Of a DNA stretch of 64,000 nt, positions 1 through 64,000 are shown in pieces. Below the pieces are notes generated by a model that was not told the origin of the DNA, searched no databases, and saw only the letters and a list, made by a program, of their open reading frames with translations. Position 1 is the stretch's first letter; the number at the start of each line of letters is the position of its first letter. The translations under genes were made by a program, and so were the position numbers. The stretch covers positions 3,225,512 to 3,289,511 of the forward strand of contig NC_057719.1 in assembly GCF_004010195.1 (NCBI RefSeq), given 5' to 3'. Source of the stretch: Chiloscyllium plagiosum (taxonomy: Eukaryota).

Positions 1-1162
1 ATCCGTGTCTCCAAAGTGCTCACCTACTTCCAAATCTAACACTTGGCCAGGCTCGTTACCCAGTACTAAATCTAAAGTGGCCTCGCCCCTTGTTGGCCTG
101 TCTACATACTGTGTCAGGAAGCCCTCCTGCACACACTGGACAAAAACTGACCCATCTATAGTACTCGTACTGTAGTGATCCCAGTCAATAATTGGAAAGT
201 TGAAGTCCCCCATGACAACTACCCTGCCTCTCTCACTCCTATCGAGAATCATCTTTGCTATCCTTTCCTCTACATCTCTGGCACTATTCGGTGGCCTATA
301 GAAAACTCCCAGCATAGTGACTTCTCCTTTCCTGTTTCTAACCTCAGCCCATACTACCTCAGTTAACGAGTCCCCAAACATCCTTTCTATATTGTCCCTG
401 ATCAACAATGACACACCTCCCCCTCTTTTACCATTTTCTCTGTTCTTACTGAAACATCTGAATCCCGGAACCGGCAAGAGCCATTCCTGTCCCTGCTCTA
501 TCCATGTCTCCGTAATGGCCACAACATCGAAGTCCCAGGTACCAACCCATGCTGCCAGTTCACCCACTTTATTTCGGATGCTCCTTGTGTTGACGTACAC
601 ACACTTCAAACCAGGTTCTCGCTTGCCAATATCAGATACTTGATTTGGGAACTCCCTACTCTCATCCTCTTCTGTACCTGCCCTACAATTTTGGTTCCCA
701 TCCTCCTGCTGTATTAGTTTAAATCCACCTTAATAGCTTTAGTGAATTTTCCCCCCAGGATAGTGGTACCCCTCTGGTTTAGATGAAGACCATCCTGCTT
801 GTAGAGGTCCCACCTACCCCAGAAAGAGCTCCAATTATCCAAAAGCCCGAAACCCTCACTCCTGCACCATCCCTGTAGCCACGTGTTCAACTCCTCTCTC
901 TCCCTATTCTTCACCTCACTAGCACATGGCATGGGCAGCAAACCAGAGACAACAACTCTGTTTGTCCTCGCTCTAAGCTTCCATCCTAGATCCCTGAATT
1001 TCTGCCTTAAATCCCCATCTCTCTTCCGACCTATGTCGTTGGTGCCAATGTGGACCATGACTTGGGACTGCTCTCCCTCCCCCTGAAGGATCCCAAAAAC
1101 ACGATCAGAGACATCACGGACCCTGGCACCTGGGAGGCCACACACCAACCGCGAGTCTCTCC
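1..1162 (-). mobile_element. CR1-group LINE 5' part: ORF1 SGNH/GDSL esterase domain (~714-1162) followed by degenerate ORF2 AP endonuclease (~1-620)
   Basis: The C-terminal half of ORF 714..1469 has esterase motifs (LPGARVRDV, VHIGTNDIG, DGLHLN). The minus strand of 1-620 reads as an endonuclease (YRPPN, VVMGDFNFP). Confidence 0.85.
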
Positions 1163-1817
1163 TACACAACAGACCAAAACAAGACACAACACCCCCAGAG
1201 ACTCTAGCCACCCTGCCATACCTTAAATACATCACAGAGATAATGACCAGACTACTGCAGCCCCTAGGCATCATGGTAGCCCACAAACCTACCACCACAC
1301 TGAAACAGCTCCTGATGAACCGAAAGGACCCTGTACCAACAACCAGCAGAATGAACATCATATACAAAATACCCAGCAAGTACTGCAACAAACACTGCAT
1401 CGGACAGACGGGCAGGAAACTAGCCACCAGGATACATGAACACCAACTAGCCACCAATGACATGACCAACTTTCACTGGTATCCATACACACAGACAAAG
1501 AGGGACAACAGTTCGACTGGGACAACACATCCATCCATTCTTGGCCAGGCTAAACAGAGACACACACGGGAATTCCTGGAGGCCTGGCATTCAAGCCAGA
1601 ACTCCATCAATAAGCACATCAATTTGGACCCCATTTATCAACCTCTCAAAAAAAACTGGAAATGATATCACCCACCACAACAGACCAAGACACAGAAATA
1701 GAAAGTGGGACAGAACACCAGCGTTTCACCGGAGGCTCACTGATGATGTTACCCAGCATGGTGACGAAACATCTGAGAACAAACCTACCAGTTCAGCGAG
1801 CTAACTTACAACCTGAG
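1163..1817 (+). mobile_element. Penelope-like element 3' fragment (GIY-YIG endonuclease plus terminal repeat)
   Basis: ORF 1243..1665 reads NIIYKIPSKYCNKHCIGQTGRKLATRIHEH...REFLEAWHS, a PLE GIY-YIG domain. Same family as 43581-46513. Confidence 0.9.
1736..1777 (+). ncRNA. Minimal type-I hammerhead ribozyme motif in PLE terminus
   Basis: ctca-CTGATGA-t-gttacc(cagcat)ggtgac-GAAAC-ATC-tgag: catalytic core, 6-bp stem II and stem I ctca/tgag. Confidence 0.75.
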
Positions 1818-1829
1818 TCTTATTGGACT

Positions 1830-2085
1830 TGAGACTCTCTTTAAATTAAGGGGTGGTAGGTATAGGACAGATGTTAGGGGTAGATTCTTTACTCAGCGAG
1901 TCGTGAGTTCATGGAATGCCCTGCCAGTAGCAATGGTGGACTCTCCCTCTTTATGGGCATTTAAACGGGCATTGGATAGGCATATGGAGGATAGTGGGCT
2001 AGTGTAGATTAGGTGGGCTTGGATTGGCGCAACATCGAGGGCCAAAGGGCCTGTACTGTGCTGTATTTTTCTATGTTCTATGTTC
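1830..2085 (+). mobile_element. CR1 LINE 3' end with (ttctatg)n tail
   Basis: FFTQRVVSSWNALP-type C-terminus, a conserved CR1 3' UTR and a tandem tail. Confidence 0.8.
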
Positions 2086-2159
2086 TCCCCACATATGCTG
2101 TCAGACCTGCTGAGTTTCTCCAGCACCTGACCTTTCATATATCCCTTTGGCTGTTCACA

Positions 2160-2700
2160 AAAAGCAAGTTACTGATTGTAGCTAAACAGCCTGCACTTCC
2201 AAAACCCACACCACAGTTCCCACAATGAGATGTGATCTTACAACTGGTCAATATTTACTGGATAATACTGAACGTGTGAAGAATTACGCTGATAACGAAT
2301 TTCAGGTTGTCACCGTGTGTATGGAAGCTCCCCATATCCACACACAAGGCTGTATTCTTTACGGACAGAAAGAATATGTACACATAGTTCCTGTTTCAAT
2401 TCAACAGAGTAAATAACAGCATTTTGGTGGTTCATTCCTTAGGACAATACCTTGACCAGCCATCAGTCAGAGTCATCCTGCTTGGTTTAAGGTTGAACAA
2501 TGCCTGTCTGTTATCTGTCAATCAGCATGAATTGGTGCTGTCTCATGACAACACATCTATCAATCAAAGTCAATTTGCTCGCAAATCAGCACTCCTTTCT
2601 CATGCAATGTAAATCTCGTGTCTCCCCTTGAGCTTGTGTACTTGTGAAACATTCTGATGTATGCAAAGTGAAAAACTTTGCTCACACTTGTCTTTATTCA
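2160..2700 (+). mobile_element. Old, degenerate Penelope-like 3' fragment
   Basis: ORF 2225..2416 resembles a PLE C-terminus (GQYLLDN...MEAPHIHTQG). A decayed ctgatg...gaaa motif lies near 2653-2675, and related pieces lie at ~7300-7620 (-) and ~59240-59420. Confidence 0.5.
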
Positions 2701-3109
2701 ACAAAATGTGAGTTTTCGGTAAATGCTGTTCATTCTGTCAATTACACCATTCTGTAACTTTGTTGATTGTCACGAAGTTGACTGACAAACAGTCATTAAC
2801 CAGGTTGAGTTTACCCAGGTTGTGTTTTTCTGGACAGAACATTCCTGGACAATTTTTCACATTGTTGGATCAATGTTGGTGTTCCAGTTATATTATTACA
2901 GCTTGGCTTGGGATGGGACTAGGTCTGGGTGACTCAGGACTACAATGCCGTTAATATCGCAGTCTGGATGTTGTCAGGGCCCATAGCCTTCAGCTGTATT
3001 CTGATATCGTGGATGGTATCATCCACTTGATATTTCTGGCTGAAAATAGTTGTGAGTGAAAAAAGTCTAGTGTTTTCCCCTGTCTGATCTCTCATTGTAC
3101 GTTGCTCTC

Positions 3110-3280
3110 TTGTTGAAGAGAGGCAACTGGTGGTGAATTTAACTTGAAAGGCCAGCACACCTCAAGCAAAGGTCAAGTCTGAGAAGATGGAGCCTTCATG
3201 GTGACCTCAGCCAATGCAGGAATTGAACCCCCAATATCAGCATCACACTGCGTTGCAAACCAGCCATCTGAGCAAACAGG
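3110..3280 (-). mobile_element. tRNA-derived SINE (second family)
   Basis: The reverse strand has a B-box-like ggttcaattcc. A homologous copy lies at ~58230-58416. Confidence 0.55.
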
Positions 3281-3479
3281 TCTCCTATACATATGTGCAG
3301 CTGCGTAAACGCAATACTGATCATTTCCCGCTGAGTATGCAGTGTTATTGTGGCTTGTTTAATGGAACCCAAGTATTGGATCCTCCTTACACACAGTTGT
3401 TTCTCACTGGTATAGAAATACAACATAAACCTGTATGGACTGAAGACTGCTGGGAATAATTCCTACTCTTACCTTAAGC

Positions 3480-3800
3480 TGTTAATGGGATGTGGGCATT
3501 GCTGGATCAGTAATTATTGCCCGCTCTCGGGTTGCCTTGGAACTGACAGGCTCGCCAGAGCTATTTAAGAGTTAACCACATTGCTGTGGGTTTGGAGTCA
3601 CACATTGGATAGATCAGGTAAGGGATAATAGAAAGGCTGCCAACATCATCAAAGACCCCTGAGTGAATCAGATTGGTTTTTACAACAAACACCTATATTA
3701 GACTGGCTTTAAATTTTTCTCATTGAATTCAAATTTCATCAATCAAACTTTGTCCGTTAAAGTGCACACTCTCAGAACGTTATCCTGAGTGTCTGGCTTG
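3480..3800 (-). mobile_element. Degenerate Deu-domain SINE (SacSINE1-like)
   Basis: gggatgtgggcattgctgg...attattgccc...aaccacattgctgtggg, the same pattern as 37945-38260. Confidence 0.55.
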
Positions 3801-4334
3801 CTTCACCATTAAACCACATTCTCCTTGCAATAGGAACAGCGATATTCTTGAGAGGCAAATCAATGGTTAGAGAAAAGGCCTCGCTTACTTTACGAACAAT
3901 CTTGTACAGTGAAAATTACGATGATCTGGAACAAGACAGTAATTTTTCTTTTTCCTGAGAAATTAAAGCAAGGCCAGAGTTTTCGCAGGGTCACTGCCTC
4001 TGCCTGGCCTGAGCATCTCGGAGTGCAGGCGATGAAGAGGATCTTAGGCACTTTAGAAGAGCATTCTGGGGCAACTCGCGCTCTGTTTCAAAATGTCAAC
4101 ACACATTCAAGAAGCATTTTGCTAAGTCAGAACTGGTTAGGATAAAGAATCAATGAGGCATCATGCACCGCCTGGGAAGGGATATTTAACAATTTGTTCA
4201 TCTCCTTGTAGAAGATGGTAAATAATTATGACAAGGGAAGAGGTCCTGGACACAGTAAAGTGGTCCTTGACTCAGTCAGCTCCTGTGCAGGCAGAAAGCC
4301 AGCGACTCCTGTTTCAGAAAACAAACAATTAAAC

Positions 4335-4912
4335 AAGGACGCCTCTTCTTCCTCAGGCAGCTCAGGAAATTCCGCATGTCTATAAGGACCCTCAGCAACA
4401 TTTACAGATGCACCATCGAGAGCATACTGTCTGGGTGCATCACGGCCTGGTACAGCAACTGCTCTGCCCAGGGCCGTAAGGAACTACAGAAGGCAGTGTG
4501 CACAGCCCAGACCATCCCGGAAGCCAACCTCCCATCCATGGACTCCATTTACACTTTTCGTTGCCATGGAAAGGCTGCCAACAGCATCAAAGACCCCTCC
4601 CACCCTGGTAATGATCTCTGACAGCCTCTTCCATCAGGTAGAACATGCAGAAGCTTGAGCACACGCTACAACAGGTTCAGGAACAGGTTCAGGAACAGCT
4701 TCTTACCTGCTGCTATTAAACTGATGGATAGACTCTCCAACTTTAAATAAGGTTGATCTTGCTCCAAGCCCCTCCTGTGCATCTGTACGCCTCGCACAGT
4801 TTGAACACCCTATGGTCTGTATGTCCTTGTTCACTATGGTCTGCCTGTACTGCCCACAAAACAAAGCTTTTCACTGTACTCAGGTACACACGACTACAAT
4901 AAATCAAAACAT
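4335..4912 (+). mobile_element. Rex1/Babar-like LINE 3' fragment
   Basis: RLFFLRQLRKF...YRCTIESILSGCITAWY...IKDPSHP, ending in an aataaa tail. Confidence 0.75.
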
Positions 4913-5429
4913 CAGATGCTGACGATCTGAACTAGAAACACAAATTGTTGGAGAAACTCGGCAGGTCTGGCAGTATCTATGGAGAGAAAACTGTTCTGAT
5001 GAAAGGTCACTGGACACAAAATATTAGCTGTGTTTCTCTTTGCACAGATGCTGCCAGACTTGCTGAGGTTAGAACATCGAACATTGAACAATACAGCACT
5101 GGAACGGGCCCTGCGGCCCATGATGCTGTGTCAAACATGACGCCAACGTAAACTAATCCCTTCTGCCTGCCCTTGGTCCATATTCCTCCATTCGTTGCAT
5201 ATTCATGTGCTTATCTAAAAGTCTCTTAAACATCTATATCGTATTTGCCTCCATACTTTCTCCAGCAATTTCTGTTTTTGTTTTCTACTGTACCTACCAT
5301 TAGACAGCAGGAATGTCCACACCAATGGGAAAGGCTTTAGAAGCTGCCCATCCATAGAACCTTAGAAAGTAAGAGGCCATTCAGCCCTTCAAACCTGCTC
5401 CACTATTCAATATGATCACTGCAGATCAT

Positions 5430-7160
5430 CTAACCCAAACAGACACCTGGCGATTATGGCAAGGACTGAAAGACATCACAAGTTCTAAAAAAAGACAGAG
5501 CAAGATAGCAGACAATGACACATTCCTCCCAGATCATTTCAATGCCTTCTATGCTCGCTTTGAGCAGAATTTTGGTGGAGAGGTAACACCTATTCTGATG
5601 AACCTATCCCAACAGTCACTGCATCAGAGGTCAGATCAGTTTTCCTTCGGGTGAATCCAAGGAAAGTGATGGGACCAGACGGAGTACCAGGCCGTGCATT
5701 CAGGGCACGCACAGATCAACTGGCAGAGGTCTTCTCGGACACCTTCAACCTCTCCCTGCAGCAGGCCACTGTCCCTGCCTGTTTCAAGAGGGCCAGCATC
5801 ATCCCTGTGCCTAAGAAGGCTCATGCAACATGTCTCAATGACTACCGTCCAGTGGCCCTAACTTCGGTGGTCATGAAGTGCTTTGAAAGGCTGGTCATGG
5901 CATTAATCAACTCCAGGTCTCCATTAACCTTGACCCACTCTAATTTGCCTATCGGACCAACAGATCCACGTCAGATGCCATATCACTTGCCGTTCACTCC
6001 TCCCTAGAACATCTTGACACCAAGAACAGCTAGGTAAGAATCTTACTCATTGACTCCAGTTCAGCCTTCAACACTATTATCCCGTCGAGACTGATTACTG
6101 AACTTAGCGATCTCGGACTAAGCCCCACTCTCTGCAACTGGATCCTCAGTTTCCTGACCCACAGGCCACAATCAGTGAAGATTGGGGACAATATTTCATC
6201 GTCACTAACACTCAACATGGAGCCCCCCAGGGGTGTGTACTCAGCCCCTACTGTACTCACTGTATACCCATGACTGCATCGCCAAATACCAGACTAATGC
6301 CATTTACAAGTTCACTGATGACACCACCATACTCGGTCGAATCTCAGATGGCGATGAAACAGACTACAGACGGGAGGTGGAAGACCTGGAAAAATGGTGC
6401 ACTGAGAACAACCTAGCTCTCAATGCTGGCAAAACCAAAGACCTCATTATTGACTTTTGGCGGGATATTACTCATGCCCCTCTACACATTAACAGCATAG
6501 AGATGGAACGAGTGGAGAGTGTCAAGCTCCTGGGAGTGCTCATCCACAACAAGCTTTCTTGGACTCTTCATGTGGACGCACTGGTTACAAAGGCCCAGCA
6601 ACGTCTTTTCTTCCTCAGGCAGCTGAGGAAATTTGGCATGACGGTGAATACCCTTGCCAACATTTATAGGTGCACCGAGAGCATTCTGTCTGGATGTATC
6701 ACTACCTGGTATGGTAACTGTACCATTCAAGATCAGAGACGGTTACAGAGAGCAATGAACTTGGCCCGGACAATCACAAAGGTCAACCTCCCATCTATAG
6801 AATCCATCTACCAGGCCCACTGTCAAGGAAAGGCCGCCAGCATTCTCAAAGATCCATCCCACCCTGGCAATGTTTTTTTCTACAACCTCTACCATCGGGG
6901 AGAAGGTACAGAAGCCTGAACACACGCAGCAGCCGGTTTCGAAACAGTTTCTACCCGACTGTTGTTAGATACTGAATGGACTCACAAACAGTTAACATTC
7001 GCCCGTACCTGTGTTTTTGTTTTTGACGCTGTTTACCTATTATTTACTATCTACGCTACTTAACTGTGATCTGCCGGTATTGCTCGCAAAACAAAGCTTT
7101 TCACTGTGCCTCGGTACATGGGACAATAAATTCAGTTCAATTCAATTCAATTCAATTCAA
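5430..7160 (+). mobile_element. Rex1/Babar-like LINE, 5'-truncated RT pseudogene with (ttcaa)n tail
   Basis: ORFs 5651..6007 (GPDGVPGR, NDYRPVALTS) and 6233..6919 (KFTDDTT, KAQQRLFFLR) are frameshifted. Tail is aataaattcagttcaattcaattcaa. Confidence 0.85.
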
Positions 7161-8237
7161 TAACTCAGCACTCCATTCCGACTTTCTCCCATACCCATAT
7201 CCTTTGGTCTATTTGGACCTAAGGAATATATCTATTGTTCTTAAAACGTTGTGGCCTTAACTACTTTCTGTGGCAGAGAATTCCAAAGTAGGATGAATTA
7301 CATTGTATGAGAGCAGAGTGCTGTCTGAGTGGTAAGCAGACTCTGATTCATTCAGGAAATGCTATCAAGGATGCAACAGTCAATGAGGACTAACAGTTAA
7401 CTGCCAATCTTTTGTATAAATTTTTAACCAGGCAGTTGACCGTTTGGTCCTTGAGAAATGAATCGGAGAATGGCTGTCACTTATTTTGCTGAGTTAAAGC
7501 ATGTGCAGTGCACATACATGTTCTTCCTGTCTGCAAAGAACAAGGTAAAAGCATTGACTGCAGATGCTGGAAACCAGATTCTGGGAAGAACGAGTCCCTG
7601 TATATTAATACCTGAGGCTTCCAGACCAGGCAAGTCCACCCCAGGCCAGGCCTGACTAACCCTGGACTGGTTCATTAATTTTCTTTCACTATCCTTACCT
7701 GGTCTGGTCTACGTGTAACTCCAGGCCGACAGCAATGAGGTTGACTCTTGAATGTCCCCTGGACAATTAAGGATGGACAAGACAGCAATGAATGAATTGT
7801 TAAACTCTTACAGTGGGAAGGGGGAGGACACAGTTGCCCATGTAGATGCCAGTGATACAGATAGACCAGGTAAGTGGTTCTGCAGAGAGAGTATGAGGAG
7901 AAAGGCACTGGCTTACAGAATGGAAGCTCAAAAGATACAAAATCTGGATTATTATCTGAGATTGTGCAAATTGGGGTGGGGTATATAACTTTAGAGAAAT
8001 CGCTACATGGTTCTGAGACTGGTGTTGGGCCAGTGGGCCCGGGTATGTGGGTCACTGACACCTGTATGAAAGAAACTACTATTGGAGTGGTCTACACATG
8101 AATCGTAGTGCAGGTGATATATTTCGGAAAGTAGAGAGGGTTTTAATAGAAGAGTGAGGCAAGGCATAATCAAAGAAGGAAGGATGTGGTATGTCAGAGA
8201 TGTAGTGAGAAAGGATGCGAGCAATGTAGGAACTGAA

Positions 8238-8530
8238 GATTAGATTAGATTCCCTACAGTATGGAAACAGGCCCTTCAGCCCAACCGTCCGAAGAGTAAC
8301 CCACCTGGACCCATTCCCCGACTACATTTATCCCTGACTAATGCATCTTACACTAGGGGCAATTTAACATGGCCAATCTACCTGACCTGCACATCTTTGG
8401 ACTGTGGGGGGAAACCCACGCGGACACGGGGAGAATGTGCAAACCCCACACAGTCAGTCACCAAAGCACGGAATCGAACCGGGGTCCCTGGTGCTGTGAG
8501 GCAGCAGTGCTAACCACTGAGCCACTGTGG
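8238..8530 (-). mobile_element. HE1-like V-SINE (tRNA-derived)
   Basis: Reverse complement has A-box gtggctcagtggttagc, B-box ggttcgattcc and the V-domain tttgcacattctccccgtgt. Confidence 0.85.
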
Positions 8531-9584
8531 AGCAGGATGGAAAGAAAGGGCAGGGGGAAAATACCTAAAGAATATACCAATCGTTTAGACCGGATGTCAC
8601 AAAGATAGCAAAACGACAATATGAAAAGCCCTGTATCCGAGTGTGTGCAGTATTCACAAAAACACAAACCAATTGATGGGACACAGTTAAATAAAAGGAT
8701 ATGATCTGGTGGCTATTCCAGAGGCCTAGCTGCAGGATGGCTAGGATTAGGGCCGAATGTTAATGGATATGTGACACTGAAGAAGAATACGAAGCTGGGT
8801 AAAGGTGGAGGGTGGCACTGCCAGTCAAAGAGTGCACACTGGCAGCAGTTAGAGATGATCATGGCTCCGGAGATCGGGATGTGGAATGGGTTTGCAGATA
8901 AGGAATAGTCAGGAAAAGAGGTCTCTGATGAGAGTGGCCAGCAGGGTCCTGTGCAGAAACTACAATGTGGTGCAATATATACAGGAGAAAATACTAAGAG
9001 CTTCTGATAAAGGGAAGCAGCAGGAATGGGTGACTTTAATCTCCATATAATCGGGAAAAATCAGATTGGCAGGAGTATTCTGGATGAGGAATCCTTGTGT
9101 CTGAATCACAAAAGATTCATATTCAGATACAGATCATAACCAAGGAGGTTAGTGTGCTGCTATCATTTATTATACCAGGAATTGAACTTAAGAGCGTGAA
9201 ATGCACGCCCTGCAACAGTAGGAGACTCACCAAATGTAAGGGTTTTTAAATGGGCATTGGATAGACATATGAAGGAATAGGTTGGATTCAGATTGGTTTC
9301 ACAGGTCACCACAACATTGAGGGCCAAAGGGCCTGTACTGTGCTGTAATGTTCTATGTTGTATATTCTAAAAGTAAGGATATTGTGCTTCTTTGAGATCC
9401 CATCTTGATTACTGTGTGCAGTTTGGTTTTCTATTTGGAAGAAAGGATGTAAATATGTTGAATGTAGTTCAGAGCGGGGTTTACTGGAGTAATACCGGGA
9501 GTGAGTCAGTTATCGCATGAGGAAAGGTGAAATAGACTGGACTTGTCTCCACTGGAGCTAACAATGATGTGGACAAGGTCCGAA

Positions 9585-9665
9585 GTCACACTACGCCAGG
9601 TTATAGTCCAACAGGTTTATATGAAATCACAATCTTTCAGAGCACTGCCCCTTCGTCAGGTGAAG
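9585..9665 (-). mobile_element. PLE terminal fragment with hammerhead motif
   Basis: Minus strand reads CTGACGA-a-ggggc(agt)gctct-GAAA-gatt, then aaacctgttggactataacctgg (same family as 63230-63320). Confidence 0.6.
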
Positions 9666-9700
9666 TGAGAGAGAAGCACACAGTCACAGAGTTTATAGGC

Positions 9701-9782
9701 AGTGAGGTCAGTGGGCAGGGAGGTCAGTGGGCAAGGGGATCAGTGGGCAAGGAGATCAGTGGGCAGAGAGAGATCAGTGGGG
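9701..9782. repeat. ~15-17 bp minisatellite (ggtcagtgggcaggga) running into an assembly gap
   Basis: About five imperfect copies of tcagtgggca directly before the N run. Confidence 0.8.
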
Positions 9783-10282
9783 NNNNNNNNNNNNNNNNNN
9801 NNNNNNNNNNNNNNNNNNNNNNNNNNNNNNNNNNNNNNNNNNNNNNNNNNNNNNNNNNNNNNNNNNNNNNNNNNNNNNNNNNNNNNNNNNNNNNNNNNNN
9901 NNNNNNNNNNNNNNNNNNNNNNNNNNNNNNNNNNNNNNNNNNNNNNNNNNNNNNNNNNNNNNNNNNNNNNNNNNNNNNNNNNNNNNNNNNNNNNNNNNNN
10001 NNNNNNNNNNNNNNNNNNNNNNNNNNNNNNNNNNNNNNNNNNNNNNNNNNNNNNNNNNNNNNNNNNNNNNNNNNNNNNNNNNNNNNNNNNNNNNNNNNNN
10101 NNNNNNNNNNNNNNNNNNNNNNNNNNNNNNNNNNNNNNNNNNNNNNNNNNNNNNNNNNNNNNNNNNNNNNNNNNNNNNNNNNNNNNNNNNNNNNNNNNNN
10201 NNNNNNNNNNNNNNNNNNNNNNNNNNNNNNNNNNNNNNNNNNNNNNNNNNNNNNNNNNNNNNNNNNNNNNNNNNNNNNNNNN
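9783..10282. other. Assembly gap
   Basis: N run. Confidence 1.
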
Positions 10283-11584
10283 GGAGTTGATTGAAGTGTG
10301 GAAGATCCTGAATGATCCTTGTGGTAAGGTCAGCCAGGTGCATTTCCTCGAATCTGAGCTCCCTGACTGAGCATGTTAACCTGTTCCAATGAGGGAGTCC
10401 TGGCTGACAGACAGAAACGGAAATGTCAAGGGTTCTGTTTCCTCTAAGAGGTGCTTCTGAGGGAGCTAGATCAGCGTTAAGGCCTCTCCATGTATCAATA
10501 AATGGTGACTCAGTGACGGGGAACATGCCTGTGTATAGACATTCCAGTTCTGAATAGGTGGATGTCTAAAGGATGTTTCCTGCTGTGGCTGGGCCCAGAA
10601 CGAGAGGGCATTGCTTAATAATTAAGGGTCACCCCTTTAGGACATCCTTTGAGATGAGGAGAACCAGTTACTGACTAAGGATTGTCTGACTTTGGAGCTC
10701 TGTTTCTCAGACGGTGATGGAGGCAGGGTCAATGAATATTTTTAAGGCAGAGGTGGTAAGTTTATTGTTAAGTCAAGAAATTAAGGCTTATCGGGGAATG
10801 CTGATCTCAAAACAGATCCGAACTGCCGTGGTGCAAGCTGGAGGGGCTGAATGGTCTCCTGTTGCTTCCGTTTTGTATGTTGTAGCTGCTTCATGGACTC
10901 ACCATCTGGACCTGTGAAAGAACTGGACAGTTCCACTGGTGTTTCTCAGTCAAAACCTGATCCTTTAACTCACTGGGGTTTGTGTGAGCTTGCTGTGTGT
11001 AAATTGGTTGTTTAGAGCAGTGACAACATTTCAAAAAAGACATTCCTTTGACACAACCTGAGCGGTGCTACGGAAATGCAAGTTCTGTCTGAACTGAAAG
11101 CAAAATCTTGCCGATGCCAGAAATCTGAAATAAACGCAGAGAAATGCTGGAGAAACCCAGCAGGTCTGGCAACAGAGAGAGAGAGAGAGAGAGAGACAGA
11201 GTTAATGTTTCAAGTTGGGTATAATTCTCCTTTAGAATTCTGAACTTTGCAATGCGGGAGCTGCCTGGTCAGCAGGAGATGTTTTCCTCTCCTGGCAGCA
11301 AGGGTTATGAAGAAGCCTAAAATGCCGACTCTCCTGCTCCTCAGATGCTGCCTGACCCTCTGTGCTTTTCCAGAGCCACACTTTATTGACTCTCTCCTTT
11401 TCCGGCATCTTCCCTTGTCTCCTGACCCTCATCGCCATGACCTCTCCATTGCTCGCCTCTGGCCAAGGCCCTTGGGCCTTGGGGGAGTGTTGTCATGGTT
11501 ACCGGTGCTACCTTCCCAATGGCACTGCCACTTCGTAAAGCTGTTGAATGGGGGGGGGGGGGCATTCAGAACAAATTTGGACCG

Positions 11585-12045
11585 CTCCCCGTAAGACCAT
11601 CAGAATAGGAACAGGAGTAGGCCATTCAGCCCCTTCATCTTTCAGTAGGATCATGACTAATCTGACACTCCTCATTTCTATTTTCCTGCCTTTCCTTGGC
11701 TGATCAAGAATCTATCTGTCTCAGTGTTAATTATCCACAAGGACTGTGCCCCCACAAGGCATTCCAAAGACTCACAACCCTCTGAGAGAAGAAATTCCTC
11801 CTCATCTCAGCCATAAATTGATGCCCCTTTATTCTGAGACTGTGCCTCAGGCCCTAGACTCTCCCATGAGGTGAAACACCCCTCTCAGCATTTATCCTTA
11901 AGAATCCTACATGTTCAGTGAGGTCACCCCTCATTCTTCTCAACTCTAGTGAGCAAAGTGCCTACCTATTTCATCTTTTCTCATAAGTCAATCCCTCCAA
12001 AGCAGGGATCATTCTAATGAACCTTCTCTGAACTGCCTCCACTAA
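11585..12045 (-). mobile_element. CR1 LINE 3' fragment
   Basis: Reverse complement of a CR1 C-terminus and 3' UTR (RNFFSQRVV; gaataggaacaggagtaggccattcagccc). Confidence 0.7.
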
Positions 12046-12253
12046 AAGGTCATGAATTTTGGGGGATAATTGACATTTTCAAGATTAAGATGGATGCTGT
12101 CTTGTTGTGTACTATTACCTATGGATTGTCCTTTCAGCTAAAGTAGATTAAGTGGGAATCCGGACAATTCCAGCATGATGTCATTGAACAGCCGAGCGAG
12201 CTGGAAGGCCTGGATGTCCTTCTTATATGCCAATGTTCCAATGTTTGTTATGA

Positions 12254-12535
<282 letters not shown>

Positions 12536-13699
12536 GTGGTTCGGGGCCTGACAACTCAACGTGACTGTCCTCCCAACAGTCTGTCCCCACAATGGAGGAT
12601 TTTATACGTCATCCAACTCAGTCACTTGTGGGTCTGCATGTTCTAATGGTACCCTGTAGCCTTGTGTCACATGTGTACTCAGTTTTGGTCACTGGACAAT
12701 CAATGGCTCCAAACCTATTGGCCTCTTCAACTTGGTAATTACAGGGAGCTGATATTCCCTATTCAATGAGCCACAAACTGCTATCTTTTAATGACGAGAT
12801 CCTTGCATAAGTTAACAACAACGATATTTACACAGTCACAGTCTCTTTCGAGGGAATTTGCAGTGCAATTTTCAATTGCCCAGCGCCACACCCCAATTAT
12901 TCAGCACATTCCGATAGGTTAATGCAGTTTAGTGGCAATGTTGGGTTTTTGCTTTAAGAATTAAATACAAACTGTGTCAGGGTTATTTTTGAAATATAAT
13001 ACTTTTATAAATACAGGTTATCTCGACTTAAGGGAAATGTAATGGGTTAGAAGTCACTTCCTGGGCAGGTAGTGGCGATGGGCTTTTATTGAGATCTTCT
13101 TCAGCTGTTGTTGCAGGAGATTCATCCTCGCTGTCTGTGCGAGTTGAGACTCAAGAGGGTCAGGTTGGCGAGGGAGGGAGGGAAGTTTCAAGGATTTGGG
13201 TGTCTGGTTTTTAGGGACACACTAGCCCTGAGTCACGTTGATTATCTCTGTAAAACACAGGGATGTTTCGCGCTGGGAAGTATCGATGTGCCATTCTTTC
13301 CAAATCCTCTTCCTGTTGTGTGGCTGAATTCTGCTTCAACAGATGCTGGTACAGTGGACTACTAAAATTTTTCAATTTCTGTGAGTCATGTCCAAAATAT
13401 GGAGTATTTGTGAAAAAAAACTCCAAAGAAATGACATAGCCAGCAGGAATGAATAAGTGAGAAACTTCAAATATTGCCATTCGTAAAAACTATTCTTCAT
13501 AGCTGTAAGTACAAGTGCTTTAATGGCAGTTTATTTATGTATTTAACAGACAAAACTGCCCGGGGAACACAATGGGTTAAAAATGGGTTGGATAGGGAAT
13601 CAGCAGCCTTTTTTAAATTTGTCTGGTGAAATTAATAAGAAACAAGTAACAGTGTAAATATAATCTTGCAAAATATTTCTTATTCGCTTTCTGTCTTGC

Positions 13700-14125
13700 A
13701 AGGAGGGTTTGAGTAGGTTGGGGACGACACTCATTGGAGTTATGAAAAATGTGAGGCGACCTTATTGAAACAGATGAGACTCTTAGGGAGTTGACTGAAT
13801 AGATGCAGAGGGGTTATTTCCCCTTTTAGGAAAGATTAGCATCAAAGTGCATCACCTCAGAGAATTGATCACCTGTTCAAATCAAAGATGAGGAGGTAAT
13901 TCTTTTCAGAGGGGAATAAATCTGTGGAATTTTTTTTTTTAACCACAGAGGGCTGTCAAGGCTGGGTCATTCAAGGCTGAGATGGTCAGGTTTTTAATCA
14001 GAAAGAGAACAGAGGGTGATGGGAAAAAGGCCGAGACGTGGAGTTGAGAATTATCCGATCAGCTATGATCTCATTCAACAGCAGAGCAGATCTTGATGGG
14101 CTGAATGGTCTATTTCTACTCTTAC
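13700..14125 (+). mobile_element. CR1 LINE 3' fragment
   Basis: Degenerate GDLIET...MRRNFF...GWVIQG region plus CR1 3' UTR. Confidence 0.65.
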
Positions 14126-15449
14126 AACAATCTTACATTTACAGTATAGAACAGGCCATTCTGTTCAAATACCCCATACTAGCCCCTTGTTACCCTCTGG
14201 TCTCACATCCTCAGCATTTCCTTCTATTCCTTTATCCAGCTTCCTCCTAATCCAACACCGATTTTATCTCAGCCACCACTTATGGTAATGAGTTACTCAC
14301 CACTCTCTGAGTAATATTGCTCTCTCCTGAATGCTCTGCTGCCTTTAGTAGTGACTGTGTTACGTTGCCCCAGATTGAAGACTTACACAATCTTGAAGAC
14401 TTCTTTCTTGGAGAAGCCAACTGCACTGGCCCTGTTTGGTGTAACCCCTCAGATTGATTCTGCTCTAGTTTCTTGTATTGCTCCAATGCCTCCATATCCT
14501 GCTTAGAGAGACCAGGGCACTGTCCAGTTCTCTAAGTGTGGCTAACAATGCAACTTCAACACAGCTCTGCAAGGTCACTGAACGTGTTTCTATGTTCTAT
14601 GTTCTAATATGAAAAGAAAGTTAACTCTGTTTCTTTCTCTCTAGAGATGCTGCCAGACCTGCTGAGTTTCTCCAGCACCTTCTGTTTTGGTGGCAGATCG
14701 CGCCAGCATCTGTTGTATAACTTCTCACGTCTTCACTTCCATCCTGCTGTTAATGAACCTAATAATTAGTTTTGCTTTTTTTTTTGAAAAATGACCTTGA
14801 TAACCTCCTCTGCTATTTTTAGCGACTTGTGTCTCTAATGTAAATGACTAAACAGCTTGGTATTCTCAAATCCTTCACCCTCAGGGCCCATTTGCAAACT
14901 TAGTTTCTGACAGAAACACTTTTCCCTTAAACATGTCAACAATAAACTCTCAAACAGCCAAACCCATGAGGTAACCACCTTGAAATTTGGGTTAGGTAGC
15001 GCTTAGTGAGTCTTCAATGGAAATGGGTCACTTTTAATGTCTACTGAGATGGGCTATTTAAAATACAGCATAGGAAAGCAGTTCAAGAAGGCAGCTCACC
15101 TCCACCATCTCAAGGGGCATCTAGGGATGGGAAATAAATGCTGGCCCAGTCAGTGATGCCCAGTCCCACAAGTGAATTATAAAAAAAATCATTAAACATC
15201 CATCCCAACGTGCTGATGTGAAAGTGTGAAAGGAGCAAAGAAAATCTTCCTTCCATTTGTTCAGTGAAAGTCTGAGTATTTATCCTGCTTTTTACTGCTT
15301 TGTAAACTGTCTCACCTTCAGCTCCTGTCCAACTGACCGATTGTCCCCTTTCTCAGCAGTTTCATTGTACTCATAGGTTCCAAGGAGGGATGAGTTAATG
15401 GCTTTTCCAGCACTTCGTTTGGAGTGAGCTCAGATCTAACCGTAATCAT

Positions 15450-16210
15450 TGACTCACAGGATCATACAACACGGAAACCGACCTTCGCTCCAACCAGTCC
15501 ATGCTGACCATGTTCCCAAACAAAACTCTTCCCACCTGCCTGCTCCTGGCCCATATCCCTCCAAACCTTTCCTACTCGTGTACCTATCCAAACGTCTTTT
15601 AAATGTTATAACTGTACCCGCACCCACTGCTTCCTGTGGCTGTTCATTCCACACACGAACCACTCGGTGTAAAGAAATGACCCCTTGTGTCTTTTTAAAA
15701 TCTTTCTTCTCTCACCTAAAAATATGCCTCCCGAGTTTTGAAATCTCCCATCCCAGGGGAAGAAAGGTACCATTCGCCTTGTCTATGCCCCTCATTAGTT
15801 TATAAACTTCTATAAGGTCACTTCTCAACCTCCTATGCTCCAGTGAAAATGTTCTAGCTTATGGGTGGCATGGTGGCTCAGTGCTGCCTCACAGCGCCAG
15901 GGACCCGGGTTTGATTCCAGCCTCGGGTGACTGTCTGTGTGGAGTTTTCACATTCTGCCTGCGTCTGCGTGGGTTTTTTCCCACAGTCCAAGGATGTGCA
16001 GGTTAGGTTGAGCTAGACTGCCTGTAGTGTTGGGTGCAATAGTCAGGGGTAAATATAGGGTAGGGGAATGGGTCTGGGTGGGTTAGTCTTCAGAGGGTCA
16101 GTGTGGACTTGTTGGGACGAAGGGCCTGTTTCCATACTGTAGGGAATTTAATCTAATCTATCTAGCCTCTCCTGATAACTCAACCCCTCCATTCCTGACA
16201 GCATCCTAAA
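15450..16210 (-). mobile_element. CR1 (HER1-like) 3' fragment interrupted by an HE1 SINE
   Basis: ORF 15454..15663 reads RVWNEQPQEAVGAGTVITFKRRLDRY. The element resumes after the SINE at ~16165. Confidence 0.75.
15862..16162 (+). mobile_element. HE1-like V-SINE
   Basis: gggtggcatggtggctcagtg...ggtttgattcc...gtgtggagtttt, with a (tcta)-type tail. Confidence 0.85.
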
Positions 16211-17003
16211 TGAAGGACTGTGTCGTTTTGTTGGAGCTGAACAGTTTAGATACATGCTACAGACCGTGACAGGTTTCCAGGCAAACTGCATTGTTTCCTG
16301 GCTTCTGCCATTGGTTAGTAACTTCAACACAAGGGGAATTTTATGCCAGCTGGGATTTACTCACCGAGATTTCTCAGTATTTTAGAGATTATCTACCATT
16401 CCCAGCCTACAAGCCCAGAGATGTTTTCCTGCACATTTCCACATGCGAATTTTGAGATGCTATTTCGGATTCACATTCCTGAATCATTGATGCAAATAGT
16501 TAGCAACAGTGAGGCAGTGACCATAGGGTTTGGAATGTGAACTGGTTAACAGGCAAAAACCAGACCGTGGGGGCGGGGGGGGGGAGAAAAAACAGATATT
16601 TTCTGTGGTGTTTGCTGTTTGTGATGTATTATAATGACTTAGACTTCAATATAGGAGGCATCATTAAGGAAATGTGCAGATGAGACAAAAGTAGACCAAA
16701 CAGCTGACAATGAGGTTGACTAGGTGAAGGTGAGGACTGCAGATGCTGGAGATCAGAGTCTAGATCAGAGAGGTGCTGGAAAAGCACAGCAGGTCAGGCA
16801 GCATCCAAGGAGCAGGAAAATCAACATTTCGGGCAAAAACCCGATTGACTGCTGACTGTTGGATCATATTTATTGACTTGGCTGAAAAACCTGTTTCCTT
16901 TTTGAATTCAAACTTCACCATTTCCCACATAAGATCTAAACCCAATTGACCAGGACATTACTGTAAACAACAAATGCTGGAGATCACAGCGGGTCAGACA
17001 GCA

Positions 17004-17034
<31 letters not shown>

Positions 17035-17297
17035 CAAGCCTAACGTTTCATTCCCAGGAGATTCTTCATCAGAGCAGTACCTGGGCCTCCATTAGCAGCT
17101 CCATAATAATACCATGAGACCGTCACCTGCTTGAGGTGACCTTAAACAAATCCTTTCCTGAGAATTCTCTTCCCTGCTCTGCCAAACTGTGTGGATAATA
17201 TTCCACAATCTGCTGTTGTAGTTAAAAGAAAAACTTGGATTTGTATTGCGCCTGAGAATATACCAAAACACTTTCCACTCGATGAAGCTGCTGAAGT

Positions 17298-17525
17298 TGA
17301 ATTCAATTGAATTGAATTTATTGTCCCGTGTACCGAGGCACAGTGAAAAGCTTTGTTTTGTGAGCAATACGGGCAGATCACAGAGTTAAGTAGCATAGAT
17401 AAGTAAATAACATGTAAACAGCAAAAATAAAAACACAGGGACAGGTGAACGTTAAGGGTTTGTGAGTCCAGTCAGTATTCTAACAACAGTCAGGTATAAA
17501 CAGCTGGTGCGTGTGTTCAGGCAAC
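17298..17525 (-). mobile_element. Rex1/Babar-like 3' UTR fragment
   Basis: Reverse complement of the 6920-7160 tail. Confidence 0.8.
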
Positions 17526-17839
17526 ATGATAATCCGTTTCTCATGGTGCTGCTAGAGGGTTATACACGGACCCAGGACATTGGGAAGAACTTGCCTGCGA
17601 ATACTCTGTGAAATAATGGGGATATTTTACATCTCTCTGAAGAGGTTGACAGGCTCCTGTTACCATTCTGTTTGAGAGGCAGGGACTGGAGCAGTGCTGC
17701 ACTCTGTCAGTACCGCGCTGGGAGGGTCAGATAGATTATAGACTCAAGGGTCAGGAATGGGATATGAATCTGAGACCTTTTGGGTCAGAGGATTCGGTTG
17801 CTACCCAGTGTCTTGCAACTGTTGCTGACCCTGAGCTCT

Positions 17840-18345
17840 CATAGACTCGCAGAGTCATAGAGTCACAGGCATAGAGTGGTACAACACGGAAACAGACCCT
17901 TCGGTCTAACTTGTTCATGCTGACCAGATATCCCAACTTAATCTAGTCCCATTTGCCAGTATTTGACCCATATTCCTCCAAACCCTTCCTATTTATATAC
18001 TCATCCAGATGCCTTTTAAATGCTGTAATTGTACCAGCCACCACTACTTCCTTTGGCAGCTCATTCCAGACATGCACCACCCTCTGTGTGAAAAAGTTGC
18101 CCCTTAGGTCTCTTTTATATCTTTTCCCTATCACCTTAAATCTATGCCCTCTAGTTCTGGACTCCCTCACCCCAGGGAAAAAACCTTGTCTATTTCTCCT
18201 ATCCATGCCCCTCATGATTTTATAAACCTTGATAAGGTCACCCTTCAGCCTCCGATGTTCCAAGGAAAACATGGAAGCCTATTCAGCCTCTCCCCATAGC
18301 TCAAACCCTCCAACCCCCTCAACATCCTTGTAACTCTTTTCACTC
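17840..18345 (-). mobile_element. CR1 (HER1-like) 3' fragment
   Basis: ORF 17943..18272 reads LEHRRLKGDLIKVYKIMRG...NFFTQRVVHVWNELP. Confidence 0.85.
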
Positions 18346-19025
18346 CAGTTCTGTCGAAAGGTCATTGGACCTGACTCATTAACTCTGTTTCTCTCTCCGC
18401 AGATGCTGCCAGACCTGCTGAGTTTTTCCATCATTCTCTGTGCTTGTTTCTGAGCTTTCACTCTCTGGATTAGCATCACTATGAAACTCAGTGATGTTAC
18501 CTACTGGGATCCAACATGCATCTGACACCTCAGCTGGTTCCTTTCATCCTCCTTCCACTAGCACCTCATGTGTGACAGTGAACATGATCTCTGCTGTCAG
18601 GGGAGAGAGTTGAACTGGAGATAGTTAACAAATAACCTGCACAGACAGGTAAGAAAATCTTCCTGGTCATGTGCACCCACTCCTCACCCTCAGTCCCAGC
18701 TCTTTGCTGAGTGATGTTTTTCACATGCTTCTCCAGCGCTAATGTGGGGCCCATCTTCCTTCATGTGCTCCCTTGGGACAGGACTTTAATGATTCAAACT
18801 TGGCCCACACCATTCATAGAAACTGGGAGCAGGCCCTTCAAACCGGCTCCTTCAATCAACATGATCGCGGCTGATCATCCAACTCAGTCCCCTATTCCCA
18901 CTTACTCCCTTTACCCCCTCACTCCTCTCTGAGGATATTCAACGTTTGGCCTCAACCTCTTCCTGTGGCAGAGAATCCCACAGGCTCGCCACTCACTGGA
19001 CAAAGACATTTCTCCTCAGCTCAGT

Positions 19026-19335
19026 GGGCGGCACGGTGGCACAGTGGTTAGCACTGCTGCCTCACAGCGCCAGAGACCCGGGTTCAATTCCCGCCTCGGG
19101 TGACTGTCTGTGTGGAGTTTGCACATTCTCCCCGTGTCTGCGTGGGTTTCCTCCGAGTGCTCCGGTCAGTCCAAAAATGTGCAGGTTAGGTGAATTGGCC
19201 ATGCTAAATCACCCGTAGCGTTAGGTGAAGGGGTAAATGTAGGGGAATGGGTCTGGGTGGGTGCGCTTCGGAGGATTGGTGTGGACTTGTTGGGCCGAAG
19301 GGCCTGTTTCCACAGTGTAAGTAATCTTAAAAAAA
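19026..19335 (+). mobile_element. HE1-like V-SINE
   Basis: gggcggcacggtggcacagtggttagc...gggttcaattcccgcc, V-domain and A-tail. Confidence 0.9.
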
Positions 19336-19519
19336 AATGACCCACCCTGTATTCTTCCACTGCGACCTCTGGTTCTGCTGTCTGGGAACATACTGAGGAC
19401 AGGCGAACCATTCACCCATTTAGCACCCCGTCAATGCCTGCAGTCCACTCTCTTGCAAGGGGTAATGATTTCTTTAACTGAATAGCTCTCGTGCAGACCT
19501 CCTGTGAACTGGGAGTTCG

Positions 19520-19786
19520 TAGAATAGAATCCCTACAGTGTGGAAACAGACCATTCGACCCATTGAGTCCACTGCAACCCTCTGGAAAGCATCCCACCCA
19601 GACCCAACCCACTGCCTTATCCCTGTAACCCTGCATTTCCCACGCTGGGAGCAAACTGGAGCACCTAGAGGAAAACCATGCAGGCATGGGGAGGATGTGC
19701 AAACCCCACACAGACAGTCACCCCGAGGCTGGAACTGAACCCATGTCCCTGGCTCTATGAGGCATCAGGGCTAACCGCTGAGCCAC
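19520..19786 (-). mobile_element. HE1-like V-SINE whose head is interrupted by a PLE insertion
   Basis: Reverse-strand SINE. Its A-box region ctaacc(g/a)ctgagccac is duplicated around 19787-20289. Confidence 0.75.
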
Positions 19787-20289
19787 TATATTGGGGAGAC
19801 AGGCCGCCTACTTGCGGAACATTTCAGAGAACACCTCTGGGACACCCGGACCAACCAACCCAACCACCCCATAGCCCAACACTTTAACTCCCCCTCCCAC
19901 TCCACCAAGGACATGCAGGTCCTTGGACTCCTCCATCGCCAGACTATAGCATCACGATGGCTGGAGGAAGAGCGCCTCACCTTCCACCTTGGAAGATTTC
20001 TCCAGTTTTGAATGAGGAGAGTGTGCCAAGCAGGCTAAGATAAAAGGTAGGGAGGAGGACTTGGGGGGAGGGGCGTTGGAAATGCGATCACATTTCCAAT
20101 GCCCCTCCCCCAAGTCCCTCCTCCCTACCTTTTATCTTAGCCTGCTGGACACACTTTCCTCATTCCTGAAGAAGGGCTCATGCCCGAAACGTCGATTCTC
20201 CTGCTCCTTGGATGCTGCCTGACCTGCTGCGCTTTTCCAGCAACACATTTTCAGCTCTGATCTCCAGCATCTGCAGTCCTCACTTTCTC
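19787..20289 (+). mobile_element. PLE 3' fragment with internal inversion, hammerhead motif and 16-bp TSD
   Basis: GIY-YIG remnant (YIGETGRLLAE), an inverted block at ~20010-20100, core CTGAAGA...GAAACGTC at 20166-20193, and TSD at 19771-19786/20290-20305. Confidence 0.85.
20160..20197 (+). ncRNA. Minimal type-I hammerhead ribozyme motif
   Basis: cattc-CTGAAGA-a-gggc(tcat)gccc-GAAAC-GTC-gatt. Confidence 0.75.
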
Positions 20290-20885
20290 CTAACCACTGA
20301 GCCACCCCAAGTTTCCAATAGAGTTCCTCATGGAGAGTTTATCTTCATAACCTCCTCCAGTCCTGACAGTTCAATGAGTGCACTCCTCGCTCAGTAAATA
20401 CACAGCTGTAATTGCCAGCTTTGGTCAGCAGATGGCAATCCGAAGCAGGTTCTGAGGAATCTCTCCTCGGTCTCCCAGCCGCCACAGAAGCAACAACTAC
20501 CTGCATTTAGTGAGCACCTCCAGTGCAATACAATATCTCAAAGCTTTTCACAGGAACATTATCATCCAAAACGCAACATGTTAAGACAATATTAATTGAC
20601 CGAAGACTTGGTCAAAGGGATAGTTTTTGAGAAATGTCTTGAAGCAGAGGGGAGAGAGGTTTAGGAGGGAGACCTAGTCCATCAGTAGGGTGGAAGAGCA
20701 ATTAAAATCAGGATTGGTCAAGAATCCAGGATCAGAGAAACACCGAGATCTCAGAGGGGTCTGGGGCTGGAGGGGATGACAGAGATAGTAGTGGTGGGAG
20801 AGTCAGAGATTTGAAAGCAAAAATGGATGCTTTAAGTTGAAGGGATAATCTGTCAGAAAGGAAGGTAGATCAAACGCACAGTGAG

Positions 20886-21117
20886 GGAGAAAAGAGGGTG
20901 GTGTGTGTAGAGGGAAACACAAACCTGAGGGAAACACAAGAAAAAGGAAGTAGGTTTGAGGGTGTGGCAAAAGCAGGGTAAGGAACGGCAGCTGTTAGAG
21001 TGGAGAAAAGAGGGTGGTGTGTGGAGAGGGAAACACAAACCTGAGGGAAACACAAGAAAAAGGAATAGGTTTGAGGGTGTGGCAAAAGCAGGGTAAGGAA
21101 CGGCAGCTGTTAGAGTG
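20886..21117. repeat. Tandem duplication of a ~116-bp purine-rich unit
   Basis: Two near-identical copies starting ggagaaaagagggtggtgtg at 20886 and 21002. Confidence 0.9.
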
Positions 21118-21424
21118 CTGGGTCTCTGGAATGCTGATAGAGGCACAGTGGCTTGGCCCAATCTCTCTGCCAGGAGGCCTACATGTCTGAAAAGGTTGTT
21201 ATAAAATATCATTTTCAAACAAATTCAAAGGAGTATAAAACCTACATGTGACTCAGATTAAATGTGTTCTGAGGAACACCTCTTTGGAGTCAGATGTTTT
21301 CAATCACGTTGTTCTCTCTCTTGGCAATTTGTATTCAGATTGCGATGGTTTTTAATCTATTAACATCATGAGCAATGGAGGAATCCACTCAGGCATGTGT
21401 GAACCTGAATCCAGGTTTCTCCAG

Positions 21425-21685
21425 ACAAACACACACACTCACACATACTCTCTCTCACACACTCACAGACATGACATGCACACACATTCACGCACACACA
21501 CACTACACACACACATCACACACACGTACACACACTCACACTGTCTCACACACATGCCATGTGCACACACACTCATGCACACACACACAGACAGAAACAC
21601 AGGGACACATATGTGCATATACACACACACTGCACACACAGACATAGACACACATATACATACATACAGACACACATGTACACTA
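21425..21685. repeat. Degenerate (CA)n low-complexity repeat
   Basis: CA-rich run. Confidence 0.9.
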
Positions 21686-23087
21686 TATTGAAGCTAATCT
21701 GCAGGAACTGTACCTGTTGAATTCAAGTGACTCTGAACGTGTTATTTCCTTTACTTTGTGTAACCTCAGGCCGGAAGAAACAGAATTAAGCCATTCAGCC
21801 CATCCAGCACAATTCAATAAGGTCATGGTTGATCAGATCCTGGCCTCAATCTCACTTTTCTATCTGTCCCTCACCTCCCCAACACCCTCTCACCATCCCC
21901 CATCACCACCATCTCCCCTGACAATGGTTCCGAAATCTGCCTATCTTGACCCTGAATGCACACAATAACTCACTACAGCCCTGATACAATAACAAGGGGG
22001 GATTGATTTTAAATTGAAACGCAGGAGGTTTTGAGGGGATTTGAGGAGAAACCTTTTTCACCTAGAGGGCGTCGGGGGTCAGGAATACCATGTTTGGGAG
22101 GGGGAGCTGAGGTGGGAAACCCTACACCTTTAAAAAAGTACTTGGACGAGCATTTGAAATGTCGTAAAGTTCAAGGCTATGGGCCGAATGCGGGAACGTG
22201 GGATGGGAGTGGGTAATAGTGTTTTTTGGTGGGACAGACTGGATGGGCTGAAGAGTCTCTTTTATACTGTATGATTCTATGAGACTTTCTGAAAAAATAT
22301 ACAGATAATCACTTGCAGAGAAAGGGATGATAGCGGGACCCAGTGACCTAACCGTATAGCGAGACTCTAGTGGCTTCTTCCTGTGCTATAATCAGTCAAT
22401 GATGTCATCTGGAGTTGACCAAAATTTCTTGATTCTCTGAGAGAAGAAGTTCAATGTTTTACCCTGAAACAGTGCCTCCTTGTTCTCAATTCCCCATGAG
22501 TGCAGTCATTCTCTCAGCATCCCCTTTAGAACATTAGCTGGTTCAGGAAGATCACCTCTCATTCACACAGACTCCAGCCTATCCTCTTCTGACAACTCCT
22601 TCATCCCAGCAGCCATCTCTGAATTGCCTCCGTTGCAATTAGATCCCTCTTTAAATGAGAAGATCAGAACTATGTGTACTTCAACAACAGTGCCCTGGAC
22701 AGTACCCACCAACTTCCACAACGGTCACTGAGACCTTCGTTGTATCTGCCTTGCACTTGCTGGCCCTTACAGACTTGCTTCAGCTGTTTCAGGGAATCTG
22801 TGTTACTCTGTAACTCACTCTGCATTTGTTGTTCCCCTATTGTTCTCACTGGTGTTGTTGCTCTGAACGAACACCGAGGGTTTCTCATCGTCTCTGGAGT
22901 CAATGGGTATCCCTCCACAACCAGCGCCATAGAATGTGTACACTCTTCCTTATCATATTAACATTTGTGGGATTTTGCTGGACATCCATTGACAACAGCA
23001 TTTCCTGTGTTGAACTGCATTTCAATAAAATGAAACCCGATTGGCTAGAAGGTGTACTGACCCATGCTGAGGTTCATAGCATCATTA

Positions 23088-23245
23088 CAGACTCACACAC
23101 ACACACACATAGATGCACGTACCCCTCTCCACACATATAAATACAGACACAGACACACACACTCACAAACACACATACACACACAAATACATGCACACTC
23201 ACAGACACACACACACATTCACATCGCTCTCTCACACACACACAG
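23088..23245. repeat. Degenerate (CA)n low-complexity repeat
   Basis: CA-rich run. Confidence 0.9.
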
Positions 23246-24613
23246 GCCAGCTGTCCCATGTGGTCACATCAGCTCGCTGTGCATCGATCCAGTCCCACTC
23301 TGCCCATACAATTCTCTGCAAGTTCAGTTCCTTTCATATTTCTTTTTGAAACCATTGTGCAGCTCCATGTCCAGCACTTCCAGGGGACGTGTCATCACCA
23401 CCCAGAGCACAAACATGTTCCTCGCTGGAAGCTGTGTCCCATGAGTCCTTGCACCATATAGAAATGGGAGCAGCTTCTCTTTCTTCATGGGATCCAATCC
23501 TGGCATCATCTTGTACAGCCCGACTGAAAATTCCCCCATCTTCTTTCCCCCTGAGGAAAACAGCCCCAGCCCAACTTCAAGGTCTGAGCTTGACCTTGAG
23601 CTCAGCTCACTATCCTGATTTGGAAATATATCACCATTCCTTCAGTGTCACTGGGTCAAAATCCTGGAATTCCCTCCCTAAGGGCATTGTGAGTCAGCCC
23701 ACAGCACATAGACTGTAGCGGTTCGAGAAGCTGGATCATCCCCACCTTCTCAAGAGGTAATTAGGGACGAGTAATAAATACTGGGCCCAACCAATAGTGT
23801 CCATGTCCCCTGAGTGAATAAAAAAGATCTTTTGTTGGAGGTAACTTCTTGTTTATTATAAGGCCTCAATCTCTTTCTGTTTCTTGAGAGTACCACAGAC
23901 ACAAAGGTAGACATGGAGTGTTTTGGCCTATATCTAATGACAGGGCAGCTCTTAGACTGGAAAGACGCTGGTGACTTTATCTTTACTGCCCAATGATGTG
24001 GTTAATGAGAGGTGGTCTCACTGAAACACCACTCCCCTGAGGATTTGATGGTGTAGACACTTGAAGGATGTATCCCGAGGCTGAGGAATCCAGATCTGTG
24101 ACTATTGTGGGGTCAGGGGTTTGAATCGGATCCTGATTGGCATAGAGGATGTCATCAGTCAGAGAGCTGTGAATGTTTGGCATTCCCTGTCGCAGACGGC
24201 TCCTATTGAAGATCTGTAACCCTGAAGCAGGGAACTGCCCATTTCTAGAATGTTCTTTTTGCATTTGCAGTGTGCTGAATTGTACGGGAGTGGGTGGAAA
24301 GGGGAGGAACTCAAGAGAATTCACAGTTTGCTTAATCGGAGAGGGGCAGTTTAGGGATTAGGTGGAGGGAAGCAACATTATTCCGAGAGAACGACATTCT
24401 CTTGAGCACCTGAATTACTCGACTGATTGTCTGAAGAGTTTAGGGTCAAGAGATCATTTAGTGATTTCACCGAATGATTGCCCGTTTAGTATTAGATACC
24501 AATGATCTCCCCATGTTTTCGATGTATTTGTACAACGTGGTTATTTGATAATTCTCGCTGTTGAAATGAAAAGTTTCATTCTTGTACTTGTTTAAATGCT
24601 GTAGTTTTTTTAC

Positions 24614-24619
24614 AATAAA
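24614..24619 (+). terminator. Candidate distal polyadenylation signal (possibly of C14orf132)
   Basis: AATAAA preceded by several TGTA motifs and U-rich unique sequence, and followed by GT-rich gcttgttgtttt. Confidence 0.4.
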
Positions 24620-24749
24620 GTTTTCAAAATTCCGTGAAAATGAGAGGCATCCAGTTGATATCGGCTGCTTGTTGTTTTAATGGATCGTTCTGTTCAATCA
24701 CAGGAGTTGGTTGAATCTGACTGGGATCTAAAAGATTTCAAAAACCCGT

Positions 24750-25045
24750 CTCCGGATCTGGACTGACTTCCAGAATTTCACCACCACTTCAGGATCAGAT
24801 TCTAAAATCACTCTCTCATTCAGCACTGAACTCTCAAATTCCCCCACTTGATCTAGGAAAGAATTCTGGAATGCCTTCTGTGATCTCGGCCTGAACACTC
24901 AAACCCCCTTTGGATTGAGGATGGAATTCTAGAATCCCAATTTTCACCCAGGACTGAATGTAAAATCTTTGGTCCAGATTGGACTCTGGAACCTCCTCTT
25001 TGATTCAGGAACAAACTCTGGAAATCCATCCTCTAGGATTCACCA
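24750..25045. repeat. Highly diverged ~31-33 bp tandem repeat (~9 units)
   Basis: Recurring unit approximately caggactgaactctggaatccccctttgatt, aligned by eye. Confidence 0.55.
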
Positions 25046-26599
25046 TCATGTTAACAGGAGTCAGGCCACTCCTGGTGGTGGGTCGACTCGAGGCATTAGG
25101 CATCTTTGGCCAGCCAACAGCCCCCTTTCCCAGGGGTTTGTGACTCAAAGTTACAGCCCAGGGCCCTGTAAGCTGCAGGGGTATCTGGGAGCAGCTGGAA
25201 TAGAGCTCACGCACAGAGAGCTCCACCTGGTCCTCTCAGCACTGACCAGCCACTGGACTAGGCAGAACCTTCAGCAATCTACTCAACCCCACACTCTCCG
25301 ACAACGCTGCCCCTGTTTGTATAGTGTACCCACTGGGCTCTCGCATTACATCAGTATTGCCCCTACCTCTGAGACAGGAGGTCTGGTTTCAAGTCCAACC
25401 TGCTCCACTTGGGGTGTCACAACATCCCTGAGCAAGCCGATGAGGGCAATATTCCTCCCATTGAGCCAGTCTAAGCCGTACAGAGTTAATGGTTGTGTCA
25501 TTTGGGTGGGGGGGTGGGAGGGTGTAATCTCTCTTTATAAAACTCCATCCCGATGGGGAGCACAGTCATTGTGTATATTTAAGGCTGAGATAGAGATCCT
25601 TGATCAGTTGGGGAATTGACGGGTTACAGGGAAAAGGCAGGAAAGTGGACATGAGGGATGTTAAGAGCAACCATGATCTTACTGAATGGCGGAGCAGGCT
25701 TGAGGGCCGAACGGCCTACTCTCGTTCCTATTTCTAATGATCTTTAAGCTTGAGATCATTCATTGAGAACGAGTTTGATGAGTCATAATTTCAACAAAGA
25801 GAAATAAAAATAGTTTGCACAGACTCAAAAATTTCTAAAATTATTAAAACCCTTGCTCAACATTTGACAAGTGATAGCACTATGAGGTGATCGGCTGCTA
25901 ACTTAAACAATTAATTTGTTTTCATTTAATAAACGTCCTTTAAAATGCATGATTCAGAATGCAAGAATGCTCATCAACAGGAAAAGTCCACTTAACGCAT
26001 CCACTTTGACTGATGTCATCACTTCCACCTCCTCAGCTAACCTCTCAGTCCCAGGGCTCTCCAAAAACCACATCCAAAAGCCCCTTCATCAAGTGTCTGC
26101 AATGAAATATTAATGTTTCTGTTCATTCCGCAGCACTGTTGGAAAATTCCAATTCAGTTTCTGACCATCATTGCCTGCTGTGTTGTGTTCTGATATTCCG
26201 AGCTCTGAGTACCATAGACTGGGATTATGCCACGTGGACCTGCAGATTGCAAGACACAACTGAGTGTGTCGGACTGGCTTGGGAATGTGAATGTTCCTCT
26301 GGCAAGCTCCTGTGTATCCATTAGGAAGTCCGACAGTTCTGAGGGCTCTGGGCTCACTCAAACCTAATGTTACCCAGGACATGTTAGAGGATTACAAATG
26401 TACTCAAAACACTGGATAGCTATTAAACTGACCACAGACCCATCAACAAATGCACCTTCCCCTGACCCCCATCCCAGATCCCTGACCACCGTTCTCCCCA
26501 GATTCGACCCTTTCCTCAGACAGAGACCAATCTGATTCTTTAACCCACACGCACCCGCCCAAATCCTTCTAGTCCCTGCAGAGAGATATCGAAGGTTAC

Positions 26600-27276
26600 A
26601 CAAATGGGCTAAACTACGCCAAATGGAATATAATGTGGAGAAAGTATAAGGTTATGCACTTTTGCAGGAAGAATAGAGGAGCTGAATATTGTTTAAATGG
26701 AGAAAGACTGCAGAAAGTTACAGCGCAGAGGGATCTGGATGTCCTGATTCACGAATTACAAGAAGCAAGCATCCAAGTTCATCAGGTAATCGGAGAGGCA
26801 AATGGAATATTGGCCTTTATTTCAAAGGAGTAGAACAAAGTTAGGGAAGTCTTGCTAAAACTATACAAGTCACTAGTAGAAAACAGTTGGAATATGTGAA
26901 CAACTTTGGCCCCTTTATTCAAAGAAAGATTTACTGGTTTTAGAGATTCACTCGGTTAATCCAAGTAATGGAGGGACTATCTTGTGAGGAGAGGTTGCGT
27001 AGGTTGGGCCTGTACTCCTTGGAGTTTAGAAGGAAGAGAGATGACCTTATCAAAACATATAAGATTCTTAAGGACTTGACAGGGCAGATAAAGGAGGGTT
27101 ATTTCCCCTTGTGGGAAGATTAGCACCATACAGCAGAATCTCAGAATAAAGGACATTTAACATAGAAATGAGGAGGAAATTCTTTTGGCGGGAATGCACT
27201 TGTTGAATTCTTTATCACAGACGGCTGTCGAAGCTGGGTCATTCCGTATATTCAAGTTTGAGAGAGACAGATTTTT
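26600..27276 (+). mobile_element. CR1 LINE 3' part, split by an L1 insertion (resumes ~32990-33040)
   Basis: KVMHFCRKNR...LNGERLQ...QRDLDVL. Its 3' end continues as gagacagatttttaatcaataaaggaatcaaggg after the L1. Confidence 0.8.
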
Positions 27277-27669
27277 TTTGTAAATTATGTTTATTAGCAA
27301 ATTTTTTTAACTTTACAAACATATAAAATTATTTAAAAATACAATCAATAACAAATATCAGTATAATAAAAAGGAAAGAAGCACAAATTACAATACAACT
27401 ACTGTCTAACTATTAACCTACCCTCTAATACAAAACAAGCCCTAACACTGTGCAAAGCAACACGAAAAAAAAAAAAGAAAAGCAAAAAAAACCAAAAAAA
27501 ACAGAATACAGAACAGCTATGCTGGGCGCAAAGCTCCCAAACAGAGGAACGGGAGCATTGTATACATACCCGTATTAACTCAGGAGACACCCTCCTGGGC
27601 CCAGGGCTTGACAAATCTAACTATCCTGGTTAAACAAATGCCCTAGTTAAGACAACTGACAAATCTGTT

Positions 27670-30600
27670 TCCAAATAACTCAAGTAGAGCTGTCATGTCT
27701 TATAAAAACGGTCTGTTGTGTGGTGCACCATGTTTGTAAAAAAGTCCAAGGGAATGTGCTCCATAATTAATTTCTGCCATCCCAGCAAGTCCCGCGGGTT
27801 CTCAGACACCCAGTTCATCAGAATATTCTTCCGTGCACAGTGTGCAAGAATATTAAATAGTTTCTTCCCATGCCCGTCTAAAGATGGTAAATTCGGTAGA
27901 CCTAAGAGGAGAGATATCGGGTCTACTTTGACTTCAGTCCTCAATCCCCTCCCTATCTCTCCTGCCACAGCGCTCCAGTAAACACAGAGCCTGTGGCATG
28001 TCCAGAAGCAATGGGTAAGAGTACCTACACTTATTTTACATTTGGGACACACTGAAGATGCCCTTTTTTTAAACTTCACCAGATGGTCTGGTGCAAGATG
28101 AGCCCTGTGCAGAACTTTCAACTGCGTAGTGCATGTCCTGTTACAGATTGAGATCTTTCGAGTATTCTCCCATATGTTCTACCATGTTTCAGAAGAGATC
28201 TCCACTTCCAGCTCTTGCTCCCAGACCTCACATAGCCGATTAATATCCTGCCAGGCCCTGCCACCCAGCAGACGATAGAGGGCACTAACCACTTGTGGAG
28301 TGTAGCAACAACCTCTCTGTATCGGGCTTATAGGGCTTAGTGAGAAGTGTTGTCATCTCCTTGATGAAATCCCTAACCTGAAAAAAATGGAAAAGATCTC
28401 TGCTGGGCAACCCGTATTTGCAGCTCAGTTGCTCAAAATCATCATAACCTCCCCCTCAAACAAGTCTCCCAAACTAGAAACTCCTCTCGCTGCCCATAGT
28501 TTGAACCCTGAGTCCATCATCCCTGGTGGGAACCCTGGCATGTCAACTATAGGTGTAAGTGGCGAAGTCTTGGATAAACAACCCTCACTCTAATGCATCG
28601 CCCTCCATGCCTTGACTGTACTAATGACAATGGGGTTCCGGCAGTGGTCCAAAACTGTCCTCATCTTATCCATGAACAACAGGTTAATAAGAGGGCACTT
28701 TGCTTGGGAGGCTTCAATATCCAGCCATATTGAGTTTGGATCGTTACCTACCCAATCGCAGACAAAGGACATCAGGGAACTCAATTGTACCTCCTGATGT
28801 CTGGGAAATCAACTCCTCCCCCTCCTTGAGGCAACTGCAATTTAGTAAGTTTGATGAGGGGCCGCCCACGATGCCAGACAAAGGAACCAAACCACCCCAT
28901 AAGTTTCCGCAGCATTGACCTGGGAAACATTATAGGGAGCATACGCATGGGATACAGCAAACGAGGAAAAACATTCATCTTAATGAGAGATATTCGGCCC
29001 AGCCACGAAATTGGAAGAGCCTCCCATCTCTGGAGATCTCGCCTAATATTGCCGAGCAAGTGAGCAAAATTAGTCCGCAATAACAGATCAAACTTGGGGG
29101 TAATAAAAATGCCTAGGTATTGGAACCCTCCCCGTGACCACTTAAAAGAGAACATAGAGCCACCTTCAACTTCTGGCACATCCTTAAGGTTCCTCAAAGG
29201 CATAGCCTCCGATTTTGCAAAGTTAATCTTATATCCTGAAATAGCCCCAAATGAATTGATACATTGTATGAAATGGGGTACGGAGGTCATTGGGTTTGAT
29301 AAAAACAGAAGGACATCATCTGCATACAGTAAAATCTTATGTGCCCTCGATCCCACTTCCGGAGCGGTTATGTGGATGTTCTGACGACTGGCCTCTGCCA
29401 GCGGCTCTATCACCAACGTAAACAACAACGGTGAGAGGGGGCAGTCTTGCCGACTACCCCTACCAATTGTAAAATTCCCAGACTTCACCCCGTTGGTGAT
29501 GACCGCGGCCAGAGGGTGGTGATGTAAAACATCTACCCACCTCGCAAAAACCCCACCCAACTCGAACTGTTCTAAGACATAAAAAAGATACGGCCATTCC
29601 ACCCGGTCAAATGCTTCCCTTGCAACTAAGGAAATCACCAACCCCTGAATCGATGGTTGCTGACAAACTTGGACCACATTCAGCAACCTTCTAATATTAT
29701 TAGAGGACCTACAGCCCCTTATAAAGCCTGTCTGGTCCTCTTTAATAATATGGGGCAACACCCTTTCCGATCTCAGCACCAGGATCTTAGACAGAATCTT
29801 GAAATCTGAATTTAATAGAGAGATGGGCCTGTATGAGGCAAAATCCTCAGGAACCTTCCCCTTCTTAGGAATTAAGGAAATATTAGCTTCTCTCAAAGAT
29901 GATGGTAGGCATTCATGTAAATAAGAGTGATTGTACAGCTCCAACATCGGCTCTGACAGAATCCCTATAAACTCCTTATAAAACTCACCTGAGAGACCAT
30001 CAGGGCCAGGTGCTTTCCCACTCTGAAGTTGCCTAGCTGCCTCCTGTATTTCCTGAACTGTCAAGAGGGCATTAAGGAGAGAGGCCTGTTCCAAGGTTGC
30101 CCTAGGAGGTCCAGGTTCTTAAAAAAGATCTCCATTTTCGCCCTCCTGTCCTCGCAACCTTCAGACCGATACAATTCAGAGTAAAAGCTCCAAAAAGCCT
30201 CATTAATCTTTTTAGCATCGTATGTAAGGACCCTGGCGCTGTCTCTGATTGCAATAATGGGTTGGGGGGGCACGCGTTTTCCTAGTCAGGTATGCTAAAC
30301 ACTTCCCTGGCCTATCCCCATATTCGAACAGCCTCTGTCTAGCAAAAGCAAGTTCTTTCTTAGCGTTTTGTGTCAGTATTGAATTCAAGGCAGCCCGAAG
30401 GGCCGTGATCCGCTGTAGCTTAGTCACCGAAGGCCGCGCAAAATGTGCCGCCTCCGCGGCTTTCAACCGCGTCTCAAGTAGACGCTGCTGTTCCTCCTTC
30501 TGTCATTTCTGGCTAGCCGAATAGGAAATAGCTAATCCACTGGCAAAGGCCTTAGCAGTCTCCCATAACATGGATGGACTACTAGCCGTGCCTGAGTTGA

Positions 30601-31305
30601 TAGTCAAGAATTCCTGAAACTCCTTCAAAACGTATTCCACAAATTTGGAATCCTTAAGGAGAAAAGGGTCCAAATGGCAGTGCTGCAAACCTAGCCCTTC
30701 ACTCTTAGTCTTAACCTCCAAATATACTGCCGCATGATCAGAGATAGCTATATTCCCAATTTTACAACCCATAATCGAATCCAGAACGGTTGAGGGAGCC
30801 AGAAAGAGGTCAATCCTTGTGTGACATTTATGTGGGTTTGAAAAAAAGGTGAAGACATCTCCAAATATCCACCAGCCCCAACTCCTCGCATAAGTCAACC
30901 TGTTCCAAAAGCACTCAACTTAGAGAAAGCACTAATCAAAAATTTGAGGGGATGCACCGGAGGACAGTAGATGTTTAAAATGCCATATTTCTCCCCATGT
31001 ATCAGGGCTTTAAGTATCACAAACTGTCCCTGCTCATCTTTCACCTGCTCTAATAATATGAACAGAAGATTTTTCTGGATGAGTACCACCATTCCCTTAC
31101 TTTTAGTAGTAAAGGATGAAAAGAATACCCAGTCATAACCTTCCTGTTGTAATTTCAGGTGTTCCCCATCATCTAGATGGGTTTCCTGCTACAAAGCGAT
31201 CTCAACCCTTTCCCTCTTAAGGCTAGAAAGCACTTTTTTCCTTTTAACAGGTGAATGACTTCCCTTAATGTTCCAGGTGCACCATTTAATAAGACACTTA
31301 GCCAT
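27670..31305 (-). pseudogene. L1 ORF2 (AP endonuclease, reverse transcriptase, CCHC knuckle), frameshifted
   Basis: Starts MAKCLIKWCTWNIKG at 31305, then RIDLFL/ISDHAAV, GKAPGPDG, YRPISLLN, LYADDVLL, and CPKC..GTLTHCFWTC. Confidence 0.9.
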
Positions 31306-31943
31306 ATCCTCTTTCAGAGACCCTTCAACCCATGGGAGGGAGAACCCTGCTTACAAAGCGCTGAGCACAAGTAAATAAAGACTCATAGATACAAAAACTA
31401 CTCTATCATGACTATAAACAACTATTACTACCAAAAAGCTACAAAGAAAACCGACTATAGAACCTTGAATGGAAGCCTCTTCCCCCTGCCCATAGGGGGC
31501 ACTCACCCCACCCATCCGCTCCTTCACAGCTCCTTCAAACCCGGACTGTGCCCCAGCCTTAGGCCAGAAAACAAAAACAAGGAGATGATCCTTAAATCAA
31601 CAGAAAAAAAGACAAAGTCAGGATGAGCACCCTGCCAATCCCTGGCTTCATGTCACCCCGACTTGTGACTAAAAGAGAAACAGAACAAACAAAAAAAAGG
31701 GGAGAGACAACAAAGAACATCCACAACATTTCCCCTCAGAAAATCCAGTTATTAAAAAAAGGAACAACTTATTCCAAAGTCTTTTTTCCCCCTTTCCAAA
31801 AAGGAAATTATTAGGGAGAAAGAAAGGAATAAAAAAAGGAAGGGAAAACATGGGAAAAGATAGAAAAGAAAAAAAGGAAGGGAAAACATGGGAAAAGATA
31901 GAAAAGAGCACAAACATTAACCACATTCTTAAAGCCAATCCGT

Positions 31944-32825
31944 CTATTTTAAAGTGTCCACAAAGTTTTTAGCCTTATCCGCCGGGTCAAATGTATAAAC
32001 TTAGTCCTCGTGGCTGGAACGAAGTACTGCGGGGTATCTCACGGAGTATTGGATACCCAGGTTCCTCAGCCTCTTTTTAACTTCATCGAAGGACTTCCTC
32101 TTTCGGATTACAGCTGCTGAAAAATCCTGGAAAAACATGATTTTTGACCCCTTGTACAGCAGTGCCTGCGGATCTTTTCCCAGGGATCTGGAAGCTCCTA
32201 TGACTTGTTGCTTGTCCTTATATGAGTGAAAGTGCACTAGGACAGAGCAGGGGCGCTGCACCGGGCCTGACCTGTGCACTGTAACCCGATAAACCCTTTC
32301 AATCTGAAGCCTGCTGGACTCCATGTGAAGGCCCAAAAACTTCGGCAGCCAGCTTTCAAAGAAGCTGACTGGCTGCTCACATTCCTCACCTTCAGGAAGC
32401 CCGACAAATCGGAGATTTATCCTCTGACCTCGATTTTCGAGCTTGTCGATATGGTCTCGCAAGGCCCGCACCTCTCGCTCCAGCACCTGGATCCGACTGG
32501 ATGAGAACTCCATCGCAGCTTCCGAGGCCTTAGTTCGACCCTTCACCTCCTCCAGCCACTCCCCGAGGCCCTGGATCCCCTGATCGTGCTTCTGCAGCAT
32601 GGATGCGATAGGTTGGACCTGGGCCCGAATCTCCCCACGGGTCTCCCCAATCGCAGCCCCAACTTTCAACGTAAGTCTCTCCATCGCCGCAGCCAATTCC
32701 TGTGAGTCTGTCAGGTCCCCAGGGGGTTCAGGAGAGGCTGCTGTTGCTGCAGTCTCTGGTGTGGTAGGTGCTGCAGGGGAGTGTCCTCCCTGCTGCTGTT
32801 TGCTCAATCCTTTTCCCTTTGGCAT
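31944..32825 (-). pseudogene. L1 ORF1 (coiled coil, RRM, CTD) with one premature stop near the C-terminus
   Basis: ATG at 32825; LENRGQRINLRFVGLPEG, IERVYR, FFQDFS motifs. After the TAA at 32001-32003 the frame continues VYTFDPADKAKNFVDTLK* to 31944. Confidence 0.85.
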
Positions 32826-33039
32826 CCTTCCCACTCCCAAATATTAACAAATATGTGTTCTGTAAGGTTCTAAACTAATAATTCCACCACATAAGTTGGC
32901 CAGGGATGCCAAAAAACACCAGTATGCCTTGGCTGTTAGGCAGAGCTGTCCACAGCAGTTCTACAGAACGCCGTCACCTTGCCGAGTCCAGAGAGACAGA
33001 TTTTTAATCAATAAAGGAATCAAGGGTCATGGGGAAATT

Positions 33040-33575
33040 TGCAGGGTGAGCAGTTCCCATGTATTTGCTGCCATTATCCTTCTAGATGGAAGTTGTCGAT
33101 AGTTTGGAGTGCTTTTACCCGAAACGTCGATTTCCCTGCTCCTTGGATGCTGCCTGACCTGCTGTGCTTTTCCAGCACCACTCTGATCTAAACTCTGGTT
33201 TCCAGCATCTGCAGTCCTCACTTTTGCCTGGAAGCTTGGAAGGTGCTGTCTGAGGATCTTTGGTGAATTTCTGCAGTGCATCTTGTAGATGGTAGACCCT
33301 GAGTGTTGATGGTGGAGGGAGTGGGTGTTTGTGGATGTGGGGCCAATCAAGCGGCTGCATTGTCCTGGATGGTGACAAGCTTCTTGAGTGATGTTGGAGC
33401 TGCCCCCATCCACGGCAAGTGGGGAGTATTCCATCACACTCCTGACCTGTGCCTTGTAGATGGTGGACAGGCTTTGGGGAGTCAGGAGGAGAGTTACTCA
33501 CTACATTATTCCCAGCCTCTGACCTGCTCTGGTAACCACTGTGTTTATGTGACAAGTCCAGATTGGTTTCTCATT
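33040..33575 (-). mobile_element. CR1/L2-group LINE 3' fragment (family of 39680-41065) containing a PLE tail at ~33116-33228
   Basis: MEYSPLA.., STIYKMHCRNSPKILRQHLP, with inserted cccgaaacgtcgatt...gcagtcctcactt. Confidence 0.75.
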
Positions 33576-33715
33576 GAGTAATAGAGTCATACAGCATAGA
33601 AACAGGCCCTTCGGCCCACCATGTTTATGCTAACCGACTACACTAATCCATTTAGCAGCATTTGATCCATAGCCAATTGCCCTTGCATTGTAAGTACTTA
33701 CCCAGATGTTTCTTA

Positions 33716-35988
33716 GACTCATAGAGATGTACAGCATGGGAAACAGACCCTTCAGTCCAACTCATCCATGTCGAGCAGATATCCCAACCCAATCTAGTCC
33801 CATTTGCCAGCACTTTCCCTCTAAATCCTTCCTATTCACATACCCATCCAGATACCTTTTAAATATTGTAATTGTACTACCTTCCACCACATCCTCTGGC
33901 AGCTCATTCCATACACGCACCACCCTCTGTGTGAAAAAGTTGCCCCTTAGGTCCCTTTTAAATTTTTCCTCTCTCATCTTAAACATATGCCCTCTAGTTC
34001 TGGACTCCCCCACCCCAGGGAAGAATCTTTGTCTTTTTACCCTATCCATGCCCCTCATGATTTTATAAACCTCTATAAGGTCAACCCTCAACCTCCGAAG
34101 CCCCAGGGAAAACAGCCCCTGGCAACATTTCTGAACCCTTTCAAGTTTCACAACATCTTTCCGATAGGAAGGAGACCAGAATTGCACGCAATATTCCAAC
34201 AGTAGCCTAACCAATGTCCTGTACAGCCACAACATAACTCCTGTACTCAATACTCTGACTAATAAAGGAAAATTTACCAAACACCTTCTTCACTATCCTA
34301 TCTACCAGCAATTCCACTTTCAAGGAGCTATGAACCTGCACTCCAAGGTCTCTTTGTTCAGCAACACTCCCCAGGACCTTAACATTAAGTGAATAAGTCC
34401 TGCTAAGATTTGCCTTTCCAAAATGCTGCACCTCGCATTTATCTGAATTAAACTCCATCTGCCACTCCTTAGCCCATTAACCATCTGATTAAGACTCCGT
34501 TGTACTGTGAGGTAATCTTCTTTGCTGTCCACTACACCTCCAATTTTGGTGTCATCAGCAAACTTACTAACTGTACCTCCTATGTTCACATCCAAATCAT
34601 TTATGTAAATGACAAAAAGCAGTGGACCCAGCACTGAACCCTGTGGTACACCACAGATCACAGGCCTCCAATCTGAAAAACAACCCTCCATCACCACCCT
34701 CCATCTTCTACCTTTGAGCCAGTTCTGTATTCAAATGGCTCGTTCTCCCTGTATTCCATGAGATCTAACCTTCATAACCAGTCTACCATAAGGAGCCTTG
34801 TCAAAGCCTTACTAAGTCCACGTAGATCACGTTCACTGCTCTGTCGTCATCAATCCTCTTCGTTACTTCTTCAAAAAAGGCTTCTCATTTTCCAGCCATC
34901 CCTTTACCTGTGAACATCTGCCCCCAATCAGCTTTCCCAAGAGTGGGTCAAGTTTTGCACCTTCTCTAGTAGGTACATCCACATACTGAATCAGAAAATT
35001 GTCTTGTACACACTTAACAAACTCGTCTCCATCTGAATCCTTAACTTTATGGCAGTCCTAGTATATGTTTGGAAAGCTAAACTCCCCTATCATAACCACT
35101 CTATTATTTTTACAGGTAACTGAAATCTCCTTACAAATTTGTTTCTCAATTTCCCTCTGACTATTGGGGGGGGTCTATAATACAATCCCAATAAGGTGAT
35201 CATCCCTTCCTTATTTCTCAGTTCCACCCAAGTAACTTCCTTGGACGTATTTCCGGGAATATCCTCCCTCAGCACAGCTATCCCTTATCCCTTATGCTAT
35301 CCCTTATCAAAAATGCCACTCCCCCTCCTCTCTTGCCTCCCTTTCTATCCTTCCTATAGCATTTGTATCCTGGAACATTAAGCTGCCAATCCTGTCCATC
35401 CCTGAGCTATGTTTCTGTAATTGCTATGATATCCCAGTCCCATGTTCCTAACCACGCCCTGAGTTTATCTGCCTTCCCTGTTAGACCTCTTGCATTGAAA
35501 TAAATGCAGTTTAATTTATCAGTCCTACCTTGTTCTCTGCTTTATCCCTGCCTGCCCTGACTGTTTGACTCACTTCTGTTCTCAAGTGTACCAGGCTCAG
35601 ATTGATCTCTTTCTTCACTATCCCTCTGGGTCCCACCACACACACACACACACACACACCGCCTCCACCTTACTAGTTTAAATCCTCCTGAGCAGCCCTG
35701 CCAGTTTCTTAGTTCCCTTCCAATACAAGTGCAATCTGTCCTTCTTCTACCCCAGAAGAGACTCCAATGATCCAAAAATATGAACCCTTTTCCCATACAC
35801 CAGCTCCTCAGCCATGCATTCATCTGCTCTATCCTCCTATTCCTACCCTCCTACCCTCGTAGCACCGGGTGTAATCCAGATATTATTACCCTCGAGGACC
35901 TCCTGCCTAACTCTCTGTAATCTCTCTTCAGAATCTCATCCTTTTCCCTTCCTACGTTGTTGGTACCAATGTGTACAATCACCTCCTG
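33716..35988 (-). mobile_element. CR1 (HER1-like) LINE with esterase ORF1 remnant, EN and RT; internally deleted
   Basis: NAWLRSWCMGKGFIFLDHW (esterase), LLGLYYRPP (EN), GVPQGSVLGP and KFADDTKIG (RT), plus the 3' end. Confidence 0.9.
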
Positions 35989-36400
35989 TGGGAGTCAGTC
36001 GGTTTATAGTAAATGTCCGTGTTGATTCGGTCGCCCGAGATAGAAATGGAGAGGTCTAGGAAGAGGAGGTAGGGGTCTGAGACGGTCCAGGTAAATTTGA
36101 GGTTGACTCCCACAGCTACCTAGACTACACCTCCTCCCACCCTGCCCCCTGTAAAAACGCCATCCCATATTCCCAATTCCTTCGTCTCCGCCGCATCTGC
36201 TCCCAGGAGGTCCAGTTCCAAAACCGTACAACCCAGATGGCCTCCTTCTTCAAAGACCGCAATTTCCCCCCCAGACGTGATCGACGATGCCCTCCACCGC
36301 ATCTCCTCCACTTCCTGCTCCTCCGCCCTTGAGCCCCGCCCCACCAACCGCCACCAGGACAGAACCCCACTGGCCCCCACCTACCACCCCACCAACCCCC

Positions 36401-36654
36401 NNNNNNNNNNNNNNNNNNNNNNNNNNNNNNNNNNNNNNNNNNNNNNNNNNNNNNNNNNNNNNNNNNNNNNNNNNNNNNNNNNNNNNNNNNNNNNNNNNNN
36501 NNNNNNNNNNNNNNNNNNNNNNNNNNNNNNNNNNNNNNNNNNNNNNNNNNNNNNNNNNNNNNNNNNNNNNNNNNNNNNNNNNNNNNNNNNNNNNNNNNNN
36601 NNNNNNNNNNNNNNNNNNNNNNNNNNNNNNNNNNNNNNNNNNNNNNNNNNNNNN
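36401..36654. other. Assembly gap
   Basis: N run. Confidence 1.
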
Positions 36655-37002
36655 TCCACTAAGGACATGCAGGTCCTTGGACTCCTCCATCGCCAGACTA
36701 TAGCAACACGACGGCTTGAGGAAGAGAGCCTCATCTTCCGCCTAGGAACCCTCCAACCACAAGGGATGGACTCAGATTTCTCCAGTTTCCTCATTTCCCC
36801 TCCCCCTACCTTGTCTCAGTCAAATCCCTCAAATTCAGCACCGCCTTCCTAACCTGCAATCTTCTTCCTGACCTCTCCGCCCCGACCCCCACTCCGGCCT
36901 ATCACCCTCACCTTAACCTCCTTCCATCTGTTGCATTTCCAATGCCCCTCCCCCAAGTCCCTCCTCCCTACTTTTTATCTTAGCCTGCTGGGCACACTTT
37001 CC

Positions 37003-37040
37003 TCATTCCTGAAGAAGGGCTTATGTCCGAAACGTCGATT
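37003..37040 (+). ncRNA. Minimal type-I hammerhead ribozyme motif
   Basis: cattc-CTGAAGA-a-gggc(ttat)gtcc-GAAAC-GTC-gatt, with a G-U pair in stem II. Confidence 0.7.
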
Positions 37041-37109
37041 CTCCTGTTCCTTGAATGCTGCCTGACCGGCTGTGCTTTTCCAGCAACACTTTTTCAGCTC
37101 TGATAAGTT

Positions 37110-37765
37110 TCTCAACCCCATTCTCCTGTTGTCTCCCCATAACCCTTGATCTCCTTGATACTCAAGAAACTATCTGTCTCAGTCTTAAATACACTCAATG
37201 ACCTGGCCTCCACAGCCTTTGGTGGCAATGAATTCCATATATTCCCCACTCTCTGGCTGAAGACATTTCTCCTTTTCTCCATTCTAAAAGGTCTTCCCTT
37301 TACTCTAAGGCTGTGCTCTCGGGTCCTAATCTCTCCTACCAATGGAAACATCTTCCCAACATCCACTCTGTCCAGGCCATTCACCCCATTGAGTAAGCTT
37401 TTCATTCCTGGGGCCATTCTCGTGAACCACCTCTGAACACACTCCAGGGCCAGTACATCCTTCCTGAGATATAGGGCCCAAAACTGCACACAATACTCAA
37501 ATGTGGTCTGACCAGGGCCTTATAGAGTCTCAGAAGTATGTCCCTGCTTTTATTTTCAATTCCTCTCAAAATAAATGCTAGCATTACATTTGCCTTCCTG
37601 ATTACCAACTCAACCTGCAAGTTTACCATGAGAGAATCCTGGACTAGAACTCCCAAGTCTCTTTGCACTTCAGACTTCTGAATTTTCTCCCCATTTAGAA
37701 AATACTCCACGCCTCTATTCTTCCTACCAAAGTGCATGACCTCACACTTTCCCACATTGTATTCA
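37110..37765 (-). mobile_element. CR1 LINE 3' fragment
   Basis: ORFs 37402..37755 (KCEVMHFGRKN, LYKALVRPHL) and 37112..37489. Confidence 0.85.
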
Positions 37766-37767
37766 TT

Positions 37768-37882
37768 TTTGTTGTGGTTCTGTTCGCCGAGCTGGGAATT
37801 TGTGTTGCAGACGTTTCGTCCCCTGTCTAGGTGACATCCTCAGTGCTTGGGAGCCTCCTGTGAAGCGCTTCTGTAATCTTTC
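37768..37882 (-). mobile_element. Short PLE terminal fragment with intact hammerhead motif (37807-37846)
   Basis: Minus strand reads gca-CTGAGGA-t-gtcacc(tagaca)ggggac-GAAAC-GTC-tgc. Confidence 0.75.
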
Positions 37883-37944
37883 CTAGCAGTAATTAACTTA
37901 GGAAAATGGCTGGCTTATAATTCTCCAGAATAGCCTAGGAGTCT

Positions 37945-38260
37945 TTTTTCATTCATTTGCAGGATGTGGGCCAATGTTTACTGCCCATCCTTAATTACTC
38001 AGAGGGCAGCAATGAGACAATGAGGTCTGGACTCACAAGTAGGCCAGAGTAGGTAGGGACAGCAGATTTCCTTCCCTGAAGGACATTAGTGAACCCGATG
38101 GGTCTATATCACAATTGGCGATGGTTCCACGGTTCCCATAAGCCTGGCCTTTTAATTCCAGAATTTTCTTTTTGATTGAATTCAACTTCCAGCATCTGCC
38201 ATGGTGGGAATCAAACCCATTTCCCTGGAACATGAACCTGCGGGTTCTCGATTACCAGGC
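37945..38260 (-). mobile_element. Deu-domain SINE (SacSINE1-like)
   Basis: Reverse strand has B-box gggtttgattcccaccatggcag and the Deu-like core ggttcactaatgtccttcagggaaggaaatctgc. Confidence 0.7.
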
Positions 38261-39394
38261 TTGATAAAAACCAAAGCTGACATTTAACAATTATTGGGGA
38301 TGGTGTGGAATAATGAAGGTCAAAATCAAAAAAATAAAGTGATATGAAGATAGCAGAGGAGGGTGGCTTTGAAGTAGATGTCTGACAGAGTAGGCCCGAT
38401 GGCTGAATAGCATGCTCTTGTCCCTATGTTCCTTGTCATCCAGTGTGGTAATGAAAAATTGGCTTTCCAATTGGTTTGAAAAGGTGGTGAAGTGTGGGGG
38501 GGGGGGGGGGGGAAGGTGGGGGTGCGGGAAGTAGACACACTGAGTGACCAATGACAGGTGAGTGATGGCAGGATGCTAATATCAGAGCTGCTGTGTGTGA
38601 GGTGAGTAAAGAAAGATCCCAGAGTAGGGAGCAGTGTCAATCACATCAACGCCACACCAACCACAGTGTGTCGAATGCTGCAGAGTCTCAGAAACATCAG
38701 TGAGACAAAGTGGCTCAAAAGCTAATCATCTTACTTCTGTAAGTTCTCATAAAACTGTCCATCAAGCATTTTGTTTAATTGGGCCCAATCCCAGGAACAG
38801 ATTTCAGACCCTCACCCCCATGGGTGAGGGGAGAGAGTTTGTAAGCAAACCAGCAATAGCGTGGCATATTTGAGAGCTTATGTCATGGCTGCGGTATGAT
38901 TATTTACACTTTCAAATATTCTCTTAAAACTGACCTTTGAAAAAACACACTCCCACTGCACGGAGGGGAATGGCATCATAAAATATAAATGAGATTTCAC
39001 AGAGAGGACAGTTTATGGCGCAGTGGAAAATAAATATTATTTCTCTGCAATGAGCCATCTGCCTGCCCAAGGGCAGTAATTTCCTCACTACTACATCACT
39101 GTAGGCCACAGGTCGCAGGTTGTTACTGGAGATAGAACCGATGACATGGAGATGCCAATGTAGAACTGTAACCGCGGTACAGGCCCTTCAGCCCTCAATG
39201 TTGTGCTGACCAAATCCACTCATAATGTCAATGCATGATGAGGAGGGCAGGAAAGCAACCCAGGAGCATCCCCAAGTATATTGAGAAACAATGAGGTGTC
39301 AACCTGATGAAGCTCCAAGCTTCACCTCCATCTTCAACTGGAGGAGTGAGAGTGAGGGCAACAGATGATGAGGGTACCTGGAGTGTAATCAGAT

Positions 39395-39685
39395 AATAGG
39401 TTTAAGGCGCGAGGGCAAAGATTTAAAAGGGAGCTGAGGGCTAACTTTTTCACCCAGAGGGTGGTGTGCATATGGACTGAGCTGTCAGAGGAAGTGGTGG
39501 AGGCTGGTACAGTTGCAACATTTAAAAGGCATCAGGAATAAGTATCTAAGTAGGAAGGGTTTGGAGAGATACGGGCCAAATGCTGGTAAATGGGACTAGA
39601 TCAGATTGGGAATAGTTGGTGTGGGTGAGTCTCACCGAAGGGTGTGTTTCCGTGCTGTACATCTCTATGACTCCATGACTCTAAG
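39395..39685 (+). mobile_element. CR1 (HER1-like) 3' end
   Basis: NFFTQRVV..., with a ctctatgactccatgactcta tail. Confidence 0.8.
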
Positions 39686-41066
39686 AGCTGAGTGGGTGAC
39701 CTATCTCGGCCTCCTCCAGTGGTTCCGAGAGTTACAGATACCAGGCTCCAGCCAATTCGATTCGCTCCATGTGATAGCAAGGAACAGCTAGAGGCATTGG
39801 ATACTGCAAAATTTATGGGCCCCAACAATATTCCATACTGAAGACTTGTGCTCCAGAACTTGCCTCTCCCCTTGCCAAGCTCTTCCAGTTACAACACTGG
39901 CATCAACCCGACAAAGTGGGAAATTGCCCAGGTATGTCCCATACACAAAAAGCAGGACAATTCCAACCCGGCCAATTACACCCCCATCAGTCTACTCTCC
40001 ACCATCAGTAAAGTGATGGAAGGTGTCACCAACAGTGCTATCAAGCAGCACCTGCTCAGCAATAACCTGCTCAGTGACGCCCAGTTTGGGTTCCCCCAGG
40101 GCCACTCAGCTCCTGACCTCATTCCAGCCTTGGTTCAAACATGGACAAAAGAGCGGAATTCCAGAGGGGAGGGAAGGGGAGGGGAGAGGGACAGCTCTTG
40201 ACATCAAGGCTGCATTCGACTGAGTGCGGCATCAAGGAGCCCTGGCAAAACTGAGAATCAGGGGCAAACTCCCGCTGGTTGGAGTCATACCTGACACGGA
40301 GGAAAATGGTTGTGGTTGTTGGAGATCAATTATCTCAGCTCCAGGACATCTCTGCAGGAGTTCCTCAGGGGAGTGTCCTGAGCCCAACCACCTTCAGCTG
40401 CTTCATCAATGACCTTCCCTCCATCATAAGGTCAGAAGTGGGGAGGTTCACTGATGACAGCACAGTGTTCAGCACCATTCGGACTCCTCAGCTACTTAAG
40501 CAGTCCGTGTCCAAATGCAACAGGATCCGGACAATATCCAGGCTTGGGCTGACAAGTGACAAATACATTTCCCAAGTGCCAAGCAATGACCATCTCCAAT
40601 AAGAGACAATCTAAGCGTCCCCATTATCGTTGCTGAATTCTCCACTATAACCATCCTGGCAGTTAACATTGACCAGAAATTGAACTGGATTATCCACATA
40701 AACACAGTGGCTATGTGATCAGGTCAGAGGTTACGGATACTGCAGTGGGTAACTCACCTCCTGACTCCCCAAAGCCTGCCCACCATCTACAAGACACAAG
40801 TCAGGAGTGTGATGGAATACTCCCCACTTGCCCTGGATGGGGGCAGCTCCAACAACACTCAAGAAGCTTGACACCATCCAGGACAAAGCAGCCGTTTGAT
40901 TGGCACCACATTCACAAACACCCACTCCCTCCACCACCGACACTCAGTAGCAGCAGTGTGTACCATCTACAAGATGTGCTGCAGAAATTCACCAAAGATC
41001 CTTAGACAGAATCTTCCAAACCTACAACCACTTCCATCTAGAAGGACAAGGGCAGTAGATACATGG
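39686..41066 (+). mobile_element. CR1/L2-group LINE RT pseudogene
   Basis: NPANYTPISLLS, QFGFPQGHS, ALDIKAAFD, GVPQGSVLSP and FTDDSTVF. Confidence 0.85.
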
Positions 41067-41320
41067 AGAAGGTGAGGACTGCAGATGCTGGAGATCAGAG
41101 CTGAAAATGTGTTGCTGGAAAAGCACAGCAGGTCAGGCAGCATCCAAGGAGCAGGAGAATCGATGTTTCAGGCCTGAAGGAGGCCCTCTAGTAAAGAACT
41201 GCGGATGCTGTAAATCAGAGACAAAAACAGAAATCGCTGGAAAAGCTCAGCAGGTCTGGCAGCATCTATGGAGAGAAATCAGAGTTAATGTTTCGGGTCC
41301 AGTGACCCTTCCTCAGATTT
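41067..41320 (-). mobile_element. Two adjacent PLE terminal fragments; the second carries a hammerhead motif (41287-41316)
   Basis: Minus strand reads CTGAGGA-a-gggtc(actg)gaccc-GAAAC-ATT. Confidence 0.65.
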
Positions 41321-41334
41321 CTATGTTTGTCTAT

Positions 41335-41925
41335 ACCCTCTAGTATTTGATATTTCCACTCCGGGAAAAAGACTCTGACAGCCCACCCTATCTATGCCTC
41401 TCATAATTTTATACACTTCGATCAGGTTGCCCCTCAGCCTCTGATGTTCTCTTGAAAGCAATCCAAGTATTTCCAACCTGTCCTTCTAGCAAATCCTGAT
41501 AAACCTCTTCTGTGGCCTCTGCAAAGCCTCCACATCCTTTCTATAGTGTTGGGACCAGAACTGCACACAGTACTCCCATATGTGGCCTCACTAAAGTCTT
41601 ATACAGCTGCAACATCACTTTGCCAACCTTTACATTCAGTGCCCTGTCCGATGAAGGTAAGCATGCCATTTGCCTTCTTTACCACCTTATCCACTCATGT
41701 TGCCACTTTCAGGGAGCTGTGGACTTGTACCCCAAGATCCCTCTGTATATCAATGTTCCTAAGGGTCCTGTCACTTACTGTACACTTCCCTCTTGCATTT
41801 GACCTCCCACAATGCATCATGTCACATTTGTCTAGGTTAAGCTCCATCTGTCATTTCTCTGCCTGACTTTCCAACTGCTCTACATCCTGCTGTATCCTTT
41901 GATGACCTTCCTCACTATCCACAAT
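41335..41925 (-). mobile_element. CR1 LINE fragment
   Basis: Reverse complement of a CR1 RT C-terminal region (LYKTLVRPH, EYCVQFW). Confidence 0.7.
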
Positions 41926-42069
41926 GAAGTAACTCCACAGAGTTAATTTTTTTCTCTTTTTTTCCTTTTTCATAATCCCCACACTATCACCTAACTGCGG
42001 TAGTGCTTATTTTCCCCAGTACCCATGTTGTGTGTGTGCAGGTGTGAGACAGTGAAAGACATAAGGTGG

Positions 42070-42530
42070 ACACTCCTGTTTCTATCTGTCAGCCAGGGCA
42101 TCCTGATTGGACTAGATTAACAGCCCCAGTTATGGAACTTGTATTCTCTGAGGTCTACCTGCTTGACTTCATTATAATCCGTTCCCATGGTTCATATGAT
42201 GAACTGTATTGCCTGAAGTAAACTGTCTCTCTTGCGTAGCAGAGAGTGGCATTGGTGTTCCCGATGCCTTTTCACCACCCCCACCCAGGACCAGGAAGAT
42301 CAGACTTAACCTGGTGCAGAGTCTTCTCCCCATTAGCAACTCTGCTGGATTTATCCCAGTGATTACACGAAGAGTGGTCGTATAATCAAAAACCAACCAG
42401 GATAATTTGGTATCTGGCGAAACTGTCGGTTGTTTCATTCAGCCTGCCGTCAAAGTTTGGACTGCTCTTTCTGTCAGACCATTGGATAATGGATGGTATG
42501 GAGCTGTCCTTATATGTTGAATGTCATTTG
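42070..42530 (-). mobile_element. Gypsy-type LTR element, integrase C-terminal fragment (probably the same element as 51440-53600)
   Basis: Minus strand reads HIRTAPYHPLSNGLTERAVQTL and TGINPAELLMGRRL. Confidence 0.75.
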
Positions 42531-43580
42531 GTTTTTATTCACAAAATTACACAATGAAACACAAAAAACAGAATAAATAACCCCTACAGAACTCAGTCTA
42601 TCCAAACCAAATGTAATTATGCTGTTCTGAATACACACAACAGTCTCAATTAGCAAACTCCCTTTAAAAACCAGTATAAATAGAACACATGCTTACAGGT
42701 TGAAGTTGAAGGGCAGAAAAGAGCATTTCCAAACAGCTCCCTGTTGAACTTCGCAGTTCAAGACTGAACTAAAATCTGCTCAGCTCAGCTCAGCTCAGCT
42801 AGAGAGATGACCACTCCCCTTGCTTTATACAGGTCACTTCTAAAGCATGACCACTTTGGCCTGAAGTCTCATCTGTTTGCATATAAACAGAAGGCCTCTC
42901 AAAATCCTTTTCATCTCTGTACCAAACCAGACTGATCAGAGCCCGGCCCAGTTTATTTCCCCTCTGAGAAAAAACAATGACAGAGTCTCCTTGAGCCAAG
43001 GACCAGCTTTTAGATAAAAAGGGACTAGCTTTGTGACACCTCCCCCCTTAAAAAGTGAATCATCAATACCAAAAGATGGCTTCACTTTTAACCCTTCGAA
43101 ATGCGGTTAGTAGTCTAAACATACTGATACACTATGCTAACTATAAACATGCAAACATGCACAACCACATGCAAATTCAGGCCACGGTACACCGACCACC
43201 GAACGCCTCCGTATCTCATTCGAGTCTCGATAACGCATCGGCTATCACGTTTTTGTGACCTGCCACAGGCACAATTGTCACATTGACTGGCTGTAACAAC
43301 ACGCTCCATCTAAACAGGCTGGCATTTTTTGTCCTTAAAATTTTTCCACAAATGTCAATGGGTTGTGATCAGTGTATACGATTGTCTCAGATGCGTTGCT
43401 GGTAATATAAACACTGAAATGTTGTAATGCCAGCACCAAGCTTAAAGCCTCTTGCTCCACTGTAAAGTATTTCTGTTGATGAACATTCAACTTCCTGGAA
43501 AAATACCTGATGGGCCTTTCTATTCCCTCGTCATCCTTCTGCAGGAGCACCGCATCGACACCCACATCGCTGGCATGGAT

Positions 43581-46513
43581 TGGGTTTGCTCGCTGAGCTG
43601 GGAGGTTCATTTCCAGACGTTTCGTCACCCTACTGGATAACATCTTCAGTGGGCCTCAGGCAAAGTAGTGTACGTGATTCCTGCTTTCTATTTATATGAG
43701 TGGGTTTCTTTAGGTTGGTGATATCATTTCCTGTGGTGACGTTATTTCCTGTGATGAAGTCATGAAGTCACTTCCTATTCTTTTTCTCAGGGGGTGGTAA
43801 ATGGGGTCTAACTCGATGTGTTTGTTGAGTTGCTAAGACTTATGGGCGCATTACCCTAAAAATGGCCCAAAAATGGGAATCTAATGCCATCTGACAGAAT
43901 GCCACCCACGACAGCAGTACCTCCTGCATGAATGCCTAAGGAAACAGGTACTACCTAAATGTCTTCAAGGCAAATCTCCCCTTAACACCTCACTAGCCAC
44001 AAGAATAGCACAGCAAAACGGCTGCAGAATGCTTAGAGAAATTATTAATGATGCCCACAACAGACTCTGTAAATACAACTGGGAAATTTTACATCTAAAA
44101 TCTTTACTCACTCATGCAACAGACCATAAATGGACAGACACAGTACAACAAGCCACAGATATTAGACAGCGACAAACATAGAAAATGGAAAAAAAAAACT
44201 AGACCTGCAGTAAAAACTAGACAAACTTACACAAAGTAACAACACAGACAACACAGAAGCATGGATATAAAACTTATCTGACCAACCCTTAACAGACACT
44301 GAAAAAGCTGTCTTAGTAGGAGGATTAAATTGCAACTGCCAGGTTGTGGACAAGAAAGATTTCTTAGCAGCATTAGACACAACACTAAACGACAACCAAC
44401 TCATAGAAGAAACCCAACAAACCATCAGACAGGTAGTCGCACCAACATTAAGCAGAAAAAAGGAAGGAGAAACACTCAATACACAAGAAAGGAAAGCATT
44501 GGAAAGACTAAAAAAAGATAAAAACATTGTTATCCTCCCTGCAGACAAAGGACGCTTGACAGTCATTCTAAATCGAATAGATTACATTGTAAAAGTAAAC
44601 GCACTACTTGCGGATACCAACACTTAGCAACAAGTGGTGATAGACCCAACCCCACAACTAGAGAACTAAATCACAGCCCTATTCAAAAAAACTTCAGAAA
44701 TCTGGAGAAATAAATAAGACCAACTTCCAAAAAATGACCAGATGGATCCAACACCCCACGCTTCTACGGATTACCCAAAATTCACAAACCAGGAGCCCCC
44801 CTCAAACCCATAGTCTTGCTACCTGGAACACCAACTTACCGACTGGCCAGGGAGCTACACCAAAGACTAAAACACTTTAGAAGGCTCACACCACTCCATC
44901 TACTCCATCCAAGAATTCCCAAAGACCATCAAAAATAGAAGAGGATGAATTAATGGTCTCCTTTGATGTAACAGCACTATTTACATCAATCAACATTAAC
45001 CTGGCCAAGGAAACACTGACTACACTATTAGAAGACCCAAAGACACATACACCAAACACCACTAACTTCGTCAACAAGGACAGTATCGACAAGCTAGTGG
45101 AGCTATGCCTTACCACCCACTTCACCTTCAACAACAAAAACCTACAGACAAACCAACGGAACACCCATGGGATCTCCAATGTCAGGGTTCTTAGCAGAGA
45201 CAGTAATGCAGAGACTCCAACAAACAGTTCTACCAACCATCCAATCCAAACTTTGGGTCCACTACGTGGATAACACTTTTGTCATCATTAACCGAAACAA
45301 ATTAGAGGAAATCTTCAAGACCATCAATAATATTCTTATTGGCATAAAATTTACTGAAGAGGAGGAAAACAACAACAAACTGCCATTCCTCGATGTCACA
45401 GTAGAGTGAACAGCCAATGGGGAAACCACTAACTTCGTCAACAAGGACAGTATCGTCAAGCTAGTGGAGCTATGCCTTACCACCCACTTCACCTTCAACA
45501 ACAAAAACCTGCAGACAAACCAACGGAACACCCATGGGATCTCCAATATCAGGGTTCTTAGCAGAGACAGTAATGCAGAGACTCCAACAAACAGTTCTGC
45601 CAACCATCCAACCCAAACTTTGAGTCCACTACGTGGATGACACCTTTGTCATCATTAACCGAAACAAATTAGAGGAAATCTTCAAGACCATATTGGCATA
45701 AAATTTACTGAAGAGGAGGAAAACAACAACAAACTGCCATTCCTCGATGTCACAGTAGAGTGAACAGCCAATGGGGAACTTCAAACCTGCGTCTACAGAA
45801 AACACACAGACCAAATATTCAGCTACAGAAGCAATCACCCCAACATCCACAAACGAAGCTGCATCAGAACATTATTCCAATGAGCCACCGCACACTGCAG
45901 CACAGAGGAACTACGCAGAGCAGAGGAAAATCACCCATATAGTATATTCAAAAAGAACGAGTACCCAATGAACACAGTCCGCAGATTTCTCAGCAACAAA
46001 CCCAAACAAGTAGACAACACACATCTAGAAACCCTAGCCACTTTCCCCTACATCAAAGACATCTCTGAAATGACTGCCAGACTACTCAGACCCCTTGGCA
46101 TCATGGTAGCCCACAAACCCACCAACACACTAACACAGCAGCTAATGAACTTGAAAGACCCGATTCAGACAACAAGCAAAACTAATGTCATTTACAAAAT
46201 ACCGTGCAAGAACTGTAATAAACACTACATTGGACAAACAGGCAGAAAACTAGCCACCAGGATACATGAACATCAACTAGCCACAAAACGACGTGACCCT
46301 CTCTCTCTCACCTCCTTACATACAGATAAGGAAAGACACCACTTCAACTGGGACAACACATTCATCTTAGCATATAAATAGGAACCATGAATCATGGACA
46401 CTGCTTCACCTGAGGCCCACTAAACATGTTACCTAGTAGGGTGGCAAAACCTCCCAGCTCAGCGAGCAAACCTACATCCAGAACCTTAACCTGAGCTGCA
46501 AATCTTGTCAAAG
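43581..46513 (+). mobile_element. Near full-length Penelope-like element (RT plus GIY-YIG) with inverted 5' terminal repeat, inserted in the Gypsy RNase H
   Basis: ILPADKGRLTVI, VSFDVTALFTSI, MGSPMSG, YVDD/YVDN, YKIPCKNCNKHYIGQTGR. 15-bp TSD atc(g/a)ctggcat(g/c)gat at 43566-43580/46514-46528. Confidence 0.9.
43613..43652 (-). ncRNA. Minimal type-I hammerhead ribozyme motif in inverted PLE repeat
   Basis: Minus strand reads cca-CTGAAGA-t-gttatc(cagtag)ggtgac-GAAAC-GTC-tgg. Confidence 0.75.
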
Positions 46514-47075
46514 ATCACTGGCATCGATAGCCACCTTGAAAGGCTTTGTGTAATCTGCTGTGGCTAATACTGGGGCAGTGGTTAACACAGTGTTCAGTGT
46601 CAAATGCCTTTTGACAGTCCGCTGTCCACTGAAACTTCTTGCCCTTTTTTTAACAATTTGGTGAGTGGAGCAGCCACACTGCTAAAGTTTGGTACAAGTT
46701 TTCAGTAAAATCCACTCAACCCCAGGAACCGGAGTACTGCTTTGTTTTGCCGACGGTGTGGAAAATTTACCAATTACTTTTGTTCTTGCATCTCGTGGGG
46801 CTACTTGTCTATGTCCAATAACATGGCCCAGAAAGGGGACTTGGGCTTTGACAAATTCACTTTTAGCTCAGTTTAACCACCAAGCCTGCCTTCCGAAGAT
46901 GATTGAGCAAGTTTGATAAATGCTGTAAATGTTCCTTCCATGAGTGACTAACAATCACCAGGTCATCAATATACACCTCACAATTGGGTAATCTGGCAAT
47001 GACCTTATTAGTCAGTCTCTGAAATGTGGCTGGAGCATTTTTCATACCAAATGGCATGGCTATGAACTGATATAG

Positions 47076-47182
47076 GATTCTGGATCAGTGGTGCTGGAAG
47101 AGCACAGCAATTCAGGCAGCATCTGAGGACAGGCAAAATCAACGTTTTGGGCAAAAGCCCTTCATCAGGAATCAGCCCTTCA
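47076..47182 (-). mobile_element. 107-bp PLE-terminus mini-insertion with perfect 15-bp TSD
   Basis: TSD tatgaactgatatag at 47061-47075 and 47183-47197. Minus strand reads CTGATGA-a-gggc(tttt)gccc-aaaacgtt (GAAA mutated). Confidence 0.85.
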
Positions 47183-49311
47183 TATGAACTGATATAGTCC
47201 ATTTGTCGTTATGAAAGCCGGAATTGCTTTTGCTCTCTCTGACAGAGATACATGCAAGTCATCTCTGAGCAAGTCCAACTTAGAAATGTAAGTTGCTTGT
47301 CCCACTTTTTCAACACAGTCCTCCAATCATGGAATTGGATATGTATCAGTCTTTGTAACGGCGTTGACTTTGCGATAGACGGGTACCATCTGCCTTTGGC
47401 ACCATGACTATGGGTGATTTCCAGTCACTGTAACTCACTTTGATTATGCCATTTTGGAGCATGCACTCTATCTCCTACTGAACCTGTGCCAACTTTAGAG
47501 GGTTATGCCTATAAGGATGTTGCTTAATTGGAACAGCATCCCCTCTATCTACATCATACACAATTAGGTTAGTAATTCCCAGTTTATTTCTGAATATCTC
47601 CCCATGTGATAATAACTCTTTCAGGTCATTTCAATTTTTTATGGAAGCTAACTCAATTTATCCCAATTTTTGACAACTTTCCCATTGTCCAATTTGATTT
47701 GAGGAATGTTCAATTCAGAATCCTCTGAACTTGGTTCTTCCGTCTGTGCTGTAATCATTATCACCGTCTCCTCTTGCTTTCCTTCCCTATCAAAATACCC
47801 TTTGAACATATTCACATGACACACTCTGTGAGATTTCTTCCTGTCTGGAGTCCTTATCAAGTAGTTCACCTCACTCAATTTCCTCTCAATTTGATAAGGT
47901 CCACTAACCTTGCTTTTAAAGGCTCACCTGTTATTGGGAGTAACATCAATACATTATCCCCAATTGCAAAATTGTGAATTTGCAATTTCTTACCCACTTC
48001 CTGTTTCACTGTATGCTGTCTAGCCAACTCTCCAGCTCTATTTAATCATTCTCTAAAATGTGACACATTGTCAAAATGGGTGGTCTCTGAACTCTGACTT
48101 ATTAATTTCTCCTGAATCAGTTTTAACGGACATCTTACTACATGCCCAAAAATTAATTCAAATGGACTGAATTTGGTCAATTCATTTGGTGCATCTCTGA
48201 TTGCAAAATGTACAAATGGAATTCCGTTATCCCAATCATCTGGATAATCCTGACCATAAGCCCTCAACATGCTCTTTAGTGTTTGATGCCATCTCCCTGC
48301 AATTCCGAATGGTACGCATAGATTTGAATTGTTTTATTCCCAAGTTATCCATAACCTCCTTGAATAGTTTGAAATTTTATCCTTGATCTGACTGGATCTC
48401 TATTGGTAGTCTGTATCTAGTAAAAAATTTAAGTAATTCTTCTAAAACCCTTTTAGCTGTGATGTTGCGAAAAGGGATTGCCTCTGGAAATCTAGGCGAC
48501 TCATCCATTATTGTTAATAAATTCTTATTCCCACTTTTTGTTTGAGGTAGGGGACCTTTGAAATCACTCAAGACTCTTGTGAAAGGTTCCTCAAATGCTG
48601 GAATAGGTATTAAAGGTACAGGTTTTATTACTGCCTGTGGTTTTCCGATTGGCTGACATGTGTGACATATCTGGCAAAATTCAACTACATCTTTGTGCAG
48701 TCCAGGCCAGTAAAAATGTCTTTATATTTTAGCCTGTGTTTTCCTCACCCCTAAATGACCTCCAAGTCGTAGCTCATGCACCAGTCGCACCACTTCCTTT
48801 CTGTACCCTACTGGCAAAACAATTTGATGAATCTCTGCCCATTTCTCATCTGCTTCAATATGTGATGGTCTCCATTTCCTCATTAAGGTATCATTTGTTA
48901 AGTAATAACACACACAGATGCATTCACTTTCTTTCTTTGTAAATGCCTTTTGATATAACTGTCTTAACTCCTCATCTTTCTGCTGTAATTCAATCAGCTT
49001 AGCAGAGCTAAAGATGTTTGCATGTTTACCTATTTGCTCCTTCTCTGTTCCTTAACTGATTGAAAAACATCTCGGATAACACTATGTCAGCTTCCTTATC
49101 TGTCCCTTTTGATCTCTCCTGCTTCAGCTTGTTCCTCTGTGATCTTGTGATCACACAATCAGGGAAAATTCCTGAATAAAGATCCTTGATTTCTTCAGTT
49201 GCCTGTATCTCTATTGGCTTTTCGATTAGAGTGGGCAGCACACCTACCGGTGAATCAGCTATATCATTTACAAGGGCACATTGTATTCTGTCTGCCCTGG
49301 AGCTGAGAGTG

Positions 49312-49400
49312 ATTAGATTAGATTAGATTAGATTACTTACAGTGTGGAAACCGACCCGCCGAAGCGTAACCCACCCATGCCCCTACATTTACCCCTTTTA
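49312..49400 (-). mobile_element. HE1-like SINE 3' tail running into gap
   Basis: (attag)n tail followed by acagtgtggaaac. Confidence 0.65.
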
Positions 49401-49900
49401 NNNNNNNNNNNNNNNNNNNNNNNNNNNNNNNNNNNNNNNNNNNNNNNNNNNNNNNNNNNNNNNNNNNNNNNNNNNNNNNNNNNNNNNNNNNNNNNNNNNN
49501 NNNNNNNNNNNNNNNNNNNNNNNNNNNNNNNNNNNNNNNNNNNNNNNNNNNNNNNNNNNNNNNNNNNNNNNNNNNNNNNNNNNNNNNNNNNNNNNNNNNN
49601 NNNNNNNNNNNNNNNNNNNNNNNNNNNNNNNNNNNNNNNNNNNNNNNNNNNNNNNNNNNNNNNNNNNNNNNNNNNNNNNNNNNNNNNNNNNNNNNNNNNN
49701 NNNNNNNNNNNNNNNNNNNNNNNNNNNNNNNNNNNNNNNNNNNNNNNNNNNNNNNNNNNNNNNNNNNNNNNNNNNNNNNNNNNNNNNNNNNNNNNNNNNN
49801 NNNNNNNNNNNNNNNNNNNNNNNNNNNNNNNNNNNNNNNNNNNNNNNNNNNNNNNNNNNNNNNNNNNNNNNNNNNNNNNNNNNNNNNNNNNNNNNNNNNN
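49401..49900. other. Assembly gap
   Basis: N run. Confidence 1.
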
Positions 49901-50622
49901 TTCTCCAGCAAGTTTAAATGCTGAGAATTACTGCTGGAATTATCTCTCCCTTACTCACAGAAGCAGGCCGGTCCAATTCCAGCTTCTCTGCTAATTCCTG
50001 CAGCTTGATCTTATTCACTTTTTGCAAAACCTTCCAAAGTCACTGCATTCACTTCCAGAAAACTTTTGGTGACTGAAAGAGCCATTCTTATCCCAAACTT
50101 TGTCTACCCAACCAAACCAATACCCAGAATAAAGACACTAACACCTCCCACGCACTGTTTAAAATCCTGCAAAGAGTCCCCAATCTGTCATGGACTAAGC
50201 CAGACCACTCAAAACATTCTTAAGCAGGCAGCTCAGACCATAACTCTGCAATTTGTTTCAGTAAGTATACAGTGAAAATTACCCAGAGGAAGTTAGCCAG
50301 GTTGACTAGTAGGTTTTAAAACAGACAGAAATTTATTTACAAAATTACACAATGAAACGCAAAGAACAGAATAAATAACCCCTACAGTACTCAGTCTATC
50401 CAAACAAGACTTAAACATACACAACAGTCCCAATAAGCAAATTCCCTTTAAAAACCAGTATAAATGGAACACATGCTTACAGGTTGAAGTTGGAGAGTAG
50501 AAAAGAGAGAGAGTTTCCACACAGCTCCCTGTTGAACTCCATACCAGTTCAAGAGTGAACTAAAACTGCTCAGCTAGAGAACTGACCACTCCCCTTTCAT
50601 TGTACAGGTCACTTCTAAAGCA

Positions 50623-50830
50623 CCGAGGAGAAAGTGAGGGCTGCAGATGCTGGAGATCAGAGCTGAAAATGTGTTGCTGGAAAAGCACAGCAGGTCAGGC
50701 AACATCCAAGGGACAGGAGAATTGACGTTTCGGGCATAAGCATTCCTGAAGAAGGGCTTATGCCCGAAACGTCGATTCTCCTGTTCCTTGGATGCTGCCT
50801 GACCTGCTGCGCTTTTCCAGCAACACATTT
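50623..50830. mobile_element. 208-bp fold-back PLE-terminus insertion with hammerhead motif and 14-bp TSD in the Gmr1 5' LTR
   Basis: TSD tcactt(c)(t/c)aaagca at 50609-50622/50831-50844, ~78-bp inverted arms, and core CTGAAGA...GAAACGTC at 50746-50773. Confidence 0.88.
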
Positions 50831-51039
50831 TCACTTCCAAAGCATGACCACTTTGGCCTGAAGTCTCATCTATTTACATATAAACAAAAGGCCTCTCAAA
50901 ATCCTTTTCATCTGTGTACCAAACCAGACTGATCGGAGCCTGGCCCAGTTTATTGCCCCTCTGAAACAAATCAAGGACAGAGTCTCCTTGAGCCAAGAAA
51001 CACCTTTTAGTAAATGAGGGACTAGCTTTGTGACAACAG

Positions 51040-51438
51040 AATCATAGAGTTCATGGGGTTGTGCAACACAGAAACAGACCCTTTGTCCAACCCGTCCATG
51101 CCGACCAGATATCTTAACCTAATCTGGTCCCATTTGCCAGTATTTGGCCCATATCCCTCCAAACCCTTCCTATTCATATACCCATCCAGATGCCTTTAAA
51201 TGCTGTAGTTGTACCAGCCTCCACCACTTCCTCTGGCAGCTCATTCCATATACACCACCCTCTGCAAGAAAAAGTTGCCCCTTAGGTCCCTTTTAAACCT
51301 TTCCCCTCTCACCCTAAACCTATGCCCTCTAGTTTTGGACTCCCGCACCCAAGGGAAAAGCCGTTATTTGGTTACTCTACCCATGCGCCGCATGATTTTA
51401 TAAACCTCTGTAAGGCCACCCCTCAGTCTCTGACACGC
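51040..51438 (-). mobile_element. CR1 (HER1-like) 3' fragment
   Basis: Same sequence family as 17840-18345 and 33716-34110. Confidence 0.8.
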
Positions 51439-51439
51439 C

Positions 51440-53600
51440 AGTTGTGGCTTGGCTACCCTTTCCAAGGCTGACCCTTTTGTAAAAGTTGATGCCAAGGTGC
51501 CAGGATGGAGGCCAGGTTACAGATGAACTTTCCAAAATAATTCACCAGCTCATGGGAAGTCCTCAGCTAGTGGGAGCTGGGGCATCTTTGTTTGCCCTCA
51601 CATTATCTTCCAGTAGTGTAACCAGGCTGTGCTCACTCTGTCGCCCAAGAAGGTCACCCAGGGTGCCCGGAACACACATCTTTTTCCCTCCTAAGGTGTA
51701 TGCCTACCTTGAGGAAACATTTGAACACTATGTCCAAGCTCTTCCCTGTCATTAGCACATTCACTCAAGAAATGGCAACCTGGGGTAGACCTTGTAAAAT
51801 GTTCTCTCTCGTCCACTGAAAAATGATACAGGCTGATGATACCACAGATGGAAGTCTTGTCTTTTGTCCAAACCCTAGGGTATTAACTGTAGCATACTCC
51901 TGGGAATCCTCATCTAACCGCAGTTGCAAAAACACATGGCTTATATCCAGCTCCCTGAAGGACAGCCCCCTGCCAGCTCTGGGTGTAAATCCTCAATGAG
52001 AGGGATTGGGTATTTATCCAGCTGTGAAAAGTGGTTTAACATTTGTTTAAAATCTCCATAAAGGTACACTGACCTGTAGGGCTTCACAATCAGTGAGACC
52101 GGTGCAGCCCATTCCATAAACTAGACAGGTTTGATGGTCCTTTAACTTCCCAGCCTCCTGATTTCTGCCTCTACTTTTGTTCATAAGACAAATGGCCTTG
52201 CAGAATCAGGGAATTACTTCCTGGTCAACATTCAAGGTCAACATGTCAGGTCAACATGGTGGCCTTGGCTCCTTTGATAGTCCCTGGACCTTCCTGAAAA
52301 ACATCTGGATATTTAATTAGGACTTCACTCGGGCAGCCATTTTCTAATGGAAAAACAATGAACCAATCAAGGTGAACCTTTCCCAATCAGCTTTGCCCCA
52401 TCAAGCTTGGGCCCAATAGCTTTACTACAAACAGTGGTAAATGAACCAGCTGCTTCTCATAAGGGACTGGAACCTGAAGCAAAACCCTTAATGTGTAAAA
52501 TTGCCCCAACATAGGTTCTCAGTCCGGCAGAGGTCTTACACAAATCCAAGTGTTAGAGTGCAGAGTGAATTTTGTTAAAGACAGTTCCTGCAATCATTGA
52601 AACGGCCACAAGTATCGACCTCCATTAGAACCAGGTGGCCATTTAACCAGATGTTTATTTTGACTGGTTCTGATTTGAGTGTTACTAAGCAACTTAATTG
52701 TTCCAAACCAGATGTAGGTGGGCTTTCCAGTGTGCAGTCTCCTGAGTCCTATGAGTCCCCTTACTCCATTTAAGTCTAGTGGGATTATTTTGCTGTCTTG
52801 AGTCCACATTCCAGCAGCAACTATCATGGCGTGCTAGTCTGGATCTTGAAGAAAATATTAACCGTTTGGCCGAGGCTTGGCTTTGTTTTGGGGTTTGCCG
52901 TGGGCTGACCTAGAGTCCCTGTGCTCAGTATATGTCCTGAGTTAGTCAATGCAATTGCCTCACTCAAGTGGTGCTCCCCAAGCACAGTCAGACCGGCAAG
53001 AGTGTACACTTAACATTGGAAACTCACATGCTCCACTTGCAGTTTCCAATGGTAATGCCATGGTGTCTGTTTGAAGTCCAGTAGGGCTTCAGCTACTGGG
53101 TGCTTTTGTATGGTTACATCATTAATCCCACCAAACAGTCTCCTAGCATCACATTATGGGTTAAGCCAAAGTTGCATGCCTCTATTTTAACCTCATCAAA
53201 AATCCTGGTATGGATTCCCTTGGTTCTCGAATTGCTGAGTAAAACCGATAGCATCTCAGAATTAGAGGATGTTTGGAGTCGTAATATTCCTTAAATAAAT
53301 CCGTCACCTCTTGAAAGGTTTCAGTATTTGGTACCTCAGGGAAAGTCAGGCTCCTAATAACTTAAAAAGCTACATGTCCACAAGCTGTCTGGAGAACTAC
53401 TCTTTACATCTATCCTAATGTCATTTGTCCAAAAGAGATAACACATTCTTTCCACATACTGGGCCATCTTCAATGGTAGGATCAAGTGAGTCAAACTTCC
53501 AAAATAACGACATGATGCTAGAAACACTTACCCCCAACTCATAGATGACTGTTGTGAGTGAATGTCTTTACACAGCTCTCCCAATTTTCATCTGCAAACT
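51440..53600 (-). mobile_element. Degenerate Gypsy-type LTR element (gag-protease-RT region)
   Basis: Minus strand reads GKFICNLASILAPWHQLLQKG (RT/RH junction), CGDFKQ..N, YPIP, LLGPSLMG-like, and gag-like sequence near 53000-53500. Confidence 0.65.
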
Positions 53601-53639
53601 TACTAATCAGGACACCGACATTTTCATCCAAGTAATTTT

Positions 53640-54155
53640 TATATCATACAAACTGCAGATCCTCATAGATCACCACTGATCACAGTCAGAAAAACACCCC
53701 TCCACAACTACCCTCTCTCCTATGACAAAGCCAATTATGTCTGCAACTTCTCAACTCATTGTGGATCCCATGTGACTTAATGTTCTGGACTAACCATAAA
53801 GGACCTTGTCAAATGCTTTAGTAAAGTCAGTGTAGACAATAAGTGTGGTGCTGCAAAAGCACAGCTGGCCAGCCAGCATCCGAGGAGCAGGAGAGTCAAC
53901 ATTTCGAGCTGATGTAGAGCTTATATAAGGCTCGCTGGCCTATAAATTCTTGGATTATCCCTAATGCCCTTCTTGAATAATGTTGGCCATTCATCCATCT
54001 CTGGGACGTCAACTGTGGCTAAAGCTATCACAAAGATCTTTGACAAAGCCCCCAACCATCTCCTCCCTCAGTATGCTGGGATGGATTCCATTAGGCCCTG
54101 GGGACTTACTGCTTTTCGAGACACCCAACACTCCCTCCTTCTTAATATGTTGTCA
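53640..54155 (-). mobile_element. Degenerate CR1 RT fragment with small PLE tail insert (~53840-53910)
   Basis: Reverse complement of DF.KAFDKV and KSPGP.GIHP motifs. Confidence 0.6.
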
Positions 54156-56259
54156 GTTCAAACCCAAGTTTCGAGCCTTGAACACATTCTCCCAGTATTG
54201 TACTGGGAAGCATGCCCGATCAGAGGACACGGTTTTTTAAAGAATTTTTAAGTCTAAACCTAACCTGCCATTTTCGTATTTAAAGAATGATATGATTTGA
54301 CAGTTATCCCCTGACCAACATCCTGGAAATCAGATTATATCGGCATTATCACATTGTGGGAGTTTGCTGTCTACTGTATGTGGTGCTTTTTCTAATGTTC
54401 CAACAGTGACTATATTTCAAAAGTGCTTTGGGATATCTCTGTATGGGTCTAAAGATTAATACCTGATTGTGTGCAGCAAGCATTACAATCTATGACAGCA
54501 TCATGAGGACTTGATCAGAGTAAAGAAGGAGATTATTGAGAACAGACCTGCACCTTGGCGTTTTCTTCACTGTCTCTGTGACACCTTACATTATATTCAC
54601 CCAATCAGTAAACAATTACATTAATGCAATAAACTTCCTTCTGTTATTCAACAAGAATCTTCTATTTAAACCCAAAAAGTGACAATCTTCATCCATGCTG
54701 GACCATGTCAGGCACACAACAATCGTGAGATTGGGAAGGATGCTATATCAATGCAAGTTCTTACTTTAATCTTTCATCCACTGATCTTCAACCAATTTAA
54801 ACTTTGAAAGTTTCTGACTCCATCCCGACACTTGACATATGACCGGGATGAATAAGCCTTTATAAACAGACACTCACAGATAAATGAAGCAAGCCTACAA
54901 AATCACAGCAAGAAACCATTAGCCCAATGTGTCCATGCCAGCGCATGAACCTATTACCCACTTAATCTCACTCCCACTGACCCCATTCCCTGTATCGTTT
55001 CTATTTTGAGTAATTATCCAAGTCTGTTTGGAAAAATGTCATTTACTCTACCTTTTCAACTGTACTTTGTAAATTGTGCATGTTTTAAGAATCTGTACTT
55101 GACGGGAGATTACAAGTTTACTATCAGATAGTGTGACTCGAAGATCAAGCTTAAAGGATTGTATCCTTAAACCTCCACACTTGTGTGATCGCTAAGCCAA
55201 ACTTACTCTTCCAAATCTGACTAATGTACATTCTGGTAAAACTGTGAGGACATTAGAAAACAGGATGATTCCTGTGAGTACAAGATTCATGTAGAAATAA
55301 CAAGGGGTCAGTTGAAATGAGCAGGATGACTTTATGATGAGTCTCGGTCCTATTTTGCAGCAGTGTAAGGTCAGGTGTGATTTAGAAAAGTGAACTCTTT
55401 CCATGTACCGCATCAGTTTTCCAGCACTTAGACTCCAAATAAAGAAATGTCAGGAGCACAGAGCTCTTTAGAATCTGTTTCAAAGCTAACTGAGTTGAGC
55501 AAGATAGAGATTTATGGAGTGTGTCATGTCTGTACAAAGCAGGAAGGAGCCAATGTAACTTAGGAATAGTTTAGCAATTTAGACAGAGTCCAATGTGTGA
55601 TGTTCACAAACTGTTTGGAAAGAGAGAATTTATTTAGCCAGCTGTTTGTGTTAATCAAGCCAACAGGATTATCCTCTCCTTGATGGGAAAGTGGTCTAAA
55701 AGATAAATCTCACACGATTCCTTTTCCTAGATCTCCAGCCCAGGCCTCCCAAGTTTAATTCCAAGACCTCATTTAGCTCCTTGGTCAAGATAACCCGGGT
55801 CCATCCGAACAAAACAAAACTGACTTTCCCTGGCTCAGACTCAACTGAGTGGGAGAGGGGCATTTGGAGGCACTCACTGGGTCATATGGCACAGTTGCAA
55901 TGCCAGAACTTTAGCATTCTAGAGGATGCCAGCTCTAGAATCAGACAGTGGGTAAGGCCGGGGAGAAGGTAGTGGGATTGGAATAGGACGAGGGATTGGG
56001 CTACAGGTGAGGCAGCGTTGGGAATCGGGTGGAATAGACCAATAGAACTGGTGACAACATTGGAATAATTGATCATTGATGGAGTTGGGAATGCAACAAG
56101 GATAGGAATAGACTCTATATTTATAAATGAATAAAATGCTGGAGCAGAGGCCAATCAATGAGTTTAAATTGGACAGGTTGCGAATCGAGGCGATGGGGGA
56201 GAGAGGTGGGATATGGGTCAGGAGCCAACTGGTGGGATGTGAATAGATCAAGGACTTGG

Positions 56260-57422
56260 ACAGACAATAGACAATAGACAAAAGACAATAGATGCAGGAG
56301 TAGGCCATTCCGCCCCTCGAGCCAGCACCACCATTCATTATGATCATGGCTGACCATCCTCAGTCAGTATCCTGTTCCTGCCTTATCCCCATAACCCTTG
56401 ATTCCACTATCCTTAAGAGCTCTATCCAACTCTTTCTTGAAAGTATCCAGAGACCTGGCCTCCAAAGCCTTCTGGGCAGAGCATTCCATACACCCACCAC
56501 TCTCTGGGTGAAGNNNNNNNNNNNNNNNNNNNNNNNNNNNNNNNNNNNNNNNNNNNNNNNNNNNNNNNNNNNNNNNNNNNNNNNNNNNNNNNNNNNNNNN
56601 NNNNNNNNNNNNNNNNNNNNNNNNNNNNNNNNNNNNNNNNNNNNNNNNNNNNNNNNNNNNNNNNNNNNNNNNNNNNNNNNNNNNNNNNNNNNNNNNNNNN
56701 NNNNNNNNNNNNNNNNNNNNNNNNNNNNNNNNNNNNNNNNNNNNNNNNNNNNNNNNNNNNNNNNNNNNNNNNNNNNNNNNNNNNNNNNNNNNNNNNNNNA
56801 TTGATTCCATTTAGGTCGTAATCTGCCTTCCTGTTCTTGCCACCAAAGTGGATAACCATACATTTATCCACATTAAACTGCATCTGCCATGCATCTGTCC
56901 ACTCACCTAACCTGCCCAGGTCACCCTGTAATCTCCTAATATCCTCCTCACATTTCACTCTGCCACCCAGCTTAGTATCATCAGAAAATTTGCTAATATT
57001 ACTTTTAATGCCATCATCTATATCATTAATGTATATTGTAAAAAGCTGTGGTCCCAGCACTGATCCCTGCACTACCCCGCTGGTCACCGCCTGGCATTCC
57101 AAAAGGGAGCCGTTTGTCACTACTCTTTGTTTCCTGTCAGCCAACCAATTTTCAATCCAAGTCAGTACGTTGCCCCTAATACCATGTGCCCTAATTTTGC
57201 TCACGAACCTCCTATGTGGGACTTTATCAAAGACTTTCTGAAAGTCCAGGTACACTACATCCACTGGATCTCCCTCGTCCATCTTCAGAGTTACATCCTC
57301 AAAAATTCCAGAAGATTAGTCAAGCATGATTTCCCCTTCATAAATCCATGCTGACTCTGACCTATCCTGTTACTGCTATCCAGATGTGTCGTAATTTCAT
57401 CCTTTATAATTGACTCCAGCAT
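56260..57422 (-). mobile_element. CR1 LINE RT and 3' end, spanning a gap
   Basis: ORF 56422..57282 reads YLDFQKVFDKVPH, QGSVLGPQLF, KFSDDTKL. The (agacaat)n tail lies at 56260-56292. Confidence 0.9.
56514..56799. other. Assembly gap
   Basis: N run. Confidence 1.
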
Positions 57423-58229
57423 CCAGCGCGGGATGTTTTTGGAAAAGATCATGCCAGACAAATGGAACAAATACTGGTGGAAACAGACATTAAAATACTT
57501 GTGGGATAAACAGAAGGATACAGATGGGACAGACAATGGATTTTGTTGGAGCAGACAAAGGGATAGCTGTGAAATAAACATTGACACAGAGGGATATGAG
57601 CTGAAAGAACAATGTGTATGGGTGATCCAGATAGACTCTGGATGGAGTTTTGTGAGACAAAGATAATGCAAGCATTAGGTATGTCACAAAAACATAACCA
57701 AGAAGGGTGACTAGTCTCATTGGTAGCTCTGCTTTCTCTCCATCAGATGCTTGTGTTTCAGATCTCTAAAATCCTCAGTTCTTTGATTTACATTGGATTC
57801 GTAATTCTCAATCTCAAACCATGGGCCGCAAATAGAAGATGGTCACGAATAACTCCAATAAGAAATTTAGACCACGCTTCTTTTCCCGAGAGTGGATTGT
57901 GGAACGCACTACTCCGTGGAATAATTGAGGCAAATCAATTGGACACTTCACTGGGCAGTTCGCCTCACACACACGGGAGAAAGAGTATGTTCTTCACAGG
58001 GTTAGAGGGAGTCAGTGGGAGGGTGTTTGTGAGGAGCCAACACAGTAGGCACTGTTGTGAAGAAGTGTTTGTTATTGAGCTGGAAATACACCATTACTCA
58101 TGTAAGGACACGGAGCTGTTACTTTCCCTCGTGTCTCTGTTTAAACACCATTAGTTTTATTGGAGGATGGGGCTCATTAATGAATGTAAATTGCACTTCC
58201 TGATGTTTCTGCGAACTCTTTTCACCTTA

Positions 58230-58416
58230 AGCCGCCAGTCTCAGAGGACTATAGCACTGCTCTTTCATTAGACAGATGCGACTGGTGGTGGTTTACCTGA
58301 GGGTCACCACGCCTTGGGCAAGGGGAGAGGTTGAGAAGGAGAATCCTCACAGTAATCTCAGCCGGTGTGGGAACCGAACCCTACTGTTGGCATTGCAGCT
58401 CTCCAGCCAACTGAGC
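58230..58416 (-). mobile_element. tRNA-derived SINE (family of 3110-3280)
   Basis: Minus strand reads gctcagttggctggagagc...gggttcggttcccacaccggctgag. Confidence 0.6.
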
Positions 58417-59418
58417 ATTTCCTCTCATCATAAAGTCCTCAGAGTGGGATGGCCAGCCCATGCCATGGGGATGATGAGAGCTGTCGTTGGTAAACAGGGA
58501 GAAACTATTCTCGGTGGAGTCAGGAGGTGTAGTTCTTCTCTGAGCCCAACATGAGCAGTCCTCTGCCACCCAGCTTCCCAAAGCCCTCAATGGCTCCTTA
58601 AAACACAACCCAGTTACCTCTCTAACCCCTGGTCATATCTTGCTGCTCTATCCTGAAGGGTAGAGGCCAAGACTGAGCTGGGGCCTGCCCTTGCTCATGT
58701 GATGGTGACTGCAGAAGCTATCATAGGTTGTTCCTCCAAAATGGAACACTTGCCTAAGATTGACATCCACTGAAAAAAGGCTAAAGGTCAAAGATGATGA
58801 GCAATGGTTGAAAGAGTGAGGCGCTGGAGGAGGTGGTATCCAAAGAATTGGAAAATGGAAATAATGGCGGATGGGAAAGTGCAGGGAGAATTCTCCCAAC
58901 CTTTTCCCACCTTTGTCTGACTCCACATTGGTTTTGAATTATGGGAATTACAGAAGGATGGCAGAAAGGGTGAGGAGGGAAAGGTCATTCTTTAAAGAAG
59001 AAATTGATATTTGAGATAATCTTGCTGCCATTTGACCCGAGACTTGAAACTGTGGGATGAAGAATCAAGCAGAAACCTTTTATCATCCATCAGGGTTGCC
59101 CATTGTGTTTCAATGTGTTCCTGGAGATTTTATACCATAGTCTCTCACCCCTAACTGCCCCACCCAATCAAACAGTCTCTCTTTTCCTACTATTTCCTCA
59201 ATGTTGTTTGGATTGGCAGTTAGGTAGTACAGTACAAAACTTGAGTGCTGCCCATCGAATTCAAACAAAACTTAGCAGTTAATTGTCAGTCATCGGTAGC
59301 CAGTGCATTCTCCATGTCAATGCCTTCATAATCAGAGTCTTCCCAACTATTCAGCTCTATCCTTTTGAGCAATGCAGAAATTGTTCTCCCTTTACATTGG
59401 CACTTCTTGTGAATTGTC

Positions 59419-60240
59419 TGTGATGGACTAGACCAGACCCCCTCAAAATATTTCTAGAAATTAGCCCAGACTCTAAATTTGCTAACTGTTTTCAGCAGGT
59501 GGAAAGGGGATATTCCAGGAAAGATGCAGCTGGTCAAACCAATTAGATTTAAATAAAACAGATTTTATTTACAAGATGACCAAATGAAACACAAACAAAA
59601 ACGAATACAACACAAAATAACTGAACCTCTCCGAAAACCCAGATTACTTTAAGTACATTTAAGTCGCCATTGGACAGGCATATGGACGTACATGGAATAG
59701 TGTAGGCTGGATGGGCTTCAGATTGGTATGACAGGTCGGCGCAACATTGAGGGCCGAAGGGCCTGTACTACGCTGTAATGGCCTATGTTCTATGTTCTAT
59801 CTCAAATTAATGATGCTGTTCATTTAAGTCGCCATTGGACAAGCATATGGACGTACATGGAATAGTGTAGGTTAGATGGGCTTCAGATTGGTATGACAAG
59901 TCGGCGCAACATCGAGGGCCGAAGGGCCTGTACTACGCTGTAATGGTCTATGTTCTATGTTCTATCTCGAATTAATGATGCTGTTCCAAATTCCTGCAAC
60001 AATCCCTGTGAACACCCCTTGGCACACAAGGTGAAATCAAACACAGGGTCTTACAGGAGGAAGAGAGAGAGATGGTAGAGAGAATCAGCCTGGAAATACC
60101 TTCTTCCTTGGAGCTGTTTCTTGGTCCAGCAGCCTCCCACCGCCTGACTGCTTTCAGTGAACAGCCAGACAGCCAGAGACCAAACCAAACCAACCCAGAG
60201 ATAAGCTGAGTTGGGAGAACTGGCCATGCCCCTTTCATAT
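59419..60240 (-). mobile_element. Solo-LTR-like sequence related to the Gmr1 LTRs, containing a duplicated CR1 tail
   Basis: Starts tgtgatggactagaccagacccc, like tgtcatggactaagccagaccac at 50186, and shares the tttatttacaa...caatgaaacacaaa block. No internal ORFs. Confidence 0.65.
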
Positions 60241-60859
60241 AAAATCAAATGTTTCAACAAAACTTTTCACTAATTCTTTAGAATCGTCAAAAATACAGAG
60301 GGCAGTGTAAATATGACAAGCAAAGTTAAAAGACATTACAATTTTTGTCATTTTTCTGTCAAATTATTTGCTTGCACCAATGACCTGGAGATTAATTTCA
60401 AATTCCAGATCTTTCCATGGCAATCCTAATAGGATGGGAATTGAAAGCCATGACTGATGGGATCCAGACTCACAGTCAAGTGTAGTGCGAATTATAAATT
60501 TGTCTGAGGATCAGGAGGAGTAGCAGTTAAAATGGGTCGAATAGATTTAGGTCTTCATTGTCCTGTACCTGGAACTAGTGTAAATGTTGCCAACTCCAGG
60601 AAACCTCCAGTACCCCCAGCAGTGTGTCAGAATTGAAGATCAGTTTCCAATACACTGCCCTAAGCAAATATAACATCATAAAGACCAGGAGCATGAGGCC
60701 ATTCAGCCACTTGAGACTACCCCACTCCAACATGACTGATAGATGCAGAGGGATCTTTATCAAATGGGTCAATGGACTGAAACAAGGCAGATGGAGTTCA
60801 ATCTGAATAAATGTGAGGCATTTCAATTTGCTAAAACAAACAAATCAAGATAGATGAAT

Positions 60860-62130
60860 CCCCAGGGAGGGACCATCTTGAACATTCCCTCCCCTTCCTG
60901 GACTTCTCCATCTCCATCTCTGGCGACCGACTAACTACTATGAACCTACCGACTCCCACATCTACTTGGACTACCCCTCCTCCCACCCTGCCCCGCCAAA
61001 AAACACCATCCCTTATTCCCAATTTCTCCGCCTCTGCTGCATGTGTTCCCAGGATGACCAATTCCACCATAGAAAATCTCGGATGGCCTCCTTCCTCAAA
61101 GATCACAATTTCCCCTCTCACGTGGTCGACGATGCCCTCTAGTGCATGTCCGCCACTTCCTGCACTTCTGCTCTTGAACCCCGCCCCTCCAATCGCAACA
61201 AGGACAGAACCCCCTGGTCCTCACCTTTCACCCCACCAACCTCCGCATGCGTTGCATCATCCTCCACCATTTCCACTACCTACAAGCAGACCCCACCACT
61301 AGAGATATATTTCCCTCCCCACCCCTATCAGCATTCCATAGAGACTATCCTCTCCACGACTCTCTTGTCAGATCCACGCATCCCCTCCCCCTACCCCTAG
61401 CCCACACCCACTCCCGGCACCTTTCCCTACCACTGCAGAAATTGCAAAACCTGTGCCCATACCTCCCCCCTCACCTCTGTCCCAGGCCGCAAAGGAGCCT
61501 TCCACATCCAACAGAAATTTACTTGTACTGCTCCCAATCTCATCTACTGCATCCGTTACAACCAGTGTGGTCTCCTTTACATCGGGGAGACAGGACACCT
61601 TCTTGTGGATCATTTCAGAGAACATCTCTGTGACACCAGACCCACCAAACCCACCACTGAACACTTCAACTCCCCTGCCCACTTCACCAAAATTATGCAG
61701 ACCATGGGCCTCCTCCATCACCAAACCCTAACCACCTGACACCTGGAGGAAGAATGCCTCATATTCCGCCTTGGGAACCCTCCAACCATGCGGGATAAAT
61801 GTGGATTTCACTAGTTTTCTCATTTCCCCTCCCCACACCTTATCCCAGTCCCAAGCCTCAAACCCGGCACCACCCTCCTGACCCATTGTCTTTCCCATCT
61901 AACTGCTCCACCCTCCTCTCCGACCTATCACCTTCTCCCTCACCTCCATCTACCCTGTCACATTCCCAGCTACCTTTCCCCCAACCCCCCCCCCCATTTA
62001 TCTCTCAGCCTCCCGGCCCACAAACCTCATTCCTGATGAAGGGCTGATGCCTGAAACGATGACTCTCCTGCTCCTTGGATGCTGCCTGACCTGTTGTGCT
62101 TTTCCAGCACCACACTCTCGACTCTACCCT
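60860..62130 (+). mobile_element. PLE 3' fragment (RT C-terminus, GIY-YIG, terminal repeat with decayed hammerhead at 62033-62060)
   Basis: IPYSQFLRL, LIYCIRYNQCGLLYIGETG, and CTGATGA-a-gggc(tgat)gcct-GAAAC-GAT. Confidence 0.85.
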
Positions 62131-63184
62131 CTGAGAGGGCAATTCGGGATGGCCAACAAATCCCAGGGACGCCCATGCCTGAATGAATAACAAACAGGAT
62201 GGAAAACCTAGTGCAGCCCTGTTCAAGTATTCCTCAGGAACTTCAGCTTTGTCAGGAACAGACAAATTGTCAACAACAAAAAAGCCCAAGAGTCAACCGA
62301 CGATAAATCACCAGGATTAGTTTTGGTTGAGGATTAATGGGTTGGATTAACAAGTAGTGTGAACGCTGCAGGGCATCAATCCAAAGCCTTGCACACATTT
62401 CCTTGACGGAGCCTCATCAAACACACAGTAAATCTGTGTTTTTACTGAGTTTGTTTTTTGCTGGGGTTGAAAAGTGATAGAAATGTGCTGTTGGGTTCAG
62501 CTAAGAGCTGCAACTAGTCTGAGAGAGTTCTAACATGGCCCCATTTGTTTCAGCAAGTTGATGGTGTGCGTGCATTCATGAAATTGTGAGGAAATGAAAG
62601 GAGATTGATCAGCCCCTCATGCCCCGGCCGGTCGCCCAATGAGTGTTTTGATTCAGTGCCATTTTCCCACCTTTCCCCCTCCCCCCTCCCCCCCCCCCAA
62701 CACCCTTGCTTTTATTTAAATAATCACCCAATCTCCTCTTGATTGCTTTAGCTAACTCTGCCTCTGCCAGCTTCCAGGCAGTGCATTCCTGACTGAAATA
62801 TTTGGATGAAACCATGTTTTTCCTCACATTGCATTTCTTTATTGAAGTCTGTTTAACTCTGCGCCCTCTCATTCCTGATCCTTTGACAAGCCGGAACAGT
62901 GTCTCCCAGATTTACCCTCTGCAGGGAGTACCTCTCCTATCTATCCACGAAACTGAAGTTTCTCATTCCTGAAACCATTTTGAAAATTGTTTCTGCGCTC
63001 TCTCCACTGAGTTTACATGCTCCCTATAGTGTGGTGCCTAGAACTGTACAGAACACTCCAGTCAAAGTCTAACAAGTGTCCCATACAAATTCAGCGTCAC
63101 CTCTTTGTTCGTAATAATGAAGGCCAGGCTACTGTATGCTTATCATCTGCTGTTTCTGCCTGCCATACCTCCTCAAGGATTGAT

Positions 63185-63325
63185 ACACATAAATTCTTTT
63201 GTTATAAATTCTGTGTCTTATGATCCTGCTTCACTACCACTTGATGAAGGAGTGGCGCTCCGAAGTCTAGTGCTTCCACATAAACCTGTTGGACTATAAC
63301 CTGGTGTTCTGTGATGTTTAACTTC
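63185..63325 (+). mobile_element. PLE terminal fragment with degenerate hammerhead motif
   Basis: ttgatga-a-ggag(tggcg)ctcc-gaag...taaacctgttggactataacctggtg; same family as 9585-9665. Confidence 0.55.
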
Positions 63326-63735
63326 ATGCAAATAAAGACCGAGATCACTCTGCTCCTGTACCATCTTAATTATTGCACGCTGCATTTTCTATTTCTCTGT
63401 CCATATTGCTCTATCCAAAATTGCTCCACACTGAAGTTTACCTGCCATGTGTCTGCCCACTCCATCAACTTGTCAATGTAGGTTTGGAAGTCTACACTAC
63501 CCTCCTCATGAATCACAGTGCTTCCAAGTTCTATCGCGGTGAACTTTGAAATTGTCTTCTGCATCCTAAGATCAAAATCATTCAGGTATGTCAGAAAAGG
63601 CAGGCCTTAGGGAACTTCCCCACAAACCTTCCTCCAACCTGAAAAATACCCACTGGCTATTGATTGCCCTGTTTCTTACTGTTCAGCTCATTTTGTATTC
63701 ATGCTGCTCCTGGCCATTTCATTAACCTTTCATTT

Positions 63736-64000
63736 TAGAATCCCTACAGTGTGGAAACAGGCCCTTCAGCCCAACTAGTCCACACCGACCCTCCGAAGAG
63801 TAACCCACCCAAACCCATTCCCCTACCCTATATTTACCCCTGACTAATGCACCTAACCTGCACATCCCTGAACACTACGGGCAATTTAGCATGGCCAATT
63901 CACCCCAACCTGTACACTTTCGGATTGTGGGAGGAAACCGGAGCACCCGGAGGAAACCCACACAGACACGGGGAGAACATGCAAACTCCACACAGACAGT
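63736..64000 (-). mobile_element. HE1-like V-SINE (runs off window end)
   Basis: Reverse complement of the SINE body seen at 19026-19335. Confidence 0.85.

What the first reader, a model, noticed from the sequence alone, without database searches (positions are those of the whole stretch)
1736..63270. Dense population of minimal hammerhead ribozyme motifs from at least four Penelope-like families, with covarying stems
Seen: CUGANGA-[stem II]-GAAAC-NUH cores at 1736-1777(+), 20166-20193(+), 37009-37036(+), 37807-37846(-), 41287-41316(-), 43613-43652(-) and 50746-50773(+). Variant or decayed copies lie at ~9631-9660(-), ~17043-17075(-), ~47140-47170(-), 62033-62060(+) and ~63240-63270(+). Stem II differs between families but always pairs (gttacc/ggtgac, gggc/gccc, gggtc/gaccc, ggag/ctcc). 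Stem I covaries among three related copies (ctca/tgag, cca/tgg, gca/tgc). Stem III is reduced to the short palindrome ACGU. Established: PLE terminal repeats carry minimal type-I hammerheads thought to cleave as dimers. Inference: about one motif per 5-6 kb would imply a very large genomic ribozyme reservoir in this lineage, invisible to ORF annotation.
Basis: partly seen in the sequence, partly recalled or inferred. Interest (0 to 1): 0.72.

Follow-up and report, generated by a model that had tools for sequence, protein, structure and literature searches.

The report
Penelope hammerhead stubs in shark DNA
The motifs are real copies of the tiny hammerhead self-cutting RNA motif already known from Penelope-type jumping genes, most of them decayed end-pieces that are likely so common only because the motif lies next to the end where copying is predicted to start; RNA reads show that one family also supplies a polyadenylation site just behind the predicted cut.

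Summary
All 12 sites exist as stated. Five pass a strict minimal-hammerhead descriptor against 0.04 in shuffles; nine carry at most one mismatch against 0 in 60 shuffles. Families C and E share B's tail. Family D has no ORF link. Of 25 pLTR pieces found, only 5 are intact; several defects are CpG-type decay, and no intact motif has a close same-strand partner. The predicted cut lies 35-96 nt from the element's 3' end, so short insertions keep it: a likely by-product, not a selected reservoir. The kind is published (Cervera and de la Pena 2014), though at lower copy numbers. 'Stem III = ACGU' holds for 7 of 12 sites; family D's majority is AGCU. RNA reads show poly(A) 27-30 nt after D's predicted cut, on uncut molecules. 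Cleavage was not shown. This scan has noted the same thing many times on other DNA of this and other genomes, including the poly(A) site.

The parts
1167..1815 (+). 5'-truncated family A (Poseidon-type) PLE: broken GIY-YIG end, pLTR, tail
   Evidence: P0002 matches 1132-1653 and 1655-1801
1736..1777 (+). Family A min-HHR; core intact, stem I 4 bp, stem III ACAU (mismatch); predicted cut after 1773
43613..43652 (-). Family A min-HHR, intact (stem II 7 bp, stem I 3 bp, ACGU), on the inverted arm of a composite insertion; predicted cut at 43616
43570..46528 (.). Composite Poseidon-type insertion: inverted truncated copy (-, 43829 to about 43581) abutting a broken near-full RT-EN ORF (+, about 43836-46372), 3' pLTR and a tail of about 35 nt at one end only; flanked by an 11-bp repeat (1 mismatch) inside a Gypsy RNase H fragment
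46420..46449 (+).
37807..37846 (-). Family A (second subfamily) min-HHR, passes the strict descriptor, one broken pair in stem II; stub 37769-37884 matching the C-terminus of RT protein P0005
20166..20193 (+). Family B min-HHR, intact core, stem II 4 bp, stem I 2 bp; in fold-back insertion 19787-20289 with a GIY-YIG fragment and a 16-bp flanking repeat (1 mismatch)
37009..37036 (+). Family B min-HHR, intact; end of truncated element about 35988-37104 with an inverted 5' piece
50746..50773 (+). Family B min-HHR, intact; one arm of head-to-head stub 50623-50830 (other arm starts within stem II), 14-bp flanking repeat (1 mismatch)
62033..62060 (+). Family B min-HHR, cleavage triplet lost (GAU); end of truncated element about 60886-62125 with a Cys-rich linker and GIY-YIG
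47141..47168 (-). Family B min-HHR, G12 changed to A; stub 47076-47182 with an exact 15-bp flanking repeat, inside a Gypsy RT fragment
41287..41316 (-). Family C min-HHR, core intact, stem II 5 bp, ACAU mismatch, stem I 5' strand missing; stub 41194-41335 with an exact 10-bp flanking repeat
4991..5070 (+). Decayed family C copy (core from 4996), head-to-head with tail 4909-4989 (-); missed
18346..18455 (+). Decayed family C copy (core from 18351), exact 8-bp flanking repeat; missed
17042..17075 (-). Family E min-HHR, core intact, stem II partly broken; tail related to B and C
9631..9663 (-). Family D min-HHR, core intact, stem I 4 bp, stem III mismatch
63237..63272 (+). Family D min-HHR, decayed at 63241, 63265 and 63266 relative to the family majority; predicted cut after 63269
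63279..63324 (+). Family D polyadenylation cassette: AATAAA in the family majority (this copy has C at 63279), poly(A) added after 63296/63299 in RNA reads, GU-rich tract behind

Best explanation
These are minimal type-I hammerhead motifs in the end repeats of truncated Penelope-like retrotransposon copies in a shark genome, and they are likely this dense because copying is predicted to start less than 100 bases behind the motif, so even very short insertions keep it and then likely decay without function. Steps. SHOWN: motifs exceed chance; A and B follow PLE endonuclease sequence; six insertions have 8-16 bp flanking repeats; the predicted cut lies 35-96 nt from the 3' end; copies run across the cut site; family A has an ATG built into the core/stem II junction; 20 of 25 pieces are decayed or truncated; family D RNAs are polyadenylated 27-30 nt after the predicted cut. 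FROM LITERATURE: reverse transcription of an anole Poseidon element starts inside the RNA 111-118 nt into the ORF, uses uncut RNA, and its hammerhead cuts only with the element's protein (PMC11167929); single min-HHRs do not cut and dimers cut weakly (PMC4209133). INFERRED: the shark templates were uncut RNA; a lone motif cannot close stem III (no loop) and would cut only as a dimer through the ACGU or AGCU palindrome, or with protein help, within the active element's life cycle; genomic stubs are passive by-products.
For: enrichment; PLE proteins; best hit 86% identical to a Stegostoma RT protein; inverted arm + ORF + one-sided tail + flanking repeat, the layout drawn in PMC8557442; summed contig depth in X5 rises from 0.37 to 7.05 million over 100 nt towards the family B motif; heterogeneous 5' flanks pile up 4 nt before the core: 252 contigs in X5, 287 in X13, 206 reads in X21; defects at 1736, 41287 and 47140 are CpG to CpA, and 62033 and 9631 carry CpG to TpG; nearest same-strand intact family B motifs are 13.7 and 16.8 kb apart; (literature).
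Against: No ORF link for C, D, E in the window or by searches. Neutral decay is judged from 25 pieces, with no genome-wide test. Family B stem I has only 2 contiguous bp, so its fold is less secure. RNA reads are strand-biased in the element's sense (about 8:1 at 37784-37817, 5:1 at 63259-63291, under 2:1 for family B), so some copies are transcribed and, in family D, polyadenylated, which is not purely passive. Six family B and four family C pieces begin within or after stem II, some close to the predicted cut, which could reflect cut templates.
Confidence: 0.85

Rival explanations
1. A functional reservoir: solo motifs in host transcripts cut in trans as dimers and tune RNA stability; in family D the cut would remove the poly(A) tail that the same cassette adds.
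For: Very high copy number and sense-strand RNA reads; 653 of 1527 laid X21 reads carry poly(A) at 63296/63299; palindromic stem III would allow trans dimers.
Against: Only 5 of 25 pieces intact; defects hit G12 and the cleavage triplet. No pile-up of read ends at any predicted cut (table 6; a weak test in a fragmented poly(A) library). Depth climbs smoothly across the family D cut (890 at 63266, 1085 at 63279). Published monomers are inactive.
Confidence: 0.08
2. The short copies are an independent non-autonomous family (retrozyme- or SINE-like) that amplifies through its own short RNA.
For: Several stubs of 100-140 nt have their own flanking repeats; 5' ends pile up just before the core; non-LTR retrozymes are reported in one chondrichthyan genome.
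Against: No tandem hammerhead units in the window; the same sequence continues upstream into PLE ORFs in longer copies; 5' ends also fall at many other places.
Confidence: 0.12
3. Family D (and perhaps C and E) belongs to a different retroelement class whose terminal repeat has LTR-like promoter and poly(A) signals.
For: D shows a TATA-like motif, AATAAA and a GU-rich tract, as in an LTR R-U5 junction (recalled comparison), and has no ORF link.
Against: Same min-HHR architecture with the extra base before stem II; heterogeneous 3' ends at 63314-63324 with an optional C-rich extension, like the PLE tail.
Confidence: 0.1
4. The motifs are chance matches.
For: A loose core-plus-stem search does give chance hits (mean 0.7 per shuffle; 6 of its 15 hits belong to none of these families).
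Against: 5 strict hits against 0.04; 9 near-perfect hits against 0; fixed position in repeat families.
Confidence: 0.01

Closest known systems
Minimal hammerheads (min-HHR) in pLTRs of metazoan PLEs (Cervera and de la Pena 2014, PMC4209133; parts 1-2 of 4 read, 2 supplements searched, 1 not searchable)
   Same: Core, extra base between positions 9 and 10.1, G10.1 pair, palindromic 15.2-16.2 without loop 3, many families per genome, mostly solo copies from truncated PLEs, inverted pairs.
   Different: Reported about 4,000 (coelacanth) and 9,000 (Xenopus) motifs per genome; here 80 strict motifs per Mb in one window. No shark named in the parts read or the supplements searched. Family B has shorter stems (II 4 bp, I 2 bp) than the 7-8 and 4-5 bp of the Schistosoma families.
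Poseidon of Anolis carolinensis, PAc (Frangieh et al. 2024, PMC11167929; parts 1-2 of 4 read)
   Same: ORF starts at the start of stem II with the cut 26 nt after the start codon (family A: 28 nt); two 3' ends differing by a 30-40 nt tail; no read ends at the cut in RNA-seq.
   Different: PAc was tested in vitro (protein-assisted cleavage, cleavage not needed for insertion); nothing was tested for the shark elements, and every ORF in this window is broken.
EN+ PLE clades Penelope/Poseidon and Neptune/Nematis (Craig et al. 2021, PMC8557442; 12 of 35 passages seen)
   Same: RT followed by C-terminal GIY-YIG; strong 5' truncation; adjacent inverted copy; one-sided tail. Family B carries the CX2-5CxxC linker, family A lacks it.
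   Different: Clade placement here rests on motifs and similarity, not on a tree; C, D and E are unplaced.
Non-LTR retrozymes (bioRxiv 10.64898/2026.07.22.740005; part 1 of 5 and 2 passages read)
   Same: Type-I hammerheads derived from PLE pLTRs; reported in one chondrichthyan genome.
   Different: Defined by tandem units each with a hammerhead; the copies here are solo or inverted.

Membership tests
Minimal type-I hammerhead (min-HHR) | Core CUGANGA ... GAAA with NUH triplet | tested here: met
   Core exact at 10 of 12 sites; NUH valid at 11 of 12
Minimal type-I hammerhead (min-HHR) | Extra base before G10.1 and paired stem II | tested here: met
   All 12 have the extra base and G10.1; stem II of 4-7 bp at 10 sites, one broken pair at 37807, two at 17043
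Minimal type-I hammerhead (min-HHR) | Palindromic 15.1-16.1 with no loop 3 | tested here: met
   ACGU at 7 of 12 sites; AGCU is the family D majority; 5 copies are mutated
Minimal type-I hammerhead (min-HHR) | Stem I | tested here: inconclusive
   3-4 bp in A and D, 2 contiguous bp in B and E, 1 bp at 41287
Minimal type-I hammerhead (min-HHR) | Significant covariation | tested here: inconclusive
   3 sequences; 2 of 13 pairs compensatory; 25 of 500 shuffles reach the score
Minimal type-I hammerhead (min-HHR) | Self-cleavage as dimer or with protein | not testable with these tools
   No read-end pile-up in one poly(A) library; weak test
Rfam hammerhead families | Match to a covariance model | tested here: not met
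   0 hammerhead families among 35 matches at E up to 10
EN+ PLE, Penelope/Poseidon type (family A) | RT followed by C-terminal GIY-YIG, no CX2-5CxxC linker | tested here: met
   GIY-YIG hit E 0.0006, just below Pfam's cut-off
EN+ PLE, Neptune/Nematis type (family B) | GIY-YIG preceded by CX2-5CxxC linker | tested here: met
   Linker in the copy ending at 62125 and in P0017
EN+ PLE | Inverted truncated arm, one-sided tail, flanking repeats | tested here: met
   flanking repeats of 8-16 bp at 6 of 14 insertions examined
EN+ PLE (families C, D, E) | PLE ORF upstream of the motif | tested here: inconclusive
   None in the window; public contig scans gave nothing relevant
EN+ PLE clades | Placement in an RT phylogeny | not tested
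   No named reference set at hand
Non-LTR retrozyme | Tandem units each bearing a hammerhead | tested here: not met
   No such tandem among 146 self-matches

The most novel reading that the evidence does not exclude
Family D is a portable 3'-end cassette scattered at very high copy through shark genomes: a working poly(A) signal placed 27-30 nt behind a dimer-dependent hammerhead. Host RNAs that end in it would carry a conditional self-deadenylation switch, tripped when two such RNAs or the element's protein meet, and the AGCU versus ACGU palindromes would keep the families from cross-reacting.
Probability: 0.1. Interest if true: 0.75.

Novelty: new member of a known kind. Interest (0 to 1): 0.3.

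Why it matters
The kind is known, so the window mainly extends it to carpet sharks at a density well above published counts (80 strict motifs per Mb here against 4,000-9,000 per genome in coelacanth and Xenopus). Rfam misses the motifs. So many dated insertions would allow a test of whether PLE hammerheads cut in vivo and whether the element needs the cut, which is an open question. The family D poly(A) site would matter if it ends many host transcripts.

Tried and rejected
Whole-genome scan: no genome is held for this window, so the genome-wide count was not measured. Rfam: no hammerhead match; the microRNA hits at 20008-20167 and 50697-50790 are the fold-back insertions. Sequencing-run search listed no RNA holder by index (no evidence either way). 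Run X22 laid 0 reads (no test). Summed contig depth is five to six orders of magnitude above the single-copy flank (about 5 in X5, 9 in X8), but the tool states it is no copy number, so no figure is derived from it. Pattern scans: family D 23-mer, 0 loci in metagenome contigs; B/C descriptor, 29 viral-contig loci; B/C tail 19-mer, 81 metagenome loci. None showed a PLE protein match or extended beyond the short pattern, so all were treated as chance. A protein search with the family B tail frame found nothing, so the conserved ATG in the B/C/E tail is unconfirmed as the ORF start. MFE folding recovered stem II at 4 of 5 intact sites but neither the full hammerhead nor the strand-swapped dimer; uninformative for such short helices. 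The automatic register for 4996 and 18351 was off by one and was not used. Lunse et al. 2017 is not held; only its title and a review's summary were seen. PMC2377424 passages gave no statement on a Penelope poly(A) signal. Not-in-print statements rest on searches of a library lacking most subscription journals; unseen supplements (file 1 of PMC4209133, the bioRxiv supplements) may list shark motifs.
Full report
Observation. The 12 sites are present as listed. A strict minimal-hammerhead descriptor finds 5 in the window (20166, 37009, 50746, 43613, 37807) against a mean of 0.04 in 200 dinucleotide shuffles. The loose form (core plus stem II only) finds 15 against 0.7, of which 9 are listed sites and 6 belong to none of these families. 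A second descriptor finds 9 sites with at most one mismatch against 0 in each of 60 shuffles. Rfam has no hammerhead match at E up to 10.

Host and setting. No genome is held. The best relatives of the endonuclease fragment at 45884-46378 are RT-bearing proteins of Stegostoma (86% and 82%), Chiloscyllium and Hemiscyllium, so the host is likely a carpet shark. The Pfam hits among 50 ORFs scanned (of 137 listed) were RT, RNase H, integrase, GIY-YIG and ALKBH8_N; no host exon was identified, but none was sought specifically.

Families. Self-comparison and alignments give 25 pLTR-derived pieces: A 4, B 11, C 7, D 2, E 1. Family A: the motif at 1736 follows a broken GIY-YIG domain, and protein P0002 aligns through the motif at 1736, 43613 and 37807, while P0005 ends in the sequence at 37883-37830. 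The motif at 43613 is the inverted arm of one composite insertion: an inverted truncated copy abuts a broken near-full RT-EN ORF (about 43836-46372) whose own hammerhead at 46420 is destroyed; a tail of about 35 nt is present at one end only; an 11-bp repeat flanks the whole inside a Gypsy RNase H fragment. This is the layout described in PMC8557442 (passages). All three readable family A motifs have an ATG formed by A9, the extra U and G10.1, opening a short frame, as reported for the anole Poseidon (PMC11167929). Family B: motifs at 20166, 37009 and 62033 follow GIY-YIG fragments matching P0017, with a Cys-rich linker of the Neptune/Nematis kind; 50746 and 47140 are stubs of the same family. 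C and E share B's tail but show no ORF; D shows no ORF and no similarity to the others. Flanking repeats of 8-16 bp were found at 6 of 14 insertions examined.

Why so dense. The predicted cut lies 35-96 nt from the 3' end in the copies with a defined end. In the anole element, reverse transcription starts inside the RNA 111-118 nt into the ORF and uses uncut RNA. Applied here (inference), every insertion longer than about 100-130 nt includes the motif. Contigs of two organisms support the shape: summed depth in run X5 rises from 0.37 million at 36900-36933 to 7.05 million at 37002-37035, and heterogeneous 5' flanks pile up at 37005, 4 nt before the core (252 contigs in X5, 287 in X13, 206 reads in X21; 18 of 3055 loose-end rows were shown). 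In the window, 50742 and 47172 start there. This agrees with earlier scan notes that read the stubs as run-off copies of the RNA's front; I did not test the extra-G claim beyond one copy. The runs laid 90,607 and 85,927 contigs on the first 1-kb stretch (which also holds LINE pieces) and 23,162-25,202 on the second, against single-copy flanks of depth about 5-9. The families are therefore very high-copy, but the tool states that depth is no copy number and I give none.

Decay. Twenty of 25 pieces fail the strict descriptor. The defects at 1736, 41287 and 47140 are CpG to CpA and hit the stem III palindrome or G12; 62033 and 9631 carry CpG to TpG. Intact family B motifs are 13.7 and 16.8 kb apart on the same strand; the two intact family A motifs are 5.8 kb apart and differ in stem I. 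Published single min-HHRs did not cut and dimers cut weakly. Neither lay showed a place where many molecules begin or end, a weak test in a fragmented single-cell poly(A) library of which about 2 in 100 reads were read. Against a purely passive reading: reads are biased to the element's sense strand, and ten B/C pieces begin within or after stem II, some near the predicted cut.

Family D. RNA reads (and, at 63241, 63265, 63266 and 63279, contigs of three DNA-type runs) show majority letters that give an intact core, an AGCU palindrome and AATAAA at 63279-63284. In run X21, 256 and 397 of 1527 laid reads continue into poly(A) after 63296 and 63299, 12-15 nt after the signal and 27-30 nt after the predicted cut (63269). 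The DNA there is not A-rich, and no poly(A) appears among the listed loose ends of the three contig sets (24 of 1289 rows shown). Depth rises smoothly across the cut, so these molecules are mostly uncut. The reads may come from few loci. Searches found no paper stating this; three earlier scan notes on this genome report it.

Comparison and verdict. PMC4209133 (parts 1-2 of 4) already describes min-HHRs in PLE pLTRs, many families per genome, solo and inverted copies, the extra base and the palindrome, with 4,000 and 9,000 motifs in coelacanth and Xenopus. Searches found no paper on shark PLE hammerheads, though a 2026 preprint includes one chondrichthyan genome and a whale-shark preprint notes expanded Penelope-like elements. 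Within this scan, 770 findings in at least 36 genomes hold the same words and 2410 notes in this genome fit 'hammerhead Penelope'; these are unchecked notes, not support. Verdict: real, a new member of a known kind, most likely a by-product of how PLEs copy themselves; catalytic activity is untested. Interest 0.3.

Noticed in passing
window 27693-32843 (-): Broken near-full LINE with an ORF1-like frame (32001-32843), endonuclease-like frames and a 445-aa RT frame (RVT_1, E 7.9e-29); L1/Tx1-like by recalled appearance, clade not tested.
   Followed up: partly
window 43335-43570 and 46520-49051 (-): Broken Gypsy-type pol fragments (RNase H, RT, integrase) interrupted by two PLE insertions.
   Followed up: partly
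window 20210-20290, 41200-41265 (-), 16965-17020 (-): The most conserved block shared by the B, C and E tails contains an ATG in a conserved short frame and also resembles a branch point plus 3' splice site; ORF start or intron end undecided.
   Followed up: partly
window 63203-63209, 43690-43699 (-), 46372-46381: TATA-like motif about 32-48 nt upstream of the hammerhead core in families D and A.
   Followed up: no
window 41065-41335 (-) and 11109-11420: Family B and C pieces inserted next to each other at two places.
   Followed up: no
window 45058-45778: 367-bp tandem duplication (94% identical) inside the RT region of the composite Poseidon element.
   Followed up: no
window 20008-20167: 158-bp near-perfect inverted repeat formed by a family B fold-back insertion; it gives spurious microRNA matches in Rfam.
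   Followed up: yes
P0010, P0012: Shark protein models named MAP3K7 isoform X3 and ZSWIM7 isoform X2 include family A PLE sequence: exonised or mis-annotated PLE fragments.
   Followed up: no
window 8237-8531, 15864-16159, 19032-19331, 19520-19787, 63733-64000: Dispersed repeat of about 290 bp with a weak tRNA match at 8459-8531, probably a tRNA-derived SINE.
   Followed up: no
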